The notes under the pieces are model-generated. The model did not search any database. It was not told where the DNA came from and was given only the letters and a program-made list of their open reading frames with translations. This document shows positions 1 to 64,000 of a DNA stretch of 64,000 bases, one piece after another (the stretch's first letter is position 1; each line of letters opens with the position of its first letter). Location of the stretch: the NCBI GenBank assembly GCA_017483195.1, contig JAFULR010000016.1:7169-71168 (forward strand). The letters are read 5' to 3'. The position numbers were made by a program, and so were the translations under genes. This DNA is from Clostridia bacterium (GTDB lineage Bacteria > Bacillota > Clostridia > Oscillospirales > CAG-272).

Positions 1-123
1 TTCTCGTCCATACATTAGATATAATAACACATCCAAAGAAAAAATGCAATAGCTTTTTCAAAAAAAGTTTTAAAAAAATTGCAAAAAAATTAATAAAACA
101 TCAAAATAATTCCAAAAAAGCCC

Positions 124-152
124 TTGACAACCACGGGTCAATGTGATAAAAT
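124..152 (+). promoter_or_regulatory. sigmaA promoter of rpoBC
   Basis: TTGACA(124-129)-17 bp-TAAAAT(147-152), with an A-rich UP region. Confidence 0.75.
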
Positions 153-314
153 AGTAAACTGCAATATAATTGCTAACTGTGTCCTTTTTGGACCGCTGAT
201 ATGAGCGAAAAACGGCGCCTATATATTATATAAGGTACAAACGGCGGTTGGCAAAACGCCGAGGAATAGTTCGTTTCTCGGTGGCGAATATTTTTGAATG
301 GAGTGATTATATCA

Positions 315-3300
315 ATGATCAACATCAGAGAACACAAACAGGGTAAAACCACAAGAATGAGCTTCTCTAAGAACAGAAGCACGCTTCCTCTTCCCAATCT
401 CGTTGAGATACAGACAGCGTCCTTCAAGTGGTTCCTTGAGGAGGGACTTGCAGAGGTCCTTCGCGACGTTTCCCCCATTACAGACTTTTCGGGCAATTTG
501 TCCATTGAGTTCGTTTCATACTCTCTTGACACAAAGCCCAAGTACACCGTTGAGGAGTGCAAGGAGAGAGATGTAAACTATGCAGCTCCCTTGAAGGTTA
601 ACGTGCGTCTTACCAATAAGCAGACAGGTGAGGTAAAGCAGTCTGACATATTTATGGGCGAACTCCCGATTATGACGGAAACAGGTACTTTCGTAATCAA
701 CGGAGCTGAGCGTGTAATCGTTTCCCAGATTATCCGTTCTCCCGGTATGTACTACTCTTCCGAGATCGATAAGTCCGGTAAGAGAATGTATGCATCCACG
801 GTTATTCCTTACCGCGGTGCTTGGCTTGAATACGAAACCGACATCAATAATATAGTTTGGGTACGCATTGATAAGAACAGAAAGGTTCCGATCACAATGC
901 TTATCAGAGCTCTTGGCGTTGTTCCCACTGAGGAGACCGACGAAAAGGGCAAGGTGGTTGACTACCGTTCCACCATCGAAACAAGAGACGACGTTTATGC
1001 GATCTTCGGCAACGAGGAAATGCTCGCAACAACCTTTGAAAAGGACGAGTGCGAGGAGCTTGCCGCAAGAAACCACACAAGCGCGGGTATCGAGGCACTT
1101 AAGGAGATCTATAAGAGACTCCGTCCCGGTGAGCCTCCGCTCGTAGAAAGCGCATATACTCTTCTTAATAACTACTTCTTCGATGCAAGAAGATACGATA
1201 TCCAGCCCGTTGGTAGATATAAGTTTGACAGAAAGCTCAATATCGCCGACAGAATAGTTAACCACAGACTCGCAGAGGACGTTGTTGCTCCTCTTACGGG
1301 CGAGGTTATTTATGAGAAGGGCGCAGTAATTACAAGAGAGGTTGCAGACGCTATCGCTCATGCGGCTGTCAACACCGTTTCTCTCGAGCTTGACAACGGA
1401 AGCGTTGTTAAGGTATTCTCCAACAACACAATAGAGCCTGAATATATAATCGGAACCGATCTTAAGGATCTCGGTATCAAGGAAAAGGTTAGAACTGACG
1501 TTCTTCTCTCCCTTGTAGAGGAGGCACAGGGCGACGTTGACGCTCTTAAGGAGGCAGTTAAGCTTAATATGGCTAACCTCCGTCCTCTCCACATCACAAG
1601 AGACGATATCTTTGCGTCCATCAACTACTTCCTCGGTCTTACACACGAAATCGGTAAGTACGACGATATCGACCACCTTGGTAACCGCCGTATCCGTTCC
1701 GTGGGCGAGCAGCTTCAGAACCAGATGAGAATCGGCTTCTCCAGAATGGACAAGATCATTAAGGAGAGAATGACAACTCAGGATAATGAAAAGCTTACTC
1801 CTCAGGCGCTTATCAATATCAGACCCATCGTAACCGTAATCAGAGAGTTCTTCGGTTCATCCCAGCTTTCACAGTTCATGGACCAGAATAACCCCCTTGC
1901 GGAGCTTACTCATAAGAGAAGACTTTCCGCTCTCGGTCCCGGCGGTCTTTCCCGTGACAGAGCATCCTTCGACGTCCGTGACGTTCACTATACTCACTAC
2001 GGCAGAATGTGTCCCATTGAGACACCCGAAGGTCCTAACATCGGTCTTATCTCCTATCTTACAACGTATGCTAAGATCAGTGAGTACGGCTTTATCATGG
2101 CTCCTTACCGCAAGGTTAAGCACATCGTTGATGAAAACGGCACAGTTAAGCATATGGTAACCGATGAGGTTGAATATATGACTGCTGATACAGAGGATAA
2201 TTACGTAGTAGCTCAGGCAAACGAGCCCCTCGATGAAAACAGCTGCTTTATCAGACCCCGTGTAACGGCTCGTGATAAGACTGAGATCGTTGAGGTTGAC
2301 GTATCCACTGTTGACTTTATGGACGTTGCTCCCAAGATGATGGTTTCCGTAGCTACGGCTTGTATTCCTTTCCTTGAGAACGACGATAACTCCCGTGCGC
2401 TCATGGGATCCAACATGCAGAAGCAGGCAGTTCCGCTTATGGTTACAGACTCTCCCATTGTTGGTACGGGTATGGAATACAACGCGGCTGTTGACTCCGG
2501 TGTAGTAATTACATCCAAGACTGCGGGCGTTGTTGACTACGTTGACGCAGACAAGATCGTTATCGTTTGTGAGGACGGTCATAAGGAAACCTATAATCTC
2601 ATTAAGTTCAAGAGAACTAACCAGGGCACATGCTTCAATCAGCGTCCCATCGTTGAAAGAGGCGAAAAGGTAGAGGCAGGTCAGGTTATCGCTGACGGTC
2701 CCGCTACGGACGCAGGTGAGCTTTCTCTCGGTAAGAATGCGCTTATCGGATTTATGACTTGGGAAGGTTATAACTACGAGGACGCGGTTCTCCTTAATGA
2801 AAAGCTTGTAAGAGACGACGTTTACACGTCTCTTCATATAGAAGAATATACACACGAAGCTCGTGATACTAAGCTTGGTCCGGAGGAGATCACAAGAGAG
2901 ATCCCCAACGTTGGTGACGACGCACTTAAGGATCTTAATGCAGAAGGTATCGTTAAGAAGGGAACCGAGGTTCGTGCAGGTGATATCCTTGTAGGTAAGA
3001 TCACACCCAAGGGTGAAACAGAGCTTACAAGTGAAGAAAGACTTCTCCGTGCCATCTTCGGTGAGAAGGCAAGAGAAGTTAGAGATACGTCCCTCCGTGT
3101 ACCTCACGGTGAAAGCGGTATCGTAGTTGACGTTAAGGTGTTCTCACACGAAAACGGCGACGAGCTTCCCGCAGGCGTAAACAAGAGCGTAAGAATTTAT
3201 CTTGCGCAAAAGAGAAAGATCTCCGTTGGTGATAAGATGGCGGGTCGTCACGGTAACAAGGGTGTCGTTTCACGCATCCTTCCTCCTGAGGATATGCCCT

Positions 3301-4286
3301 TCCTTCCCGACGGTACACCCCTTGACATCGTTCTTAACCCCCTGGGCGTTCCTTCACGTATGAATATCGGTCAGGTGCTTGAGGTACATCTTGGTATTGC
3401 CGCAAGAAAGCTTGGCTGGAAGATTATGACTCCCGTATTCGACGGTGCAAACGAAAGAGATATCGTTGAGTGCCTTGAGGCAGCAGGTCTTTACCGTGAG
3501 ATCCGTGCAGGTGAAAACGTAATGGGTAAGGAGCTTATCTGCCTTACTGAGGACGAGAACGGCGAAAAGCATATCGAAAAGCTTACTGACGAGCAGAAGT
3601 CCGATAAGGAATATGTTGCTAAGCTTCTCGAAGAGAATAAGCTCAGAGTTGTTGACGGTAAGACAACACTTTACGACGGTAGAACGGGCGAGCCCTTCGA
3701 TAACCCCGTAACGGTTGGTATTATGTACTACCTCAAGCTCCATCACCTTGTTGACGATAAGATCCACGCAAGAAGCAACGGTCCTTACTCTCTCGTAACA
3801 CAGCAGCCCCTCGGCGGTAAAGCGCAGTTCGGCGGACAGCGTTTCGGTGAGATGGAGGTTTGGGCACTTGAGGCGTACGGCGCAGCTTACACTCTTCAGG
3901 AAATTCTTACAGTTAAGTCCGACGATATCAACGGACGCCGCAAGGCTTACGAGGCTATCATCAAGGGACAGAATATACCCACTCCCGGAGTTCCCGAGTC
4001 CTTCAAGGTTCTTGTTAAGGAGCTTCAGTCACTTGCTCTTGATATCCGTGTTCTTGACGAGGACGGTAACGAGATCGAGTTGAATACACTTTGCGCTGAG
4101 GAGGAAACACCCGTTTACTCCACAAGAGCATTCGATCCTAAGTCCGAGGACGAGGATTTTGAGCAGTACGTTGAGACCGATGACGTTTCTGATAATTTCA
4201 TTATCGAAAACGCAGACGATGAAGAAGACGATATGTTTGGCGACGTTTACGAGGACGAGTTCTCGGACTACGCCGATGAAGATTAA
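315..4286 (+). CDS. rpoB: DNA-directed RNA polymerase subunit beta
   Basis: Motifs [56 protein letters not shown]; start placed at ATG 315 after GGAGTG. Confidence 0.99.
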
Positions 4287-4308
4287 TTAAGGGAAAGGAG
4301 ATTAACAA

Positions 4309-7857
<3,549 letters not shown>

Positions 7858-7862
7858 GCTTT

Positions 7863-7893
7863 AGTCCCCCGATACCGAGTATTGGGGGACTTT
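7863..7893 (+). terminator. Probable intrinsic terminator after rpoC
   Basis: AGTCCCCC...GGGGGACT hairpin with a short T tail. Confidence 0.6.
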
Positions 7894-8054
7894 GAATGTT
7901 TTGAAGAATGCTACATTATTATATACATACGCTTGCGAAGAAGAGAAGCTCTTGGAAAAATTCCGCTCAAATTTATCTAAATTGCACAAAAAACCAAATT
8001 AATTATTGTATATATGGTGTAAAATGCTAAAAAATACGAAAAATTTAAATTTTC

Positions 8055-8083
8055 TTGACAAAACGGCTATTTAGTGCTATAAT
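8055..8083 (+). promoter_or_regulatory. sigmaA promoter of the str operon
   Basis: TTGACA-17 bp-TATAAT with extended -10 TG. Confidence 0.85.
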
Positions 8084-8217
8084 AAACTGTAATTGTTTGT
8101 AAACTCGGAGTAATAGGAAGCCTTATTAATCCAAGGTTTACGGCGATTTTATGTGACAGCATCACAGCCATGGCTGTGTCTGTATAAACATTAAATTTTT
8201 GAAGAAGGAGGAAGAAA

Positions 8218-8634
8218 ATGCCAACCTTTAACCAGCTTGTAAGACAGGGACGTAGTGAGAAGGTTTATAAGTCCAAAGCACCTGTGCTTCAGAAGGGCTT
8301 TAACACACTTCACAATGAGCCTACCGATCAGCACGCACCTCAGAAAAGAGGAGTTTGCACAAAGGTATCTACAACAACACCCAAGAAGCCTAACTCAGCT
8401 CTTCGTAAGATCGCAAGAGTAAGACTTACAAACGGTCTTGAAGTAACAACCTATATTCCCGGTATCGGCCACAACTTGCAGGAGCACTCCGTAGTACTCA
8501 TTCGAGGCGGAAGAGTTCGTGACCTGCCCGGTGTACGTTACCACATCATCCGCGGTACGCTTGACGCTCAGGGCGTAGCAAACCGTAACCAGAGCCGTTC
8601 TAAATACGGTGCAAAGAGACCTAAGAAGAAATAA
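8218..8634 (+). CDS. rpsL: 30S ribosomal protein S12
   Basis: [32 protein letters not shown]. Confidence 0.99.
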
Positions 8635-8708
8635 TCGGTCTCCACAATTTAAGGGTATAAAGCAAAATATTCGCTCGTCTGAAAGAGCTGCATAAATTTA
8701 ATGTTTAA

Positions 8709-9263
<555 letters not shown>

Positions 9264-9281
9264 TTTTAAAGGAGACTTACA

Positions 9282-11402
9282 ATGCCAAGAGATTATTCGC
9301 TTGAAAAGACAAGAAATATTGGTATTATGGCGCATATCGACGCCGGCAAGACAACGACAACAGAGCGTATCTTGTTCTACACTGGTAAGACTCATAAAAT
9401 CGGTGAAACACACGAAGGTTCTGCAACAATGGACTGGATGGCACAGGAGCAGGAGAGAGGTATTACGATCACTTCTGCCGCTACCACATGTTATTGGGCA
9501 AAATCCGAGTATCACGATGATCCTGCCGCAACGAAGGCAAATACTCATCGTATAAACATTATCGATACCCCCGGACACGTTGACTTCACAGTTGAGGTTG
9601 AGCGTTCCCTCAGAGTACTTGACGGTGCAGTTACAGTACTTTGTGCAAAGGGCGGTGTTGAGCCTCAGTCTGAGACCGTATGGCGTCAGGCTGACAAGTA
9701 CAAAGTTCCCCGTATGTGCTATGTAAACAAGATGGACATCAACGGTGCGAACTTCTATCGCGTTGTTCAGATGATTAAAGACAGACTTCATGCACCCGCA
9801 GTTCCGATTCAGCTCCCCATTGGCGCTGAAATGGACTTCAAGGGCGTTATCGACCTTATGGAGATGAAGGCTGAGGTTTATTACGATGAACAGGGCAAGG
9901 ATATGAGAACAGAAGAAATTCCTGCAGATATGCTTGATAAGGCGCAGGAATATCATAATGCAATGGTTGAATCCATTTGCGAAACTGACGAAGAATTGTT
10001 CGAAAGATACTGCATGGAAGAGGAAATCTCCATTGAAGAACTTAAGGCAGCTCTTCGTAAGGCAACGATCGACAATAAGATCGTTCCCGTAGTTTGCGGT
10101 ACTTCTTACAGAAATAAGGGTGTTCAGAAGCTTCTCGATGCTATCGTTGACTATATGCCTTCTCCCCTTGACATTCCTTCTATCAAGGGTGTTAACCCCG
10201 ATACAGAGGAAGAGGAAGATAGACCCGCAGGCGATGAGAATCCTTTCTCCGCTCTCGCATTCAAGATCATGACAGACCCCTACGTTGGTAAGCTCTGCTT
10301 CTTCCGTGTTTACTCCGGTATGGTAAATGCAGGTACTAACGTATATAACTCATCCAAGAATAAGTACGAGAGATTCGGACGCGTTCTTCAGATGCATGCT
10401 AACGAGCGTAAAGACATCGACGCTTGCTACAGCGGTGACATCGCGGCAGTTGTATCTACAAAATATACAACAACCGGTGATACATTCTGTGATCCCAAGA
10501 AGCCCATTATTCTTGAGTCCATGGAATTCCCCGAGCCCGTTATCTCCGTTGCTATCGAGCCCAAGACCCGCGCAGGTCAGGAAAAGATGGGTATCGCTCT
10601 TGCAAAGCTTGCAGAGGAAGACCCCACGTTCCGCACTTACACTGATGAAGAAACAGGACAGACAATTATCGCAGGTATGGGTGAGCTTCACCTTGAGATC
10701 ATTGTTGACCGTTTGCTTCGTGAGTTTAAGGTAGAAGCTAACATCGGTGCTCCTCAGGTTGCGTATAAGGAAACAATCCGTAAGAAGGTTGACCACGAAA
10801 CCAAGTATAAGAAGCAGTCCGGTGGTTCCGGTCAGTACGGTCACGTTAAGATCATACTTGAGCCCAACGAGCCCGGCGCTGGTTATGAATTCGTTAACTC
10901 CGTTACCGGCGGTGCTATTCCTAAGGAATATATCGAGCCCGTTAATCAGGGTATCCAGGGCGCTATGCAGAACGGTGTTCTTGCAGGCTACAACGTAGTT
11001 GACGTTAAGGTTACACTTTATGATGGTTCTTACCACGAGGTTGACTCCTCTGAAATGGCGTTCAAGATCACAGGTTCTATGGCATTCAAGGAAGCTATGA
11101 GACTTGCAGAGCCTGTTCTTACAGAGCCCATCGTTAAGGTTGTTACAATCACTCCCGACGATTATCTCGGTGATATCATCGGTGACGTAAACTCCCGCCG
11201 TGGACAGATTCAGTCCATGGAGGCTAACAACGGTGTAACAGAGCTTACAAGCTTCGTTCCCCTTTCCGAAATGTTCGGATACGCAACAGACCTTCGTTCC
11301 AAGAGCCAGGGTCGTGCGCAGTACTCAATGGAACCCAGTCACTTTGCACAGGTGCCTAAGTCCATTCAGGATGGTATTATTACTTCTCGTACTAAGAAGT
11401 AA
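9282..11402 (+). CDS. fusA: Elongation factor G
   Basis: [41 protein letters not shown]. Confidence 0.99.
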
Positions 11403-11457
11403 GATATAAACAAAAAAATAAAAAACATTTATTAATTAATAATGGAGGATTTTCAAA

Positions 11458-12660
11458 ATGGCAAAGCAAACATTTGAACGTACAAAACCCCACGTTAACA
11501 TTGGTACAATCGGTCACGTTGACCACGGTAAGACAACTCTTACAGCTGCTATCACAAAAACACTCTCTATCCTTAACGGTTCTGAGTTCCTTGATTACAG
11601 CCAGATCGACAACTGCCCCGAGGAAAGAGCTCGTGGTATCACAATCAACTCCCGTCACGTTGAGTACGAGACAAACAACCGTCACTACGCTCACGTTGAC
11701 TGCCCCGGACACGCAGACTACGTTAAGAACATGATCACAGGTGCTGCTCAGATGGACGGCGCTATCCTCGTTGTTGCAGGTACAGACGGCCCTCTCGCTC
11801 AGACAAGAGAGCACGTACTTCTTGCTCGTCAGGTAGGCGTTCCCGCACTTGTAGTATTTATGAACAAGACAGACCTCGTTGACGACGACGAGCTTCTTGA
11901 CCTTGTTGAGATGGAGATCAGAGATCTTCTTTCTTCCTACGAATTCCCCGGTGATGATATCCCCGTAATTCGTGGTTCCGCTCGTAACGCTCTTGAGTCT
12001 ACTTCTACAGACCTCAGCGCTCCCGAGTTCGCTTGCATTCTTGAGCTCATGGATGCAGTTGACAGCTACATTCCTACTCCCGAGCGTCAGGCAGACCTTC
12101 CATTCCTTATGCCCGTTGAGGACGTATTCTCCATCTCCGGCCGTGGTACAGTTGCTACAGGTAGAGTAGAGAGAGGTACAGTTAAGGTTGGTGACGTTGT
12201 AGAAGTAGTTGGTCTTTCCGACGAAAAGAGAAGCACAACCGTTACAGGTGTTGAGATGTTCCACAAGCTCCTTCCTCAGGCTGAGGCTGGTGACAACATC
12301 GGTGCTCTTCTTCGTGGTATCGCTAAGGACGAGATCGAAAGAGGTCAGGTTCTTGCTAAGCCCGGCTCCGTTCATCCTCACACAAAGTTCGTAGGTCACG
12401 TTTACGTACTTACTGAAAAAGAGGGTGGTCGTTCCAAGCCCTTCTTCGCAGGCTACAGACCCCAGTTCTACTTCAGAACAACTGACGTTACAGGTACAAT
12501 CCAGCTTCCCGCAGGCGTTGAGATGTGCCGCCCCGGCGATAACGTTGATATGACAGTTGAGCTTATCACACCTATCGCTTGTGAGCAGGGTCTTCGTTTC
12601 GCTATCCGTGAGGGTGGTAGAACAGTAGGTTCCGGCGTCGTTTCCGAAATTCTTGAATAA
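11458..12660 (+). CDS. tuf: Elongation factor Tu
   Basis: [42 protein letters not shown]. Confidence 0.99.
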
Positions 12661-12693
12661 TTTAATTATTTAGAATAATCTTAACGATAAATG

Positions 12694-12730
12694 AGGGCTG
12701 CTGCATTAGTGCAGCAGCCCCTACTTTTTT
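12694..12730 (+). terminator. Intrinsic terminator after tuf
   Basis: GGGCTGCTGCA-ttag-TGCAGCAGCCC followed by a T-run. Confidence 0.8.
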
Positions 12731-12894
12731 CGAGAAAAAAGTAGGCAAAAAAGCTTTAATCAGCTTCGCGCAATACCAAAAAAGTTAGTGCGAACAAATT
12801 GGACTTAATATCACTTTAATAAGAGGTAACAAAAACCTTTTTACAGAGCTTCGCGCAATATCCATATAGCTTGTGCGAGCATATAATATTACTA

Positions 12895-13013
12895 ATATCT
12901 TTGGGGATTGGTGAAATTCCATACCGACAGTTAAAGTCTGTGAACTCTTGAAGATCAAGAGCCGAGTGGGTGAAATTCCTGCACCGACGGTAAAGTCCGG
13001 ATGAGAAAAGATA
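12895..13013 (+). ncRNA. FMN riboswitch (RFN element)
   Basis: ATCTT.GGG..GGTGAAATTCC..ACCG...AAAGTC...GGTGAAATTCC..CCGACGGTAAAGTCCGGATGAGAAAAGAT matches the RFN consensus; lies upstream of an ECF S component; terminator-like hairpin at about 13044-13072. Confidence 0.92.
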
Positions 13014-13113
13014 AAATATCAGGATGGGCGCAGTCCATCCAATCCCCGACAGCTTTGTTTGTCGGATTTTTTTATCTTTCCTCTTAAATTCTATTTTAAG
13101 AAGGAGAAAATCT

Positions 13114-13806
13114 ATGAAAGCAACACAGAACAACTCACAAAGAGTTAAAAAAATAACTATAATCGCGCTTTTCTGCGCAATGTCCTTTATTATTTCGGTA
13201 ATACTGCCTATTAAGGTAATGTTTCTTACACTTGATTTCAAGGACACAATTTCAGCAATCTGCGGAATGTTTTTCGGTCCTGCCGCGGGACTGTTCTGCG
13301 CCGTTGTCGTCCCCTTTATCGAATTTTTGTATTCCGATACGGGAGTTTACGGTCTGATTATGAATTTGTTGAGCTCGATCGCCTTCGTTGGTGTATCGAC
13401 ACTCATTTATAAGTATAAAAAGAGTATTTGGGGAGCTGTAGCGGGACTTGTTTCCGGCGCGTGCGTAACGGTTGCCGTAATGCTCGTTGCAAATCTTTTC
13501 GTAACTCCTTACTATATGGGAGTAACGCAGGAGGCGGTTATCGAGCTCATTCCCAAGGTGATCTTTCCGTTCAATCTGGTAAAATCCATACTGAATGCAA
13601 GTATCACCATGCTCATATATAAGCCCGTTTCCAAGGTGCTTAAAAGAATGGGAGTATCCAAAAATAATTCCGTATCTGTCAATAGCGACGGAGCAGTTCT
13701 CACGCAGAACAAAACTCGCTCGCTTGCCGTGGCATTGGTTAGTGCGGTAGTGATGATATTAGCATTTTTAGTGCTGTTTTTCGTGCTTGGCGGTAAGCTT
13801 GCATAA
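13114..13806 (+). CDS. ribU: ECF transporter S component, probably riboflavin-specific
   Basis: Hydrophobic protein with FLTLDF.D and FGP..G motifs and PFNLVK; FMN riboswitch upstream; ATG 13114 follows AAGGAG. Confidence 0.85.
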   Translation: MKATQNNSQRVKKITIIALFCAMSFIISVILPIKVMFLTLDFKDTISAICGMFFGPAAGLFCAVVVPFIEFLYSDTGVYGLIMNLLSSIAFVGVSTLIYKYKKSIWGAVAGLVSGACVTVAVMLVANLFVTPYYMGVTQEAVIELIPKVIFPFNLVKSILNASITMLIYKPVSKVLKRMGVSKNNSVSVNSDGAVLTQNKTRSLAVALVSAVVMILAFLVLFFVLGGKLA

Positions 13807-13869
13807 ATCGTAGAATAATACAACAAAAAATACATAAACACAATAAAAATACAGAAGGGAAGTGTTGAA

Positions 13870-14373
13870 ATGGGCGAGATAATTAAAGAATTTTTTCTTG
13901 AAATCGTAGGAAAAGAGCTTTGCGTTTTCTTCTGTTCCATGCTTCCTGTAATCGAGCTCAGAGGCGCCATACCCATGGCATTTGCTCTCGGACTTCCTTG
14001 GTGGCAGGCGTATCTTATTTCTGTGCTTGGAAATCTGCTACCCGTTCCGTTTATCCTTCTTTTGATAAACCTTGTTATCAAATGGATGTCATCGTCAAAA
14101 GTCACCTTTTTCAATAAAATAGCGAACTTTTTGCTCAAAAAGGTAGAAAAAAATCGCGAAAGAATTGAAAAATACTCATTTTGGGGACTCTTTCTTTTCG
14201 TGGCGATCCCACTTCCTATGACGGGTGCGTGGACGGGCTCGCTTGTTGCCGCGGTTGTCGGAGTAAAGCCGCTAAAGGCATTTTTGTCGGTGCTGCTCGG
14301 CGTTTTACTCGCTGGCGTTATCGTTACTTTGATTGTATATGGCGGAATAGGATTTCTTGCTTGGTTACTGTAA
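13870..14373 (+). CDS. Small multi-drug export family membrane protein
   Basis: SMLPVIELRGAIP, GNLLPVPFI, LFVAIPLPMTGAWTG. Confidence 0.85.
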   Translation: MGEIIKEFFLEIVGKELCVFFCSMLPVIELRGAIPMAFALGLPWWQAYLISVLGNLLPVPFILLLINLVIKWMSSSKVTFFNKIANFLLKKVEKNRERIEKYSFWGLFLFVAIPLPMTGAWTGSLVAAVVGVKPLKAFLSVLLGVLLAGVIVTLIVYGGIGFLAWLL

Positions 14374-14398
14374 TTTAATTGTTTTGTGAGTGTGAAAT

Positions 14399-15106
14399 AT
14401 GAGAAATAATGACAAATCTGTTCATCATGGGCATAGAAAAAGATTAAAGAAGAAATTTGCGGATCTTGGAGGAGGCGCGTTTGATGATCATGAGCTTTTG
14501 GAGCTGCTGCTGTTCTACTCCATTCCAAGGAGTAATACAAATGAGATAGCGCATCGGCTTATGGAGAGATTTGGATCTATCAACAGAATGGCAGAGGCTT
14601 CTTCGGATGAATTAAAGCTTGTTGACGGAATAGGGGATAATTCTGTTGCCTTGCTTCGCTTGGTTCTTATGCTTGCCAAAAGATATGCTAACGAGGAGCG
14701 CAGGGAGGTAAAAAGACTTAATAGTATTGAGGCTATAGTAGATTATGCCAATTTTCATACAATGGGCGCGGTAAGGGAGCTTGTCTATGCAGTTTATATG
14801 GATGAGAACTTAAACGTTATCGATACAAATCTTATAGCCTCGGGTACTGTGAATGAGGTAAGGCCAATGGTAAGAACCGTTCTGGAGTTGTGTATTTTGA
14901 AGCGCTCCACCGCTGTTCTTATTTTCCACAATCATCCAAATGGCGGAGTCGAGCCCTCGCATGACGATATACTTTTTACTAAGCTGATAGAGCGCGAGCT
15001 TAAGATGATTGGCTCCGATCTTGTGGAGCATATCATTGTTGACGGCAAGGATTATTTTGCAGTAAAAAACCATATAAAGAATACAAATTGGTGTCAATCG
15101 CATTAA
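14399..15106 (+). CDS. radC: RadC family JAB-domain protein
   Basis: GHRKRLK, ELLELLL, HhH VDGIG, JAB motif HNHPNG...PS..D...EHIIV. Confidence 0.93.
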   Translation: MRNNDKSVHHGHRKRLKKKFADLGGGAFDDHELLELLLFYSIPRSNTNEIAHRLMERFGSINRMAEASSDELKLVDGIGDNSVALLRLVLMLAKRYANEERREVKRLNSIEAIVDYANFHTMGAVRELVYAVYMDENLNVIDTNLIASGTVNEVRPMVRTVLELCILKRSTAVLIFHNHPNGGVEPSHDDILFTKLIERELKMIGSDLVEHIIVDGKDYFAVKNHIKNTNWCQSH

Positions 15107-15133
15107 AAAGCGGACAATTTTGTCCGCTTTTTC
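15106..15133. terminator. Bidirectional terminator after radC
   Basis: AAAAAGCGGACA-attt-TGTCCGCTTTTT. Confidence 0.75.
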
Positions 15134-15162
15134 TTATTTAATAAGAATTTTTTAAAAAGGTA

Positions 15163-15191
15163 TTGCAAAAATCGATAATATGTGATATAAT
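15163..15191 (+). promoter_or_regulatory. sigmaA promoter of metK
   Basis: TTGCAA-17 bp-TATAAT with TG extension. Confidence 0.75.
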
Positions 15192-15235
15192 GACAAAGTT
15201 AAAAATTTAAAAGATATATGCCAAGATCATATATG

Positions 15236-15357
15236 ACTTATCCAGAGTGGCGGAGGGACGTGCCCTATGAAACCACAGCAACCTACCGATAATGCGGCAA
15301 GGTGCTAATTCCCGAGAGATGAGGTTATTCTGTGCCCTCGCTCTGCGAGGCTTTTTT
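15236..15357 (+). ncRNA. SAM-I (S-box) riboswitch with terminator
   Basis: CTTATCCAGAG.GG.GGAGGGAC..GCCCTATGAAACC..GCAACC...GGTGCTAATTCC...GATGAG, then a CCTCGC/GCGAGG hairpin with a T-run; upstream of metK; P4 is very short. Confidence 0.92.
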
Positions 15358-15414
15358 AGTGCTTATTTTTTCGGTTTATATTGGTCTTAGCAGAAAAAGA
15401 AAGGAATTTAAAAA

Positions 15415-16599
15415 ATGAAAAAGGTACTTTTTACTTCTGAATCCGTTACAGAAGGACATCCCGACAAAATTTGTGATAAGATTTCCGATGCGGTGCTTGA
15501 CGCGCTTCTCGCTCAGGACCCATACAGCCGTGTAGCGTGTGAGACCTGCTGCACAACGGGTCTTGTAATGATAATGGGCGAGATCACAACAAAGGCAGTT
15601 ATCGACTATCCCACCATCGTTCGCGAAACAGTTCGCGAGATCGGATATGACAGAGCGAAATACGGCTTTGACTGTGATTCCTGCGCGGTTCTCAGCTCCG
15701 TTCACGAGCAGTCCCCCGACATTGCTCTCGGTGTTGATAAATCCCTTGAGGCAAAGAACGGCGAGATCGTTGACCAGTACGATACGGGTGCGGGCGACCA
15801 GGGACTTATGTTCGGCTATGCTTGTGATGAAACACCCGAGCTTATGCCCCTTCCCATTTCCCTTGCTCACAAGCTCGCGCTTCAGCTTACTAACGTGAGA
15901 AAGAACCACACTCTTGACTATCTCCGTCCCGACGGAAAGACTCAGGTTACTATCGAATACCATGACGATGTTCCCGTAAGAGTTGATACAGTGGTTATTT
16001 CCACTCAGCACAGCGACTCCGTTACACTTGAAACTATCCGCGAGGATCTTATAAATCACGTTATCACTCCTATAATTCCCGCAGAGCTTATGGATGCCCA
16101 AACCAAGATCTATATCAATCCCACAGGACGCTTCGTTGTTGGCGGCCCTGCAGGTGACTCCGGTCTTACGGGAAGAAAGATCATCGTTGATACATACGGC
16201 GGATACTCCCGTCACGGCGGCGGCGCATTCTCCGGTAAGGACCCCACAAAGGTTGACCGTTCCGCTTGCTATGCTACAAGATATATCGCAAAGAATATCG
16301 TTGCTGCAGGACTTGCTAAGAAGTGCGAGGTTCAGCTTGCATATGCTATCGGTATTGCAAAGCCCGTTTCCGTTATGATCGATACCTTTGGTACGGCAGT
16401 CGTTGACGAGGCTCTTATCTCCGAGGCGGTGCAGAAGCACGTTGACCTTCGTCCCGCAGCTATTATCGACAGATTCCAGCTCCGCAGACCCATCTACAGC
16501 GCAACTGCTGCTTACGGTCATATGGGACGTGAGGATATCAATGCTCCTTGGGAGCAGAGAGATCTTGCGCCCATCCTTCGCGCAGAGCTTTTGAAATAA
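15415..16599 (+). CDS. metK: S-adenosylmethionine synthetase
   Basis: [35 protein letters not shown]. Confidence 0.99.
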
Positions 16600-16629
16600 T
16601 TAATACTATGTTCGCACTCGCTTTGCGCT

Positions 16630-16815
16630 GATGTTTTGCCTACTTTTCCAAAAGTAGGCGCGCGCCGCGCAGGCGAATACGCCCGTTTTCTTTTTGTTAG
16701 CTTTTTCTTTTGGGGCTACTTTTCCAAAAGAAAAAGCGGCTAAATGGTTTTGATATTAAAAGTTAGTGGATTTGGACTGTTCTTTTTCGAGAAAAAGAAC
16801 CAAAAAGCTTTTAAT
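16630..16815. repeat. Degenerate palindromic intergenic repeat, related to 12720-12760 and 22735-23045
   Basis: Shared order of motifs CC(T)AC(C)TTTT(C)CAAA(A)G(G)T(A/G)GCG...TTTCTTTTTG...CTTTTTCTTT...AAAGAAAAAG(C/T)GG...TTAGTGG. Confidence 0.55.
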
Positions 16816-17076
16816 CGCTTGGTTTGATCGGATTCGGCGCAAATTTTCGATAATTCACGGGTGAATTATCGGTTTTGAAGCTCCGATATCATCCTTACAC
16901 GCGAGCGTGACGGCTGATATCGATACGAAAAATCAAATCGAGGATTTGATTTTTATAAAATTTGCTTTATCGGTGCATATCCGTTTATATGCGAAGCAAA
17001 TGAAATTTACAATTATTGTGACCTCAAATGTAATAGTGCATTTGAGGTCATTTCAGATTATGAAAGGAGGATACCG

Positions 17077-19305
17077 ATGGCTAAAAAGGCATATGAAGTA
17101 ATTGACGAAAACGGAATATCCATGCTTGAAGGCTCTGTTGAGGGGATAATATATTCCAATGAAGAAAACGGATATACCATTCTTGAGCTTGTCACAGACA
17201 AAAATGAGCTTGTCACGGCGGTCGGTATTATGCCTTACGTCGGAGAGGGTGAAAGCCTCAAGGTTTACGGAAAATGGGTACATAATCCAAAGTACGGCAG
17301 GCAGTTTTCCGTTTCATCTTATGAAAAGGTAATGCCTGCGGACGAGGTGTCAATACTCAGATACCTTGCTTCGGGTGCTATCAAGGGTATAGGACCTAAA
17401 ACTGCGCAGAGAATAGTTGACGTTTACGGCAAGGACACCTTCGACGTTATAGAAAACCACCCCGAATGGCTCGCGGAAATATCGGGAATAACTCCTAAAA
17501 AGGCGCGTCAGATCGGTGAGGAATTTCAGAAGAGCGCGGGAATGCGAAGCACGATGATGTTTTTCCGCGAATTTTTCGGCGCGGCACTTACAATGAAGAT
17601 CTATAAGCGATTTGGCGCGAAAAGCGTTGAGCTTGCAAAGGAAAACCCGTATATACTATGTGAGGAGATAGACGGCATAGGCTTTGAAAAGGCTGACGGA
17701 ATGGCGCGCTCGCTCGGATTTTCCGCAGAAGGACTTGAGAGAATAAGCTCCGGTATTATCTATATGATGCGATACAGGATCACGCAGAACGGCCACGTTT
17801 GCTTGCCGGAGGATCTGCTCATATCAAGCGCGGCAAAGCTGCTTGAGGTGGGTGAGGACGCAATAATCGCTTCTCTTGCGTTGCTTACGTCACAGAACAA
17901 AATAAGAAGCGTAAAGCGCGAAGGCGTTAAATATATTTACGAAAAGGAGAGCTACGACTCGGAAAAATACATCGCTCGTAAGCTCGACCTCATAGATAAG
18001 GTCTGCGCATCGGTCGGTGTTCAGGATATGCAGGCATTTATCAGCCGCGAGGAGAGAAAGAGCGGCATTGAATACGCACCGCTACAGAAAAAGGCGATAG
18101 CGGCGTCACTTGAGGACGGCGTTATGATACTTACGGGCGGCCCCGGAACGGGTAAGACCACCGTAGTTCGCGCGCTTATAGAAATATTTGACAGTATGGG
18201 ACTTGACGTAGCCCTCGCCGCTCCCACGGGACGCGCCGCGAACCGTATGAGTGAGGCTACGAGCCGCGAGGCAAAGACGATACACCGCCTTCTTGAGATG
18301 GATTTTTCCGAGAATATATACGGAAAATTCAACCGTGACGAGAATAATCTTCTCGACGAGGACGTTATTATCGTGGACGAAGCATCAATGATAGACCAAA
18401 ATCTGATGTGCGCGCTGCTTAAAGCTATAAAGCCGGGAGCAAGACTTATAATAATTGGCGACAGTGATCAGCTGCCAAGCGTTGGAGCGGGAAATGTTTT
18501 GCGCGATCTGATCGATAGCGGCAGATTTTCCACCATCAGACTCAATGAAATTTTTCGTCAGGCATCCGAGAGCCTGATTGTTACCAATGCCCACGAGATC
18601 AATGCGGGAAGGATGCCGGAGCTTTCCGTCAAGGATAAGGATTTCTTCTTCCTTCCTAGGCAGAGCGATGCGGAGATCGCTTTCACTGTGGGAGATCTTT
18701 GTAAAAACAGACTTCCAAAGGCTTACGGAACGCGACTTACCGCAAATATGCAGGTCATCTCACCCTCGCGAAAGGGCGAGGCAGGTACGGAAAACCTTAA
18801 CGTTTTACTTCAGAACACATTGAATCCCGAGCAATTCGGTAAGAAGGAATACAAATACCGTCAGACCGTTTTCCGTCAGGGCGACAGGGTTATGCAGACT
18901 AAGAATAATTACGATCTTGAGTGGAAAAGGGATGACGGAACAAACGGAAACGGTGTTTTCAACGGTGATATCGGATTTATTTACGATATTGATTTCAAGG
19001 AACAGTTCATGGAGATCGTTTTCGAGGACCGATGTGTAAAATATGACTTTTCCTACCTTGAGGAGCTTGAGCATGCCTATGCTATAACGGTTCATAAAAG
19101 TCAGGGAAGTGAGTACCCAATAGTAATCATTCCCGCGTATAGCGCCCCCCATATGCTTTTAACAAGAAACATGCTCTATACCGCGGTAACAAGAGCACAG
19201 AATATGGTCATTATCGTCGGGCGTGAGGATATAGTCAAAACAATGGTCGATAATAATAGACAGTCCTTGCGATACACGGGGCTTGCGCGCCTTTTCGAAG
19301 TGTGA
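17077..19305 (+). CDS. recD2: ATP-dependent RecD2-like DNA helicase
   Basis: HhH GIGPKTA, Walker A TGGPGTGKTT, DEASM, GDSDQLPSVGAG, AYAITVHKSQGSEY, LYTAVTRA. Confidence 0.96.
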   Translation: MAKKAYEVIDENGISMLEGSVEGIIYSNEENGYTILELVTDKNELVTAVGIMPYVGEGESLKVYGKWVHNPKYGRQFSVSSYEKVMPADEVSILRYLASGAIKGIGPKTAQRIVDVYGKDTFDVIENHPEWLAEISGITPKKARQIGEEFQKSAGMRSTMMFFREFFGAALTMKIYKRFGAKSVELAKENPYILCEEIDGIGFEKADGMARSLGFSAEGLERISSGIIYMMRYRITQNGHVCLPEDLLISSAAKLLEVGEDAIIASLALLTSQNKIRSVKREGVKYIYEKESYDSEKYIARKLDLIDKVCASVGVQDMQAFISREERKSGIEYAPLQKKAIAASLEDGVMILTGGPGTGKTTVVRALIEIFDSMGLDVALAAPTGRAANRMSEATSREAKTIHRLLEMDFSENIYGKFNRDENNLLDEDVIIVDEASMIDQNLMCALLKAIKPGARLIIIGDSDQLPSVGAGNVLRDLIDSGRFSTIRLNEIFRQASESLIVTNAHEINAGRMPELSVKDKDFFFLPRQSDAEIAFTVGDLCKNRLPKAYGTRLTANMQVISPSRKGEAGTENLNVLLQNTLNPEQFGKKEYKYRQTVFRQGDRVMQTKNNYDLEWKRDDGTNGNGVFNGDIGFIYDIDFKEQFMEIVFEDRCVKYDFSYLEELEHAYAITVHKSQGSEYPIVIIPAYSAPHMLLTRNMLYTAVTRAQNMVIIVGREDIVKTMVDNNRQSLRYTGLARLFEV

Positions 19306-19306
19306 T

Positions 19307-20098
19307 ATGGGATTTATCGATCTAATAGAGAACCTTGTCTTTCCACCGAAATGCGCAAATTGCGGCGAGCTTTTAAACGTTGAGCTTGCGAAAAAGCAAA
19401 CAGAGGCTCTTTGCGTGGCTTGCAGGGCACAGCTTGAATCGGAAAAGGCTATCGAATGTCAGCGCTGCGGACTTCAGATGAGGTTTTGCCGCTGTATGCC
19501 TAAAAAGATGGAAAAGGCACAGTGTACAGCCCTCTTAAAGCTCGTTTTGTACAGACCTGCCGACGATAAAATGAAGATCAAGCCATTTATATACTCTATA
19601 AAGCACTCATATAATAAGGTTAGCTTCAAATTTGTTGCCGAGCAGATGAGGGAGCTTCTTATCCCCGAAATGAGAGCATATTCTCTTGCGCCAAAGGATT
19701 GTGTTATCGCGTATATGCCGCGCTCCCATAAAAATAAGGCACAGGACGGCTTTGACCAAAGCCTTGGGATGGCTAAGGAGCTTTCTGAAATTACGGGGAT
19801 CGAGCTTGTGCGCTGCTTTAAACGAAAAATATTTTCCAAGCAGCAAAGAGATCTAAATCGGTTTGAGCGCCAGCTTAATATGTCCTCAGCATACGAATTA
19901 CTCGATGTTGATGATAAAATAAAGGATAAAACGGCGATACTCGTTGACGATATCGTCACCACTGGCTCTTCAATGGCGGCGTGCGCAAGATTACTTTATT
20001 CGGAGGGAGCTTACTCGGTTTTTGGAGTGAGTATAGGGATCACCGAAAAAAGCAAAAAAATAAAGCACAAAACGATTGATTTGTTTGTATTTTTATGA
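19307..20098 (+). CDS. comF: ComF family double zinc-ribbon / phosphoribosyltransferase protein
   Basis: FPPKCANCG...CxxC zinc ribbons and ILVDDIVTTGSS PRT motif; follows recD2. Confidence 0.85.
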   Translation: MGFIDLIENLVFPPKCANCGELLNVELAKKQTEALCVACRAQLESEKAIECQRCGLQMRFCRCMPKKMEKAQCTALLKLVLYRPADDKMKIKPFIYSIKHSYNKVSFKFVAEQMRELLIPEMRAYSLAPKDCVIAYMPRSHKNKAQDGFDQSLGMAKELSEITGIELVRCFKRKIFSKQQRDLNRFERQLNMSSAYELLDVDDKIKDKTAILVDDIVTTGSSMAACARLLYSEGAYSVFGVSIGITEKSKKIKHKTIDLFVFL

Positions 20099-20138
20099 TA
20101 CAATAATACAGATATGTTATTTGACAGGAGGGAACGGA

Positions 20139-21164
20139 ATGTTTGACTTTACAACCGATATTGGAATAGACCTTGGAACGTCGTCCGTTCTCGTCTATGT
20201 TAAAGATAAGGGAATAGTTCTTCGTGAGCCGAGCGTAGTCGCTATCGATAATAATACGGGCAATATAGTTCGCATTGGCAAAGAGGCTCAGCAAATGGTC
20301 GGCAGAGCGCCCGAAAACGTTTCCATTGTTCGCCCAATAAAGGATGGAGTTATCAGTCAGTACAGCGCCACTCTCAAAATGCTTCAGCATTTTATAAAGG
20401 AATCCTGCGGCTCGGTGTTTGTGCGTCCGAGAGTAATGATCTGTGTGCCGTCCGAGATAAGCGAGGCGGAGGAGATGACCATTATGAACGCGGTCAACCA
20501 GGCAGGAGCGCGTCAGACCATACTTATCGAGGAGCCGGTTGCCGCCGCCATCGGAGCGGGCATAAATATCGATGCTCCCGAGGGGCATATGGTTGTTGAT
20601 ATTGGCGGAGGCACTACGGATATCGCGGTTATTTCCTATGGCGGAGTTGTTGTTTCAAAATCCGTAAGGATAGCGGGCAACGAGCTTGACGAGGCTATTA
20701 TGTCCTATATGAGAAAGCACTATAAGGTGCTTATCGGAGAGCGCACCGCAGAGGAGATCAAAATAAAGGTCGGCAAGGTGTTTGACGTTCCGTCGAAAAA
20801 GCCCACCGAGATCAAGGTGAAGGGAAGATGCCTTGTTAAGGGCTTGCCCAAGGTTGTCAACTTCAGTGCAAATGAAACACTCGATGCTATTATGGAGCCG
20901 CTCACGGCAATAATTGATACGATCTGTCACGTTATAGAGCAAACACCCCCTGAGCTTTTGGGTGACGTTTATAAAAACGGCATTACGCTTACGGGCGGCG
21001 GAGCAAAGCTGACAGGACTTGATAAGCTTATAGAAAAGACCACGGGACTTCGCGCCCGTGTTGCGAGCGATCCGATTTCGTGCGTTGCCCTCGGAGAGGG
21101 AAAATCGCTTGAAAACCTTGAAAACGGCGCACTTGGATTTCTTGGCAGCTTTGGAAACAGTTAA
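20139..21164 (+). CDS. MreB/Mbl family actin-like rod shape protein
   Basis: DIGIDLGTSS, EPSVVA, EEPVAAAIGAG, VDIGGGTTDIAV, IGERTAEEIK, LTGGGA. Confidence 0.92.
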   Translation: MFDFTTDIGIDLGTSSVLVYVKDKGIVLREPSVVAIDNNTGNIVRIGKEAQQMVGRAPENVSIVRPIKDGVISQYSATLKMLQHFIKESCGSVFVRPRVMICVPSEISEAEEMTIMNAVNQAGARQTILIEEPVAAAIGAGINIDAPEGHMVVDIGGGTTDIAVISYGGVVVSKSVRIAGNELDEAIMSYMRKHYKVLIGERTAEEIKIKVGKVFDVPSKKPTEIKVKGRCLVKGLPKVVNFSANETLDAIMEPLTAIIDTICHVIEQTPPELLGDVYKNGITLTGGGAKLTGLDKLIEKTTGLRARVASDPISCVALGEGKSLENLENGALGFLGSFGNS

Positions 21165-21220
21165 TTTAAAAATCACGAGGAGTGCTTCTTCGTGATTTTT
21201 TGAAAAAAGGAGATGGATTT

Positions 21221-22666
21221 ATGGTTGAACAGATGGTTACAAAGGGTTATAGCCCCCAAAAGGTACTTGCTTATTTTGAGGAGCTTTGTAAGATTCCTCA
21301 CGGCTCCGGAAATGAGGAAGAGGTTGCAAAATATATAGAAAATTTTGCGCGTGAGCGCGAGCTTTTCGTTATAAGAGATAAAAATAATAACGTGTTTATA
21401 AGAAAAGAGGCTACCGCGGGATATGAGAATGCGCCTGCGTATCTTCTTCAGGGACATACGGATATGGTCTGCGCCAAGGAGACCTCATCTGCGCACGATT
21501 TTGAGCGCGACGCACTCCACCTTTATATGGAAAACGGTTGGTTAAGAGCAAGAGGAACAACACTTGGCGGCGATGACGGTATTGCCGTTGCGTTTATGCT
21601 TGCGCTTCTTGACGGTGAGATAGAGGAGCATCCCACACTCGAGTGCCTTTTCACCACAGAGGAGGAAACGGGACTTGGCGGTGCTGAGAGCTTTGATTAT
21701 TCCGTGGTTACGGCTAAAAGAATGATCAATCTCGACTCCGAAAGCGAGGGTGAGGTCTGTGCGGGATGCGCAGGCGGCGTAAGAAGCAAGATAAGCTTTA
21801 CGCCCACGCTCCAAAAATCAAGCGGCGATATCATCACTCTTTCCATTGACGGACTTTTCGGCGGTCACTCGGGAGTTGAGATCAACTGCGGCAGAGCAAA
21901 TGCTATCATTATGGCTGCAAATATTCTTTTTGAAATTTCAAATGAACAGGAGCTTGATCTTGTTTCTCTTGTTGGTGGTGAAAAGGATAATGCTATTCCG
22001 CGTATGTGCGAGGCAAAATTCGTAGTTGAGGATTCCGAAAAGGCTGTTGATCTGATCGAGGAGCTTGATTCTAAAATCAGAGAAGAACTTTGTGAGGCTG
22101 ACGCGGGACTTAAAATATCCGTTTGCGTTGAAAATGACGTAGAAGACGTTGATACCTTGGTCGAGGGAGCGAAGCTGATCGAAATGCTTGAAAATATAAA
22201 GGTAGGCGTGCTTAGTATGAGCGCACATCTTGAGGGACTTGTTGAATGTTCAAGAAACCTCGGCGTCATTGAGGTGAACGGAGAGAGTGCATATATTACC
22301 TATTCCTCGCGCTCAGCAAAGGAAGAGCAGATCGAGCTCTCAATTGCTCAGGTGAACGAGCAGGTGGAAGCGCTCGGCGCGAGCGTTCGTCACACGGGCA
22401 GATATCCCGGTTGGGATTTCATTCCCGAAAGCGAGCTTCGTGACACTTACGTTAAAAAGTTCAAGGAAATTATGGGTAAGGATGTGCAGACTGTTGTTAT
22501 CCACGCAGGACTTGAATGCGGTATCATCAAGAGCCGTATTCCCGATATGGATATCATCTCGGTCGGTCCTAATATGAGAAACATCCATACTCCCGACGAA
22601 GCGCTTCAGCTTGAAAGCTGCGAAAGACTTTTCACCGTTCTTAAAGCGGTTCTTTCAAATAAATAA
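21221..22666 (+). CDS. pepD: Aminoacyl-histidine dipeptidase (M20C)
   Basis: QGHTDMVC, LGGDDGI, TEEETG, NLDSE, GGHSG, HAGLECG, IHTPDE. Confidence 0.93.
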   Translation: MVEQMVTKGYSPQKVLAYFEELCKIPHGSGNEEEVAKYIENFARERELFVIRDKNNNVFIRKEATAGYENAPAYLLQGHTDMVCAKETSSAHDFERDALHLYMENGWLRARGTTLGGDDGIAVAFMLALLDGEIEEHPTLECLFTTEEETGLGGAESFDYSVVTAKRMINLDSESEGEVCAGCAGGVRSKISFTPTLQKSSGDIITLSIDGLFGGHSGVEINCGRANAIIMAANILFEISNEQELDLVSLVGGEKDNAIPRMCEAKFVVEDSEKAVDLIEELDSKIREELCEADAGLKISVCVENDVEDVDTLVEGAKLIEMLENIKVGVLSMSAHLEGLVECSRNLGVIEVNGESAYITYSSRSAKEEQIELSIAQVNEQVEALGASVRHTGRYPGWDFIPESELRDTYVKKFKEIMGKDVQTVVIHAGLECGIIKSRIPDMDIISVGPNMRNIHTPDEALQLESCERLFTVLKAVLSNK

Positions 22667-22673
22667 ATTCACA

Positions 22674-22705
22674 AAAAAGCAGAAGGCATCGCCTTCTGCT
22701 TTTTT
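22674..22705. terminator. Bidirectional terminator after pepD
   Basis: AAAAAGCAGAAGGC-atc-GCCTTCTGCTTTTT. Confidence 0.8.
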
Positions 22706-22734
22706 ATAATTTAAAATTTGCACAAACCCACTTG

Positions 22735-23045
22735 TTGTTTCGTCCACCTTTTCAAAGGTGGCGCCCTGCGCGTAGCAGAGCCGCGCGGCTCGAGCGCAAC
22801 AGCGTTTCTTTTTGGGAACTTTTTCTTTGCGCTTATTTCGTCAAAGAAAAAGTGGATAAACGGTAAATAGTTACTAAGATTAGTGGCTCTGTTTTTAGAT
22901 AGCGAAGCTCTTTAACGCTTTTTCTTTTGAGACAACAGGCACAAAAGAAAAAGCTTGGCAAAAAGAAAATGCCGAGATGCGCTCACGCCGCGCGGCGCCA
23001 CTACTCGTGGAGAGCCCGCTTTTGAAAAAGCGGGGCAAAACAATC
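22735..23045. repeat. Degenerate palindromic intergenic repeat cluster
   Basis: Two oppositely oriented units similar to the one at 16630-16815. Confidence 0.5.
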
Positions 23046-23230
23046 GCATTGGCTTGTGCGAACAAGGTGCGCTCTAAACCCAAATTCCGATTCCAATTTC
23101 GCCACCTCGAAAAAAGTCGATAAAAAGTTTTAATAAAGTAAAAAAAGGACTACACAAAAACGATATTATATGTTATAATATAGAATGAATTATAATGAAA
23201 AGTTTACTCTTTTTCAGAAAGGGGCTTAAA

Positions 23231-24112
23231 ATGAGAGAAAATAATTACAAAAATAACGGAAAAAACAAGAATTTTAATAAAAAAGACGTAAGCGTGTCGC
23301 GTCGTGACGATCGCGATGCCGCAAAGAGCAAAAAGCAATACTACAAGGAACCCGTAGAGATGGACGAGGGTGAGCTTGGCGGTCTTGTTATAGGAAGAAA
23401 TGCCGTTCGTGAGCTTCTTAAAAGCGGAAGAGCGGTGGATAAGCTTCTTGTAAGCAAGGGCGACCGCGAGGGCTCCATCGTTGTTCTCGTCGCGCAGGCG
23501 ATTGAGCGCGGAATTCCCGTTGTTGAGGTGGATCGTGCAAAGCTTGACGGTATGGCAGGTATGAGTCAGCACCAGGGTGTTATAGCTATGGCGGCGGAAA
23601 AGGAGTATTGCTCTGTTGAGGATCTCCTTGAGATCGCTCGTGAGAGAGGAGAGGCGCCCCTTATCGTTATTTCCGACGGTATTACCGACCCCTATAATCT
23701 CGGCTCGCTTATCCGTTGCGCCGAGGGAGTTGGCGCGCACGGACTCATCATTCCCAAACGCAGAGCATCGGGCCTTACACCCCTTGTATCAAAGTCGAGC
23801 GCGGGCGCTATCGAGCATCTTGCGGTTGCAAAGGTGTCTAATATCGCGCAGACCATCGAGGAGCTTAAGGAGCAAAACATCTGGGTCTATGCGGCAGAGG
23901 CAGGGGGACAGGCTTATTACGATACCGATTTCACGGGCGGATGCGCTATAGTTTTCGGAAGCGAGGGTGAGGGCGTTTCACAGCTTGTTAAGCAGAGAAG
24001 CGACGTTATAGTTTCAATACCCATGTACGGACACGTTAATTCATTTAACGTTTCAACTGCCGCTGCGGTTATTCTTGCAGAGGCTTCAAAGCAACACAGA
24101 AAAGGAAAATAA
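23231..24112 (+). CDS. rlmB: 23S rRNA (Gm2251) 2'-O-methyltransferase, TrmH/SpoU family
   Basis: GRNAVRE, HQGVIA, DPYNLGSLIR, GSEGEGVS, SFNVSTAAA. Confidence 0.93.
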   Translation: MRENNYKNNGKNKNFNKKDVSVSRRDDRDAAKSKKQYYKEPVEMDEGELGGLVIGRNAVRELLKSGRAVDKLLVSKGDREGSIVVLVAQAIERGIPVVEVDRAKLDGMAGMSQHQGVIAMAAEKEYCSVEDLLEIARERGEAPLIVISDGITDPYNLGSLIRCAEGVGAHGLIIPKRRASGLTPLVSKSSAGAIEHLAVAKVSNIAQTIEELKEQNIWVYAAEAGGQAYYDTDFTGGCAIVFGSEGEGVSQLVKQRSDVIVSIPMYGHVNSFNVSTAAAVILAEASKQHRKGK

Positions 24113-24151
24113 TACTTTTTTATGATAAATTTTGAAAAGGAGGTAATTTGA

Positions 24152-27094
24152 GTGACGGACATCAATAATGACGACGTAAAAAAACTGCTTGAAATGCTCA
24201 AGGAGCATACCGAGCAGCCGGCTGAAGATAAAACAAATACTCAGACTACCGATAATTCCATACATTCCGACGATGATATAAAGAATATGCTTAAAAAGCA
24301 TTTTTCTGCAGGAGAAAGTGTGGATACTTTTGAAACGGGAGAGGATTATTCCTTTGAGACCGTTGATTTCGGAAGGATCGATGACGATATAATTACAAGC
24401 GAGATAGTTACCGAGGAAACCGTGGATGCTGCGGGTGAGATCCCCCTCACAGAGGAATCGGATGCTTCGCTTGAGGAGCAGCTCACTGAAGTGCCCAATG
24501 AATACGAACCCTCCGAGCCTGAAGAAGATCAGTCGGAGATGCTTGAATTAAATAGTGAAGAGTCCAAGAGCGAGCCCACCATGATAGAAGAGGTATTTTC
24601 TTCAGCTGAGGCTTTCGAAGAGGAGAAGATCGACACTTCCGAGAATCGGGTTGATGAATCCGTTTCCGAATCTCTTGAAAATGATTCTGATGAGGTGGAA
24701 GAAGCGGTTGAGCAGGTAACTCTTGAAACAGAGGAGAAAATCGTTGACGAGATCGTTTCCGAGATCGTTGAAGAGAGAATCGAAAAAGAAGTCGAAGAAG
24801 ATTTCGAAGAGGCTGTGACAGAGGATGATATTCCCAATGATGTTCCTGCTGAAGAGCCCTCCGCACCTGAAGAAGAGGTGATAAATACCGAAGCAGAGTA
24901 TATCGAAGAGCCCATAGCGGAGCAGTCGATAGATTATGATGAGGTCCTTGAGGGACAGCAGGGAACTGTATTCAATGAATTCGTCGAGGACTTTTCGGGT
25001 GATCTTGAGGACGTTGTATTTGAGGCGGAGATCACGGAAAGCCGAGCTCCCGATAAGCAGTACACAATCTTTGAGGATTGGGAAAAGCTTATGAAGGATA
25101 AGAGCTACAGCACCGCCGAGGACGGTATAATCCCCCCGGAGGACGTAGAGCTTGATGAAGGATCTGATGCTTCGCGTAAAGCGAGCGGAAATACGGACTA
25201 TTTCAATCCCGTTACAAGTGCCGATCTCGATGCCGTGGATATTGCGCTTATGGTTGCGCTCGGCGGCGAGAGTGAGCTTAATCAGACTGTTGGATTTGAA
25301 AAAATCCGCCAGGCAGTTCACGAGGACGAGGATAAAACAGAGGACGTTCTCAAAAATAAAAAGATATACGGATTTTGCGGAGAGGAATATCGCTCTCTTG
25401 CGCAGAATGCAGATATAAAGAAAAAATACAATAGCGATAAAATAAAGGTGATTGTTCAAACCGTGGGCACGGCTGTTTTGGCTCTTATGCTTCTCATTTA
25501 TGAGATGACGGGCTGGTCCGGATACGAGCTTCCCTCGATCTTCAGCGTTTACGAGCATCCCGAGCTTTACGTGCTTGCGGGACTTCAGCTTGCGTTCTTC
25601 TGCGCGCTGATCTCATATCATAAGTTTACAAAGCTGTTTAAACGAATATTTGATTTTTCATCGGTATCCTTTATAGCGGCGCTTGTAACCCTTGTGCTCA
25701 ATTTGGTTCACGACGTTTTGATAATCGCAATGGGATACGTTGATCCTAATATCACCTTCCATTCATTCACGGCAAGCCTGTTCCTTTTGAGCTTGGTTTA
25801 CGATCTTTTCGACGTACTCCAGCAGAGCGCGGTGTTTGGAGTTGTATCAACAAGCGAGAAAAAGCTGGTGCTTGAGCCTTACGGCAAGCTCAGAGTGGAT
25901 GATAACGACTATAACGCAACGGGAGAGATCATAGATAATGATAGCTATTGCATTTCCCGTGTGCCCACCGTTAGCAAATTTTTTGAGCATGTGTCCCAAA
26001 GCACCCAGGGTGCTATGAGCAAGCTTGTATCCGTAATACTCAGCTTTTCCGTGGCGCTTTGCGTAATGATAGTTCTTCTTATAATGAATGAGAACTATAC
26101 AACCTTTATTCCTGCGTTTATAATCACGCTTTCCTTCTCTTTGGTGTGCGTTTCCGTGCTTGAGAGTGAATTTGCTTATTTTGTGGTACATAAGATACTT
26201 AAAAAGCACAAAACAGGAATTATAGGAAAGGCGAGCGTTGCCGAATACGGAAAATGTAATATAGTTTATTTCGACGATTACAACGTATTTAATAAAAAAA
26301 GCGTAAGGACGAAGGGCCTTAAGCTATATGATAATAATGAGATCTATCGCGTGCTTTATCACACGCAGGCGGTGTTCTCAAAGGTTGGCGGCCCACTTAA
26401 AGCGGTGTTTGAATTTGCCACGTCCGAGATGATGCACTCCAAGAGTGTAGAGATCAAGGAGATAGGCAAGGAGGGTATCGTAGCTCTCGTTGACGGAAAG
26501 ACGTCCGTTCATATAGGAACGGGTGCGTTTATGAGGAGCAGAGGGATCCACCCAAGCTATACTGCGGCGGATGTTAAGGTCGAGGAGAGGGGCGAGGAGA
26601 GCATAATGTTTATAGCACTCAGCGGAAGACTCAGCGCAAAGCTCTACGTTACCTATCAGTTCTCGGCTGAATTTGAAAAGCTTGCGAGAAGACTTGCGGC
26701 TAAGGGTGTGGGCATTGGAATACGCTCTTGCGATCCCAACGTCAATAACAGATGGGCAAAGAGGTATTCAAGCATTAAAAAGCTTGATATCAGTATAGTC
26801 CGTCCCACACTTAAGGAAATGAAGCCCACGGAAAAATCAATCGACGGCGGCATTGTTTCCTCAAAGAACGTCCGCGCTCTTACAGAAGCTCTCATGATGT
26901 GCATCAAGCTCGATGGCTTTGAGGCACTTCTCAGCAAGCTCAGAGTTGCTTCCGTAGTTGTTATAGGCATACTTTCATTCGCCCTGGTGCTTTTCTCGGG
27001 CATTAATACAGTCAGTATGCTTGCGCTCATACTTGCTTGTGCGCTTTGCACTTCAATTATGATGCTTCTCACGTATTTCTATATCAAGCGTTAA
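24152..27094 (+). CDS. Large membrane protein: acidic low-complexity N-terminus plus a degenerate P1B-ATPase-like C-terminal half
   Basis: About 330 aa very rich in E/D, several TM helices, then IVYFDDYNV in place of VFDKTGT and an N-domain-like GIVALVDG...IGTGAFM. Confidence 0.6.
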   Translation: MTDINNDDVKKLLEMLKEHTEQPAEDKTNTQTTDNSIHSDDDIKNMLKKHFSAGESVDTFETGEDYSFETVDFGRIDDDIITSEIVTEETVDAAGEIPLTEESDASLEEQLTEVPNEYEPSEPEEDQSEMLELNSEESKSEPTMIEEVFSSAEAFEEEKIDTSENRVDESVSESLENDSDEVEEAVEQVTLETEEKIVDEIVSEIVEERIEKEVEEDFEEAVTEDDIPNDVPAEEPSAPEEEVINTEAEYIEEPIAEQSIDYDEVLEGQQGTVFNEFVEDFSGDLEDVVFEAEITESRAPDKQYTIFEDWEKLMKDKSYSTAEDGIIPPEDVELDEGSDASRKASGNTDYFNPVTSADLDAVDIALMVALGGESELNQTVGFEKIRQAVHEDEDKTEDVLKNKKIYGFCGEEYRSLAQNADIKKKYNSDKIKVIVQTVGTAVLALMLLIYEMTGWSGYELPSIFSVYEHPELYVLAGLQLAFFCALISYHKFTKLFKRIFDFSSVSFIAALVTLVLNLVHDVLIIAMGYVDPNITFHSFTASLFLLSLVYDLFDVLQQSAVFGVVSTSEKKLVLEPYGKLRVDDNDYNATGEIIDNDSYCISRVPTVSKFFEHVSQSTQGAMSKLVSVILSFSVALCVMIVLLIMNENYTTFIPAFIITLSFSLVCVSVLESEFAYFVVHKILKKHKTGIIGKASVAEYGKCNIVYFDDYNVFNKKSVRTKGLKLYDNNEIYRVLYHTQAVFSKVGGPLKAVFEFATSEMMHSKSVEIKEIGKEGIVALVDGKTSVHIGTGAFMRSRGIHPSYTAADVKVEERGEESIMFIALSGRLSAKLYVTYQFSAEFEKLARRLAAKGVGIGIRSCDPNVNNRWAKRYSSIKKLDISIVRPTLKEMKPTEKSIDGGIVSSKNVRALTEALMMCIKLDGFEALLSKLRVASVVVIGILSFALVLFSGINTVSMLALILACALCTSIMMLLTYFYIKR

Positions 27095-27106
27095 AACGGT
27101 GACATA

Positions 27107-28969
27107 ATGAAAATAAAAAATACTACCGTCCTTAAATCGGTTGAAAAGCCCGGAAGATACAGCGCGGGCGAATTCGGACAGATAATCAAGGACAAAAAAG
27201 ATATAAAGGCGAGATGGGCATTCTGCTTTCCCGATACATATGAGATAGGAATGTCAAATCTCGGTGTGCGCATCCTTTACGGCGCGCTCAATTCCGAGCC
27301 GGATATCTGGTGCGAGAGAGCCTACGCTCCGTGGACGGATATGCAGGAACAAATGCGCAAGCACGGCATTCCTCTTACGGCTCACGAAAGCGGAGACCCT
27401 TTGCGTGAATTTGATATTATCGGTATCACGCTCCAATATGAGATGTGCTATACCACGACCTTGCAGATGCTCTCGCTTGCGGGAATACCGCTTTATGCAA
27501 AGGATAGGGGTGAGGATCTTCCGATAATCATAGGCGGAGGCCCCTGCGCTTATAACCCCGAGCCCATAGCGGATTTCTTTGACTGCTTCTCAATAGGTGA
27601 GGGCGAGGAAAATCTTGTTGAATTTACCCGTCTTTACATTGAGATGAAGGAGAACGGCACATACACAAAGAAGGACTTTTTACACAGAGCAGCCGCTGAG
27701 ATAGGCGGTATATACGTGCCGTCGCTCTATGACGTAAAATATAATGCCGACGGAACGATAGAGTCATATACGCCCGTCTGTGATGATGTTCCGAAGCGCG
27801 TGCTTAAGCGTATCATGACCGATATGGATAAGGCTTATTTTCCAAAGAAGGTGGTAATGCCCTATATCGAAACGGTACACGACCGCATTATGCTCGAGGT
27901 GTATCGCGGATGTATCAGAGGCTGCCGCTTCTGTCAGGCGGGAATGGTTTACCGCCCGGTAAGAGAAAAAACACCCGAGGTTCTTTGTGAGCAGGCGAAA
28001 TGCCTTTACGAAGCAACGGGATATGATGAGATCTCTCTGTCATCCCTTTCTATAAGCGATTATTCAAGGCTTTCCGAACTTACGGACGGATTGCTTGAGT
28101 GGACGGACGATAATATGGTAAGCCTTTCGCTTCCTTCACTCCGCGTTGATAGCTTTACAAAGGAGCTTATGGACAAGATTTCCACCGTAAGAGCCGGCTC
28201 GCTTACGTTTGCGCCCGAGGCGGGAAGTCAAAGGCTTCGCGACGTAATTAATAAAAACGTGTGTGAAGCGGATCTTCTTCGTGCGGTAAACGTGGGATTT
28301 GATGCTGGCAAGACCTCCTGCAAGCTCTACTTTATGATGGGCTTGCCCACCGAAACGTACGAGGACCTTGACGGTATTGCCGAGCTTGCAAAGGCGGTAA
28401 TTGAGGCTTATTATCAAAATCCCAACAGACAAAAGGGAAGAGCGCCGTCAGTAACGGTCAGCGTTTCCTGCTTTATTCCCAAGCCCTTCACTCCGTTCCA
28501 ATGGGAGGCTCAGGATTCTATGGAAACGTTCGTTGAAAAGCAGAAATATCTTGAAAGCAAGATAACGGACAGAAAGATCCGTTACGTCCACCACGACGCG
28601 CGCGTTTCACACGTTGAAGCAATTTTAGCTCGCGGTGACCGTCGTCTTGCTCCCGCACTCGCTCTTGCTTGCGAGAGAGGATTTTGCTTTGACGCGTGGG
28701 ATGAGTTCTTCCGCTATGACGAATGGATAAAGGTGTTTGACGATTGCGGAATAGATTATAATTTCTATTCAAACCGCGTTTGGGGAGAGGACGAGGTGCT
28801 TCCGTGGGACGTTATCGACTGCGGAGTTACCAAGGAATTCTTGAAGCGCGAGAGAAAGAACGCATATATCGAAAAGACAACGCCATCCTGCCGTGAGAAA
28901 TGCTCCGGCTGTGGCGTGAATAAGCTTGGAGGTGAGAGAACGTGGTGTCCGAAAAAGACAGAGGCTTAA
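27107..28969 (+). CDS. TIGR03960-type B12-binding radical SAM protein
   Basis: VEKPGRY, FPDTYEIGMSNLG, RGCIRGCRFCQAG, FAPEAGSQRLR, FIPKPFTPFQW. Confidence 0.93.
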   Translation: MKIKNTTVLKSVEKPGRYSAGEFGQIIKDKKDIKARWAFCFPDTYEIGMSNLGVRILYGALNSEPDIWCERAYAPWTDMQEQMRKHGIPLTAHESGDPLREFDIIGITLQYEMCYTTTLQMLSLAGIPLYAKDRGEDLPIIIGGGPCAYNPEPIADFFDCFSIGEGEENLVEFTRLYIEMKENGTYTKKDFLHRAAAEIGGIYVPSLYDVKYNADGTIESYTPVCDDVPKRVLKRIMTDMDKAYFPKKVVMPYIETVHDRIMLEVYRGCIRGCRFCQAGMVYRPVREKTPEVLCEQAKCLYEATGYDEISLSSLSISDYSRLSELTDGLLEWTDDNMVSLSLPSLRVDSFTKELMDKISTVRAGSLTFAPEAGSQRLRDVINKNVCEADLLRAVNVGFDAGKTSCKLYFMMGLPTETYEDLDGIAELAKAVIEAYYQNPNRQKGRAPSVTVSVSCFIPKPFTPFQWEAQDSMETFVEKQKYLESKITDRKIRYVHHDARVSHVEAILARGDRRLAPALALACERGFCFDAWDEFFRYDEWIKVFDDCGIDYNFYSNRVWGEDEVLPWDVIDCGVTKEFLKRERKNAYIEKTTPSCREKCSGCGVNKLGGERTWCPKKTEA

Positions 28970-29706
28970 AGCCCTATTCAAAAACAGACTATCCGATGCT
29001 CACCGAGCCAAAATTCATAAGATTTAAATTTCGCAAGGTAGGGGATCTGCAGTTTATCTCACACCGCGATCTTCTCAGCGTAATGACCAAGATATTTGTA
29101 AGGGCAAAGGCTCCCCTTTGGTATTCCAAGGGCTTCAATCCTCACGCAAAGCTTATATTTGCTCTCCCTCTTTCCGTGGGTGTACAGAGTGAATGTGAGT
29201 ATCTTGACGTAAGAGTTGAGAGGGCTATTCCACCTTCTGAGCTTATGGAGCATATAAATGCCGAGGTGACCGAGGAGCTTAGATTTATTGATGCGTATTA
29301 TCCCGAGACCGCTCTTGAGGATATATATTGGGCGGAGTATGATTTTGAGATCGGGACCGAGGGCGCCGATGAAAATATGGCAAGCGAGATCGAAGGATTG
29401 CTCACCGCAGAGCAGGTGATAATCCTCAAAAAAGCCAAGGACAAGCACGAAAAGATCTACTTTAAGGAGGTCGATATTGCGCCCTACGTTCGCGACGTGA
29501 GTGTGAAATTCGACGGTGGATTGATAAAAATAAACGCAAAACTTTCCGCATCCATAAATCAGACTCATCCGCATATCAATCCCGAAAATATCGTTACGAT
29601 GCTCAAGGACAAGCTCGGAATTTTGTCGGGCGACGTTATGCGTGAGCAGTATGATATAATAAGAACGAAAATTTATTTTGAGGACGGTAAAACGGACTTC
29701 AGATAA
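28942..29706 (+). CDS. Radical SAM-linked protein (TIGR03936/DUF2344)
   Basis: FISHRDL...YSKGFNPH...ALPLSVGVQS.CEY; overlaps the radical SAM gene. Confidence 0.9.
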   Translation: MVSEKDRGLKPYSKTDYPMLTEPKFIRFKFRKVGDLQFISHRDLLSVMTKIFVRAKAPLWYSKGFNPHAKLIFALPLSVGVQSECEYLDVRVERAIPPSELMEHINAEVTEELRFIDAYYPETALEDIYWAEYDFEIGTEGADENMASEIEGLLTAEQVIILKKAKDKHEKIYFKEVDIAPYVRDVSVKFDGGLIKINAKLSASINQTHPHINPENIVTMLKDKLGILSGDVMREQYDIIRTKIYFEDGKTDFR

Positions 29707-29718
29707 GGAGAATTAAAT

Positions 29719-30252
29719 ATGTATATCTGGGTTGGAATCAACGTTGAGGATCAGCTCGGAGAGGTAAGGCGTGCAGTTGACGGTGTGTTTGAAAAAATTG
29801 AAATATCAAACGTGACCTGTCAGCTGCCGCTTCACATTTCTCTGAAGATCTCATTTGAAATTGACAATTCATTGTTTGACAGTGTCCTTGCTGATATCAC
29901 GCGCGTTTACAATGCGTGCGAGCCATTTGATATAAAGGTGAAGGGAATTGAAAAGCACGAAAATATCGAGTGGATACGTATGTATTCAAACGAAAAGATA
30001 GAGGCGCTTGCCACCGAGCTTAATATGATGCTCCGCGAAAAATACGGCATTCCGCTTCACGAATATGACCTTGACTTTATTTTTCATACCACACTCTTTA
30101 TGGATGATGATCCGGAAAAGATAAACGCCGCGCACTCACTGCTTGGTAACGTCCACCTGCCCGATACCCTCGTTGCTAACACCTTTGTGATCGGTAACAG
30201 CGAAACCGGACAAAACGGAACGTATAGGGTGTATAAGACGGTTGGAGCGTGA
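29719..30252 (+). CDS. 2H phosphoesterase (2'-5' RNA ligase-like) family protein
   Basis: Two Hx(S/T) motifs, LHISL and FHTTL, about 85 aa apart. Confidence 0.75.
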   Translation: MYIWVGINVEDQLGEVRRAVDGVFEKIEISNVTCQLPLHISLKISFEIDNSLFDSVLADITRVYNACEPFDIKVKGIEKHENIEWIRMYSNEKIEALATELNMMLREKYGIPLHEYDLDFIFHTTLFMDDDPEKINAAHSLLGNVHLPDTLVANTFVIGNSETGQNGTYRVYKTVGA

Positions 30253-30253
30253 T

Positions 30254-30817
30254 ATGGAAAATGATTTTGTAAAAAGAAAAGCTTTGAGATTAAAAAACTA
30301 CAATTACAGTTCCCAAGGCGCATATTTTGTAACAATATGTTCAAAAAACAAAGAACATCTTTTTTCAACAATTGATTATTCGATATTTGATAAATATGAA
30401 ATCTTGTGTTCTTCAATTGTAGGGGACGGCGCCTTCGACGTCCCGCAACCGTTTTTGACATCGAGCGGTAAAATTGTCGAAAAATATTTGCTATCAAGCG
30501 AAAATATACCCGGAGTAACGATTGGCGAATACATAATTATGCCAAATCATATACATTTTATAGCATTTTTGGATCCTGATAAATATCAACATGGAAAATA
30601 CGGGACGTCGAAGGCGCCGTCCCCTACGAATGAAATGTTGCCACACTTGGTATCTACTTTTAAGCGGTTTGTAAACAAAGAAATCGGAGAGAATGTTTTT
30701 CAAAGGTCATATATCGAGCATGTTATTCGAGATGTTGATGATTACAATACGAAAAGAAAATATATTTATGAAAATCCTATGCGATGGTACTATAAGAATA
30801 TACAGGAGGAGAAATAA
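30254..30817 (+). mobile_element. REP-associated tyrosine (HUH/Y1) transposase, RAYT-like
   Basis: RLKNYNYS..GAYFVTIC, HUH motif IMPNHIH, FQRSY.EHVIR, catalytic YIYENP; GTAG-footed REPs inside the gene and elsewhere in the window. Confidence 0.88.
30419..30627. repeat. Inverted pair of 27-bp GTAG REPs inside the RAYT CDS
   Basis: GTAGGGGACGGCGCCTTCGACGTCCCG (30419-30445) and its exact reverse complement (30601-30627). Confidence 0.9.
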
Positions 30818-31179
30818 TGTCAAAAAAGAAACACAGCAGATCAGAGTTTTTATTGCCTGAAAATGCCGATTATTATTTTAATCCGGATTCTGACGATGCT
30901 TTCAAAAGAAAGCACCCTGTTGGATATGTTTTTCTTGTTGTCTTAGGATTGATTGCTTTGATTACGCCTATGATTGTATACGGTGTTTATGTTATTGCAA
31001 ATTACGGAAATGATGCGAACTTATGGTTTTTATTGGGGCTTTTCGGTTCTCTTTCTATAGGGGTTTGCTTTTTTAATTTTGTATCCATAATTATTAAACA
31101 ATATCTCGGGCATTTGGTTTCAATTATTTCTTTCCTTTTTGGAATGATATTGATATTGATTAGTCTATCGCTAATGTAA
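30817..31179 (+). CDS. Hypothetical membrane protein (3 TM)
   Basis: RBS GGAGG, coupled to the upstream stop, hydrophobic segments. Confidence 0.7.
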   Translation: MSKKKHSRSEFLLPENADYYFNPDSDDAFKRKHPVGYVFLVVLGLIALITPMIVYGVYVIANYGNDANLWFLLGLFGSLSIGVCFFNFVSIIIKQYLGHLVSIISFLFGMILILISLSLM

Positions 31180-31218
31180 TTTATACATTTTAGAATATAG
31201 TAAAAAACAGAGGTTTTT

Positions 31219-31704
31219 ATGAAAATCATTGACAAAACTGTATTCATCGCCGACGGCGCGCGTGTTCTCGGTGATGTTGAAATAGGAAAAAACTCAAGTG
31301 TTTGGTTCAACGCGGTTATCAGAGCGGATCTTTCGGATATCAAAATCGGTGAAGGATCCAATATTCAGGACAACGCGGTGATACACACGAGTAAGGATTT
31401 TGGCGTGTGCATCGGTGATAACGTGACCGTCGGTCACGGAGCAATAGTTCACGGTTGTACTGTTAAAAATAACGTGATGATAGGAATGGGCGCGATCGTA
31501 TTAAACGGCGCAATTATTGAGGAAAACTGTATCATAGGCGCGGGCGCACTCGTTACGCAAGGAAAAGTTATACCTGCTGGCAGCCTCGTTTTTGGTAACC
31601 CTGCAAAGGTCGTTCGAAGCCTTACCGATTCGGAGATAAGGTCCATAACCGATAACGCAGCTTCATACGTTGAGGAAGCCGAACACTATAAAAACAACAA
31701 ATAA
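31219..31704 (+). CDS. Gamma carbonic anhydrase family (hexapeptide repeat) protein
   Basis: GDVEIG..SSVWFNAVIRAD, NIQDNAVIH, TVGHGAIVHGC. Confidence 0.92.
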   Translation: MKIIDKTVFIADGARVLGDVEIGKNSSVWFNAVIRADLSDIKIGEGSNIQDNAVIHTSKDFGVCIGDNVTVGHGAIVHGCTVKNNVMIGMGAIVLNGAIIEENCIIGAGALVTQGKVIPAGSLVFGNPAKVVRSLTDSEIRSITDNAASYVEEAEHYKNNK

Positions 31705-31705
31705 T

Positions 31706-31739
31706 AAAAAATCTCACCACGGAAGGGTGAGATTTTTTT
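31706..31739. terminator. Bidirectional terminator between the gamma-CA gene and switch 1
   Basis: AAAAA-ATCTCACC-acggaag-GGTGAGAT-TTTTTT. Confidence 0.8.
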
Positions 31740-31820
31740 CATATTAATAAAGTAAAATGCATTGATTTGAAGCATAACAGCTCATCTCAATGCATTATTT
31801 TTATATAATTTTCGAAAAAA

Positions 31821-32008
31821 GTTCATACTTTACGTTATTGTATGAACCTTTTTAACGTGCGTATTATAACATAAAAATCAAGTTTTGTCAACATATGTTG
31901 AGAATTGTTAGCATAATATACAATTTTTATTTTTCAAAAGGCTCTAAAATACAGCAAGTTGCATATTGTATGGATAAAATGGTTCATACAATAACGTATT
32001 ATATGAAC
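31821..32008 (-). promoter_or_regulatory. Candidate invertible promoter (switch 1), OFF orientation
   Basis: Sites GTTCATACTT-TACGTTA-TTGTATGAAC (31821-31847) and GTTCATACAA-TAACGTA-TTATATGAAC (31982-32008) have reverse-complementary cores; between them is a minus-strand TTGACA(31891-31886)-17 bp-TATAAT(31868-31863). Confidence 0.8.
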
Positions 32009-32057
32009 CATTACCACTTTTGGCTTTAAGGAGAGCGTTATTTCGAGCGAGGTAGTT

Positions 32058-32972
32058 ATGGGAACGGTAGTTACAACGTTGGCACAATGGTTTAAAGAAA
32101 ACCCAAAAATAGCTTCCGAGTGGGATAGCGCATCCAACACGCACCTTGATCCCGAAATTAACGGAATGGGCGTCAATCAAAAGGCATGGTGGATCTGCCC
32201 CAAGGGACACCGCTACGATGCGTGGGTATTTTCTCGCACTCTTAACGGCATGGGCTGTCCATACTGCAAGGGAAAAAGAACCTTAGCGGGCTTCAACGAT
32301 CTCGCCACCTTCCGCCCCGACGTTTTAGAAAAATGGGATTTTGAAAAAAATACTGATATCACACCTGCCGAAGTGACAGAATTTTCGCACAAAAAGGTCT
32401 GGTGGAAGTGCGAGAAGGGCCACTCTTGGCAAGCGCGAGTCGGAGCGATAACGAGCGTCAAGGAGGGCTTTTCGGGCTGTCCGTACTGCTCGGGAAAATA
32501 CGCTATCACGGGCGAAACGGATCTCGCAACGCGTTTTCCGGAGATCGCGGCGCAGTGGTGCTACGAGTTAAACGAGGAAACGCCTGACAAAGTGAGTTAC
32601 CAATCGCACAAATCGGTCTTTTGGAAATGCGAACGCGGCCACACCTGGCAGGCAAAGGTCGAATCACGAACGGGCAAACAAAAATCGGGTTGTCCCTATT
32701 GTTCGGGCTATCGACTTTGGACAGGGTACAATGACCTCGCAACGATGCGCCCAGACATAGCCGCAGAATGGAACCACGAGAAAAACGGTGATCTTAAGCC
32801 CACGGACGTATTAAGAAACTGCCGCGAACGCGTTTGGTGGAAATGCGCCGAGGGGCACGAGTGGCAAACGACAGTTCTTGCCCGCGCAAAGAAAAACGGA
32901 ACAAATTGCCCCATCTGCTCACGAAAGAAAAAGCCTTCCCCTGAGGGTAGCGAAGCGGCACGAGCGCAATGA
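32058..32972 (+). CDS. Zinc-ribbon repeat protein (DUF4379-like, 4 repeats)
   Basis: Four units of about 70 aa: (P)EIAAEW..EKN...P..V......VWWKC..GH.W...V..R.....CPxC. Confidence 0.85.
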   Translation: MGTVVTTLAQWFKENPKIASEWDSASNTHLDPEINGMGVNQKAWWICPKGHRYDAWVFSRTLNGMGCPYCKGKRTLAGFNDLATFRPDVLEKWDFEKNTDITPAEVTEFSHKKVWWKCEKGHSWQARVGAITSVKEGFSGCPYCSGKYAITGETDLATRFPEIAAQWCYELNEETPDKVSYQSHKSVFWKCERGHTWQAKVESRTGKQKSGCPYCSGYRLWTGYNDLATMRPDIAAEWNHEKNGDLKPTDVLRNCRERVWWKCAEGHEWQTTVLARAKKNGTNCPICSRKKKPSPEGSEAARAQ

Positions 32973-33074
32973 ATAACAGTCCAGTGGACTGTTAGAACGC
33001 GAGTGGACCGAGCCCACGCGGACCCCCAAAACTCGACTGCGCTCGTTTCGGGGAACCCCTACCGCAGGCGAGAC
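32946..33074. repeat. About 80-bp MITE-like element with a nested 48-bp insertion
   Basis: GGTAGCGAAGCGGCACGAGCGCAATGAATAACAGTC...GACTGTTAGAACGCGAGTGGACCGAGCCC[insert]GCAGGCGAGAC; other copies at 41656-41736 (reverse complement) and 42327-42407. Confidence 0.85.
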
Positions 33075-33432
33075 AAGGGGGCGAACACATAGCTAAATTC
33101 AGGTCAAAACACGGTTTTGCTCGCAAAACTTTGTCGTAAGACAAAGAGTGTTTTGATAGGCGCGCAAACCATACTCTCGATAACCGTTAAATTTCACGCG
33201 CGGCGTATGAGGGGAGCGAAATCCGCACGAATCAAGGTCAATAATCTAAACGTAACACGCGACCTTACAGGCACGTTTACATAAGCAAAAACAAAAATCC
33301 CGCGCAGTTTTTCGACCGCGTGCCCGACGCGTAAGCGTCATCCTCGAGCGAAAGCGAAGGATCTTGGGCGCGCATGCGAAAATCCGGCGCGGAGAACAAC
33401 AAATTTTTAAAAACATTACGGAGGTTATAGTT

Positions 33433-34044
33433 TTGTTTAACAGAAGAAACAAATTAATAGTTGTTGTAATTGCGGTTGTATTGATTGCAATTGCGGTGGT
33501 TGCTGCTGTTGTGCTTGTTAATGATACAAACAACAAAAAGGCAATTGGCATTGAAATAGTAACTGCACCTGTGGATCTTGAGTACTATAAGTACGATACT
33601 CTTGACCTTACGGGTTTGTCTGTAAAGCTCAGAAAGAACAATGCTCAGTATGACGAGATGATCGATGTTTCAAGGCTAACGGTTACTGGCTTTGACAGCA
33701 CGGTAGTTACCGAGAGACAGACGGTTACAGTTTCCTATGAGGGATTTACCGCAACGTTCGCAGTTAAGATTGAGGAGCTTCCCGCACCGAAGCCTGCGGT
33801 TGTTGGACTTAAACTCGAAATGGACGAGGGATATGAATTAAAGACAGAATACAAGGTTGGAGAAGCATTGGATCTGTCCCATATGTATTTGGTGGTTACT
33901 TATTCTGATGGAACGACTGCAAGAATCTCTGTAACACTTGATCATGTTTCAGGATTTGATAGTCGCAGACCTGCAACGGAGCAGAGAATTAAGGTATCCT
34001 ACGGAGGCTTGTTTACAAAATATTATGTAAACATCGTGGAATAA
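33433..34044 (+). CDS. Membrane-anchored protein with two bacterial Ig-like (Big_3-type) domains
   Basis: TTG start after GGAGG; N-terminal TM helix; two repeats of EY..G..LDL.G/H..........V.GFDS......Q.V.VSY.G. Confidence 0.8.
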   Translation: MFNRRNKLIVVVIAVVLIAIAVVAAVVLVNDTNNKKAIGIEIVTAPVDLEYYKYDTLDLTGLSVKLRKNNAQYDEMIDVSRLTVTGFDSTVVTERQTVTVSYEGFTATFAVKIEELPAPKPAVVGLKLEMDEGYELKTEYKVGEALDLSHMYLVVTYSDGTTARISVTLDHVSGFDSRRPATEQRIKVSYGGLFTKYYVNIVE

Positions 34045-34136
34045 AAATAAATTACAGAAGTCAGTAAACCGTGGCCGTGAAAACGACACGATTACATAAA
34101 TTAATTAGTTAATAAACATTACGGAGGAAAAAAGTA

Positions 34137-37100
34137 ATGAGAAACAACAAACAGAAGGGTTTCACCCTTGTTGAGTTGCTGGTCGTTATCGCGATTTTAG
34201 CGATACTTGCGACTGTTGCGACTGTTGGATACACTGCTTTTATTAAGCAGGCGCACGTATCTAACGATGAGAACGTAGCAACACAGCTCAACCATTTTAC
34301 GGATGCGCTTAAAGCGGATTCGAATAGCCCAGTCTACGAAAAATTGCAGGCGAACGGCGGCAAGATAACCGTAGACAATGTTCGTGATATTACTGACTAC
34401 ATTCTCACAGATAGCGGACTTGGTACTCTCGTTCCTCAGTCTGCAGATTATGGATATCACTTCTATTTCGACCTTGATGCACAGGAATACGTGCTTATCG
34501 GCGACGACGATCCCAGAATGTTGTCTATGTCTCCTCTTGGCAGACTTTTTGCAGGTGCGGCTGAGTACTCACTCACAATACACCCCGAGCAGTGCCTCAC
34601 CAAGGATAGCAGATACTTCCTTGTTGAAACAGGAACAGAGCTTGCTCGTCTTGTAGCTGAATTCAAGGAAATTTCCGACAAAGACAAATTGAGCGCATAC
34701 CACACATCCGTTTCTACTTATGAAACAGATGCTAGAGGTAAGCTCGTAGGTCTTATCGCATTGGTTGAAAGAACTGTTTTCACAACTAATGTAGGACATT
34801 TGGTTGTTGATACTACAAAGAATCACGATCACTTGTTTGTTCAGAAGGATTTGGTAGTTTCTAATAAAAATAACCACGAAATTACAGGTCTTGACGGCGT
34901 TACTGTTATCGACAAAACACATCCTTTGGTAGCTTTGCAGAGTGAACAGGTTATTGAAATCAGCATCAAGGATGACGTTACTCTTGCAACTCATTCTTGG
35001 TGGTTTGCAAACCCCGAGAAGGCTACTCTTGTAATTAAGGGTATTGCAGATCCTGCAACGCTTGCTACAAGAGTTGACATTGACTTTACAAATGCTAAAT
35101 TCATCCTTGATGATGGTAAGACTTATACATATAAGAATGGCTCCATTATGGATGCTGACGGAAATTCTACACCCGTAGAAGGAAAGAACAAGGTAAAGGA
35201 TTTCACTGTTACTTGTGACGGTGTGGAAGCAGGCGTAGTTGCATTCGGTAACTCCGGTAACAATACATACAGCTTGTACATCCATTACAACAAAACAGAA
35301 GCCTTCAACTTGGGCGCTACAGGATTCAAGGGCACAGTTTCTGATGTAAACATTTCCGGTACAGATGATGTCAAATTCGAGAAAATCTCCGGTTCTTCTA
35401 AATTGACAGTAACTGAAGACGGTAAGGTTCAGGTAACAGGTTACCCTGAAACAAATGACCTTACAGCAAAAATCAAAGTAACATGTGGCGTAGCTGAGCC
35501 TAAGACAATTGATGTTACTATTGTAAGAGTAACCAACGCTTCCGTTCCTTTCAATGGTAGCACATTGACTATGAGCGATAACAATAATACATTGACAATC
35601 AGCTACACAGGAAACAAGGTATTTACATTTGGTACTGCTTCTTTTGCAGACAACTCCTCCAATACAGGTATAAATATTGTAGCTGCAGACAAACAAGTGA
35701 CAATTACTCATGGTGCAGGTGACGTATTTACTATCAGCGACAATAAAACACTCACACTTAACAAGTTTGAGGGCACACAGACTTTCACAATTACAGTTGG
35801 TAAGATGAGCAAGACATTTACTGTAACTGTAGAAGACAACTCTAAGAATCCCTTTGACATTAAGTGGGATACCGATAAAGACGCAGGTATTAAGTACACA
35901 ACAAGCGGTGAAGGCGAGAATGCAGTAAAGATCCCCTCTTTCCTCTACCGTGTTGGTAACGATAATGCGATTACACTCGGCACTCTCTTCAATACTATAG
36001 AAGAGTTTAGCGGAAATGCAACACTTACTATTTACGATGCTTCTCAGAAGTCAGGAACCACTTATAAAGAAATCAATACTTCCAACCCCAATTTGAACGC
36101 ATCCTACGATGATGCTAAGACACTTTCTTACTCTGATTGGGCAAGCAAGAAAATCACTTTTAAGGGTGAAGGCGTAGCTATTATCGAAATTACTTACAAC
36201 AAGCAGACTGTTAAGGTTGCTGTTGAGGTTGTTGATGGTTACAATGTGTTGACATATGGTGATCTCTCTGCTAAGAATGCAAGCAATCAGACATACAAGA
36301 ACTTTGTTCTTCAAAATGATATTGAAATGCCCTCTGAGGGAGCTTTGAATTTGCAAGGCAATTTCTTTGGCAATGGATATACATTTGATATTACAAAGGG
36401 CAAGTACCACTATACCGAGGGTGGTCGCAATGGTATTATTACACTTTACGGTGGCGCACTTATGGATAACGTTGTAATTATCGGTGATAAGTACACAACA
36501 ATTTGTGACGCACATAAAAATGCTTATTATGTAGCTGCAATTGGTTTGGAGGGCGGTATACTCTCTAACTCCTATGTTTATGGCTGTCAGACACCCGTAC
36601 GTTCTACAGGTGGCAAGATCATCAATACCGTTCTTGATGGTGGCAGATTCGCAAACTTGATTTGTAAGGGTGGTAAAACAACTGTTGAAGACATCACAAC
36701 AATCAATCAAGCTACTGACAAATACTGTGGTTTGGGTATTGTAGTTGAGGGAGGTGCAACCTTGAATGTAGATGGTTCACTTACACAGCACAACTGGATT
36801 TCTTCAAGCGACAAAGCATTGATCACTGACAATACCATATCCACATTTTTTGATTTGATGTTTGGTATCAGTGAAATTAAATTCAATCATAGCAACGACT
36901 CTTGGGTTAACACAGGTATATTCCTTAAGGATGCGACAGCTATTGTAATTAATGCTCCTTCCAATTATATTAAAGTTGCAAAATCTTATTCTTCCATGGG
37001 TATTACCGCTACAGGTTACGCATACAGCTTCAATAATAGTGTATATAGCTTTACAGGCAAAGTAACTCCCAATGCGTATACTCCCGTAACACAGGGCGCT

Positions 37101-38696
37101 TATGCTCCTAAGCTTGAATGGACATACCCCGAAGGATACAATTCGACAACTAATACAATTACTATTAAAGTAGATGAAGGTGCAGTACTTGAGTTTGATC
37201 CCAACTTCTTGCTTGCATCTAAATACGGTAACAATTTGCAGGTTGTAGTAAAGGTAAACGGTCAGGATTATACAGGCAACAAGATTGCAATTAATAGCAC
37301 TGCTGATAACACATTTACAATCACTTACTCCTATACCGATACTTATGTTCATGATATGCTTGGTGCTGGAGTAGTAACATCCATCAACTATGTAGATACG
37401 GTTGAAGTTTCAGTTCAGGTTATTAAGCAAGTTGGTGCTCCCGACTTTACATTCCACTACGGAACAAATGGTAGTGCAAGTGCAGGTTCTCCTCACGTAA
37501 CACAACCCTCTACTACCGTATCAGGTATAGTTGTTACAGCAGGTGCTGATAAATACATTATGCCCGATGTATCCGCTACACAAGATAACAAGATCGGTTC
37601 TACAACTGTTAATAACGTTACTATCTACTACCCCATTGTTGATGGTATTAACGTTCGTTCCGGTGCTTCAACTGACTATGACTTCTTGAGATACTATCCC
37701 ATCTTCAAGGGTGTAACAATTTCGGATGATACTCGCTCCTTTGGTTACACAACTACAAAGGAAATGCCCTCATACTTCACTTGGGTATCCGCTTCAATAG
37801 ATAGTGGTAACTCTTCTTCTGGTTTAGCAACAGATAAAGAGACGGGTGCTATACTTTATACATGTTACAACGACACTTACTTGTCTCGTTATCAGACACA
37901 AAAAGGTAATACCGAAGGCGGCGGAACATCTGTGGTTAAGTACAGCTATCAGGCGGTTGATGGTAATACTTACTACTACTATATTGGTTATAGATTCTAT
38001 GATGAAGACGAAGGCGGTGCTTGTGTAACAGGTGACACGCTTGTAACACTCGCTGACGGTACACAGAAGGAAATTCGAGACGTAACTGCTGAAGATATTC
38101 TCCTTGTATGGAATCACTTCACAGGTAAGTACGATACAGTTCCTGCTGCAATCATCTTCAATCACGGATATGATTACAACACAGTTATTAAGCTTAACTT
38201 TAGCGATGGAACGCAGGTTAAGATGATTAACCTCCACCAGTTCCTCGATGCAGATCTTAATAAGTACGTTACTATCGATTCTGCTAATGTTCAGGATTAT
38301 GTTGGACACAACTTCGTAAAGCAGGATGGCGATTCTTACACAACAGTAACTCTCGAATCCTATGAAATTTCCGAAGAGTATATCGAAGCTTACGGTATCA
38401 TTTCCGCACTTCACTACAACTTCTTTGTTGAAGGCATGTTCTCAACCGACTTTAAGAAAGACGATTATGACCTCTTCAACTATTTCACAATGGGTGAAAA
38501 CATGATGTTCGATGCAGAACAGATGCAGAGCGATATCGACACATACGGTTTGTACACATATGAAGACTTCGCTGAATACCTCACATATGAGCAGTTCGTT
38601 GGATTCAATGTACAGTACTTCAAGATTGCAGTTGGCAAGGGATATTACACATATGAAGGTATTCTTGATTTGATTGCTACATATCTTGGCAAATAA
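34137..38696 (+). CDS. Giant type IV pilin-like protein (1519 aa) with a C-terminal Hint (Hedgehog/intein-like) domain
   Basis: Class III signal KQKG|FTLVELLVVIAILAILA; T/N/V/G-rich beta-type body; Hint blocks GGA|CVTGDTLVTLADG (Cys1296), INLHQFL and HYNFFVEGMFS; 83-aa tail. Confidence 0.88.
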   Translation: MRNNKQKGFTLVELLVVIAILAILATVATVGYTAFIKQAHVSNDENVATQLNHFTDALKADSNSPVYEKLQANGGKITVDNVRDITDYILTDSGLGTLVPQSADYGYHFYFDLDAQEYVLIGDDDPRMLSMSPLGRLFAGAAEYSLTIHPEQCLTKDSRYFLVETGTELARLVAEFKEISDKDKLSAYHTSVSTYETDARGKLVGLIALVERTVFTTNVGHLVVDTTKNHDHLFVQKDLVVSNKNNHEITGLDGVTVIDKTHPLVALQSEQVIEISIKDDVTLATHSWWFANPEKATLVIKGIADPATLATRVDIDFTNAKFILDDGKTYTYKNGSIMDADGNSTPVEGKNKVKDFTVTCDGVEAGVVAFGNSGNNTYSLYIHYNKTEAFNLGATGFKGTVSDVNISGTDDVKFEKISGSSKLTVTEDGKVQVTGYPETNDLTAKIKVTCGVAEPKTIDVTIVRVTNASVPFNGSTLTMSDNNNTLTISYTGNKVFTFGTASFADNSSNTGINIVAADKQVTITHGAGDVFTISDNKTLTLNKFEGTQTFTITVGKMSKTFTVTVEDNSKNPFDIKWDTDKDAGIKYTTSGEGENAVKIPSFLYRVGNDNAITLGTLFNTIEEFSGNATLTIYDASQKSGTTYKEINTSNPNLNASYDDAKTLSYSDWASKKITFKGEGVAIIEITYNKQTVKVAVEVVDGYNVLTYGDLSAKNASNQTYKNFVLQNDIEMPSEGALNLQGNFFGNGYTFDITKGKYHYTEGGRNGIITLYGGALMDNVVIIGDKYTTICDAHKNAYYVAAIGLEGGILSNSYVYGCQTPVRSTGGKIINTVLDGGRFANLICKGGKTTVEDITTINQATDKYCGLGIVVEGGATLNVDGSLTQHNWISSSDKALITDNTISTFFDLMFGISEIKFNHSNDSWVNTGIFLKDATAIVINAPSNYIKVAKSYSSMGITATGYAYSFNNSVYSFTGKVTPNAYTPVTQGAYAPKLEWTYPEGYNSTTNTITIKVDEGAVLEFDPNFLLASKYGNNLQVVVKVNGQDYTGNKIAINSTADNTFTITYSYTDTYVHDMLGAGVVTSINYVDTVEVSVQVIKQVGAPDFTFHYGTNGSASAGSPHVTQPSTTVSGIVVTAGADKYIMPDVSATQDNKIGSTTVNNVTIYYPIVDGINVRSGASTDYDFLRYYPIFKGVTISDDTRSFGYTTTKEMPSYFTWVSASIDSGNSSSGLATDKETGAILYTCYNDTYLSRYQTQKGNTEGGGTSVVKYSYQAVDGNTYYYYIGYRFYDEDEGGACVTGDTLVTLADGTQKEIRDVTAEDILLVWNHFTGKYDTVPAAIIFNHGYDYNTVIKLNFSDGTQVKMINLHQFLDADLNKYVTIDSANVQDYVGHNFVKQDGDSYTTVTLESYEISEEYIEAYGIISALHYNFFVEGMFSTDFKKDDYDLFNYFTMGENMMFDAEQMQSDIDTYGLYTYEDFAEYLTYEQFVGFNVQYFKIAVGKGYYTYEGILDLIATYLGK

Positions 38697-38757
38697 ACTA
38701 ATACATTTCTCACGCCACCCCCACGGGTGGCGTGGGTTAATTACAAAAGGAAAAATT

Positions 38758-39405
38758 ATGGCAAAATTAAAATCGAGAAACTCGAACAGAAAAATTATAA
38801 TCCTTGTTGCCTGTGTTGTGTTAGCACTAGTAATAGGTGCAACAGTGGCTGTTTTGCTTGTGCAGGAACAAAATCACGGCGAGCAGATTAGCCATATTAA
38901 TATCAGCTCTATGCCCAATGATAGGGAATACTATCTTGACGAAGCACTTGATATAACAGGATTATCCGTTCAGGTTGTTTTGAATAATGGTTCTTATTAT
39001 TTTGTTTCTGCTGATGAAGTGACTGTAACCGGATTTGACAGTTCAAAAGTTAAAGAAGAGTTGGTTTTAACTGTAAGATATCAGGGATTTACAGATACAT
39101 TCACGGTATCTGTTGAAGCGTTTCCTAAGCCTAAGCCCACACTTGTTTATATAGAGGTAAAGGACTATAAACCAACTTATACATGGGCTGAATGGCAGAG
39201 TAATTGGATAAATCTTGATGGAACATATATTGAGTGTCATTATAGCGACGACAGCACATATAGAGTTACATTGACTACAGCTCGTATCATTGACGGTCTC
39301 GAAGGCATAAACGGCCCCGGCACGTATACACTTACTGTTTACTATGACGAATATGAAAGCGGAGTATTTTGTACTACGACCTTCACTATTACAATAACAA
39401 ATTAA
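38758..39405 (+). CDS. Membrane-anchored bacterial Ig-like (Big_3-type) protein, paralog of 33433-34044
   Basis: N-terminal TM helix; EYYLDEALDITGLSV...VTVTGFDSS...LTVRYQGFT..F.V followed by PKPKP. Confidence 0.8.
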   Translation: MAKLKSRNSNRKIIILVACVVLALVIGATVAVLLVQEQNHGEQISHINISSMPNDREYYLDEALDITGLSVQVVLNNGSYYFVSADEVTVTGFDSSKVKEELVLTVRYQGFTDTFTVSVEAFPKPKPTLVYIEVKDYKPTYTWAEWQSNWINLDGTYIECHYSDDSTYRVTLTTARIIDGLEGINGPGTYTLTVYYDEYESGVFCTTTFTITITN

Positions 39406-39406
39406 T

Positions 39407-40183
39407 ATGCCAAGATTCAGTTTAACACACATAATATTTTTACTCTGCGTAGTGGCGTTTTTGGCGGGCACGATGTGGCTAATATCGAAGCTCAATCGCA
39501 AGTGGCAGAACGTGATGATCGTCATTGGAGCGCTTCTTTGCGCGGGCGGAATTTTCTTCCGCTACGGTATGGGGCTTTCCTTTGAGGACGGTTTCACTTG
39601 GAAAACACTCGGTATGGAGATGCTTCAGGTGTGCAATTTCAATTTCATTTTGGTTCTGCTTATGCTGATTCCGAAGTTTGAGCTTGCGCGACAGTACAGC
39701 ATATTTTTCTCGATGTTCGCCGCGTCCACAACGCTCGTTAGCCTTCAGTCGAATTGGGCGACGATGAATTGGTACGACCTCACGATTATGAACTCGCTTA
39801 TCAATCACGTTTTCATTATCGCAGTTCCGCTCTGGATGCTCTCCGCGCGCCGCTTGAAGCCCCGCAAGGAATATATTTGGACGGTTGCGGGCAGTGTTTT
39901 CATTTATATGACGGTGGTTGCGATAATCGTAACGGTGCTTATGAAAAACGGCGTAATAACCGATCCCACGCCGCATTATTCGTTTATTTACGATACGTAC
40001 GGCATTGAGGTGCTTGATTTCCTTTATTGGCTCATTCCGTGTCCCTATTTTTATCTTTATCCTCTCGGCCCGCTTATGGTAGCATTCTTTTACTTCCTTG
40101 CGTGGGCATTCAGAAACTATGAGGTGAAACCTTATTGGGAACCGGAACGCGATACAAACAAAGACAACCCCTTTGAGGAGTAA
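39407..40183 (+). CDS. YwaF/TMEM164-like integral membrane protein
   Basis: N-terminal FSLTHI, LQVCN (compare LPLHLC), INH, HYSFI and PCPYFYL in a multi-TM protein. Confidence 0.65.
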   Translation: MPRFSLTHIIFLLCVVAFLAGTMWLISKLNRKWQNVMIVIGALLCAGGIFFRYGMGLSFEDGFTWKTLGMEMLQVCNFNFILVLLMLIPKFELARQYSIFFSMFAASTTLVSLQSNWATMNWYDLTIMNSLINHVFIIAVPLWMLSARRLKPRKEYIWTVAGSVFIYMTVVAIIVTVLMKNGVITDPTPHYSFIYDTYGIEVLDFLYWLIPCPYFYLYPLGPLMVAFFYFLAWAFRNYEVKPYWEPERDTNKDNPFEE

Positions 40184-40398
40184 TAATACATATTTCAATT
40201 TATATTAACCTATAACCGCAAGTATGGGCACTCGGCAAGAATCCTTTTGGTGTTTTTCTTCAGTGATTCCTGCGAGCTTGCGGTTAAAAAGGGGCGCGGA
40301 AACGCGCCCCGGATAAGAAAAATGTACGAAATAATGTACAAAACGCAATAGAGAAGGGGAAAAGATTTGTGCAAGTTGCCAATCTTTCTCAATTATTG

Positions 40399-40427
40399 TT
40401 GACATTTCCTTGAAAATGGTGTATAAT
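40399..40427 (+). promoter_or_regulatory. sigmaA promoter of the small pilin pair, no flanking inversion sites
   Basis: TTGACA-17 bp-TATAAT. Confidence 0.85.
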
Positions 40428-40522
40428 ACACTCGTAAAAAGTCAGAATATTCTGATTTTTCTATGTTTGATTGCACAACAAACACACAAAATTTTTTTGA
40501 AAACAAAAGGAGATTTATTCCA

Positions 40523-40918
40523 ATGAAAACTAAAGGCTTTACACTCGTTGAGTTGCTTGTTGTTATTGCTATCCTCGCAATCCTTGCAACAGTTTCCGTA
40601 GTTGGTTACACATCTTACATTAAGAATGCAAATGAAAGCGTAGCTCTTCAGGAAATGACTCAGGTTAGATCCTCTATCAAGGCTGAAGACATCCTCAATG
40701 GTAACTTTGCTATTTCTGGTGGAAAAGTTGCTCTTACAACAGGAAAAGATACTTCCAATGAAGAACTCGCTGCATTTGTTACTGAGTTGAACAAAACTTT
40801 GAAGAATGGTCAGGTACAGACTATAGCAGATCAATCTGCTAATATCGTATACAAATCTAAAGACGGAACAATTACTGCTACTTGGGATTTGGTAACTGAC
40901 GCTATCACTGTTCAGTAA
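40523..40918 (+). CDS. Type IV pilin (131 aa)
   Basis: MKTKG|FTLVELLVVIAILAILATVSVVGY; RBS AGGAG. Confidence 0.92.
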   Translation: MKTKGFTLVELLVVIAILAILATVSVVGYTSYIKNANESVALQEMTQVRSSIKAEDILNGNFAISGGKVALTTGKDTSNEELAAFVTELNKTLKNGQVQTIADQSANIVYKSKDGTITATWDLVTDAITVQ

Positions 40919-40951
40919 TATATTAATAAAATTTAAAGGAGAATTGGTCCA

Positions 40952-41356
40952 ATGAAAACTAAAGGCTTTACACTCGTTGAGTTGCTTGTTGTTATTGCTA
41001 TTCTTGCAATCCTTGCAACTGTATCCGTAGTTGGTTATACATCTTACATTCAGAATGCTAATGATAGCGTAGCTGTTCAGGAACTTTCTCAGCTTCGTGA
41101 TTCTGCTCTTGCTGTTGACTTGACAAAGTCCGAGGGTGGTAATATGGACGGTAAGGTATCCGTTGGCGAATTTAAGGAAGCTTTAACAAATGCAGGCATT
41201 ACATTTAATGAGAATGTATTTGTTATTACTCACGAAAATAAAGAGGGAGTAGATGCTGCAAAGCAGATTGTTACAAAAGTAGTTTACAAGCACTCCAATG
41301 GTGGCGTAGCTACTTGGACAGTTTCTGGCGACAAGGTTGAAGCAGGAGAAAAATAA
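40952..41356 (+). CDS. Type IV pilin (134 aa)
   Basis: First 33 aa identical to the upstream pilin; divergent C-terminus. Confidence 0.92.
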   Translation: MKTKGFTLVELLVVIAILAILATVSVVGYTSYIQNANDSVAVQELSQLRDSALAVDLTKSEGGNMDGKVSVGEFKEALTNAGITFNENVFVITHENKEGVDAAKQIVTKVVYKHSNGGVATWTVSGDKVEAGEK

Positions 41357-41418
41357 TCCAAACTATTCCAATTAATACCGCTCGCGATCTCGCAATCAAT
41401 CGCGGTGACGGAATATAT

Positions 41419-41454
41419 AAAACCCTCGAGCTACGGCTCGAGGGTTTTTCTTTT
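41419..41454 (+). terminator. Terminator after the pilin pair
   Basis: AAAACCCTCGAGC-tacg-GCTCGAGGGTTTTT. Confidence 0.8.
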
Positions 41455-41469
41455 GCGGCAGCAATCCAC

Positions 41470-42540
41470 TAAGCCTTCTCCAGCGGGAGAAGGTGGATGC
41501 GAGCAACGGAAATTAACGATTTTTGCTTGCCACAGGCGAGCAGACGGATGAGGTGTGAAGAACAAGTGACTCCTCATCCGCTTCGCGTACGCTCAGCACC
41601 TTCTCCCACAGGAGAAGGCTATTTGTGTGTTTGCACAAGCTCGTAGGGGTCGGCGGTCTCGCCTGCGGGCTCGGTCCACTCGCGTTCTAACAGTCCCCCG
41701 GACTGTTATTCATTGCGCTCGTGCCGCTTCGCTACCTCGACGACCCGTGTTTGTGGAAAAAGTAACTTCACCTTTGGAAAGTCACAAAGACTCCTTCGTA
41801 GATCCCATCGTCGCTGTCGCTCCTCGGTTTTGCATCGGCTCGCTTGCGCTCCCTCAGCAAAACTTCGCTACGCTCAGGATGACGTATAGCCGTTTTGATG
41901 GCGCGCCACTATTGTTTTGGATAACCGATTAATATTACGCGCGGCGCACAAACTCGTAGGGGCGCGCTGTGCGCGTCCGTATCCGTGGGAAAGTAACTTT
42001 GTCTTTGAAACTCTCCCACCACCACTTCGTGGTCCCCCTCCCTCGACAGAGGGAGGCGAGTTTTCTGTTGTTGCCCTCACTCGTAGGGGTCGGCGCCCCC
42101 GACGACCCGTGTTTGTGGAAAAAGTAACTTCACCTTTGGAAAGTCACAAAGACTCCTTCGTAGATCCCATCGTCGCTGTCGCTCCTCGGTTTTGCATCGG
42201 CTCGCTTCGGCTGATTGTAATTATACGGTCAAAAGTGCAGGGCTCCCTCTGCAAAACTTCGCTACGCTCAGGATGACGTCTCTGAACGATATTTGCGGTA
42301 GTGCGATTATTAGCTCGGGTCGTCGGGGTAGCGAAGCGGCACGAGCGCAATGAATAACAGTCAGGGGGACTGTTAGAACGCGAGTGGACCGAGCCCGCAG
42401 GCGAGACCGCCGACCCCTACACAAGTAAGTGCGCAGCCGTCAATTTTGCACTTTGCATTTTGTATTTAGCGGGTGCACGGAGTGCCCCCCTACGAGAGTG
42501 AGAGCGCAGCCGTCAATTTTGCACTTTGCATTTTGCATTT
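41470..42540. repeat. Non-coding cluster of REP/BIME-like and MITE-like repeats
   Basis: GTAG REPs at 41643, 41956, 42083 and on the minus strand ending at 42420 and 42493; 108-bp direct repeat 41738-41845/42100-42207; 105-bp inverted pair 41643-41747/42316-42420; 32-bp repeat at 42431 and 42504. Confidence 0.85.
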
Positions 42541-42560
42541 AGTGCGGTGACGGAATATAT

Positions 42561-42590
42561 AAAACCCTCGGGAGATCCCGAGGGTTTTTA
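42561..42590. terminator. Terminator for the MATE gene (bidirectional)
   Basis: AAAACCCTCGGGA-ga-TCCCGAGGGTTTTT. Confidence 0.75.
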
Positions 42591-42595
42591 TTTGC

Positions 42596-43951
42596 TTAAA
42601 GCTCGATATTTTGCTGTTCTATCCGCTTCATTTCTTTTCTGAAAACGAGCAGAATTACCGCAGAAATCACGCACACCGACAAAACCGTAAGGGGGGCATT
42701 GAGCCACAATCCCGTGAGCCCCAAGCCGTATAGCGCGAAAATAAATATCATTGGGAAAATAAACGCCGTCCCAACTGAAATAAGGGTCGCGTAAAGCGAT
42801 TTTTCAACCGCCGTCATATAGCTCTGCGTTGCAAAAGCAAACCAGAACATAAGCTTTGATACTGCAAAAATTTTAAGCGCCTTTACCGCCTCGTTCAAAA
42901 AAGCGGTGTCCGTGCTTGTTGTGAAAAGGGAAACGAGAACGTCGGGAATAAACCACATCATAGCAAACGAAACGACCGAAACCGCCGCGCTCGCTCCAAA
43001 CGTCCATTTTGTGATCTTCTTGACTCGATCAAAGCGGCGCGCGCCCCAGTTATATCCGATCGCGGGCTGGAGTGAATCGCAAATTCCGTAGATCAAGGGC
43101 TGGATTATCTCGCCAACGTACATTTGTATTCCGTAAATTGCTACCGCACTGTCGCCACCCATGGAAATGAGCGCCTTGTTCATTGCGATCGAGGTTATTC
43201 TGCCCGAAACGTTATTAAGAAATATGGGCATTCCGCATTGGATTATCTTTTTCGTGGTTTTTACCGAGAAGCGCGGTTTGGTTATTTTCAACTGCATTTT
43301 GCCGATCGCGAACAGTGTGAATGCTATCAATACCGATGCGCCGAAGCAAATGCACGGAGCAAGCGCTGCGCTCCAGATACCCCATCTGAAAACAAAAAGG
43401 AATAAAAATTCAAGCAAGATGGTGGAAATACTTGTGCCGATATTGAGCCACATGCTAAGCTTTACCTTGCCTGAGATCCTTAAATAGTTATCAAAAGCAA
43501 ACGCCGCGGGGGATATGGGTGAGAAGAACGCATAAACGCGAATATATTCAACTCCGAGTCTTTGAGCCTCGGGGCTTGCGTCAAGAAAGTCGAGAATGAC
43601 GGGTGCGCCGAACCAAAGAACGAGTCCCATAAGCGCGCCTGCTCCCGTTATCATAAGAAGCGCGCAGGTGAATATGTTATTAGCTTCCTTTTCATCCTGC
43701 CTGCCGAGAGCTATTGAGATCGGCACTGCCGAGCCCACCGCCACAAGGTCGGAAAGGGAAAAGCTGATTATTACGAAGGGGAAGGCGATATTTATTGCCG
43801 CAAACGCGGTATCCCCAAGTATGTTTCCTATAAATATACCGTCAAACAAACCGAAAATGGCGGAGGCGAGCATACTTACAGCACCCGGTATTGCGGCTAT
43901 AAAGAACAGTCTCCACACAGTCGTTTTTAAGAAAAATTCCTTATGATCCAT
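42596..43951 (-). CDS. MATE family efflux transporter
   Basis: AIPG...FGLFDGIFIG..LG..AFAAINI.FP, LQPAIGYNWGARRFDRVK; about 12 TM. Confidence 0.93.
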   Translation of the reverse strand: MDHKEFFLKTTVWRLFFIAAIPGAVSMLASAIFGLFDGIFIGNILGDTAFAAINIAFPFVIISFSLSDLVAVGSAVPISIALGRQDEKEANNIFTCALLMITGAGALMGLVLWFGAPVILDFLDASPEAQRLGVEYIRVYAFFSPISPAAFAFDNYLRISGKVKLSMWLNIGTSISTILLEFLFLFVFRWGIWSAALAPCICFGASVLIAFTLFAIGKMQLKITKPRFSVKTTKKIIQCGMPIFLNNVSGRITSIAMNKALISMGGDSAVAIYGIQMYVGEIIQPLIYGICDSLQPAIGYNWGARRFDRVKKITKWTFGASAAVSVVSFAMMWFIPDVLVSLFTTSTDTAFLNEAVKALKIFAVSKLMFWFAFATQSYMTAVEKSLYATLISVGTAFIFPMIFIFALYGLGLTGLWLNAPLTVLSVCVISAVILLVFRKEMKRIEQQNIEL

Positions 43952-44014
43952 ATTATCCTCTTTCAAATTGATACCCATACATTATATATGAATATCCTTG
44001 AAAAGTCAATGGAT

Positions 44015-44977
44015 TCAGGTGTAAAATATTGTTTCGATACGCTTTTGACAGCCCTCGGGTGAGTATTTCCATGCCTCGAGCCTGTTTACGGTCTTGGGAT
44101 CGATATAATATCTGATGGCAGTGGGGTAATTGTTGCGAGCGGTTTTGTCGATCAGGATGAGCTTTATCTTCATTCTGTCCGTAAGTATGCTTTTTATATA
44201 TACGGATACTTCATCGCCGATCTGAAGGTCGCTGAGAACGGGGTCGTCATCCCTTAATTCCGCAAGCCCTGCAAGGTTTGGCGCAAGCTCCACAAAAACT
44301 CCGTAGCTCTCAATGCTTCTTACAATTCCGCTAACGGTCTGACCCGTGGAAAATTCCGCGGCGTTTTCCTTCCACGTGCCGAGAAGCTCCTTCATAGTGA
44401 CGTATATTCTGCCCGTTTCACGATCGTTGGATTTTACGGCGACGAATATCCTTTGTCCGTTATACAATCGGTCACGGGGGTGGCTTATGCGTGAGACCGA
44501 GATGCAATCTATGGACAAAAGCGATATCACTCCGCAGCCGATATCCACAAAGGCGCCGAAATTGTCAAGATGCGTTACCGCGGCGGGCAGGATATCCCCC
44601 GGAGCGAGTGATGAAAGATAAAAATCGCAGCATTCCTCTTGCGCCTCTTTGCGGGATAGGATCGCTACGTATGAGTCGCCCTCCTGCTTTATAGAGTGCA
44701 CCTTGAAGCAGACCGTTTTGCCAACCCTTGTGATGATCGCGATATCCTTTATGGGCTCGTTATTGACCGACAAAACACATTCTTCTTTTGGGATAATTCC
44801 TTTGATCCCAAACAAATTTACGTGAAGATTAAGCTCCTCGTCGCACATTATGACGTTTGATTCGAGTATTTTGCCTTCGCGCATGGCTCGCTCAATGCCG
44901 GCAAGGCTTGATATGTAAGACGTATTTTCTGTGGTGTGGATTCTGCTGCCCTCGGGCATAAAATGGCTTTTAAACAT
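44015..44977 (-). CDS. S1 RNA-binding domain protein (3 S1 repeats)
   Basis: VTHLDNFGAFVDIGCGV..LL, GIVRSIESYGVFVEL.PNLAGL. Confidence 0.88.
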   Translation of the reverse strand: MFKSHFMPEGSRIHTTENTSYISSLAGIERAMREGKILESNVIMCDEELNLHVNLFGIKGIIPKEECVLSVNNEPIKDIAIITRVGKTVCFKVHSIKQEGDSYVAILSRKEAQEECCDFYLSSLAPGDILPAAVTHLDNFGAFVDIGCGVISLLSIDCISVSRISHPRDRLYNGQRIFVAVKSNDRETGRIYVTMKELLGTWKENAAEFSTGQTVSGIVRSIESYGVFVELAPNLAGLAELRDDDPVLSDLQIGDEVSVYIKSILTDRMKIKLILIDKTARNNYPTAIRYYIDPKTVNRLEAWKYSPEGCQKRIETIFYT

Positions 44978-45153
44978 TGGTTTTTCCTCTCTTTTTGCTC
45001 ATTTATTCCAAAATATTAAATCCGGCGAAAAAATATTCAAAAAAATTTTAAAATGGCAAATGAGAAAAAACGAGGAAATCATATGAAAAAACGAGAAAAC
45101 GAGAGATTGATTGGCGATAAATTAAAATCGCAAAAAAAGTTTTCAAAAAGGTA

Positions 45154-45182
45154 TTGACAAAGGGGAATATATTTGTTATAAT
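45154..45182 (+). promoter_or_regulatory. sigmaA promoter of rplM-rpsI
   Basis: TTGACA-17 bp-TATAAT. Confidence 0.85.
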
Positions 45183-45229
45183 GTGCAAGGTTAAAAATCA
45201 TAACACAATTTTATTGGAGGAAACATTTA

Positions 45230-45658
45230 ATGTCAACTTATTTTGCTAATGCAAATACCATTGAAAGAAAATGGTACGTTATAGACGCTGCTAATAAGCC
45301 CCTCGGTAGAACTGCAGTTGCTGCTGCTAACATTCTCCGCGGTAAGCACCGTCCCGAATTCACACCCCACGCTGACTGCGGTGAATTCGTAATCATCATC
45401 AATGCTGATAAGGCTATTCTCACAGGTAGAAAGCTTGAGCAGAAGTACTACTACCATCACTCCGGTTACATCGGCGGTATGAAGGCTGTTCAGTACAAGA
45501 CTCTTATGGCTACAAAGCCCGAGCTTGCTATGACTCTTGCAGTTAAGGGCATGCTCCCCCACAACACACTTGGCGCAAAGGCTGCTACACGTCTTAAGGT
45601 TTATGCAGGCGCTAACCACAAGCACGAGGCTCAGAAGCCCGTTGCTTACGAAGTTTAA
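45230..45658 (+). CDS. rplM: 50S ribosomal protein L13
   Basis: [42 protein letters not shown]. Confidence 0.99.
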
Positions 45659-45678
45659 TGAAAGGTAGGACGAAGAAT

Positions 45679-46080
45679 ATGTATACAAGCTCAAAGCCCT
45701 ATTTTTACGGAACAGGTAGAAGAAAGAAATCCGTTGCCCGTGTAAGAATCGTTCCCGGTACAGGCGTTATTACAATCAACGGCAAGGATATCGACACATA
45801 TTTCGGTCTTGAGACACTCAAGCTCATCGTTAACCAGCCCTTCGGTGCTACCGGCACAGAGGGTAAGTGGGACATCATCGCTCTTGTAAACGGCGGCGGT
45901 ATCTCCGGTCAGGCAGGTGCAATCCGTCACGGCCTTGCTCGTGCACTCGTTGCAGCTGACGAGGCTAACAAGCCCGCTCTTAAGGCAGCAGGCTTCCTTA
46001 CACGTGACCCTCGTATGAAGGAAAGAAAGAAGTACGGACTCAAGGGCGCTCGTCGTGCTCCTCAGTTCTCAAAGAGATAA
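45679..46080 (+). CDS. rpsI: 30S ribosomal protein S9
   Basis: [46 protein letters not shown]. Confidence 0.99.
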
Positions 46081-46101
46081 AAAACAACAAATTATGCTTT
46101 T

Positions 46102-46137
46102 TACAACACCTGCAGTTTTGCGGGTGTTGTTTTTTAT
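46102..46137 (+). terminator. Terminator after rpsI
   Basis: ACAACACCTGCA-gttt-TGCGGGTGTTGT followed by a T-run. Confidence 0.75.
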
Positions 46138-46307
46138 CTCTGTCGAGCTGAGGCTAACCCGAAGCACAGCATTCGGGTTATGTCGCCCTAAAAACATCAC
46201 ACTGTGATGTTTTCTTCACGGGCTCACAGTTCACAAAGAGATAATCCCCCACTTGGGATTGTTTCGATATACAAAAAAGCTCTGCTTTGGCGGGGATTTT
46301 TGTTTTG

Positions 46308-46423
46308 CGGACCGTCGAGGACGCCGGTCCCTACGAGGTTAGTTTGTGTTGGATACGGGAGGGGAGACCCCTCCCCTACGGTGAAGGATATTATATATTG
46401 TAGGGGAGGCGTTTCGCCTCCCG
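46308..46423. repeat. Three GTAG-footed REP palindromes
   Basis: 46308-46334 (minus), 46356-46379 (minus) and 46400-46423 (plus), all GTAGGG...CCG hairpins. Confidence 0.8.
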
Positions 46424-46535
46424 TTTTCAAAGGGCGGTTAAATTTGTAAAAAAATTCTGCTGTCCTATTTACTTTTGCTGAAATATATGATACAATGAAA
46501 CTGTTAATAGTCCTAATTCGTAGGAGACGCTTGAA

Positions 46536-46871
46536 ATGGAAGAAAATATTATCGCAGGTATTCTATTCTTAATATCATTATTTGCGCTTATAGCAAGCAT
46601 CCGTTCCTTTATGGGAAAAGGATTTCTTTTGAACAATGCATATATTTATGCTTCAAAAAAAGACAGAGAGAAAATGGATAAAGCGCCATATTACCGCCAA
46701 AGTGCAATCGTCTTTTTATTTATCGCTTTTATATTTATATTGAACGGCATTCAGCTCTTAACAAAGACCGAATGGCTATTCTACGTGGTCTTGACAGTGA
46801 TGGCGGCGACAGTAATATATGCTATTGCGTCGAGTATATTGATTGAGAAAAACAGAGGAAAAAAACAATGA
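46536..46871 (+). CDS. Small membrane protein (DUF3784-like)
   Basis: 3 TM helices with KGFLLNNAY.YASKKDREKMDK. Confidence 0.7.
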   Translation: MEENIIAGILFLISLFALIASIRSFMGKGFLLNNAYIYASKKDREKMDKAPYYRQSAIVFLFIAFIFILNGIQLLTKTEWLFYVVLTVMAATVIYAIASSILIEKNRGKKQ

Positions 46872-47131
46872 AAAAAGTATTTATGTGCAGTTTGGTTAAG
46901 GGTGGCTTGCTCGGAGGAGCAATATACGTTGAGCCCGATTCTGTTACTTATAAAACCAATAAGCTTACGGTTGATAAAAAGTATAGAAATTTAGTATTAC
47001 TCAAAAAGGACATAAAAGAAATCACCTGGAAGAGAGTAGTATTTCCCGTTGCTACGTTCCGTATGGCAAACGGCGAAGAATACAGTGTGATGATATTTAA
47101 TCGCGCGGGGTTTGAAAAAGCGTTAGGATAG
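46868..47131 (+). CDS. Hypothetical protein
   Basis: Overlaps the upstream stop (ATGA); RBS GAGG. Confidence 0.65.
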   Translation: MKKVFMCSLVKGGLLGGAIYVEPDSVTYKTNKLTVDKKYRNLVLLKKDIKEITWKRVVFPVATFRMANGEEYSVMIFNRAGFEKALG

Positions 47132-47142
47132 GGAGGATTATT

Positions 47143-47526
47143 ATGCCTGATAAAGTGATATGGATATTACTGTCTATATTTGTGATAGTATTTGCTGTTT
47201 GCATAGTTATCCTTGTAAGAGAAACCAAGAAAAAGAAAATGACCAAGGAAGAGCAGGATGCTTACTACGAGGAGTACTTTGCTAACGAGGGCGAGATAAC
47301 TCTGACCTACGCCGAGGTTGTGAACCTGACTTGCGGAACAAAGGTGATTGGAAGCAAATCCCCAAAATGCGTTGAGAGCTACGTTGTCACCTTTAGAGAT
47401 CAAAATGGCAAGATATTTCATATCGACGTTGATCGCGAGATGTATGATGCTATCGATATTGGTATGAGGGGACTTTTGCGTCTCGTTGATGGACATCTTA
47501 ACAGCTTTGAGCCGGATAATATTTGA
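47143..47526 (+). CDS. DUF2500-like single-TM protein
   Basis: N-terminal TM helix; YVVTF....V..EMYD.I..G.RG.L pattern; RBS GGGAGG. Confidence 0.6.
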   Translation: MPDKVIWILLSIFVIVFAVCIVILVRETKKKKMTKEEQDAYYEEYFANEGEITLTYAEVVNLTCGTKVIGSKSPKCVESYVVTFRDQNGKIFHIDVDREMYDAIDIGMRGLLRLVDGHLNSFEPDNI

Positions 47527-47544
47527 TTTTGACGAGGTGATAAA

Positions 47545-47874
47545 ATGGCAGGAGCAATAATTTGGAGCATAATAGTTTTCGGTTGCGGACTCTTGTTTTT
47601 GGGTATTGGTATTTATGCCTCAAAACGTGAGAAGCCGATGTGGTTTTACTCCGGAACGACGGTTGATGCATCAAAAATTAGCGACGTGAAGGCTTACAAC
47701 CGTGAAAATGCGAGAATGTGGGCGCTTTATTCGCTTTGGTATTTCGCCTCGGGTGCAGTATATTTTTGGAAGGCATGGATGGCAGTTGCCTTGCTCGTTC
47801 TCGCTTGCACGCTCGGAATGGGCATTTTGGCAGTTACATACCACAAAATCGAAAAGAAATACAAGGTAAAATAG
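47545..47874 (+). CDS. Small membrane protein
   Basis: RBS GAGGTG; 3 TM helices. Confidence 0.7.
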   Translation: MAGAIIWSIIVFGCGLLFLGIGIYASKREKPMWFYSGTTVDASKISDVKAYNRENARMWALYSLWYFASGAVYFWKAWMAVALLVLACTLGMGILAVTYHKIEKKYKVK

Positions 47875-48603
47875 ATGAATAAGCTTTATAAAAAGAGTGA
47901 AATTTGGTTTGCAATTTCGTGGATAATTGTTTACGTTGTGGGAGCTAGCATTGCGGACGAGCTTTCGCGTCTTGTTGGAATTGAAAAGGTATTCAGTGTG
48001 CCGTATTTGCTTGCCATGAGCATTCTTGCGATCATTTGGATGCGCAAAAACGGACTTTTTGAAAGATACGGGCTCTGCAAGACGGACGTTGAAGCGAAGA
48101 GATTTATTTATTACGTGCCCCTTATCGCGCTTGTTTCGTGTAATTTCTGGCTCGGAGTGAGCAAAAACGGCTCGTGGGCTGAATTTGCCCTCTATGCTGC
48201 AAGTATGCTTTGCGTTGGATTTTTGGAGGAGGTAATCTTCCGCGGATTTTTGTTTCGCGCTATGGAGAAGGACGGAGTAAGGAGCGCGATCGCGGTTTCG
48301 AGCGTGACCTTTGGAATTGGACATATAATAAATCTTTTCAACAGAAGCGGCGCGGAACTTTTACCGAACGCTTGTCAGGTAGTCTCGGCTATTGCGATAG
48401 GGTTTTTGTTCGTTGTGATAGCTTACAGAGGAAAGACCATCGTCCCGTGTGTTTTGGCGCATCAGTTTATCAACGTTTCAAGCTTTTTTGCAAACGAGAG
48501 CGCGCTGACGGACGGACTCAGGATCGCGCAGTCGGTCATTATTTGCGTTATCGCAATCGGATACGCCTTGATTCTTCTAAAATCTCTGCCCAAAAAAGAA
48601 TAG
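47875..48603 (+). CDS. CPBP (CAAX/Abi) family intramembrane metalloprotease
   Basis: EEVIFRG, FGIGH and HQFIN motifs. Confidence 0.88.
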   Translation: MNKLYKKSEIWFAISWIIVYVVGASIADELSRLVGIEKVFSVPYLLAMSILAIIWMRKNGLFERYGLCKTDVEAKRFIYYVPLIALVSCNFWLGVSKNGSWAEFALYAASMLCVGFLEEVIFRGFLFRAMEKDGVRSAIAVSSVTFGIGHIINLFNRSGAELLPNACQVVSAIAIGFLFVVIAYRGKTIVPCVLAHQFINVSSFFANESALTDGLRIAQSVIICVIAIGYALILLKSLPKKE

Positions 48604-48610
48604 CTTTTAT

Positions 48611-48640
48611 AAAAAAGCACTCCTCGGAGTGCTTTTTTTA
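48611..48640. terminator. Terminator
   Basis: AAAAAAGCACTCC-tc-GGAGTGCTTTTTT. Confidence 0.75.
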
Positions 48641-48708
48641 TTTTGCGCATGAAGTGACAAGTTTCTTATATTGAAAATGGTAGAATTGTATAAAAACGGA
48701 GGACGGTT

Positions 48709-49065
48709 ATGATAAAGGAAGAAAAACTATTTACTTTTGATGTTTGTGACGGAGCTCTCACCGTCAAGCTTGTGGGTGAGATAGATCATCACAGCGCAGT
48801 TAGTGTCAGGGCGGATATTGATTCGCTTATTTTTGAAAAACGCCCAAAAAAAGTGGTGCTCGATCTTTCTGAGATAAGCTTTATGGATAGCTCGGGATTG
48901 GGACTTATTATGGGACGCTATTCTCTTGTCCGTGAGCTTGGCGGCACACTGACTCTGCGCTCACCAACGGTGGCGGTAACTAAGATTTTAGCTCTTGCCG
49001 GTATGGAAAGGATAATAAAAATCGAGAAGGCATTTGAGGAGGATGATGAAAATGAAGAGAACTGA
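48709..49065 (+). CDS. spoIIAA: Anti-sigma F factor antagonist
   Basis: GEIDHHSA, FMDSSGLGLIMGRY. Confidence 0.93.
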   Translation: MIKEEKLFTFDVCDGALTVKLVGEIDHHSAVSVRADIDSLIFEKRPKKVVLDLSEISFMDSSGLGLIMGRYSLVRELGGTLTLRSPTVAVTKILALAGMERIIKIEKAFEEDDENEEN

Positions 49066-49504
49066 TATGCGTGGGAAGATACTGAATTCTATGAAGCTTA
49101 CGCTTCCCTCATATTCAATAAACGAGGGAATTGCGCGCGGCGCAGTAGCGGCTTTTTGCGCTCAGCTCGATCCTACTGCCGCAGAGCTTGGAGATATAAA
49201 ATGCGCGCTTTCGGAGGCGGTGACGAATGCAATTGTTCACGCATACCGAGATACTATAGGTGAAATTTACATAAGTGTTGAATTGATTGAAAATTCCATT
49301 GTCAGAATCAAGGTGAAGGATAAGGGATGTGGAATTTCGGACGTTAAATGCGCGCGTGCCCCGCTTTTTACCACGGATAGGGCGGGCGAGCGCAGCGGAA
49401 TGGGCTTTACTGTTATGGAGAGCTTTACGGATTCTATGAGAGTGTCGTCCAAGGTCGGAAAGGGAACGTCGGTCACACTTTATAAAAAGATTGAGGGAAG
49501 ATAA
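49052..49504 (+). CDS. spoIIAB: Anti-sigma F factor
   Basis: SEAVTNAIVHAY, DKGCGI, ERSGMGFTVMESF; start codon uncertain among 49043-49067. Confidence 0.95.
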   Translation: MKRTDMRGKILNSMKLTLPSYSINEGIARGAVAAFCAQLDPTAAELGDIKCALSEAVTNAIVHAYRDTIGEIYISVELIENSIVRIKVKDKGCGISDVKCARAPLFTTDRAGERSGMGFTVMESFTDSMRVSSKVGKGTSVTLYKKIEGR

Positions 49505-49522
49505 CCAATAAACGGAGGATCA

Positions 49523-50269
49523 ATGAACGCAATCAAGACGGAGCGGGGAGAGAGAAATCTCGATCTGATAATGCGCGCGCAGAGTGAGGACGAGGAGACC
49601 TCAATGCTTGCGCTTGAGGCTATAATTGAAGAAAATATGGGCCTTGTGCGCTCGATCGCGCTCCGCTTTCGCGATAGGGGAACGGATTACGAGGACCTTG
49701 TGCAGATAGGGATCATCGGGATGATGAAGGCGGTGCGCTCGTTTGATCCCGGCCGCGAGGTGGTGTTTTCGACCTATGCCGTGCCCCTTATTATGGGGGA
49801 GATCAAGCGGCATTTGCGCGATGACGGGCCCGTGAAGGTATCAAGGGTATATAAAAAGCTCTCGGCGGAGCTTGGCAGGGCACGAAACAAAATATTGACC
49901 GACGAGGGCAGGGAGCCGAGTATTTCGGAGCTTGCGCAGATCTGCGGAATATCGGTTGAGGATGCGGCGGTCGCGCTTGAAACGGTCAATCCGATAGCTT
50001 CTCTTTCAGAAACCTTTGGAGAGGATGAAAAGCTCACTCTTGAGAGTCAGCTTGCGTCCACGGACAGAGAAATAGAGAGGCTCAACGATAAAATTGCGCT
50101 CAGTCAAGCGATAAGCAGACTGCCCCGCGATTGGCAAAAAATAATAACTCTGAGATATTATCGCAATCTGACCCAGCAGCAGGTGGCGAACATAATGGGG
50201 CTTTCTCAGGTGAAGGTGTCGCGAGAAGAAAAAAAGATACTCACAGTTCTCAAAGGTGAGCTTCTGTGA
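49523..50269 (+). CDS. sigF: Sporulation sigma factor SigF
   Basis: NMGLVRSI, EDLVQIG.IG, FSTYAVPLIMGEIKR.LRDDG, TQQQVA..MGLSQVKVSR; third gene of the spoIIA operon. Confidence 0.92.
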   Translation: MNAIKTERGERNLDLIMRAQSEDEETSMLALEAIIEENMGLVRSIALRFRDRGTDYEDLVQIGIIGMMKAVRSFDPGREVVFSTYAVPLIMGEIKRHLRDDGPVKVSRVYKKLSAELGRARNKILTDEGREPSISELAQICGISVEDAAVALETVNPIASLSETFGEDEKLTLESQLASTDREIERLNDKIALSQAISRLPRDWQKIITLRYYRNLTQQQVANIMGLSQVKVSREEKKILTVLKGELL

Positions 50270-50319
50270 GTAACAAAGATTTAGATTTGTGCAAAATTCA
50301 GTTCTGAATATCAAAAAAA

Positions 50320-50484
50320 GTTCATACTATAATACATAGTATGAACCTGATATGAGTAGATTATACTCCTATTTGTTTGAAATGTCAACAGAAATTGAGA
50401 AAAAACAGTAAAAAAATATTGTTTTAGCCCGATTTTTCCTGAAAATCCATTAAAAAGGTTCATACTATGTATTATTATGTGAAC
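50320..50484 (-). promoter_or_regulatory. Candidate invertible promoter (switch 2), OFF orientation
   Basis: Sites GTTCATACTA-TAATACA-TAGTATGAAC (50320-50346) and GTTCATACTA-TGTATTA-TTATGTGAAC (50458-50484); between them is a minus-strand TTGACA(50388-50383)-17 bp-TATAAT(50365-50360). Confidence 0.82.
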
Positions 50485-50516
50485 TTTGATAAATACATTT
50501 TTAGGAGAAAAACGAA

Positions 50517-51815
50517 ATGAAAAACGCAAAAAAAGGTTTTACACTGGTTGAGTTGCTTGTTGTAATTGCTATGTTGGCTATTCTTGCGACTGTGACCGTT
50601 GTCGGATTGACGGGATGTATTGAAGAAGCAAAGCTCTCGGTAGATTTGCAGGGAGTTGAGCAGATGAATACAGCTCTTGAAGCAGCTTCTGTTACTGGTG
50701 CACCTAAGAATTTCAAGGAATTTGACAAAATTCTCACGGATGCAGGCTTTAACACAGAGGAGGGTATCAGATCTCTCGTTGATGGATATGCGATCTACTG
50801 GTATAAAACACACAACGTAGTTGTTCTTGCAAAGGACGACGGAACACTTGAAGGCCCCGGATATGAGGCGGATATGGCTGCTGATTTCGCAAATGATTTT
50901 GCATCCAAGAATAACATCTATGACCTCGCAATGTGCGGCAGTAAGTTCTACGTAGGCGATGCGCCTGTAGGCTCTCTTCAGGAGGCTCTTAATATTGGAG
51001 GCAAGATCAATCTTGCAAGCGATATTGAGATTGACACAATGGTTAACGTATCTAAGGACACCGAATTGAATCTTAACGGTTACTCCATTACGTCAACTAT
51101 CGCTTCAGGTCGTCCGTTCAATGTAGTTGGTAACGTTAAGTTCACGCTTAATGCAGAGGATTCCGAGGTTGCTTTCGGTGCTTACGGCTTAATCGCTATT
51201 AAGGGCTCTAACCAAGAAGCTATCACTGCTAATGTAGTGATCAACGGCGGCTCCTTTGAGGGCGAAATGGACAACGGTGCATTCATTAAGGTAGTAAATG
51301 ACGCTAATGCAACGGTAATCCTTAATAATGTTACATATAAGGATAACACAAATCTTGGTTGCACAACTGATGTAGGCACAGATGTTTCTTATATTACCCA
51401 TATGAATAGCGGACGTAACTGTCTGCTTGACATTCAGGTTAACGGCGGTAAGTACGACGCTGACTGTGGCTTCATTGCTCCGAGCGGAAGCTTTGAGAAT
51501 GTAACAATCAATGCACGCGGCTTTGGTATTTATGCTATTAATGCTTCAATTGAAGGCTGTAGTATAACTACAACAAATATTCATGATGTTGGCGGTCATA
51601 CTCCCGCTGCTGCAGTAGCTGTGTCTAACGCAGGAACTATTACAGTAAATGATTCCGTGCTTAACGCAGGTGAGGACGGAGATGCAACCGCATTGTATTC
51701 CGGTAAGCTGATTGAAATAACCAATTCTGCTATCACAGGTAACCACCACACATACGGTGATAGCGAAGCTTCCGTAACTGTTGACGGTGTAGCACAGGAG
51801 CTTGTCAGAAGCTAA
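50517..51815 (+). CDS. Type IV pilin-like protein (432 aa) with a beta-rich, possibly solenoid, C-terminal domain
   Basis: MKNAKKG|FTLVELLVVIAMLAILATV; C-terminus has repeated I/V-N-G-G-x-F/Y strands. Confidence 0.88.
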   Translation: MKNAKKGFTLVELLVVIAMLAILATVTVVGLTGCIEEAKLSVDLQGVEQMNTALEAASVTGAPKNFKEFDKILTDAGFNTEEGIRSLVDGYAIYWYKTHNVVVLAKDDGTLEGPGYEADMAADFANDFASKNNIYDLAMCGSKFYVGDAPVGSLQEALNIGGKINLASDIEIDTMVNVSKDTELNLNGYSITSTIASGRPFNVVGNVKFTLNAEDSEVAFGAYGLIAIKGSNQEAITANVVINGGSFEGEMDNGAFIKVVNDANATVILNNVTYKDNTNLGCTTDVGTDVSYITHMNSGRNCLLDIQVNGGKYDADCGFIAPSGSFENVTINARGFGIYAINASIEGCSITTTNIHDVGGHTPAAAVAVSNAGTITVNDSVLNAGEDGDATALYSGKLIEITNSAITGNHHTYGDSEASVTVDGVAQELVRS

Positions 51816-51876
51816 TCTGTAACTATTAATACAAATCAGATATATCAAACTGATCTACAGTTTGTTTCTCAAATTT

Positions 51877-51950
51877 TTTCCCCATGGGCGCTCGCGCCCG
51901 TGGGGAATTTTGATATACAAAAAAACGGGAGCGCGAGCGCTCCCGTTTTA
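51877..51950. terminator. Two back-to-back terminators between convergent genes
   Basis: TTCCCCATGGGCG..CGCCCGTGGGGAA and AAAACGGGAGCGC..GCGCTCCCGTTTT. Confidence 0.7.
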
Positions 51951-51963
51951 TTATTGAATCAAA

Positions 51964-54240
51964 TCAGTTCTTATTCTTGGGCTTTTTGATCCTGTTAAGC
52001 TCCTTGTTCATCTTAAGAAGCTCTTCCTTTGTGAAGGAAATATTAGCCATGCCGATCATGGACGTAAGACGGAGAACGGTGAAGCCTGCCATCATTTCCA
52101 TAAGTCCGCCGCCAGCTGCTGAGAAGTCAACGTTGAAGCCGCCCTTCTTTTCGCCGTCCTTCTTGTTAGCGTCCATCTTTTTCTTGAGTGTAAGACCAAG
52201 CTTAGCAAACCAGAGCTTACCGGAGATTGTCTTCATGATCTCACCAAGAGTGTCGTTAAGAGAGAAGCATCCCTCGGGAGCCTCAACGTCGAACCAGTTA
52301 AGGATTGCGCCCTTTTCTACAAGAACGTAATCCATATTCATCTCTTCAACCTTGCGGATCTTACCTTCATCTGTGAACTCGCCTGCCTTAGCAACGATTG
52401 TGGACTCGCCAACGTTCTTAACGTCAAAGTAGAAGAAGTGGTCGGGAGCAGTCTTTGTGCCAATGGATTCGCCGTTTACGAAAAGCTCAACTGTGGGAAG
52501 GTTGGAGTAAACTGTTACCTTTGTAACGTCCTCAACTCTGTCAACGTATCTCTTGCCGCAAAGGTGAACGAAGGGAGCCTCCTCGGGGCTTCTGAGCCAT
52601 GCCTTGTAAGCATAGAAGGAGTCCTTCTTATACTTTCTGTCCATGGTCATAAGACCCTTGTGGTTCTGACCGTTTTCGCCGCCCTCAGCTCTTGCGTCAG
52701 CGCCGAAGTCGAACATATTCCATACGTGAGTTGCCCACATATATTTTCTTGAGAAGAGCTGCTTGATGAGTTCTTCGTGATAGTATGCCTGATATTCCTC
52801 GGTGTAGTCACCCTGCTTAGGATCACTTGTGTGCCAGTTAAGTGCCTCACAACCATATTCGGAGCATCCGATCGGGATGGAAGGATGAGTAGCGTGGAAC
52901 TTATCGAACCAAGGTCCGTTCATTGTTGTGTCGCCGCCGTACCAGCCAAAATAGTGGTTATAGGAAACAACGTCGGGGATCTGGATATAGGGATCATCCA
53001 TCTTGCACATAGAAACTGCTGCGATGGTTGTAAGACGAGTTTTGTCCATTTCGTGGCAGAGATTATTAAGGATCTTATGGTTTTCAAGAAGATCGTTATC
53101 GGATCCCGCGATGGAAATTTCGTTTGAAAGCCCCCAAACAACGATGGAGGGGTGGTTATAGTTCTGAGAGATAAGCTCCTTCATCTGTGTGATGGTATTT
53201 TCTCTACCTGTGGGCATATGTCTGGAAATATAGGGGATCTCAGCCCAAACTACCATACCGTACTCGTCGCAAAGATCGTAGAAGTACTGATCGTGCTGAT
53301 AGTGAGCAAGACGGATGGTCGTTGCGCCCATTTCCCAGATGTATTCCATATCTTCCTTATGATGCTCGGGAAGAAGAGCATTACCTACACCAAGTCTGTC
53401 CTGGTGACGTGATACACCGCGAAGAGGATATTCCTCGCCGTTAAGGATAAATCCGTTTTCGGGATCGATCTTGAAGGTTCTGCAGCCGAAGCGCGCGGAA
53501 ACTGTGTCTATACCGTTACCGCCGTTGATGATGGATGCCTTAGCTGTATAAAGGTAGGGATCCTTTCTTCCGTGCCAGAGGTGAACGTTCTCAACAGAGA
53601 AGGTAACTACCTTGCTTTCGGAATGTGTTTCGGCAACGAGATTGCCCTCTGCATCATAGATAGCATAAAGGTATTCGTGATTTGCGGGAAGATTTGCTCC
53701 GTAAACCTCGATCTCTACCTTTGCGTTCTTTCCTTCAACTGTGGGTGTAACCTTAATGCCGGGTGCACCGTAGTAGTCAAGGTCAAAGTGAACGTTGGGA
53801 ACTGAAACGATGTTTACGTTTCTGTAAAGACCGCCGTAGAAGGTGAAGTCTGCCATCTGAGGGTAAACTCTTTCGTTAGCAGCGTTGTCAACAACGATTG
53901 CAAGAACGTTTTCTTCGGCAAGATCATTTGTGAGGTTAACTCTCCATGTGGAGTAACCGCCGTCGTGGTGAGCGAGATGCTTACCGTTGAGGTAAACGTC
54001 AGCGGAAGAGTTAGCACCGTTGATTTCGAGGTAGTGAAGGTCCTCTGCGGGAAGCTCTGATTTTGCAAAGCTCTTCTTGTAAACACAAGAGCCGCGGTAA
54101 TAGTCGTTTCCACCGTCCTGACCGTCAAGAGCGTTCCAGGAATGGGGAAGATTAACAAGCTCTGCGCCTTCAGCAACGCCTATATCAGCAGTTGCCTTGT
54201 AGAAGCTCCAATAGCTGTTAAAATTAAGAATGGATCTCAT
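51964..54240 (-). CDS. Glycoside hydrolase family 2 (beta-galactosidase/beta-glucuronidase-like)
   Basis: HDGGYST, DFTFYGGLYR, LRGVSRHQD, IRLAHYQH, NHPSIVVWGLSNE, SEYG. Confidence 0.93.
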   Translation of the reverse strand: MRSILNFNSYWSFYKATADIGVAEGAELVNLPHSWNALDGQDGGNDYYRGSCVYKKSFAKSELPAEDLHYLEINGANSSADVYLNGKHLAHHDGGYSTWRVNLTNDLAEENVLAIVVDNAANERVYPQMADFTFYGGLYRNVNIVSVPNVHFDLDYYGAPGIKVTPTVEGKNAKVEIEVYGANLPANHEYLYAIYDAEGNLVAETHSESKVVTFSVENVHLWHGRKDPYLYTAKASIINGGNGIDTVSARFGCRTFKIDPENGFILNGEEYPLRGVSRHQDRLGVGNALLPEHHKEDMEYIWEMGATTIRLAHYQHDQYFYDLCDEYGMVVWAEIPYISRHMPTGRENTITQMKELISQNYNHPSIVVWGLSNEISIAGSDNDLLENHKILNNLCHEMDKTRLTTIAAVSMCKMDDPYIQIPDVVSYNHYFGWYGGDTTMNGPWFDKFHATHPSIPIGCSEYGCEALNWHTSDPKQGDYTEEYQAYYHEELIKQLFSRKYMWATHVWNMFDFGADARAEGGENGQNHKGLMTMDRKYKKDSFYAYKAWLRSPEEAPFVHLCGKRYVDRVEDVTKVTVYSNLPTVELFVNGESIGTKTAPDHFFYFDVKNVGESTIVAKAGEFTDEGKIRKVEEMNMDYVLVEKGAILNWFDVEAPEGCFSLNDTLGEIMKTISGKLWFAKLGLTLKKKMDANKKDGEKKGGFNVDFSAAGGGLMEMMAGFTVLRLTSMIGMANISFTKEELLKMNKELNRIKKPKNKN

Positions 54241-54405
54241 TTTAATTCCTCCTAAAAATATGAATAAACATAATTTTGCATTATATTACATTTTACATTA
54301 TATCAAAAAGCCTCGAAAAGTCAAGAGCATTGCAAAATTGTTTACAATTTGCCAACATATGAATATGGTTCACGTTTTTATGAACAATGGATTTATCAAT
54401 ATTTG

Positions 54406-54434
54406 TTGACAAAAAATCCATTTTGTGGTATAAT
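54406..54434 (+). promoter_or_regulatory. sigmaA promoter of the MFS transporter
   Basis: TTGACA-17 bp-TATAAT. Confidence 0.8.
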
Positions 54435-54475
54435 ATCACCTGCGATATTTTCGCAAAAAATTATTGGAGGATATT

Positions 54476-56077
54476 ATGTCTAAAAAGCAAAAAACAGTTG
54501 AGCTTGATGCTAACGGACACCGCAAGTTCGGTATTCGCGACAAGCTCGCTTATGCAGCCGGCGACGCAGGCTGTAACATGAGCTTTTCTCTTAAGGGAAC
54601 AGTTCAGACCTTCTGGCTTGTTTACATGATGATGGAAACAGGTCTCTTCTCACTCCTTCTTCTTCTTGTTCAGGTGTGGGACGCAATTAATGACCCCCTC
54701 ATCGGTACTCTTATTGATAATGACAAGAGAAAGTACAAAATGGGTAAGTATAAAACTTACATATTCATTGGTGCTTGCGGCTTGCTTGTTGGTGGAGCAG
54801 CAGTTTTCCTTCCTTTCCCCGATGCAGATACCATTGTTAAGGTTGTTCTTTTCATTCTTGGTTATATCGTTTGGGATGCTGCTTATACAATGGCAAACGT
54901 TCCTTACGGCACGATGCTTAACATCGTTACCGAGGACGACCAGGAAAGAGCTTCTCTCTCCGTATTCAGATCCATCGGTGGTGCAGTGGGCGGTATGCTT
55001 CCCGGAATCATTCTTCCTATGCTTATCTGGCAGAAGGTTACTTTTGATCCCAGCAACCCCACTTGGTTCCTTGACAGAATTGAGATTCCCGAAGGCGCAG
55101 AAAGCGCATTTTCTCCCGACAAATTCCTTACTAATCCCAAGACAGGCTTGCCTTACGTTGAGGGTGACGCAGTGCTCAGCCCCTTGACACACAGCCAGCT
55201 TGAAATCCTTCTTGGTGACAGAGTTTTCTGGGCAGCTCTTATCATGGGTGTTCTTGGCTTCGTATTCTTTATGCTTATGCTCAAGAATATCACTATTCGT
55301 GGCAACGAGTATGCTAAGCTTAATGATGAAGGCGGCGAAAAGGTTAACCTTTTGAAGTCCTTCGGCACATTTATCAAGAACCGTCCTGCAGTTGGTTGTA
55401 CAATCGCTGCTATGGGTATGTTCCTTGGTATGCAGTCCGCATCTACTGCTACAACCATCATGTTTGCTACACACTTTGGTCAGGCATCTCTTTCCGGTCT
55501 TGTGCAGTTGGTAGGATTCCTTCCTATGTTCATTTTCATGCCATTTGCTACAAAGCTTGTTAAGAAGCACGGTAAGAAAGAGGTTGCATCTATCGGTTCT
55601 ATCGCAGGACTTGTAGGCGGTGCTATTCTTTGCATCTTCCCCCTTTGTCCTCAGAACGTTCAGCTCGTTGTTTACATGATCGGTCTTATTTTCTTCGGTC
55701 TTGGTATGGGCTTCTATAACTGCGTATCCTGGGCTATGATGGGTGATGCTATCGATTACCAGGAATGGAAGACGGGTAAGAGAGAAGAAAGCGTTGTTTA
55801 CGCACTTCACTCCTTCTTCAGAAAGCTTGCTCAGGGTGTTGGTCCTGCAGCTGTAATCGCTCTTATGGGTACTCCCATTATCGGTTACGTTTCCGCACTT
55901 GGTACAGTAGGCCAGTCTCCCGAAACAGCAGCAAGACTTTGCTGGCTTGTTGCAGGCCTTTATACGTTGAGTGCAGTATGCCAGTTTGTAGGTATTGCTC
56001 TTGTTTATAATATCGACAGAAAGACACTTGCAACAATGAAGGCGGACCTTGCAGCTCGTCACGCTGAAAACGCTTAA
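54476..56077 (+). CDS. MFS glycoside-pentoside-hexuronide (GPH):cation symporter
   Basis: DKLAYAAGD.G.N, WDAINDPLIG, NVPYG, DAIDYQEWKTGKREE, FFRKLAQG; divergent from the GH2 gene. Confidence 0.92.
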   Translation: MSKKQKTVELDANGHRKFGIRDKLAYAAGDAGCNMSFSLKGTVQTFWLVYMMMETGLFSLLLLLVQVWDAINDPLIGTLIDNDKRKYKMGKYKTYIFIGACGLLVGGAAVFLPFPDADTIVKVVLFILGYIVWDAAYTMANVPYGTMLNIVTEDDQERASLSVFRSIGGAVGGMLPGIILPMLIWQKVTFDPSNPTWFLDRIEIPEGAESAFSPDKFLTNPKTGLPYVEGDAVLSPLTHSQLEILLGDRVFWAALIMGVLGFVFFMLMLKNITIRGNEYAKLNDEGGEKVNLLKSFGTFIKNRPAVGCTIAAMGMFLGMQSASTATTIMFATHFGQASLSGLVQLVGFLPMFIFMPFATKLVKKHGKKEVASIGSIAGLVGGAILCIFPLCPQNVQLVVYMIGLIFFGLGMGFYNCVSWAMMGDAIDYQEWKTGKREESVVYALHSFFRKLAQGVGPAAVIALMGTPIIGYVSALGTVGQSPETAARLCWLVAGLYTLSAVCQFVGIALVYNIDRKTLATMKADLAARHAENA

Positions 56078-56111
56078 TTTTAGGCATAATTAATCTATCA
56101 ATTAAAAATAT

Positions 56112-56146
56112 ACCCCGACGGTATTTCCGTCGGGGTTTGTTTTTTT
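56112..56146. terminator. Terminator between convergent genes
   Basis: ACCCCGACGG-tattt-CCGTCGGGGT followed by a T-run. Confidence 0.75.
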
Positions 56147-56807
56147 ATTCAAATAAGTTCCAAGGCTTTTGGCTAAGGTCGGGCGCGCTTTCAAATTCAT
56201 AGCTCTTGCCCTTATAGATAAAGGCTATTTTACTTGCCCAAAGTGCAAAATTAGGCGCTTTTTCACGCGAGCCGTATTTTCCGTCACCGTATATTGGCAT
56301 TCCTCTTGATGAGAGCTGAGCACGGATCTGATGAAACCTACCTGTGTTCAGGGTGATGCGAAGCAGGGAAAAGATTTTATCGTCTTCTGAAACGGTTTGC
56401 AACGTTTTAAAATCAAGGCTTGCAAGCTTTGCTCCTTTGCGCTCGCTTTTGACAACAAATGCTTTTTTTTGCGCACTGTCCTTGAAAAGGTAGTCCGTCA
56501 TATTTCCGCTTTCGTTTTCGGGTCTTCCCGAAATCACGGCGAGATATTCCTTCTGAAAGCCGTCTTTTTCCGCAACAAGGCGAGAAAAGGATGCAGCGGC
56601 TTCCTTGTTTCGTGCATATATGATCAAGCCCCCCGTGGATCTGTCAAGACGGTGGACGACGAAGATATCGCTTTTTTCACCGTTTTTTATAAGCTTCTCG
56701 GACAAAAGCGCCGTCATATCAACACAGCCCGACGGATCGGGCTGTGACGGTATTCCTTGCGGCTTTACGCAAGCTATAAAATCTTTATTTTTAAAAAGGA
56801 TATTCAT
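56145..56807 (-). CDS. RluA family pseudouridine synthase
   Basis: KPQG, VHRLDRSTGG, KEYLA, TGRFHQIRAQLS, PIYGDGKYG. Confidence 0.95.
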   Translation of the reverse strand: MNILFKNKDFIACVKPQGIPSQPDPSGCVDMTALLSEKLIKNGEKSDIFVVHRLDRSTGGLIIYARNKEAAASFSRLVAEKDGFQKEYLAVISGRPENESGNMTDYLFKDSAQKKAFVVKSERKGAKLASLDFKTLQTVSEDDKIFSLLRITLNTGRFHQIRAQLSSRGMPIYGDGKYGSREKAPNFALWASKIAFIYKGKSYEFESAPDLSQKPWNLFE

Positions 56808-57346
56808 TATTCCGAATAAACCGCGGGATCGAGAACGTAGATCTCTTTTTCGTTTCTGTAGAGCTCGTCATAGTCAAGACCGTAGCCAACCACAAACTCA
56901 TCAGGAATTGTGAAGCAACAGTAGTCGGGAGTGAGATCCACCTTCCTGCGCGAGGGTTTGTCAAGAAGAGTGCAGATCTTGATGGATGCAGGCTGACGGG
57001 ATGAGAGCAATCTCTTAAGATAGGAGAGAGTGTTTCCGCTATCGATAATGTCCTCAACTATGATAACGTGCTTGCCGTTTATGGTCTTGTCAAGGTCCTT
57101 GAGCATTTTTACCTCGCCCGAGGACGTTGTACCTGCCCCGTAGCTTGAAATGGACATAAAGTCCATTGTAAGAGGAAGGTCAATTTCACGCGTAAGATCG
57201 GAATAGAAGTGGACGCTACCCTTAAGTATGCACACGAAAAGTACACTTTCACCCTTGTAATCCTCTGTGATGCGAGCGGCGACCTCTTTGACCTTTGCTG
57301 CGATCTCTTCCTTGGTTATAAGCACTTTTGCAAAATCCTTTTTCAT
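56807..57346 (-). CDS. hpt: Hypoxanthine phosphoribosyltransferase
   Basis: ILKGS, VIIVEDIIDSGNTL, LLDKPSRR, FVVGYGLDY. Confidence 0.97.
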   Translation of the reverse strand: MKKDFAKVLITKEEIAAKVKEVAARITEDYKGESVLFVCILKGSVHFYSDLTREIDLPLTMDFMSISSYGAGTTSSGEVKMLKDLDKTINGKHVIIVEDIIDSGNTLSYLKRLLSSRQPASIKICTLLDKPSRRKVDLTPDYCCFTIPDEFVVGYGLDYDELYRNEKEIYVLDPAVYSE

Positions 57347-57528
57347 AATATCCTCCAAAATGATATTCAAAAAATACAAAAACAGTATATCACAAATTTC
57401 GCTGCGTTTCAATAAGATTTGATAAAATAATTTAACAATAATTGATAAATCAATTCTTCAATTCCCTTGACAAGTCTTTAATATCGTGTTAAAATAAAAT
57501 GAATAAATTTGTAGTTTTTGAAAGGCAA

Positions 57529-58857
57529 ATGATGAAAATTGGATTTGTTTCACTCGGTTGTCCCAAAAATCAGCTTGATGCTGAGGTGATGCTTCACGAG
57601 CTTGTGATGGCAGGATATGAGATCACACCCGACGAGACCGAGGCAGACGTTGTAATTATAAATACCTGCGGATTTATCGAATCCGCTAAAAAAGAGGCTA
57701 TAGACAATATTCTTGATATCGCTTGGCTGAAGGAAAATCGTGATCTTAAGGGACTCGTAGTTACGGGGTGCCTTGCTGAAAGATACCGCAACGATATTCT
57801 TGATGAATTTCCCGAGGTGGATGCCGCTCTCGGAGTTGGTAGCATACATAATATAGTAGAAGCAGTCGGAAAAGTGCTTGAGGGTGAAAAATATTCCTCG
57901 TTTGAGGATAAAAACTGCGTTCGTCTTGGTGGCGACAGAGTTTTGACCACACCCGAATTTGCTACCTATCTTAAAATCGCAGAGGGCTGCGATAACCGTT
58001 GCACCTACTGTGCTATCCCATCTATCAGAGGAAAATTCCGTTCCCGTCCCATGGAGGATATAATTGCCGAAGCGAAGGATCTTGAGCGTCTTGGATGTAA
58101 GGAATTGACCCTTGTTGCGCAGGATACCACGCGCTACGGTCAGGATCTTTACGGAGAGTATAAGCTTGCGGAGCTTCTTCACAAGCTGAGCGAGGAGACT
58201 GATATCCCGTGGTTCAGAATTCTTTATTGCTACCCCGATAAGATCACCGACGAGCTTATCGCGGAAATGCGCGATAACGACAGAGTTTGCAAATATATCG
58301 ACCTTCCCATGCAGCATATCGCCGACGGAGTTCTTAAAAAAATGAACCGTCACGGCGGCAGTGCGGTAATTCGCGACGCGGTGGCGAGACTTAGAAAAGA
58401 GATCCCGGAAGTTGTTATAAGAACGACATTTATCGTTGGCTTCCCCGGTGAGACTGATGAAGATTTTACATCTCTTTGCGAATTTGTAAACGAACAGAGA
58501 TTTGAGCATCTCGGTGTGTTTACGTATTCAAGAGAGGAGGGCACTCCCGCTTATAAGATGGAGCAGATTGATGAGCAGATAAAGCTTGATCGCTACGATA
58601 TCATTATGAGGGATCAGCTTCTTATCAATGAGGAATACAACGAAAAGAAGCTCGGAAGGATGCTCAAGGTGCTTTGCGAGGGCTATGACCCCATAAGCGA
58701 AACTTACTACGGCAGAAGCGAAGCGGATGCTCCCGATATCGACGGAAAGGTTTATTTCAAGGGGAAGAAGGGTCTTCCCGCGGGCTCATTTGTTGACGTG
58801 CTTGTTGAAGAGGTTATAGAATACGACCTTTTCGGAAAATTAGTGAATGTTTATTGA
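57529..58857 (+). CDS. rimO: Ribosomal protein S12 methylthiotransferase
   Basis: SLGCPKN..D.E, NTCGFIESAKKE, YLKIAEGCDNRCTYCAIP, DAPDIDG. Confidence 0.96.
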   Translation: MMKIGFVSLGCPKNQLDAEVMLHELVMAGYEITPDETEADVVIINTCGFIESAKKEAIDNILDIAWLKENRDLKGLVVTGCLAERYRNDILDEFPEVDAALGVGSIHNIVEAVGKVLEGEKYSSFEDKNCVRLGGDRVLTTPEFATYLKIAEGCDNRCTYCAIPSIRGKFRSRPMEDIIAEAKDLERLGCKELTLVAQDTTRYGQDLYGEYKLAELLHKLSEETDIPWFRILYCYPDKITDELIAEMRDNDRVCKYIDLPMQHIADGVLKKMNRHGGSAVIRDAVARLRKEIPEVVIRTTFIVGFPGETDEDFTSLCEFVNEQRFEHLGVFTYSREEGTPAYKMEQIDEQIKLDRYDIIMRDQLLINEEYNEKKLGRMLKVLCEGYDPISETYYGRSEADAPDIDGKVYFKGKKGLPAGSFVDVLVEEVIEYDLFGKLVNVY

Positions 58858-58875
58858 TATAGAAAGGATTTTGCT

Positions 58876-59463
58876 ATGAATTTACCTAACAAATTGACGG
58901 TTTTGCGTTTGTGTCTTGTTCCTGTTATAATTGTGGAATTGCTTTTACCTGTTAATACTGTTACAAATATTTTGGGCGCATTGATCTTCCTTGCTACCGC
59001 TCTTACGGATATGCTTGACGGAAAAATTGCGCGTGCGCAGGGTCTTGTGACCGATTTTGGTAAATTCCTTGATCCTCTGGCAGATAAATTTATGTGCATT
59101 TCTGCTATGATGTGCATTATGTACCGTTCTCATAACGTTGAGCTTATATTCAATATGTTTATGGTGCTTGTAATGGTAACGGTATTCCGTGAGCTTGCGG
59201 TGGCATCTATACGTCTTATCGCGGCTAAGAACGCGAATATAGTGGTTGCGGCAAATATGCTTGGTAAGATCAAGACCGTTTCGCAAATCGTATGTATTAT
59301 GGCGGCTCTGCTCGAGCCCGTGCTTGCTAAGGTGAGCTTCCTCTCCTTATTTGGCTATTATCCCATTACAGTAATTTCCTCGCTCATAACACTCGTAATG
59401 ACCGTGTGGAGCGGCGTGGTCTATATCAAGACCTATTGGAAATATCTTGATAATAATATGTAA
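58876..59463 (+). CDS. pgsA: CDP-diacylglycerol--glycerol-3-phosphate 3-phosphatidyltransferase
   Basis: MNLPNKLT..R, TDMLDGKIAR..GLVTDFGKFLDPLADK, GKIKTV.Q. Confidence 0.95.
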   Translation: MNLPNKLTVLRLCLVPVIIVELLLPVNTVTNILGALIFLATALTDMLDGKIARAQGLVTDFGKFLDPLADKFMCISAMMCIMYRSHNVELIFNMFMVLVMVTVFRELAVASIRLIAAKNANIVVAANMLGKIKTVSQIVCIMAALLEPVLAKVSFLSLFGYYPITVISSLITLVMTVWSGVVYIKTYWKYLDNNM

Positions 59464-59537
59464 AAGTAAAAAAGTCTGCCCGATAGAGCAGACTTTTTGC
59501 TCATTTGCAAAAAATAAAAGGATGGAGGCAAACAAGC

Positions 59538-60932
59538 ATGAAAAACAGAATAATATTAGTATTTGTATTGTTGATCATTTGTGCGTTCTTTTGCTCTTGC
59601 ACTATAAACCCGCACGCATTTGATTGGGATCTTTTTGGAATATCTCACGAGGTGACGTATATAAACGGGCAGACCGTCATTACTTGGACATCAACGGGAG
59701 CATACGAGCACCAACCGAACGGGATCCATGACGGTATGGTGAGTATAAAATTCTACGAGGACGGTACAGTTGATTTCAAGCCTTATGACTCGGAGATGCT
59801 GCACGGTACATATACCTTAAAGCACAATGGCTTAAAGGACACTAATTTTACCGTAATATTCGAAAACGGTGAAAAAATAGAGAACGGATACGCCGTAGGC
59901 TATTATTATAATGATGAACTGAACTTCGATTTCCGAGGTATAAGGTATAGATTTACAACAGGTTCGCACGGATGCACTGAAGAGGAATACGATAAAGAGC
60001 GCGCTTCTCTTGTCGATTGGATACGAAGGGGAGGAACATCTGTCCGTGCAGGAAAGGTGACGCTTAACGAAAGCGGTGCCGAGCTTAGCTCCGAATCTCT
60101 TGAAAGCAATATCGATCTTTACGGTGAAAATTGCGCATTGACTGTTATGCAGATAACGTCTGAGAACGAGCTGTTAACACTTGACGAAATAAAAGAGGGC
60201 GAATGCGTTTTTTATGAGTTTTTAGATACAAAGCAACCGCACGGTAAAGCAATACATACGGTGGTGATATACTATATTGAACCGTTGCCCGAGGATCTTA
60301 CACCGCCAACGCCTGCGGAATATTCCCTTGAAGATATCATACCGCGGCTTGAATACTATTTCGAGCATTCCGATGAGAGCAGGATAAAGGTTTCAAGATC
60401 TCTGTCTCCCATTCAGCCCGGGCAGAATGACTATCACAAATATTATACCGAGCAAGCGGATATTGAACGTTATATTTCTGCTTTGAAAGAAATAACGCTT
60501 ACCGAAGAGCTTGATGAACCCATCTTTGGCGATATTGAAATGGTTTATACCGTGCGATTTAGTCATATCGAGGGTCTAAAGAACGACGCGGTAATAAAGT
60601 TGATAGGTGACTACGTAAAGCTTGGCGATAAATATTACCGAGTAAGCTCATTTCCAAGGTTTGAGTATGAAGGTGCGGTGATGACCTTTACAATGCTGAA
60701 TAACGATCTTAAGGTTTACAGCAAGGATGAATATATGTACGATGCGGATGGATATTTACTCGACGTTGAGTTTATTGTTGATCCTGAGGACTATGAATAT
60801 ATGCCGTCCCACTATACGCTTACCCTTGTGTGCGAGCTTGGGGAGATAACCGTTTACGATAATACTCATTTTTGGTACAAGGGACAGTTCTATCTTGTCG
60901 TGAGTGAAAAGAATTTTTCCGAGTTTTATTAA
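59538..60932 (+). CDS. Hypothetical lipoprotein
   Basis: Signal peptide MKNRIILVFVLLIICAFFCS-C (lipobox-like); RBS GGAGG; acidic and Tyr-rich; no family recognised. Confidence 0.7.
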   Translation: MKNRIILVFVLLIICAFFCSCTINPHAFDWDLFGISHEVTYINGQTVITWTSTGAYEHQPNGIHDGMVSIKFYEDGTVDFKPYDSEMLHGTYTLKHNGLKDTNFTVIFENGEKIENGYAVGYYYNDELNFDFRGIRYRFTTGSHGCTEEEYDKERASLVDWIRRGGTSVRAGKVTLNESGAELSSESLESNIDLYGENCALTVMQITSENELLTLDEIKEGECVFYEFLDTKQPHGKAIHTVVIYYIEPLPEDLTPPTPAEYSLEDIIPRLEYYFEHSDESRIKVSRSLSPIQPGQNDYHKYYTEQADIERYISALKEITLTEELDEPIFGDIEMVYTVRFSHIEGLKNDAVIKLIGDYVKLGDKYYRVSSFPRFEYEGAVMTFTMLNNDLKVYSKDEYMYDADGYLLDVEFIVDPEDYEYMPSHYTLTLVCELGEITVYDNTHFWYKGQFYLVVSEKNFSEFY

Positions 60933-60968
60933 TTGAAAGATAAACCGCCCAAAAAAGGGCGGTTTTTA

Positions 60969-61850
60969 TTATAGGCTTGCAATAATTATCCCCACAAGCC
61001 CGAAAAAGAGAGATGCGGTAACGAGCGCGAGTGTAGCGCATTCTTTAGTAAAGCCCCATCTGAGCAGTCTATGGTGGAAATGCCCCTTGTCCGCGCGAAA
61101 TGGATTTTTGCCCTTTATAAGTCGCCGCACAATACTTAAATTAGTATCATACGTTGGCACGCGGAACGCAAGAAGCGTTGCGACAAGGCAGAGTATGTTT
61201 CCGCTTTCAAAAACGAGCCTTGAGGAAAGCGCGCCAAGGGTAAAGCCCAAAAAGAGTGCGCCGCAATCGCCCATAAATATCCTTGCGCGCGGAAAATTTC
61301 GCGGCAAAAATCCTGCGATAGAGCCCAAAAGCGCGAGCGCACAGATAAATACATCTCCGTTTCCAAAGATAAGCGCGAGCGCGCCAAGGCAAAGGGTTTC
61401 GGATGCGGTAATTCCGCCCGCAAGCCCATCAAGTCCATCGCAAAGATTTATCGCGTTGGATAAAAACATAATCCACGCAAATGTCAGAACACTCTGAGCG
61501 AGCGATCTTTCAGCTGATAAAAGAATATAGCATCCCGCTGCCAAAAATTCTCCGGAAAGCTTTTGAAATGGAGTCAAGGGGCGCGCGTCGTCGATAAGCC
61601 CTACTACAAAGATTACTGATCCGCCCACAAGGAGTGGAAGCTTCAGGTCGGCATTTATCGGCATCAGCACCAAAAGCCCCGAAAAGGACATAAAGAACGC
61701 AAATCCGCCTCCTCTTGCGATTGGCTCTGTGTGTATCTTTCTCTGTGATGGAACATCAATCGCACCAAGCCTTTTGGAAATGGCAAGGGATGGGAAAAAC
61801 ATAACGAACGATGTTAAAAGTGCTATCCAAAATATACCAAAATACATCAA
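60969..61850 (-). CDS. Undecaprenyl-phosphate GlcNAc-1-phosphate transferase (MraY/WecA/TagO family)
   Basis: D.PSQRKIH..P..R.GG, GLIDD, NAINLCDGLDGLA, IFMGDCGA, ADKGHFHHRL. Confidence 0.92.
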   Translation of the reverse strand: MMYFGIFWIALLTSFVMFFPSLAISKRLGAIDVPSQRKIHTEPIARGGGFAFFMSFSGLLVLMPINADLKLPLLVGGSVIFVVGLIDDARPLTPFQKLSGEFLAAGCYILLSAERSLAQSVLTFAWIMFLSNAINLCDGLDGLAGGITASETLCLGALALIFGNGDVFICALALLGSIAGFLPRNFPRARIFMGDCGALFLGFTLGALSSRLVFESGNILCLVATLLAFRVPTYDTNLSIVRRLIKGKNPFRADKGHFHHRLLRWGFTKECATLALVTASLFFGLVGIIIASL

Positions 61851-61903
61851 AATAAAAACCCCTTTGATTATGTATCAAAGGGGTTGCTGTATGTAATATT
61901 AAA

Positions 61904-62902
61904 CTATATCTGCACGAAGCCGAGCTTTTTCTTAACCTTGGAAAGAGTCTTTCTTGCGTAGTAGGAAGCCTCGTCCGCGCCCTTCTTCATCTGTGCCTCA
62001 AGGAATGCCTTGTCGGAAATGATCTCATTGTATCTCTGCTGAACGGGAGCGAGAGCATCTGCGCAAGCCTCACCTACCGCAAGCTTGAATGTGCCGTAGC
62101 CCTGACCCTCGAATTCGCGTTCGATCTCCTCGATCGTTTTACCCGTGAAGCAGGAGTAGATGGTCATAAGGTTATTGATTCCGTCCTTGCCCTCTGCAAA
62201 GCGCACGCAGGTGTCGGAGTCGGTAACGGCGCGCTTGAACTTCCTGATTATTGTGTCCCTATCGTCAAGAATATATACTACCGCATTCGTATTTTCATCG
62301 GATTTGCTCATCTTTTTTGTGGGGTCGGCAAGAGAATTGATCTTTGCGCCCGATTTTGAGAGCATGGGAGTGGGAATTGTAAAGGTGTCGGGATAGAGCT
62401 GATTGAATCTCGTTGCGATATCACGCGCAAGCTCAAGATGTTGCTTCTGGTCGATGCCTACGGGAACGACGTCCGTCTGGTAAAGAAGAATATCTGCCGC
62501 CATAAGCGCGGGATATGTGAAAAGTCCTGCGTTGATATTGTCCGCGTGGCGAAGACTCTTATCCTTGAACTGAGTCATTCTGGAAAGCTCGCCGAATCCC
62601 GTGAAGCAGTTGAGAATCCAAGCGAGGTCCGTGTGCGCGGGCACGTGGCTCTGCACGTAAAGGGTGTTCTTCTCGGGATCAAGTCCGCAAGCCATATAGA
62701 GCGCGAGCGTTTCGTACGTTCTTCTGCGAAGCTCCGCAGGAACCTGGCGAACTGTTATTGCGTGGTTGTCAACCACACAGTAGAAGCATTTATATTCCTC
62801 GGAATAACGCGAGAAATTCTGTATCGCGCCGAGGTAGTTTCCTATTGTAAGGTTTCCGGACGGCTGTACGCCGGAAAAGCAAATTTTTTCGTTATTTATC
62901 AT
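61904..62902 (-). CDS. trpS: Tryptophan--tRNA ligase
   Basis: FSGVQPSG.LTIGNYLGA, YPALMAADIL, VPVG.DQKQHLE, KMSKS. Confidence 0.98.
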   Translation of the reverse strand: MINNEKICFSGVQPSGNLTIGNYLGAIQNFSRYSEEYKCFYCVVDNHAITVRQVPAELRRRTYETLALYMACGLDPEKNTLYVQSHVPAHTDLAWILNCFTGFGELSRMTQFKDKSLRHADNINAGLFTYPALMAADILLYQTDVVPVGIDQKQHLELARDIATRFNQLYPDTFTIPTPMLSKSGAKINSLADPTKKMSKSDENTNAVVYILDDRDTIIRKFKRAVTDSDTCVRFAEGKDGINNLMTIYSCFTGKTIEEIEREFEGQGYGTFKLAVGEACADALAPVQQRYNEIISDKAFLEAQMKKGADEASYYARKTLSKVKKKLGFVQI

Positions 62903-63032
62903 ATTATCCTCCAAATAAAGAGTAATTCGTCAATTTTTATAATTGTATCATAAAATCACAAAAAATTCAAGTCATATCTTGAATAATTTATATCTTTATG
63001 TTATAATAAATTAATACTTTTGGAGGTGTGAT

Positions 63033-63668
63033 ATGATTAAGATTGAACGTGTTAGCGTAATGAATTTGGAAAATGCCATAAGAGGCGCAAGAAATCCGCT
63101 TAACAGCTGGGGAAGAAGCGACAGCTCCTATGATGAAAACGGAAATTACGTGCTTGGTCCAAACGATCTTGACCTTGCCATACGTCTTGCAAAGGCGGGT
63201 AACGATCACAGAAAATTTTTGCGTCAGATCTTCGTAAGCGTTGATATTACGGCACCTCTTTATTGGTGGAAGGAATTTGATACTTATAAGGTGGGTACTG
63301 TTGCAAACTCCTGCTCAACAATGCACAAGATACACCATAAGAAATTTGAAAGAGATGATTTCTCCTGCGAGAAAATGGACGAGGGCGCTCTTGCGGTGCT
63401 TGACTCCGTTATTGAGTATATGGAGGGTGAGAGAGTGAAATTCTGTGAGGATAAAAAGAACAAGCAGGCGTGGATCAATATGATTCAGATGCTTCCCACA
63501 TCCTATAATCAGATGAGGACGGTAACGCTCAATTACGAAAATCTCATAAATATGTACTATGCAAGAAGAACTCACAAGCTTCACGAGTGGCACGATCTTT
63601 GCGATTGGATAATGAGCCTGCCCTATGCAGAGCAGCTTATCGCGGTAAAGAGTGAGGATGAAGATTAA
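63033..63668 (+). CDS. Conserved hypothetical protein, possibly a divergent ThyX-like flavoprotein
   Basis: HRKFLR..V.VDITAP.YWW.EFDTYK.GT..NS.STMH and C-terminal LP....Q.RT..LNY..L...Y..R..H.L.EW, reminiscent of the ThyX layout. Confidence 0.5.
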   Translation: MIKIERVSVMNLENAIRGARNPLNSWGRSDSSYDENGNYVLGPNDLDLAIRLAKAGNDHRKFLRQIFVSVDITAPLYWWKEFDTYKVGTVANSCSTMHKIHHKKFERDDFSCEKMDEGALAVLDSVIEYMEGERVKFCEDKKNKQAWINMIQMLPTSYNQMRTVTLNYENLINMYYARRTHKLHEWHDLCDWIMSLPYAEQLIAVKSEDED

Positions 63669-64000
63669 TGTTTGAGCTTATAAATAAAAACGGTGTTTCT
63701 TATTTCAGAAGCACCGTTTTAAAATCCAAGCACTGCTTTTCCACACGTCTTGGCGGATTTTCAATTCTTGATCACACAAGGGGCTTGAATATAGCCTTTG
63801 GGCGGGGTGATGATGACGAAACCGTGTTAAAAAACATTATGGCTATCGAAAAAGCAATTGAGTTGCCGAGTGGAAGAATTATAAGTGTTCCTCAGATACA
63901 CGGCGCAGAGGTAAGATCAGTTACTATGCGTGATGCGGGCGCCGGTGTTTACAAGAAGGCGGAATTTGAGTGCGATGGCTATGTTACCTCCGATTGCGGA
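63668..64000 (+). CDS. pgeF: PgeF/YfiH (laccase-domain) protein, 3' end truncated by the window
   Basis: Own translation from ATG 63668: HCFSTRLGG..., LNIAFGRGDD..V.KN, QIHG, CDG. Confidence 0.8.
   Translation, partial: MFELINKNGVSYFRSTVLKSKHCFSTRLGGFSILDHTRGLNIAFGRGDDDETVLKNIMAIEKAIELPSGRIISVPQIHGAEVRSVTMRDAGAGVYKKAEFECDGYVTSDCG

Follow-up and report, generated by a model that had tools for sequence, protein, structure and literature searches.

We analyzed a window of 64 kb (the whole stretch of DNA examined here) from an uncultured ruminant-gut Clostridia bacterium, whose draft genome (G000) comprises 1.34 Mb and is 88.6% complete. On the + strand, a gene at 32058..32972 encodes a protein of 304 aa in which the DUF4379 domain, a treble-clef zinc finger, is repeated four times (Pfam PF14311, E = 1.8e-71), and a cluster of pilin-like and Big_3 genes assigned with Pfam lies at 33364..41356. 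The members of this cluster encode proteins of 226 aa, 1519 aa (with an N_methyl domain) and 243 aa, a TMEM164-like protein, and two pilins (151 and 134 aa). The DUF4379 gene and the pilin-like genes are separated by interspersed repeats that extend over about 390 bp; a weak hairpin also lies between these genes, at 33129-33146, and no promoter-like site was detected in 32900-34200. The cluster may be co-transcribed from switch 1, which is described below.

Farther along the + strand, a gene at 50517..51815 encodes a 432-aa pilin-like protein with the prepilin N-terminus MKNAKKGFTLVELLVV (Pfam N_methyl, E = 9.5e-8). Pfam found N_methyl in the 432-, 1519-, 151- and 134-aa proteins, and the whole genome contains eight N_methyl genes as well as a T2SSE/PilB-type ATPase (C9:51854-52981). 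The N-terminal methylation motif of type IV pilins and a pilus machine therefore occur together in this genome.

Sites and promoters of the two window switches

The window was searched with the pattern GTTCAYAYWW-N7-WWRTRTGAAC, which yielded exactly four matches (31821-31847, 31982-32008, 50320-50346 and 50458-50484), compared with a mean of 0.00 and a maximum of 0 in 100 dinucleotide-preserving shuffles. Each site measures 27 bp and consists of a 10-bp arm, a 7-bp core and a second 10-bp arm. In switch 1, the distal site (GTTCATACTT-TACGTTA-TTGTATGAAC, 31821..31847, no strand assigned) and the proximal site (GTTCATACAA-TAACGTA-TTATATGAAC, 31982..32008) bound a putative invertible segment of 134 bp (31848..31981). 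In switch 2, the distal site (GTTCATACTA-TAATACA-TAGTATGAAC, 50320..50346) and the proximal site (GTTCATACTA-TGTATTA-TTATGTGAAC, 50458..50484) bound a segment of 111 bp (50347..50457). The sites are spaced 161 and 138 bp from start to start in switches 1 and 2, respectively, and an independent repeat search recovered the arms of switch 1 as a 34-nt inverted repeat with 88% complementarity and a distance of 120 nt.

In each pair, both sites are intact, the inner arms are identical and the cores are exact reverse complements of each other, and the cores of switch 1 are unlike those of switch 2. Both switches consist of two inverted repeats that bracket a short segment, as in promoter invertons, and the 10-7-10 layout is that of a tyrosine-recombinase site, in which inverted arms surround an asymmetric overlap of 6-8 bp that is identical in the partner. 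The preliminary description, which had reported four such 27-bp sites with cores matched within and different between the pairs, was accurate in sequence and in number.

Each segment carries a sigma-70-type promoter, TTGACA-17-TATAAT, that matches the consensus at 12 of 12 positions and could face or avoid the gene. The TG-extended promoter of switch 1 (31863..31891, minus strand) fires leftwards (31891->31863), and that of switch 2 (50360..50388, minus strand) likewise (50388->50360); relative to the + strand genes starting at 32058 and 50517, both are OFF. An earlier claim that a perfect sigmaA promoter in each pair faces away from the downstream genes was thus borne out. The same description placed the switches upstream of pilin loci, which holds for switch 2, directly upstream of the 432-aa protein with its prepilin N-terminal methylation motif, but not in this form for switch 1, since the first gene after it is the DUF4379 gene, which is not a pilin gene.

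The end of the –10 hexamer lies 15 bp (switch 1) and 13 bp (switch 2) from the distal site. Read on the minus strand, the distal site of switch 1 folds with –10.3 kcal/mol and is followed by U6, and that of switch 2, with a –14.6 kcal/mol hairpin ahead of U7, was scored as an intrinsic terminator. A leftward transcript from switch 1 in the OFF state would also run into a terminator-like hairpin of 13 pairs at 31706..31738 (no strand assigned), which follows the upstream hexapeptide-transferase gene.

The cassette family in the genome and the genus

The preliminary description had counted two switches. A genome scan for site pairs raised this number to at least four clean switches, comprising at least eight sites in four inverted pairs on three contigs. 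The additional switches precede a 426-aa pilin-like gene (G000:C21:2658/2795) and a gene for a BspA-type LRR surface protein (G000:C22:12284/12401), and a complex locus with fragmentary sites was found at G000:C15:98268-98609. Cassettes of this family were also found in relatives within the genus, and the putative invertible segments span 90-134 bp. A G015 orthologue of the 432-aa protein stands behind a 98% identical switch, a homologue of the DUF4379 gene follows a recombinase-linked switch in G012, and a cassette in G022 sits between two divergent pilin genes.

In all 14 cassettes measured, the promoter matched the consensus at 11 or more of 12 positions and the –10 hexamer ended 11-15 bp before the site that is fired through. 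A run of at least six T in eight bases was present on the distal side in 9 of 12 cassettes and on the proximal side in none of the 12. Relative to the gene, 4 of the 14 cassettes across loci and genomes were ON and 9 were OFF, and one was not called. The related genomes behind these genus counts are not independent samples.

Across the genus, the cores were exactly reverse-complementary in 14 of 15 complete pairs. The orthologues of the C22 switch carry TGTGCTA/TAGCACA in G000 and G015 and TGTGTTA/TAACACA in G006, a compensatory change on both sides. The 7-bp cores have the form T-N5-A, pair-specific within common arms, and random cores would differ between switches just as much as those seen. 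The arms are alike within a genome and divergent between genomes (GTTCAYAY, GTACRYAC, GTTCAYCTAT, RTCATATAG), and the strict motif was present in only 2 of 40 relatives searched. Outside the genus, a single match to the arm pattern had a core-matched partner, in a Sedimentisphaerales MAG, and none of 21 metagenome matches to the pattern had one.

These observations bear on the possibility that the sites serve as operators for a dimeric regulator, or act as RNA hairpins, around a fixed outward promoter. Each site is palindromic, as a dimeric DNA-binding protein would recognize, the sites fold as RNA hairpins, one of which scored as a terminator, and inversion was not observed in the contigs of four runs. 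However, an operator needs neither an asymmetric core exactly reverse-complementary to that of its partner nor a compensatory change, and the consensus promoter of the OFF cassettes would serve no gene. The same cassette moreover occurs in both orientations relative to the gene, and tyrosine-recombinase genes lie beside such sites in five genomes. We accordingly regard this explanation as very improbable.

Contigs crossing the switches had the reference (OFF) orientation in four of four runs, these being Logan contigs, which drop minority orientations, and among the 15 joints listed out of 42, none was a strand change located at a switch. In G000, each of the four clean switches is in the OFF orientation. 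Orientation is the same in G000 and G015 for switch 2, in G000, G015 and G006 for the C22 switch, and in G000 and G017 for the C21 switch, and across the loci and genomes compared, no orthologous locus was seen ON in one genome and OFF in another. In relatives, contigs break inside or beside a switch (G015:C37, G006:C136 and G022:C4); assemblies of mixed populations often break at such places.

The uniform OFF state in G000, the shared orientation of orthologues and the single orientation in the contigs of four runs are what would be expected of cassettes that once inverted and have since become fixed, whether by being locked OFF or because flipping is too rare to matter, with their genes silent or on other promoters. 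Decayed examples exist, namely the complex C15 locus and a pair at G015:C10 whose left site has three arm mismatches and a core mismatch. Against such fixation, the window pairs are intact, with perfectly matched cores and identical inner arms, the candidate recombinase described below keeps all its catalytic residues, contigs of relatives break at switches, and contigs are unable to show minority orientations. Fixation is in our judgment unlikely, and both window cassettes look like ordinary on/off DNA-inversion switches.

Candidate recombinases and a model for inversion

Site-specific recombinases are encoded in the genome, as six tyrosine recombinases and one serine-recombinase fragment, and no recombinase gene adjoins the switches of the window. 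Among them, a stand-alone tyrosine recombinase of 309 aa on contig C2 (G000:C2:19673-20599, outside the window; the C2 enzyme) has the full catalytic set (R149, K191, H253, R256, H279 and Y288). Its gene is not in a mobile element and is adjacent to no switch in G000; it is flanked on one side by a MATE transporter gene and on the other by what is, from its N-terminus, presumably a phosphofructokinase gene, and it is syntenic in G015. C2 homologues lay beside family-type sites in 5 of 16 neighborhoods examined, within about 300 bp in G001, G022, G012 and G218 and between a pair of sites in G011. The enzyme is 39-62% identical between genomes whose arms differ, and divergence of the arms from one genome to another goes along with that of the enzyme. 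In 11 genus genomes without a C2 orthologue, no paired sites were found (13 three-mismatch matches, all unpaired), and no clear pair was found in G013, G016 and G005, each of which has a C2 orthologue. The C2 enzyme, acting in trans, is most likely the enzyme of the switches. The earlier suggestion of one unlinked recombinase thus agrees with the gene content around the window switches and with a stand-alone candidate elsewhere in the genome, whereas we infer the flipping itself.

A housekeeping Xer-like recombinase (G000:C9:3487-4488, 334 aa), the only such enzyme found among the six tyrosine recombinases, could instead flip real invertons. Quasi-palindromic sites are expected for a single-recombinase Xer system, and the Sedimentisphaerales pair, with the same arms, adjoins a short recombinase with more similarity to the Xer-like enzyme (32% identity, E = 2e-16) than to the C2 enzyme (23%, E = 7e-5). 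However, 20 of the 22 other genus genomes encode the Xer-like enzyme at 86-89% identity, yet the strict motif recurs in so few relatives and the arms are strongly divergent. It was never found beside a site, where genes of the C2 family do occur. We consider its involvement improbable. A likeness of the outer arm to the XerD side of dif had been proposed, and a dif/XerD mechanism is unsupported because the Xer-like enzyme is conserved also in genomes without such sites. A sequence considered as a candidate dif site for the genus was in fact a hairpin in the rplR-rpsE interval.

Still less probable is the action of another recombinase, encoded by any of the four integrase-like genes that contig C1 carries, by the serine-recombinase fragment of C15 or by a gene absent from the draft. 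The genome is incomplete, and some switches of C. difficile need enzymes besides RecV (PMC5903667). However, the C1 candidates are integrases of 396-486 aa clustered on a low-GC contig, and neither they nor the C15 enzyme are linked to sites in the way that genes of the C2 family are. The C15 gene, the only serine-recombinase gene in the genome, encodes a fragment of 219 aa. Serine recombinases use a 2-bp central crossover, for which a 27-bp site with an odd 7-bp center is unfit; a serine invertase system of the Hin/Gin/Mpi type was accordingly rejected.

Taken together, we assign a probability of about 0.65 to the reading that the four sites bound two promoter invertons, which belong to a family of at least four members, flipped most likely by the C2 enzyme in trans. 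The tyrosine recombinase would bind each 27-bp site at both of its 10-bp arms and pair the two inverted sites of one cassette, and strand exchange across the 7-bp core (T-N5-A) would flip the 90-134-bp segment with its consensus sigma-A promoter. In the OFF state, the promoter would fire outwards with a start a few bases before the distal site, the RNA hairpin and U-run of which should end the transcript. Once inverted to ON, the promoter would direct transcription across the proximal site, where there is no U-run, and on into the surface-protein gene. That core differences insulate the switches from one another would follow from established knowledge of tyrosine recombinases: only sites with the same core recombine, and therefore each cassette would flip independently.

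A more specific proposal, which we advance tentatively and hold somewhat less probable than its negation, is that one small recombinase runs at least four insulated switches whose identity resides in the five central bases, that the distal site is a terminator ending the OFF transcript within about 40 nt, and that arms and enzyme have co-diverged. If this is the case, a cell could combine several large pilin-like and LRR adhesins on its surface in any way, switch identity in the core would parallel, in a natural system, the heterospecific lox sites made by engineering, and the divergence of arms and enzyme across species would provide a ready-made series of orthogonal recombinase/site pairs.

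Comparison with known inversion systems

Promoter invertons are a known kind of system, to which these cassettes probably belong. As described in PMC5903667, RecV of Clostridioides difficile is an unlinked tyrosine recombinase that flips scattered short segments (flgB, cwpV and others) in surface phase variation. The present switches would resemble these in the unlinked enzyme and in the ON/OFF control through several short regulatory segments across a Clostridia genome. The inverted repeats of RecV switches vary between switches, with no common arm stated (PMC5903667), whereas the sites described here share 10-bp arms, differ only in a pair-specific 7-bp core and target pilin-like and LRR genes.

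Clostridia inverton group 139, linked statistically to tyrosine invertase group 35 in a defined gut community, has repeats of 14-26 bp about 230 bp apart, and both orientations were measured in culture (PMC11892184). The likeness lies in short Clostridia invertons linked to a tyrosine recombinase family. In that group, an invertase lies within 5 kb of nearly every inverton (PMC11892184), whereas the window switches have none nearby.

Mpi of Bacteroides fragilis is likewise one enzyme for many unlinked promoter inversions that control surface molecules (PMC5903667). Mpi is a serine recombinase, whereas the site layout in the window fits a tyrosine enzyme and the sole serine gene of the genome is a fragment. 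The fimS element of E. coli, flipped by FimB/FimE and mentioned in PMC5903667, is also an invertible promoter driven by tyrosine recombinases before a pilus or fimbria gene. Unlike fimS, the present family comprises several switches with an unlinked enzyme, 27-bp arm-core-arm sites and elements of 90-134 bp. The fimS system has a single switch, an element of about 300 bp with 9-bp repeats, and its recombinase genes lie next to it.

Xer/dif shares the arm-core-arm sites bound by a tyrosine recombinase. The dif site occurs once per chromosome and has a 6-bp center, in contrast to the at least eight sites in four inverted pairs found here, each with a 7-bp center and with a promoter between the partners; the Xer-like enzyme, moreover, does not track the sites across the genus, and membership in this system was rejected. 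In lox spacer variants and in the R64 shufflon (Rci/sfx), whose target of diversification is a protein of a type IV pilus, two sites can recombine only if their central overlaps are identical. The heterospecific lox variants are engineered, and the sites of the shufflon share one core, so that any pair recombines and coding segments are shuffled, whereas in the present cassettes the cores are pair-specific and the segment predicted to flip is a promoter.

Site pairs, promoters and orientation

The pattern GTTCAYAYWW-N7-WWRTRTGAAC, which describes a 27-bp site made of a 10-bp arm, a 7-bp core and a second 10-bp arm, matched the 64-kb window four times, with 0 matches in 100 shuffles. This search and direct reading confirmed the position and sequence of the four sites in the preliminary description, at 31821 and 31982 (switch 1) and at 50320 and 50458 (switch 2), the first of each pair being distal and the second proximal to the neighbouring gene. 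Reading all four sites also upheld its account of the cores: TACGTTA/TAACGTA in switch 1 and TAATACA/TGTATTA in switch 2 are mutual reverse complements, and the core sequences differ between the pairs. Each pair encloses a minus-strand promoter, TTGACA-17-TATAAT, that matches the consensus at 12 of 12 positions and points, as had been described, away from the next genes, which are on the plus strand (32058-32972 and 50517-51815). We refer to this orientation as OFF, and to that facing the gene as ON. Rfam and tRNA scans of window positions 30000-52000 gave no matches.

Scanning the whole draft genome (G000; 1.34 Mb in 29 contigs, 88.6% complete), of which the window is C14:7169-71168, revealed two further clean site pairs, both OFF. 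The pair at C21:2658/2795 (cores TATGGTA/TACCATA) precedes a gene for a 426-aa pilin-like protein, and its promoter is directed at a terminator hairpin; the pair at C22:12284/12401 (TGTGCTA/TAGCACA) precedes the gene of a Thr-rich protein that has a membrane anchor and BspA-type LRR_5 repeats. A fifth locus, C15:98268-98609 (L140), contains fragmentary sites and two TTGACT-17-TATAAT promoters, both facing the gene of a 237-aa membrane protein. There, a full site and a half-degenerate one abut (cores TACCCTA/TAGGGTA, 5 bp apart), arm fragments lie back to back at ~98450, and an additional site carries the core TGGGGTA; this locus may be a decayed, duplicated or more complex switch.

Among 41 genomes searched (G000 and 40 relatives), the strict pattern occurred in three members of one genus (G000, G015 and G017), and a reversed control pattern had no match. 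A three-mismatch scan and a search of the flanks of recombinase genes yielded additional related-arm pairs in G006, G007, G022, G012 and G011; three-mismatch matches in G004, G016 and G012:C322, in coding DNA and without partners, were set aside as chance. Over 185,579 species genomes, a 14-base version of the pattern gave 57 stretches against a roughly estimated chance expectation of ~35, and among these a partner site with a reverse-complementary core was present only in two genus members and one Sedimentisphaerales MAG. A scan of metagenome contigs returned 21 stretches, none with a partner site; L111, L112, L113 and L118, which we examined, were unrelated DNA. In the species-genome scan, a stretch from a Bacteroidetes MAG (L089:2638-2832) contained four arm-pattern sites within ~200 bp, spaced by 42, 84 and 42 bp, with the cores ATTGCTT, ATCACTT, ATCACTT and ATCGGTT.

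The cores were exactly reverse-complementary in 14 of 15 complete pairs, the exception being G015:C10, in which an arm is degenerate too. In orthologues of the C22 switch, the cores TGTGCTA/TAGCACA of G000 and G015 are replaced in G006 by TGTGTTA/TAACACA; the change is present on both sides and the match is retained. Such matching, including the two-sided change, is needed by recombination sites and not by operators, as which these quasi-palindromes might otherwise be read.

Across 14 cassettes (a site pair with its enclosed promoter), 4 were ON (G015:C27a, G015:C10, G007:C30 and G022:C173), 9 were OFF and 1 was assignable to neither orientation. In G022:C173:31900-34000 (L132), a three-site switch (614-1250; cores TATGACA, TGTCATA and TGTCATA) lies between two divergent pilin genes whose products share their initial 32 residues; the arrangement resembles an either/or toggle, in which inversion would exchange one pilin for the other. 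In addition, several contigs of relatives (G015:C37, G006:C136 and G022:C4) have an end within or next to a cassette. The presence of both ON and OFF cassettes, the three-site cassette and these contig breaks speak for inversion of the cassettes, on an evolutionary timescale at least, and are not proof of ongoing switching. The start of G006:C136 (L129:1-75) resembles a sequencing adapter, and is directly followed by a switch promoter and one site.

The preliminary description had proposed mapping reads to both orientations. In Logan contigs of four sequencing runs (X1, X18, X19 and X4), the contigs over window positions 31400-51200 cross both switches in the reference OFF orientation alone, and no strand-change joint at a switch was present among the 15 of 42 joints listed. 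The start of one X19 contig, at 31976, is next to the right-hand site of switch 1, which is at most a hint of inversion. Runs X1-X3 contain this genome at a depth of ~130-150x. In a comparison of the flanks of 11 relatives' switches with G000, no orthologous locus was found in two orientations: orthologues were oriented as in G000, or the locus was absent from G000. Site anatomy and core matching support the promoter-switch interpretation in part, and the contigs show the OFF form in 4 of 4 runs; we consider promoter inversion the probable mechanism at the two switches of the window.

Every one of the 14 cassettes measured has 11-15 bp between the end of the -10 hexamer and the site that is fired through, and 48-112 bp between the -35 hexamer and the other site. 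Read in the OFF direction, the distal sites form hairpins of -10.3 (switch 1) and -14.6 kcal/mol (switch 2), directly followed by U6 and U7, respectively; the proximal sites give folds of -12.7 and -8.3 kcal/mol, without a U-run. The distal site of switch 2 was scored as a terminator by a scan. At least six T within the first eight bases outside the site were found at the distal site in 9 of 12 cassettes and at the proximal site in 0 of 12, a count that takes in orthologues and is hence non-independent. These features suggest a possible built-in terminator at the distal site, where the OFF transcript would end at the hairpin and U-run.

Genes and repeats around the switches

Both switches had been placed upstream of pilin loci. 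This is correct for switch 2, immediately upstream of the gene for a 432-aa protein whose N-terminus carries a prepilin methylation motif, and not for the first gene after switch 1, which encodes a 304-aa protein with four DUF4379 treble-clef zinc-finger repeats (E = 1.8e-71). That gene is followed by ~390 bp of interspersed repeats and then by a pilin-like cluster, extending to 41356, for a 226-aa Big_3 protein, a 1519-aa pilin-like protein, a 243-aa Big_3 protein, a TMEM164-like protein and two small pilins. Because no promoter-like site was found in window positions 32900-34200, although one weak hairpin is present, it is possible that the cluster would be co-transcribed from switch 1.

The genome encodes a PilB-type ATPase and 8 genes with a pilin motif, of which one, at C9:67453, lacks a switch and is served by a fixed promoter. 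The presumed targets of the switches are unusually large type IV pilin-like proteins, the giant pilin-like cluster and the BspA-type LRR protein; the regulated pilin-like and LRR proteins are probably adhesins. A sigma-70 family gene, complete with regions 2, 3 and 4 (window 49523-50269), stops 50 bp short of the distal switch-2 site, and the OFF-state promoter of this switch is directed at the 3' end of the gene.

GC-rich, MITE-like interspersed repeats occupy window positions 32945-33360 and 41402-42570. The two regions have a 70-nt repeat copy in common, and a 105-nt inverted repeat (41643-41747/42316-42420) is 98% complementary. Their summed depth was ~10-17 times that of the flanks in the runs examined (2580 versus ~150 in X1), indicating that the repeats are multicopy in the organism or its community. 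G015 carries similar sequence upstream of one of its switches (L036:2650-2950). One X1 contig (depth 150) links 33059 to 41950 with 32 other letters between, the 8.9-kb pilin-like cluster being absent; since the shorter side of this joint has 27 letters and both ends are inside repeats, it may represent a repeat artefact or a cluster-less variant.

Candidate recombinase and core specificity

An unlinked recombinase had been suggested, and indeed none of the recombinase genes of G000, six for tyrosine recombinases and one for a 219-aa serine-recombinase fragment, is near a switch. Four of the tyrosine recombinases, integrases of 396-486 aa, form a cluster on contig C1, which is low in GC. An Xer-like enzyme of 334 aa on contig C9 scores under the equivalog cut-offs of both XerC and XerD. 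Its counterparts in 20 of 22 other genus genomes are 86-89% identical to it; it is kept in 11 genomes without a site pair found, and thus does not track the sites. The C2 enzyme (309 aa; C2:19673-20599) has SAM_3 and Phage_integrase domains and the residues R149, K191, H253, R256, H279 and Y288. Its gene is flanked by a MATE transporter gene and by what we take, from its N-terminus, to be a phosphofructokinase gene, and the locus is syntenic in G015. Full-length homologues (47-96% identity) occur in 11 of 22 other genus genomes; of 200 further genomes drawn from across the order, a single one has such a homologue.

Homologues of the C2 enzyme lie within ~300 bp of family-type sites in G001 (47%), G022 (51%), G012 (58%) and G218 (51%), and a 39% paralogue lies between a matched site pair in G011, so that a C2-family gene is beside sites in 5 of 16 neighbourhoods examined. 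The recombinase-linked switch of G012 precedes a DUF4379-like gene. Furthermore, the site arms are similar within a genome and different between genomes, a pattern more in keeping with a rapidly diverging partner than with an almost unchanging one, and one that favours the C2 enzyme. From these sequence comparisons, we estimate a probability of roughly two in three that the C2 enzyme flips the switches of G000, on which it would act in trans. Against this, the same-arm pair in the Sedimentisphaerales MAG adjoins a short recombinase closer to the Xer-like enzyme.

In that MAG (L059:2848-3630), the sites GTTCACATTT-GGGTATA-AAATGTGAAC and GTTCATACTT-TATACCC-AAATATGAAC are 222 bp apart and directly precede the tyrosine recombinase gene, which begins at the catalytic domain, the locus stopping after 170 aa; a fixed promoter lies outside the pair. 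The homologue in G218:C17, from another genus (L141:1501-2421), has H for the catalytic tyrosine (NRHVH versus NRYAH) and nevertheless adjoins three family-type sites.

The resemblance of the outer arm to the XerD side of dif led no further: a XerD-arm motif scan of G000 gave 1 exact and 33 one-mismatch matches and no convincing dif. A genus-wide candidate, GTTCAAAACAATTAATATTATTTGAAC, present as one copy in at least 8 genomes, was rejected, being located between the L18 and S5 ribosomal protein genes. The conserved 27-bp palindrome GTTCAAAACAATTAAT(A/T)TTATTTGAAC in this spacer (L137:2251-2277 and L136:1629-1655; G020 and G017) probably represents a spc-operon RNA hairpin rather than a dif site.

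Tyrosine recombinases require identical overlap regions. Switches 1 and 2, 18.5 kb apart on one contig, have different cores and therefore should not recombine with each other. The cores differ at 2-3 of the 5 central bases, and the minimum core distance between switches is 2 in G000 and G015 and 1 in G006. These minima equal the expectation for random T-N5-A cores and hence are evidence neither for nor against selected orthogonality; the core sequences are compatible with a designed one.

Relation to known systems

Promoter inversion is a well-known route of surface variation in gut bacteria, where promoter invertons with unlinked tyrosine recombinases are textbook knowledge, and the switches described here follow no new principle. 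They are distinctive in their very legible site logic, in their pilin-like and LRR targets in Clostridia of the ruminant gut (the origin of the lineage according to sequencing runs and depositor titles) and in the possible OFF-state terminator. They add a cleanly readable inverton case from an uncultured, small-genome Clostridia lineage. Its site logic (common arms, a pair-specific core and compensatory change) is directly testable, and the sites could yield orthogonal recombinase/site pairs for genetic tools. For annotation, they are a warning: with OFF as the majority orientation, such genes may seem silent or devoid of a promoter in assemblies.

Among the papers covered by a full-text search, none described type IV pilin genes of Firmicutes preceded by invertible promoters; Clostridia inverton catalogues exist and may already contain this motif. 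Among familiar systems, the enzymes of fimS are linked and its repeats short, dif occurs as one site only, and Mpi of Bacteroides is a serine enzyme. In a defined gut community, where both orientations were measured, a Clostridia inverton group has been linked with a family of tyrosine invertases (PMC11892184); the likeness to our switches is one of description. The closest described system is the RecV regulon of C. difficile, in which an unlinked tyrosine recombinase inverts several short switches, although other enzymes are required for some (PMC5903667).

Follow-up and report, generated by a model that had tools for sequence, protein, structure and literature searches.

A candidate invertible promoter ahead of DUF4379 and pilin-like genes in an uncultured ruminant-gut Clostridia bacterium

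Does the short intergenic segment at 31821-32008 act as a promoter that can be turned around and, if it does, which enzyme would turn it and how many of the genes behind it would follow? The question arises from an earlier note on a 64,000-nt stretch of the contig JAFULR010000016.1 (hereafter the window), in which an inverted repeat around a consensus promoter was read as a switch controlling the whole run of genes from 32058 to 40183. We consider it probable that this segment (S1) is an invertible promoter, or inverton, that is OFF as assembled and is flipped by a trans-encoded tyrosine recombinase, the best candidate being a protein encoded on contig C2 of the same genome (G000). The anatomy of the locus, its site family, the orientation statistics, and the presence, conservation and linkage of the candidate recombinase were taken directly from the assemblies, and from these we infer that inversion occurs, which enzyme performs it, that the gene-distal site acts as a terminator and how far the regulated transcript extends.

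Sites, promoter and terminators at S1

The inverted-repeat arms of S1 (31821-31854 and 31975-32008) are 34 nt long, 88% complementary and 120 nt apart. Inside them, the perfect 18-bp inverted repeat described in the earlier note was recovered at exactly the same coordinates (31831-31848 and 31981-31998), and the segment size of about 150 bp given there was roughly right, the actual core-to-core distance being 132 bp. The left core holds the locus-specific centre together with the inner half-site. Two 27-bp recombination sites, inverted relative to each other and separated by a 134-bp segment, were delimited: the left one at 31821-31847 (GTTCATAC-N11-GTATGAAC, both half-sites canonical with 0 mismatches) and the right, gene-proximal one at 31982-32008, which has no T-run beyond it and a weaker hairpin. 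Each site consists of two GTTCATACWWT half-sites flanking a 5-nt centre or, in an equivalent description, of 10-nt arms flanking a 7-bp T-N5-A overlap, which is TACGTTA at S1. The locus thereby has the inverted repeats around a short intergenic segment that are typical of invertons, as well as the layout of tyrosine-recombinase core-type sites, i.e., inverted arms around a 7-bp T-N5-A centre that is identical within the locus when inverted (identity being scored as 8-11 matching positions of the 11-nt centre).

The only recognisable content of the segment is a perfect sigma-70-type promoter on the minus strand (31863-31891), with the -35 hexamer starting at 31891, the -10 hexamer ending at 31863, a 17-nt spacing and a TG before the -10. 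The TTGACA-17-TATAAT promoter with extended TG of the earlier note was thus found again with a match at 12/12 positions, and it is predicted to fire leftward (OFF), reading out of the segment through one of the repeats, as the promoter of an inverton would. Within 31000-41000 there are only two 12/12 matches, this one and another at 40399-40427, and weaker promoter-like matches occur at chance level (25 found vs. 24.8 expected), so that only perfect matches carry weight. Genome-wide, 78 perfect TTGACA-N17-TATAAT sites were counted against about 0.16 expected by our own arithmetic, which indicates that the organism really uses this consensus. The claim that no other consensus promoter precedes 40183 holds at the thresholds of the scan, the best plus-strand matches reaching 10/12 and lying inside open reading frames.

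As assembled, the promoter points away from the gene at 32058 and toward a bidirectional intrinsic terminator (31706-31738) at the 3' end of a hexapeptide-transferase gene (31219-31704), an anatomy that supports the OFF-state reading of the earlier note. The arms of this terminator (31706-31718 and 31726-31738) form a 13-nt stem with 100% complementarity and a 7-nt loop, preceded by an A-run and followed by a T-run; the scan that gave the promoter matches lists it on the minus strand. A leftward transcript would first meet the left site of S1, directly past which six A on the plus strand (31815-31820) provide a minus-strand T-run. The stretch 31815-31850 is terminator-like, with a hairpin (a 14-bp stem in the fold) and then six T on the transcribed strand, and the terminator at 31706-31738 lies as a second barrier about 110 nt further on. 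The two sites differ in this respect, the left, gene-distal one having a predicted hairpin energy of -7.1 kcal/mol and six T in the 8 nt beyond it vs. -5.5 kcal/mol and two T for the right one. As for the predicted OFF RNA as a whole, it folds at -48.6 kcal/mol (z = -7.7). In the proposed mechanism, the OFF transcript would reach the left-site hairpin and its U-run after about 40 nt and the terminator of the hexapeptide gene after about 150 nt. Strand exchange by the recombinase within the 7-bp overlap would flip the segment and, for a flip between the 18-bp cores, bring the -10 hexamer to about 31961-31966, by arithmetic roughly 85 nt ahead of the ATG at 32058, upstream of that gene as had been proposed. 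A similar distance of about 85 nt would separate the start site from this ATG, and the RNA would pass the right site, with no U-run there, into a gene encoding a DUF4379 zinc-finger protein.

A family of sites in the genome and its relatives

The sites of S1 are not isolated. A quasi-palindromic pattern (GTTCATAC-N11-RTATGAAC) searched with up to 2 mismatches gave 8 strand-matches (4 sites) in the window vs. 0.05 expected, a count attained by 0/100 shuffled controls, while with up to 1 mismatch the whole genome gave 13 strand-matches vs. 0 for a reversed control pattern. Complete switches of this one family number 11, namely four in G000 (S1, S2, S3 and S4) and seven in three sister species (C10, C48, C27a and C27b in G015; C67 in G017; C125 and C6 in G006). 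For instance, S2 (50320-50484) has the same half-sites as S1, its own centre (TAATACA) and a perfect minus-strand promoter that is OFF relative to a pilin-like gene at 50517-51815. The half-sites are common to all 11 switches, and position 11 is a T in 44/44 of them. When the right-hand site is read as its reverse complement, its 11-nt centre agrees with the left one at 8-11 of 11 positions in every switch (11/11); a direct reading gives 3-8 of 11 within loci, and comparisons between loci give a mean of 5.7 of 11. Centres that are inverted copies within a locus and different between loci are exactly what the requirement for overlap homology in recombination predicts, and they fit inversion by a tyrosine recombinase. 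They do not fit transcription-factor operators or a miniature inverted-repeat transposable element (MITE).

The geometry and orientation of the promoters point in the same direction. In the five switches for which the distance was computed (S1, S2, S3, S4 and C10 of G015), 67-71 nt separate the exit end from the start of the -35 hexamer. The promoter faces away from the gene in 9/11 complete switches, including all four of G000, and faces it in 2/11; one partial switch at a contig start has a gene-facing promoter as well. Counts of T in the first 8 nt past the gene-distal site are, over the 11 switches, 6, 7, 7, 7, 7, 7, 4, 7, 5, 7 and 3, vs. 2, 4, 4, 2, 2, 4, 2, 3, 5, 1 and 2 past the gene-proximal site. 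An alternative without programmed inversion, in which the paired palindromes either serve a dimeric transcription factor as the operators of its pilin regulon or are the termini of a MITE with an outward promoter, seems very improbable to us. Operators can indeed be palindromic, recur at several loci and flank promoters, but they would leave unexplained both the private centres and the nine promoters turned from their sole adjacent gene toward a T-run or terminator. Likewise, a short unit (144-188 bp) with terminal inverted repeats recalls a MITE, yet MITE copies should share their interior and have identical ends, whereas the inner segments of S1-S4 resemble neither each other nor the rest of the genome, the positions of S2 and S4 are syntenic across species, and no flanking direct duplication was seen at S1 on reading the sequence.

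Sister species have conserved the sites of S2 and S4, the orthologues in G015 being syntenic, colinear and in the same orientation as in G000, and a flip at one and the same locus was seen nowhere. S1 itself could not be aligned at the DNA level outside its own species: a search of 40 relatives with 31400-32500 aligned only the hexapeptide gene (query 1-300). A 42-nt match in C48 of G015 was rejected as a relative of S1 since it is the ordinary promoter of a transporter gene. A scan of metagenomes with the site pattern returned at least 118 matching stretches, with none like the G000 switches among the matches listed. The only one of those listed that matches G000 DNA (L144) does so at 78%, in a part of contig C4 unrelated to the switches; two others with several sites (L173 and L179) come from unrelated organisms, where they are tandem repeats and lack any recombinase relative, and all three were discarded. 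An inverted-repeat pair after a recombinase gene in G013 was also set aside, as by eye it reads as tandem tRNA-like direct repeats and not as a switch.

Assembled reads were inspected for the orientation of S1 in four runs, all of them as Logan contigs, in which starts, strands and minority alleles are invisible. Contigs from three DNA runs belonging to three studies (X1, 31200-32960; X4, 31632-32960; X7, 31228-32959) bridge S1 colinearly with the window, i.e., OFF, contigs being sequences from which minority variants are dropped, and none of the 15 joints listed, out of 47, is an opposite-strand joint at S1 or S2. Two joints (33059>41950 and 33370>41954) have sides under 30, lie in repeats and are probably repeat artefacts. 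An X4 contig ends at 50253, just before S2. The presence of OFF alone in the assembly and in these contigs, the OFF state of all four switches of G000 and a recombinase gene that is not adjacent to S1 would agree with a frozen relic, one that no longer inverts in this lineage and leaves 32058 permanently silent or driven from elsewhere. We regard this as unlikely, because the 18-bp cores have stayed perfect, all four half-site positions remain canonical, S2 and S4 have kept their sites across species and the candidate recombinase retains all six catalytic residues. Moreover, a mostly OFF consensus state is usual for phase-variable loci, including the switches of Bacteroides and Clostridioides difficile.

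A candidate recombinase encoded elsewhere

An inverton at S1 would need an enzyme, and the genome offers six tyrosine recombinase genes. The best candidate, judging from sequence comparisons, is a 309-aa protein encoded at 19673-20602 of contig C2 with intact catalytic residues (R149, K191, H253, R256, H279 and Y289), which are invariant in 10/10 aligned orthologues. Of 23 genomes of the genus, 12 have an orthologue with at least 47% identity. Where paired canonical sites occur (4/4 genomes), an orthologue of at least 60% identity is present, and paired sites are seen in 0/11 genomes that lack an orthologue. The gene is not adjacent to S1 in G000. In the sister species G012, an orthologue (58% identity) is directly followed by an S1-like switch whose arms are of the GTACRTAC type and whose promoter lies on the minus strand, then by a DUF4379 orthologue (50% identity) and a pilin-like gene. 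The assignment of the enzyme draws on co-occurrence among related, non-independent genomes and on this one adjacency. The protein falls below the cut-offs of known families, scoring 23.6 bits (cut-off 222) against NCBIfam NF007371, 'tyrosine-type DNA invertase', of which it is not a member, and 64.8 (335), 43.1 (330) and 77.5 (220) bits against the XerC, XerD and XerA equivalogs, respectively.

Another enzyme might invert S1 in its place, either one of the other five tyrosine recombinases or one encoded in the 11% of the genome that is unassembled. Such an enzyme could be missing from an assembly that is 88.6% complete, the co-occurrence pattern overstates the independence of related genomes, and the positionally equivalent switch of G021 adjoins a serine recombinase and has different repeats, so the locus is not tied to one enzyme class. 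This alternative nonetheless appears improbable given what the competing enzymes look like: four of the other five are 396-486 aa long, integrase-like and clustered on contig C1, the fifth reads as Xer-like, and no small serine recombinase was found in the G000 assembly. The sites speak against a serine enzyme as well, since an odd-length site with a 7-bp overlap fits tyrosine recombinases, whereas sister-species switches that adjoin small serine recombinases have different, even-length 9-2-9 sites; a 27-bp odd-centred site in a genome in which no small serine recombinase was found is not the arrangement of Hin/Gin-type serine invertases. When the switches of S1, G012 and G021 were aligned, little was found in common beyond the promoter hexamers, which gives no sign that the inner cassettes of the tyrosine-linked and serine-linked versions are homologous.

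A single remote recombinase acting on several segments has precedents. The switches of C. difficile have dissimilar inverted repeats, and several of them have their promoter outside the segment and work through the leader RNA; here, in contrast, one half-site consensus serves all switches, the overlaps are private, the promoter is inside the segment and the targets are type IV pilin-like genes. In Bacteroides fragilis, many invertible promoters with a common repeat consensus are flipped by a remote master recombinase into combinatorial surface states; Coyne in 2003 and Weinacht in 2004 reportedly described such promoter inversions of capsule and surface-protein loci. The proposed arrangement resembles the inversions by Mpi, which is a serine recombinase, and by tyrosine recombinases of that species in its several promoters, common repeat consensus and remote enzyme. 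It differs in phylum and in targets, which in B. fragilis are polysaccharide and outer-membrane-protein loci and not pilins. By description, there is a close likeness within the host class (Clostridia) to RecV of C. difficile, one trans-encoded tyrosine recombinase that inverts several short intergenic segments, its dependent switches (flgB, cwpV, cmrRST, pdcB and others) controlling surface and motility traits (PMC7446863, PMC9286219, PMC6837544). A survey of human-gut isolates statistically links Clostridia inverton group 139 with tyrosine invertase group 35 by genomic proximity (PMC11892184). The present case, from a ruminant gut, would be similar by description in tying Clostridia invertons to a family of tyrosine-type recombinases.

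Reach of the switch and its possible role

The gene directly behind S1 (32058-32972, plus strand) encodes a 304-aa protein with four treble-clef zinc-finger repeats (DUF4379; PF14311, E 1.8e-71), and S1 likely controls it. DUF4379 orthologues stand behind the equivalent switches of G012 and G021. On reading its sequence, the protein has no signal-peptide-like N-terminus. A second DUF4379 gene of the genome (contig C1) is without a switch, and nothing on pilins or phase variation was found in the DUF4379 literature as judged by titles.

Further downstream on the plus strand lies a run of four genes. It begins with a membrane-anchored Big_3 protein (33433-34044, 203 aa; PF07523, E 2e-14, a score taken on the open reading frame 33364-34044, which has an RBS and a TTG start at 33433 and reads open from there). 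A 1519-aa prepilin-motif protein (34137-38696; PF07963, E 1.9e-10; TIGR02532), a Big_3-domain protein (38674-39405, 243 aa) and a TMEM164-like integral membrane protein (39407-40183, 258 aa) follow. The 1519-aa product reads as a candidate giant modular type IV pilin-like adhesin. Its prepilin motif, together with the peptidase and ATPase genes of the genome, would fit a type IV pilin, contig C9 encoding a type IV pilus machinery with a prepilin peptidase, a PilB-type ATPase and small pilins. Another pilin-like gene lies at the end of contig C9; it lacks the sites, and its promoter, a perfect match, is fixed.

Between the DUF4379 gene and this run lies a gap of 460 nt (32973-33432), repeat-filled and strongly folding (z = -3.3). 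Control of the whole run to 40183, as the earlier note had proposed, is unproven because this structured gap intervenes. A GC-rich mosaic of interspersed repeats with many copies genome-wide (32950-33220) occupies its first part and includes a terminator-like hairpin with a T-rich tail (33129-33146). Contigs break in this mosaic, and read depth spikes there. A 38-nt element (33270-33307), unique in the genome, has been conserved in G012 amid otherwise unalignable flanks; a sigma-54 reading of it was dropped since, by our own reading, the -12 element does not fit. A search of 31600-34300 against Rfam gave nothing above noise, which leaves the gap without a known riboswitch. RNA-library contigs cover 33308-34008 and reach, in another case, 34234, which places RNA-library material on the beginning of the pilin-like run, the transcript start not being readable from such contigs. 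The cover of the RNA-library run X15 was 0.14 on 31864-32527 and none on 34520-39831, a stretch on which the DNA run X7 has almost none either; uncovered parts are no evidence.

These features bear on a rival in which S1 is invertible but gates the DUF4379 gene alone, the pilin-like operon having its own start in the gap or depending on DUF4379 only indirectly. The repeats, the fold, the hairpin, the conserved element and the RNA-library contigs all suit it, and we give it a chance only a little short of even. On the other hand, the gap has no plus-strand promoter-like site of at least 9/12, and three species retain the gene order behind the switch with only about 50% identity between their DUF4379 proteins. 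From DUF4379 stop to pilin-like start there are 34 nt in G021 and about 185 nt in G012, short spacings that favour co-transcription, at least ancestrally. Transcription from S1 that crosses the gap into the pilin-like operon (33433-40183) is a possibility that we would place somewhat under even chances.

Returning to the invertible-promoter reading as such, S1 would be one of at least four G000 switches with common half-sites and private overlaps. Three of the four precede large type IV pilin-like genes, and with several switches so placed a cell could vary which large pilin-like proteins it makes, these coming on top of a constitutively expressed pilus. Taken to its full extent, this suggests a 'pilus-adhesin wardrobe' of a ruminant-gut Clostridia lineage with reduced genomes, in which one remote tyrosine recombinase would drive at least four promoter inversions, the private 7-bp overlaps would keep the switches from recombining with one another, and most switches would each control their own large modular type IV pilin-like protein, 1519 aa long in one case. 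The gene-distal site would double as an intrinsic terminator, silencing the parked promoter within about 40 nt. The DUF4379-pilin operon would be gated by a tyrosine- or a serine-recombinase switch depending on the species, the recombinase class having been replaced at one positionally equivalent locus across the genus, and DUF4379 might act, phase-variably, in regulating or assembling the adhesin. With all parts taken jointly, this picture is tentative, and we would sooner bet against it than for it.

Inversion has been put to related uses elsewhere. In Escherichia coli, FimB and FimE, which are tyrosine recombinases, invert fimS, a short segment carrying the promoter of the fimbrial operon. 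S1 is alike in being a short promoter-bearing segment before pilus-type genes, with a tyrosine recombinase proposed; fimS differs in its adjacent recombinases, its single locus, its 9-bp repeats and its chaperone-usher pili. The shufflon of R64/IncI plasmids (Rci) and Piv of Moraxella vary type IV pilus subunits or adhesins by site-specific inversion, but there coding segments of pilins are swapped, whereas here whole genes would be turned on or off by a promoter flip. In a literature search, promoter-inversion choice of pilus adhesins was not found described for Gram-positive type IV pili.

As a probable inverton, S1 would be a new example of a well-known kind of switch. Invertible promoters are a well-known bet-hedging device, and in one catalogue they number in the tens of thousands (PMC11602134), so one more is not surprising in itself. 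The interest lies in a clean, testable system with one half-site consensus, private overlaps, a constant promoter-site geometry and a single candidate recombinase, which together would amount to a small regulon of several loci in an uncultured Clostridia bacterium of the ruminant gut whose genome measures about 1.3-1.5 Mb. Two points of design would add to it, namely a parked promoter whose terminator is at the same time a recombination site, and one operon at which sister species employ different recombinase classes, tyrosine or serine. In the fibre-degrading habitat of the gut, such a switch could govern attachment or exposure to phages.

Structure of S1 in its assembled and predicted inverted orientations

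The inverted repeat of S1, a putative invertible promoter at 31821-32008, is formed by two 34-nt arms (31821-31854 and 31975-32008, 88% complementary, 120 nt between them) that contain a perfect 18-nt core (31831-31848 and 31981-31998). The enclosed minus-strand promoter (TTGACA-17-TATAAT, 31891 to 31863, with TG before the -10 hexamer) agrees with the consensus at 12/12 positions, and in the assembled orientation it is aimed at a bidirectional terminator hairpin (31706-31738; 13-bp stem, A-run on one side and T-run on the other) located where a hexapeptide-transferase gene (31219-31704) ends. The earlier note had described such a repeat, with its minus-strand promoter firing into a bidirectional terminator, and was correct on both points. 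Within 31000-41000, the only other 12/12 promoter lies at 40399-40427; weak promoter-like matches in the same region occurred at chance level (25 observed vs. 24.8 expected), so weight was placed only on perfect matches, of which the genome of the window (G000) holds 78.

Inversion between the cores (x -> 63829 - x) would move the promoter hexamers to 31938-31943 (-35) and 31961-31966 (-10), with transcription starting near 31973, about 85 nt before the ATG at 32058 and upstream of its ribosome-binding site (32049-32053). In the OFF orientation, in which the promoter faces away from the gene, the predicted RNA (31857 down to 31700) folds with -48.6 kcal/mol (z = -7.7), the left site and its flanking A and U runs pairing into a 14-bp stem with U6 behind it; a second terminator is formed by the hairpin at 31706-31738. 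The OFF transcript would thus be stopped first by the left recombination site, approximately 40 nt from its start, while the exit site of the flipped state (31982-32008) would lack a U-run.

Other features observed in the window were an FMN riboswitch (12893-13016, 103.7 bits), a SAM riboswitch (15235-15325, 70.2 bits) and a 980-aa ORF (24152-27094) with no Pfam match at E <= 0.001.

Related putative switches in the genome and the genus

Each arm of S1 carries a 27-bp quasi-palindrome, GTTCATAC-N11-RTATGAAC. With up to two mismatches this pattern gave eight strand-matches at four sites in the window (0.05 expected), those beyond S1 being 50320-50346 and 50458-50484, and with up to one mismatch 13 strand-matches genome-wide, where a reversed control pattern gave none. 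When three mismatches were allowed, the sites of the G000 assembly (1.34 Mb, 29 contigs, 88.6% complete) paired into four switches: S1, S2 (50320-50484 in the window), S3 (C21:2658-2821) and S4 (C22:12284-12427). Outside the window, a further, untidy cluster of degenerate sites belonging to this family (C15:98300-98609, within 98260-98610) includes a 19-nt-arm hairpin and is accompanied by two plus-strand promoters upstream of a gene; it may be a fifth switch, complex or decayed.

A genus-wide search for the site pattern in 23 genomes, with the fetched loci inspected by eye, added seven complete switches in sister species (four in G015, one in G017, two in G006) and a partial one at the start of contig G015:C37. 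The consensus of the 44 pooled half-sites is GTTCATACWWT, position 11 being T in 44/44, and the 11-5-11 layout of the sites can also be read as a 7-bp T-N5-A centre between 10-nt arms. In all 11 switches the left 11-nt centre and the reverse-complemented right centre agree at 8-11 positions (3-8 when read directly), while centres of different loci match at a mean of 5.7 of 11 positions, the high values belonging to orthologues. Every switch therefore has an asymmetric centre of its own, present in opposite orientation at the two sites, and exactly this arrangement is required for inversion by a tyrosine recombinase if recombination between switches is to be avoided; a shared operator, which was considered as an alternative, would not need centres of this kind. 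A MITE family was likewise ruled out by the lack of shared inner sequence, as no inner segment of S1-S4 resembles another one or any other part of the G000 genome.

Every switch contains a single promoter, with a score of 11/12 or 12/12, and is flanked on one side by a gene that has a ribosome-binding site. Where it was computed (S1, S2, S3, S4 and G015_C10), the distance from the start of the -35 hexamer to the exit end is 67-71 nt, so the predicted transcript start lies a few nt before the exit site. At S2, S3, G015_C27a, G017_C67 and the partial G015_C37, the adjacent gene encodes a prepilin-type N-terminus. Its product resembles (N-termini judged by eye) a signal-anchor protein at S4 and its orthologues and a lipoprotein at G015_C10, and at S1 it is a DUF4379 gene. 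In the outward direction, a T-run follows the gene-distal site (6, 7, 7, 7, 7, 7, 4, 7, 5, 7 and 3 T residues within 8 nt in the 11 switches) but not the gene-proximal one (2, 4, 4, 2, 2, 4, 2, 3, 5, 1 and 2); the stronger hairpin is mostly at the gene-distal rather than the gene-proximal site.

The promoter points away from the gene in 9/11 complete switches, including all four of G000, and toward it in two (G015_C10, G015_C27a) as well as in the partial G015_C37, counts that include non-independent orthologues (S2 = G015_C48; S4 = G015_C27b and G006_C125). None of these orthologous pairs is flipped at the same locus, all being colinear. Contig G015:C37 starts inside its switch (L065, positions 1-300), about 80 nt upstream of a promoter facing the pilin-like gene (ON), and mixed orientations would cause assembly breaks of this kind. 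The parked S2 promoter is directed back at a gene for a sigma-70-family factor (49523-50269; 248 aa; regions 2, 3 and 4) that ends 50 nt before S2.

To look for the flipped allele, 31200-51100 was compared with contigs of one RNA run and of three DNA runs that belong to three studies, the runs containing the stretch being gut, feces and bovine gut metagenomes by record. Contigs of run X1, which may be the source sample, showed no differences; S1 was bridged colinearly by contigs of X1, X4 and X7, and S2 by those of X1 and X7. No flipped joint was found among the joints listed, and as contigs drop minority variants, the colinear bridging says only that OFF is the majority state.

Candidate recombinases

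G000 encodes six tyrosine recombinases and one truncated serine recombinase fragment, none of them inside the 64-kb window. Four are integrase-like (396-486 aa) and clustered on C1, one on C9 looks Xer-like from its sequence, and the sixth (C2:19640-20602, 309 aa from the conserved start) is our candidate enzyme for the S1-type sites. Its orthologues (at least 47% identity) are present in 12 of the 23 genomes; all four genomes with paired canonical sites (G000, G015, G017, G006) have one at 60% identity or more, and the pattern search returned paired sites in 0/11 genomes lacking it. Within 310 bp after the G012 orthologue (58% identity) comes an S1-like switch; its arms are of the GTACRTAC type, its centre is inverted from one site to the other, and its TTGACA-17-TATAAT promoter is on the minus strand. 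Behind this switch are a DUF4379 orthologue (50% identity) and, about 185 nt further, a pilin-like gene. R149, K191, H253, R256, H279 and Y289 are invariant in 10/10 aligned orthologues. No NCBIfam equivalog cut-off was reached, with 64.8 for XerC (cut-off 335) and 23.6 for the Fim-type invertase (cut-off 222), so that by score the protein belongs to neither the Xer nor the Fim-type family. The nearest solved relative, 'Int protein' 6en0 (E 4.5e-15), matches in the catalytic domain only, and a 96%-identical copy is found in the record 'MAG: Clostridia bacterium isolate RGIG6488 Sheep_Rectum'.

A second class of putative invertible promoters lies directly downstream of a serine recombinase of about 200 aa in G021 (L241:697-2500), G007 (L254) and G018 (L256). 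G021, which has no orthologue of the tyrosine recombinase, encodes a 201-aa serine recombinase (PF00239, E 1.8e-31); next to it, inverted repeats of 18 nt (94% complementary, with 107 bp between them) enclose a promoter on the minus strand, and then follow a DUF4379 orthologue (49% identity) and, only 34 nt past its stop, a pilin-like gene. This switch is positionally equivalent to S1, and a DUF4379-pilin operon is found behind a switch in three species. In G007 and G018, orthologues of the serine recombinase precede even-length repeats (e.g., a 9-2-9 palindrome), with an outward-facing perfect promoter between those of G007. The contrast between even-length serine-linked sites and odd-length S1-type sites supports a tyrosine enzyme for the latter.

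Proposed extent of control and the pilus genes

The gene behind S1 encodes a 304-aa protein with four DUF4379 treble-clef zinc-finger repeats; judged by title, none of the listed papers mentioning this domain concerned pilins or phase variation. A 460-nt gap (32973-33432, fold z = -3.3) separates it from the rest of the run, which encodes a Big_3 membrane protein (33433-34044), a protein of 1519 aa with a prepilin motif (34137-38696), another Big_3 protein and, ending at 40183, a TMEM164-like membrane protein. Residues 1295-1427 of the 1519-aa protein weakly match intein-containing NCBIfam families (E 5e-6 to 4e-4) and may form a Hint-like module near the C-terminus.

Control of 32058-32972 by S1 is probable, to the same degree as the switch itself. 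The wider claim of the earlier note, that S1 governs the whole 32058-40183 run, is only partly borne out: the gap contains no plus-strand promoter-like site of at least 9/12, and the tight linkage in G021 and G012 favours an ancestral DUF4379-pilin transcript, but in G000 the first 270 nt of the gap are a mosaic of interspersed repeat units present on many contigs, and a terminator-like hairpin lies at 33129-33146. This insertion makes read-through into the pilin-like operon uncertain, and we regard control of the entire run as possible but rather doubtful. RNA-library contigs, which carry no information on transcript starts, cover 33308-34008 and extend to 34234.

The GC-rich mosaic, at 32950-33220 and 41600-42500, brackets the pilin-like operon and comprises about ten near-identical 66-nt copies and several further units, which occur on many contigs and frequently at their ends; contigs break in the mosaic, and their depth is 10-25-fold higher there. 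The final 23 nt of the DUF4379 ORF derive from its first unit, and the mosaic might mediate cassette exchange. Upstream of the operon, a 38-nt intergenic element (33270-33307; GGCACGTTTACATA...AAAAATCCCGCGCAG), unique in G000, is shared with G012 (L072, 3654-3690) between unalignable flanks and may act as a regulatory site or belong to a 5' UTR.

S1 has the structure of an inverton and is probably a genuine, well-built switch of this already-known type. Invertible promoters are described as widespread (PMC11602134), a link between invertons and tyrosine recombinases has been reported for Clostridia (PMC11892184), and S1 would operate like these and like the RecV paradigm of C. difficile, in which several loci are reported to be under one remote tyrosine recombinase. 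A limited literature search found no paper in which type IV pilin genes of Gram-positive bacteria are gated by an inverting promoter.

The type IV pilus machinery of G000 (small pilins, prepilin peptidase, PilB-type ATPase) is encoded on C9. Two small prepilin-motif proteins in the window (40463-41356; 151 and 134 aa), whose genes have their own perfect TTGACA-17-TATAAT promoter (40399-40427) and are covered by RNA-library contigs at a depth of about 740, are probably the major pilins. Among the eight prepilin-motif genes of G000, three large ones (432-1519 aa) lie behind S1, S2 and S3, and the end of C9 holds a fourth large one, whose promoter is fixed. The modular pilins described for Streptococcus sanguinis suggest, by analogy, that the pilus is constitutive and that its large 'modular' pilin-like subunits are phase-variable.

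Follow-up and report, generated by a model that had tools for sequence, protein, structure and literature searches.

The gene described here encodes a giant pilin-like protein and lies in a 64,000-nucleotide stretch of DNA (the window) from an uncultured ruminant-gut Clostridia bacterium. The features of the locus are as follows, with a slash marking a predicted cut and the evidence in brackets.

33364..34044, + strand: upstream gene, paralogous to the downstream one, with an N-terminal transmembrane segment and two Big_3 domains
34123..34127, + strand: Shine-Dalgarno-like GGAGG, 9 nt 5' of the ATG (read directly)
34137..38696, + strand: whole open reading frame (P0001), 1519 aa plus stop (open frame read from the sequence)
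34137..34160, + strand: prepilin leader MRNNKQKG, predicted cut after Gly8 (sequence, Pfam N_methyl, TIGR02532)
34161..34235, + strand: hydrophobic pilin alpha1-N segment, Phe9 to about Val33, Glu at +5 (sequence)
34236..38000, + strand: body, residues 34-1288 (Pfam search, comparison with relatives)
38001..38021, + strand: acidic/small linker DEDEGGA, residues 1289-1295, with Ala1295 as the -1 residue (sequence)
38022..38024, + strand: Cys1296 codon, first Hint residue and predicted nucleophile (conservation)
38022..38447, + strand: Hint domain, residues 1296-1437, about 142 aa (AF2, Foldseek, profile against PDB sequences, conservation)
38448..38693, + strand: tail domain, residues 1438-1519, about 83 aa (AF2 of the tail alone, conservation)
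38674..39405, + strand: downstream gene, transmembrane segment and Big_3, probable start the ATG near 38758
39407..40183, + strand: TMEM164-family integral membrane protein (Pfam PF14808, E 2e-10)
40523..40918, + strand: small type IV pilin, MKTKG/FTLVELL... (sequence)
40952..41356, + strand: second small type IV pilin (sequence)

Judged by its N-terminus, the product of the frame at 34137-38696 is a prepilin-type protein. The stretch MRNNKQKG/FTLVELL... has the makings of a class III signal peptide (Gly at -1, Phe at +1, Glu at +5, about 20 hydrophobic residues), Pfam N_methyl matches residues 4-28 (E 1.9e-10; score 40.3 bits, cut-off 21.2), TIGR02532 matches the same end (E 2.3e-8), and the first 21 residues of the alpha1-N segment are those of both small pilins encoded downstream. 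Residues 30-1275 match no Pfam family, and from about residue 600 to 1275 the body is 26-36% identical to the bodies of other proteins that carry the same C-terminal cassette. On another contig of the same genome (C9, 49.6-53.0 kb) we found genes for an A24 prepilin peptidase (Peptidase_A24, 36.9 bits), a PilB-like ATPase (T2SSE, 438.8 bits) and a PilC-like platform protein (a 432-aa frame that holds two T2SSF domains); by these matches, a prepilin peptidase and assembly machinery are predicted to be present in the genome, on a contig other than that of the giant pilin. Around the gene itself, a transmembrane and Big_3 gene is kept downstream of giant-pilin orthologues in five loci (L010, L017, L018, L035, L042), and in the same five the TMEM164-family gene is syntenic at 45-57% identity. 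Among the neighbours at 79 cassette loci, even the commonest gene family occurs at no more than 7, which speaks for an autonomous cassette with no conserved partner gene nearby.

The C-terminal end was modelled with AlphaFold (residues 1276-1519, pLDDT 92.5, pTM 0.88), and Foldseek matched the model to 64 PDB chains at E <= 1e-3, the best 48 of which are all intein, BIL or Hedgehog Hint structures. The top match is the Ssp DnaB mini-intein (E 9.1e-10); TM-scores normalised on the target reach at most 0.82 among the matches listed, with 0.81 for Tetrahymena BIL2, 0.81 for the C. thermocellum BIL 2lwy and 0.74 for Hedgehog 1at0. A family profile searched against PDB sequences matched BIL2 over the full Hint length (E 2.9e-6), and NCBIfam intein-containing models match residues 1296-1386 and 1295-1427 (E 5.5e-6 to 3.8e-4). 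The NCBIfam intein_Nterm match falls short of its cut-off (E 1e-3), and the giant pilin's own cassette matches no Pfam Hint model at E <= 0.01, the best being Intein_splicing at E 0.09. Going by the predicted structure, residues 1296-1437 are a genuine Hint fold, with a match beyond chance. The Hint domain ends in EGMFSTD (EGM[LF][ST] in the family), with no His-Asn: the profile alignment places BIL2 His142-Asn143 on Thr1437-Asp1438, and the position of the block-G Asn holds Thr, Asp or Ser across the family. The protein stops after the tail and has no C-extein. The absence of the terminal His-Asn excludes splicing, and an intein was ruled out on the residues at the block-G Asn position and the lack of an extein after Hint.

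These results bear out much of an earlier reading made from the sequence alone. Its prepilin N-terminus (G/F, E+5) agrees with both profile matches; its three motifs, DEDEGGA/C1296VTGDTLVTLADG, INLH1367QFL and AYGIISALHYNFFVEGMFS, all lie where it placed them; its Hint module is upheld by the AF2 model, the structure search and the conserved Cys and His; its domain of about 141 aa without a terminal His-Asn proved to be about 142 aa long; and the tail of about 83 aa that it called acidic and aromatic is so in composition.

Conservation was counted over an alignment of 304 family modules, of which 299 rows were ungapped at the Cys position. Cys1296 is kept in 298 of those 299 and in 245/245 of another family set, the block-B His1367 in 304/304 and His1343 in 267/304; His1391, Phe1393 and Asn1428 of Hint are conserved too. 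Homology to relatives starts sharply at Cys1296, the linker before it being made of small residues and variable, and the -1 residue is G, S, P, T or A in 219/245 members. It is Pro in 42/245 members of one set and 51/304 of the other; Pro at -1 hampers N-terminal cleavage in engineered-intein practice. The B:7 Thr position holds Ile (156/304) or Val (107/304), and the F:4 Asp position Ser (135/304) or Gly (128/304). Neither the block-B Thr nor the block-F Asp is universal among Hint domains. Both are counted by PMC4031507 among the three assisting residues of canonical class 1 inteins, two of which are thus not conserved in this family; the same source describes His B:10 as the most conserved intein residue. 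Conservation is far higher in the cassette than in the bodies that carry it: P0005 shares 31.5% identity with the giant pilin in the body as against 99.3% in Hint and 87.8% in the tail, and five further proteins (P0008, P0010, P0013, P0015, P0020) 27.5-30% in the body as against 82-87% in Hint, while median identity over 212 proteins is 62% for the tail and 60% for Hint.

The tail is predicted to form six short helices (AF2 of the tail alone, pLDDT 91.9) with a conserved core of D-I-x-x-Y-G-L-Y-T-Y-[ED]-[DE]-F and V-G-K-G-x-x-T, and comparison with solved structures in the PDB gave no fold match (best Z 2.7). In a class sample of 399 genomes, 23 of 24 tail matches lie inside full cassettes. 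The remaining one, a weak match in a 337-aa frame without a cassette, was judged by eye to be glycosyltransferase-like and set aside as a chance match. The tail is linked to Hint and is not found apart from it in the class sample. Together, Hint and tail form one cassette in 3086 protein clusters (50% identity), almost always at the very C-terminus: in 289/304 modules at most 12 residues follow it. The other 15 carry more sequence after it, about 7 of them beta-rich domains of 220-360 aa, so that it is not always a disposable end piece. A survey of the N-terminal domains of its carriers found prepilin (42 of 304), camelysin/SipW-type (51) and lipobox-like (14) N-termini, a plain signal peptide only in 74 and no recognisable anchor in 32, with a dockerin at 27-94 in three carriers and SLH at 41-81 in one. 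It has passed from one type of carrier to another at least 10 times, and also caps an ordinary-sized pilin of 194 aa (P0312). The sequence-only reading had treated the cassette as a feature of a pilin, which holds for this prepilin-type protein, but pilins are one carrier among many, non-pilins included. What is new is the scale: gut-bacterial surface proteins capped by the cassette, all uncharacterised, number in the thousands.

The likeliest interpretation of the gene product is a modular surface protein of type IV pilin-like build with a self-contained C-terminal autoprocessing cassette, made up of Hint and a helical tail that is obligate. Once the protein is exported, the prepilin peptidase would take off the 8-residue leader, as the motif and the peptidase gene suggest, and Cys1296, helped by His1367, would turn the Ala1295-Cys1296 bond into a thioester by an N-to-S acyl shift, which we propose because of the Hint fold and the invariance of these two residues. 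As the C-terminal Asn is missing and sequence beyond the cassette is usually absent, splicing is impossible and only an outside nucleophile could resolve the thioester; resolution would free the 224-residue Hint-tail cassette and leave a mature protein ending in ...DEDEGGA, its carboxyl presumably free or modified. Since the tail is as conserved as Hint and not found apart from it, we read it as an element that may control or direct this resolution, by analogy with the adduct-recognition region of Hog domains. We consider it somewhat probable that Cys1296-dependent cleavage takes place at all; given cleavage, plain hydrolysis and tail-directed transfer appear roughly even.

Within autoprocessing, one tentative possibility, and the boldest idea of the sequence-only reading, is that the thioester is resolved by a tail-bound nucleophile in place of water. 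This would be a hydroxyl or an amine, supplied by a glycan, by a lipid or by Lys on some other protein or surface, so that the distal end of an N-terminally anchored stalk may be joined covalently to its target, in a manner that would resemble Hedgehog cholesteroylation or BIL2-mediated isopeptide formation. Hint needs no extra domain to form a thioester, yet the tail of about 83 aa is obligate; recognisable anchors, from the prepilin, camelysin/SipW-type and lipobox-like N-termini to dockerin and SLH, are all N-terminal, so that in such proteins the cassette lies distally, though this tip position is not general, given the 74 carriers with only a plain signal peptide and the 32 in which no anchor is recognisable. 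The closest solved sequence relative, BIL2, is reported to conjugate its upstream domain to Lys, and its His48, with which His1343 aligns, is named as a Zn ligand (PMC8616854); thioester-domain adhesins give a precedent for covalent adhesion (PMC4450167). Against ligation, PDB comparisons reveal no known binding fold in the tail, nor does it resemble the Hedgehog sterol-recognition region, and a universal, highly conserved tail points to one common acceptor, of which none has been identified. Alternatively, though this we think unlikely, the cassette would be a removable aid that helps the stalk to fold or oligomerise from its C-terminal end and then cuts itself off by hydrolysis. Peptidase S74 modules, the C-terminal intramolecular chaperone domains of phage tail spikes, offer the model, with the same layout of N-terminal attachment, long and presumably beta-rich body, and conserved C-terminal module swapped between divergent bodies. 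Pilin-S74 fusions are already among the modular pilin architectures (PMC8179133), but the cassette gave no S74 Pfam match and no S74 structure among the Foldseek and VIA matches listed, and its presence on the 194-aa P0312 and on bodies of unrelated composition makes a body-specific chaperone role hard to generalise.

Several observations speak against autoprocessing: the Pro at -1 in 51/304 modules, the block-B Thr and block-F Asp that are not kept, and the sequence downstream in 15/304. The giant pilin's own cassette, moreover, reaches no Pfam Hint model. The first three favour a stable, non-cleaving binding or capping domain at the tip, in which the Cys would have another role; we regard this as decidedly unlikely, as the near-absolute retention of the acyl-shift Cys and His and a homology boundary exactly at the Cys are hard to explain structurally. 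Weak PT-HINT matches in 2/66 members, and the fact that large surface proteins with a C-terminal Hint are typical of such systems (PMC3482391), would suit a polymorphic toxin in which Hint cuts to free the tail as an effector, as in pretoxin-HINT. This is highly improbable, given that Hint cuts at its own N-terminus and would leave the tail joined to it, and that the tail, conserved rather than polymorphic, has no toxin-like fold match. With the tail conserved and no recurrent downstream gene, immunity-like or other (at most 7/79 loci), the pretoxin-HINT class was rejected.

The autoprocessing cassette, as the preferred reading has it, resembles Hedgehog and the Hog/ARR concept (as outlined in PMC2362128) in several respects: it sits at the C-terminus of a secreted protein, its Hint starts with a Cys after a small residue, keeps the block-B His and does not splice, and a helical region of 70-80 aa follows. 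PF01079 is the most frequent Pfam Hint model in the family (30/66 members at E <= 0.01), with 4 of 10 members examined above the 29.7-bit cut-off and no match in the giant pilin itself; its alignments mostly cover positions 4-90 of 213 (once to 132, once 159), short of the tail. Unlike in Hedgehog, the region after Hint is acidic, not membrane-active, and is dissimilar to the sterol-recognition region, and the organisms are anaerobic gut bacteria. The Hedgehog likeness claimed at the outset stands for the Hint half, by its fold match to 1at0, and fails for the tail. BILs, too, are Hint domains found in secreted proteins of bacteria, with cleavage in place of splicing. Type A, as defined in PMC4031507, was ruled out by the missing C-terminal His-Asn. 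Type B BILs are described there as lacking block-G similarity, with cleavage uncoupled from splicing, and the cassette Hint likewise has no block G; by sequence, the corresponding Pfam Hint_2 (PF13403) was rejected, matching 1/66 members at E <= 0.01, below cut-off. The cassette has an obligate conserved tail, a domain that does not feature in the BIL descriptions consulted. Among solved structures, the best sequence-profile match is the Tetrahymena BUBL BIL2 (6tmm, 6y75), whose Cys1 (mutated to Ala in the crystal structure) aligns with Cys1296, catalytic His69 with His1367 and His48 with His1343, and which passes its N-terminal neighbour to Lys via a thioester (PMC8616854). Unlike the cassette, BIL2 is eukaryotic, keeps its His-Asn, lies between two ubiquitin-like domains and has no tail domain.

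That the architecture is uncharacterised, as had been supposed, agrees with the literature, in which, mainly at the level of titles and abstracts, we found no description of a pilin with a Hint-tail cassette. The giant pilin resembles modular type IV pilins such as S. sanguinis PilB, in which modules grafted onto a pilin are probably displayed at the tip (PMC8179133). That survey includes an autoprocessing peptidase module, S74, among its pilin architectures, and the words 'intein' and 'Hint' are absent from its main text; at 1519 aa, the giant pilin is longer than the 860-residue protein singled out there as the extreme example for its count of additional domains. In function, a possible analogy is with the thioester-domain (TED) adhesins of Gram-positive bacteria, in which a reactive thioester on a surface protein or pilus can capture a target nucleophile (PMC4450167). 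TED thioesters are preformed internal Cys-Gln bonds in a fold unrelated to Hint, whereas the thioester predicted for the cassette would arise as an intermediate of a backbone acyl shift, in a reaction by which the domain would be shed.

P0001, the 1519-residue pilin-like product of the window's giant gene, begins with a textbook class III (prepilin) signal, MRNNKQKG followed at the cleavage point by FTLVELLVVIAILAILATV, which matches both Pfam N_methyl (E 1.9e-10) and TIGR02532, and ends in a cassette made up of a Hint domain (residues 1296-1437) and a helical tail (1438-1519). The gene and its surroundings are as follows:

34137-38696, + strand: gene of P0001, a single open frame of 1519 aa, from sequence reading
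9 nt upstream of the P0001 start, + strand: GGAGG, from sequence reading
33364-34044 and 38674-39405: two paralogous genes encoding TM + Big_3 proteins, flanking the giant gene
39407-40183: TMEM164-family membrane protein, after the downstream TM-Big_3 gene
about 40523-40918 and 40952-41356: two small pilins downstream of the P0001 gene, with the same 21-residue segment as P0001
41400-42600: repeat-rich stretch, relatively GC-rich (0.49-0.51), separating the pilin genes from the gene after them

The assembly of the window's genome (1.34 Mb in 29 contigs) is 88.6% complete, and on another of its contigs the gene for an A24 prepilin peptidase adjoins those for a PilC-like platform protein and a PilB-like ATPase. 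Together with the N-terminal signal and model matches and the kindred small pilins, these assembly genes make the assignment of P0001 as a putative prepilin a sound one, in agreement with the prepilin N-terminus proposed from the sequence alone. The P0001 gene has a GC content of 0.39-0.42, slightly lower than that of its neighbours, a difference too slight to serve as a signal of transfer. Sequencing runs containing P0001 DNA come from goat and bovine gut metagenomes of several studies, and none of the runs listed is RNA. The repeat-rich stretch contains 148-nt direct repeats (88% identical), 68-nt tandem-like repeats and an inverted repeat of 105 nt, whose arms are 98% complementary and lie 568 nt apart; the ORFs called there look spurious.

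Direct sequence searches with the last 244 residues of P0001 were nearly blank (only Intein_splicing at E 0.09 in Pfam, and 4o1r at E 0.79 in the PDB), so identification of the Hint domain needed the fold and a family profile. NCBIfam intein-containing models match residues 1295-1427 (E 5.5e-6 to 3.8e-4), and an AlphaFold model of the cassette, built from an alignment of 66 relatives (pLDDT 92.5, pTM 0.88), places a beta domain between Cys1296 and roughly residue 1437, with helices after it. Foldseek with this model returned 64 PDB chains at E <= 1e-3, the best 48 of the 64 being all Hint structures; matches included the Ssp DnaB mini-intein (E 9.1e-10), the NpuDnaB intein (TM 0.82), Tetrahymena BIL2 and the Clostridium thermocellum bacterial intein-like domain (BIL) 2lwy (both TM 0.81), and Hedgehog 1at0 (TM 0.74). 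The family profile aligned with BIL2 over the full domain length (E 2.9e-6), placing the predicted nucleophile Cys1296 opposite BIL2 Cys1, the block-B His1367 opposite its catalytic His69, and His1343 opposite His48; Thr1437-Asp1438 fell on the closing His142-Asn143 of BIL2. Fold and profile thus bear out the sequence-only reading, which had placed a Hint domain from residue 1296, and indicate that the C-terminal domain of P0001 is a member of the Hint superfamily.

Homology to relatives begins sharply at Cys1296. Across 304 cassettes this Cys is conserved in 298 of 299, and His1367 is present in every one (304/304); the block-B Thr position of inteins is Ile or Val, and the block-F Asp position is Ser or Gly. 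The missing terminal His-Asn that had been noticed in P0001 holds throughout the family, in which the Hint domain ends in EGM[LF][ST], and since block G is absent, protein splicing is excluded. An N-terminal acyl shift at Cys1296 would be chemically plausible, resting on just two of the usual residues.

The tail is as conserved as the catalytic domain that precedes it, with Gly1471 (304/304), Tyr1470 (303), Tyr1475 and Gly1502 (301 each), and Asp1466 and Lys1496 (297 each) among the most conserved positions of the whole cassette. Modelled alone, it folds into six short helices (pLDDT 91.9). This model found nothing closer than E 5.8 in the PDB by Foldseek; VIA-align against 48,161 chains gave a best Z of 2.7 and none with Z >= 5, which is no proof of a new fold; and the tail had no Pfam match and no usable match in the ESM Atlas. 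Of 24 tail matches among 399 genomes sampled from the class, 23 lay within full cassettes; the remaining one, a weak match in a 337-aa ORF without a cassette (genome G279) that appeared glycosyltransferase-like by eye, was dismissed as chance. Hint and tail form a single unit, in which the tail is an obligate partner domain that matches no known fold.

The cassette is nearly always C-terminal: in 289 of 304 proteins no more than 12 residues come after it. Further sequence follows in the other 15, about seven of which have beta-rich domains of 220-360 aa. In P0102, P0105, P0109, P0111, P0112, P0115, P0229 and P0134, the tail leads into an acidic linker and then into repeated beta-rich domains 220-360 aa long, so that the cassette is internal. 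By simple motifs (regular expressions of our own making), the N-termini of the 304 carriers were classed as follows:

prepilin: 42/304
camelysin/SipW-type: 51/304
lipobox-like: 14/304
other hydrophobic: 74/304
no obvious signal: 32/304
under 700 aa, mostly fragments: 91/304

Anchors recognised by Pfam were N-terminal, namely dockerin (residues 27-94, three proteins), SLH (41-81, one) and camelysin (5-127, one). The same Hint and tail are shared by prepilin, camelysin/SipW-type, lipobox-like, dockerin and SLH proteins. In P0312, a protein of just 421 aa, a Ser/Gly linker joins a pilin of normal size directly to the cassette. Since the family's recognisable anchors are N-terminal, we set aside the idea of the cassette as a sortase substitute for cell-wall anchoring; no sortase (PF04203) was found in the window's genome (29 contigs, 88.6% complete).

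The cassette is much better conserved than the bodies that carry it. P0001 and its relative P0005 share only 31.5% identity over 99% of the body length, against 99.3% in the Hint and 87.8% in the tail, which suggests recent cassette exchange or conversion between very divergent carrier genes; compared with P0008, P0010, P0013, P0015 and P0020, bodies are 27.5-30% and Hints 82-87% identical. In a quick FastTree covering 181 cassettes, 16 changes of the prepilin label are required (at least 10 changes forced by well-supported branches; shuffled mean 38), so the cassette has moved repeatedly from one carrier type to another. It behaves as a mobile unit that has been joined again and again to the far end of its carriers, among them pilins, lipoproteins and camelysin-type, dockerin and SLH proteins.

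The family is large: of 1.84 billion cluster representatives searched with HMMER, 3086 proteins, each a protein cluster at 50% identity, matched at E <= 1e-3 and 1354 at E <= 1e-30, and an index of 5.8 billion proteins gave 926 matches among proteins of 835-2659 aa. Scanning species-representative genomes, one per species, yielded at least 411 cassette loci; all 79 of the 79 kept came from metagenome-assembled genomes, nearly throughout from ruminant and faecal samples, with labels of Clostridia, Eubacteriales, Oscillospiraceae, Faecousia, Christensenellaceae or Lachnospiraceae in nearly all cases. Two of the 79 lie outside Clostridia by label, L037 (uncultured Alistipes), whose 3.2-kb contig may be mis-binned, and L075 (Acholeplasmatales). 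Distribution within the class is patchy (15 of 399 genomes, 8 of 217 genera), and the cassette was found in none of a further 14 genomes from the order to which the window belongs. A single copy is present in the genome of the window; genomes of genus g90 carry tandem groups of two or three giant genes that bear the cassette (G208 C5:117-129 kb; G127 C64:12-21 kb; also G098, G383 and G337).

Around the 79 loci no neighbour gene family recurred in more than seven, so no dedicated partner of the cassette is encoded nearby. The downstream TM-Big_3 and TMEM164-family pair occurs only in five orthologous giant-pilin loci (L010, L017, L018, L035 and L042); human TMEM164 is an acyltransferase. Elsewhere, the window encodes a 304-aa protein with four DUF4379 treble-clef zinc-finger repeats (32058-32972, E 1.8e-71) and, at 27107-29706, a radical SAM protein of the B12-binding type (Radical_SAM_N2, E 1.5e-62), whose gene overlaps the DUF2344 gene that comes after it; the window also carries an FMN riboswitch (12893-13016, + strand, 103.7 bits) and a SAM riboswitch (15235-15325, + strand, 70.2 bits).

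We propose that P0001 would be cleaved as a prepilin between Gly8 and Phe9, that an N-to-S acyl shift would follow between Ala1295 and Cys1296, and that an external nucleophile would resolve the thioester, releasing the 224-aa cassette. From conservation and the model, we consider Cys-dependent cleavage by the cassette somewhat probable; cleavage without splicing has been reported for type B BILs, in which block G is likewise missing (excerpts of PMC4031507). A serious alternative, by analogy with peptidase S74 of phage tail spikes, is that the cassette would act as a chaperone and then cleave; pilin-S74 fusions are already among the modular pilins listed in part of PMC8179133, and a complex prediction with three cassette copies, bearing on the idea of a trimerising chaperone, scored 0.00, which is evidence neither way.

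The thioester might instead be resolved not by water but by a specific acceptor chosen by the tail, which we hold to be rather unlikely. That the additional domain is obligate and so well conserved, although cleavage by itself should have no use for it, argues for such an acceptor, as do the precedents of a Hint with an adduct-recognition region in Hedgehog C-terminal autoprocessing (Hog) domains (part of PMC2362128) and of Lys conjugation by BIL2 (part of PMC8616854). Against it, no acceptor has been identified for the cassette, the tail has neither a recognisable binding fold nor any likeness to the sterol-recognition region, and carriers without recognisable anchors exist. Taken to its full extent, this would make the cassette a self-contained ligation device, independent of ATP and sortase, in which the Hint thioester at the distal end of the stalk, a pilin or adhesin anchored by its N-terminus, meets a specific nucleophile held by the tail (glycan, lipid or Lys), so that the stalk is covalently welded to this target and the cassette shed; we offer this bacterial counterpart of Hedgehog cholesteroylation only tentatively, as a doubtful reading.

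Repeated attachment to the distal ends of varied carriers points to a general step in the maturation or deployment of surface proteins in rumen and gut bacteria. Were ligation to hold, thousands of surface proteins of gut Clostridia would undergo one-shot covalent attachment, and the Hog-type design of Hint plus adduct recognition would not be a eukaryotic invention; were the tail to choose the acceptor, nature would have a new chemistry for protein ligation, of obvious tool value and with a bearing on how Hedgehog autoprocessing arose. If cleavage is all that occurs, the cassette would still be a new autoproteolytic maturation module of type IV pilins and adhesins.

Known Hint chemistry is of three kinds: protein splicing, the transfer of cholesterol in Hedgehog and, in the BIL and pretoxin domains of bacteria, cleavage alone. 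The cassette Hint is not an intein, having neither block G nor His-Asn, and is not a type A BIL; by sequence, with 66 members compared, it belongs to neither Hint_2 nor PT-HINT. Among Pfam models its nearest lean is towards the Hedgehog Hint, matched by 30 of 66 members (of 10 looked at more closely, four score above the cut-off) and over the N-terminal half only. The 'Hedgehog-like' label given from sequence stands at most for the Hint part, and not for the tail, which is unlike the sterol-recognition region. Another group of C-terminal Hint-like proteins, proteobacterial and myxobacterial, is mentioned in part of PMC2362128. Literature searches that combined pilins, Clostridia, adhesins or thioesters with bacterial intein-like or Hint domains, mainly at the level of titles and abstracts, found no paper on the cassette, consistent with the earlier impression of an uncharacterised architecture. 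Given a known fold that fits none of these families (intein, type A BIL, Hint_2, PT-HINT) and no paper found, we therefore rate as new this very large Hint lineage, almost all of it from uncultured gut Clostridia and not found described, with its novel obligate partner domain, here on a giant pilin, and as already known its catalytic fold.
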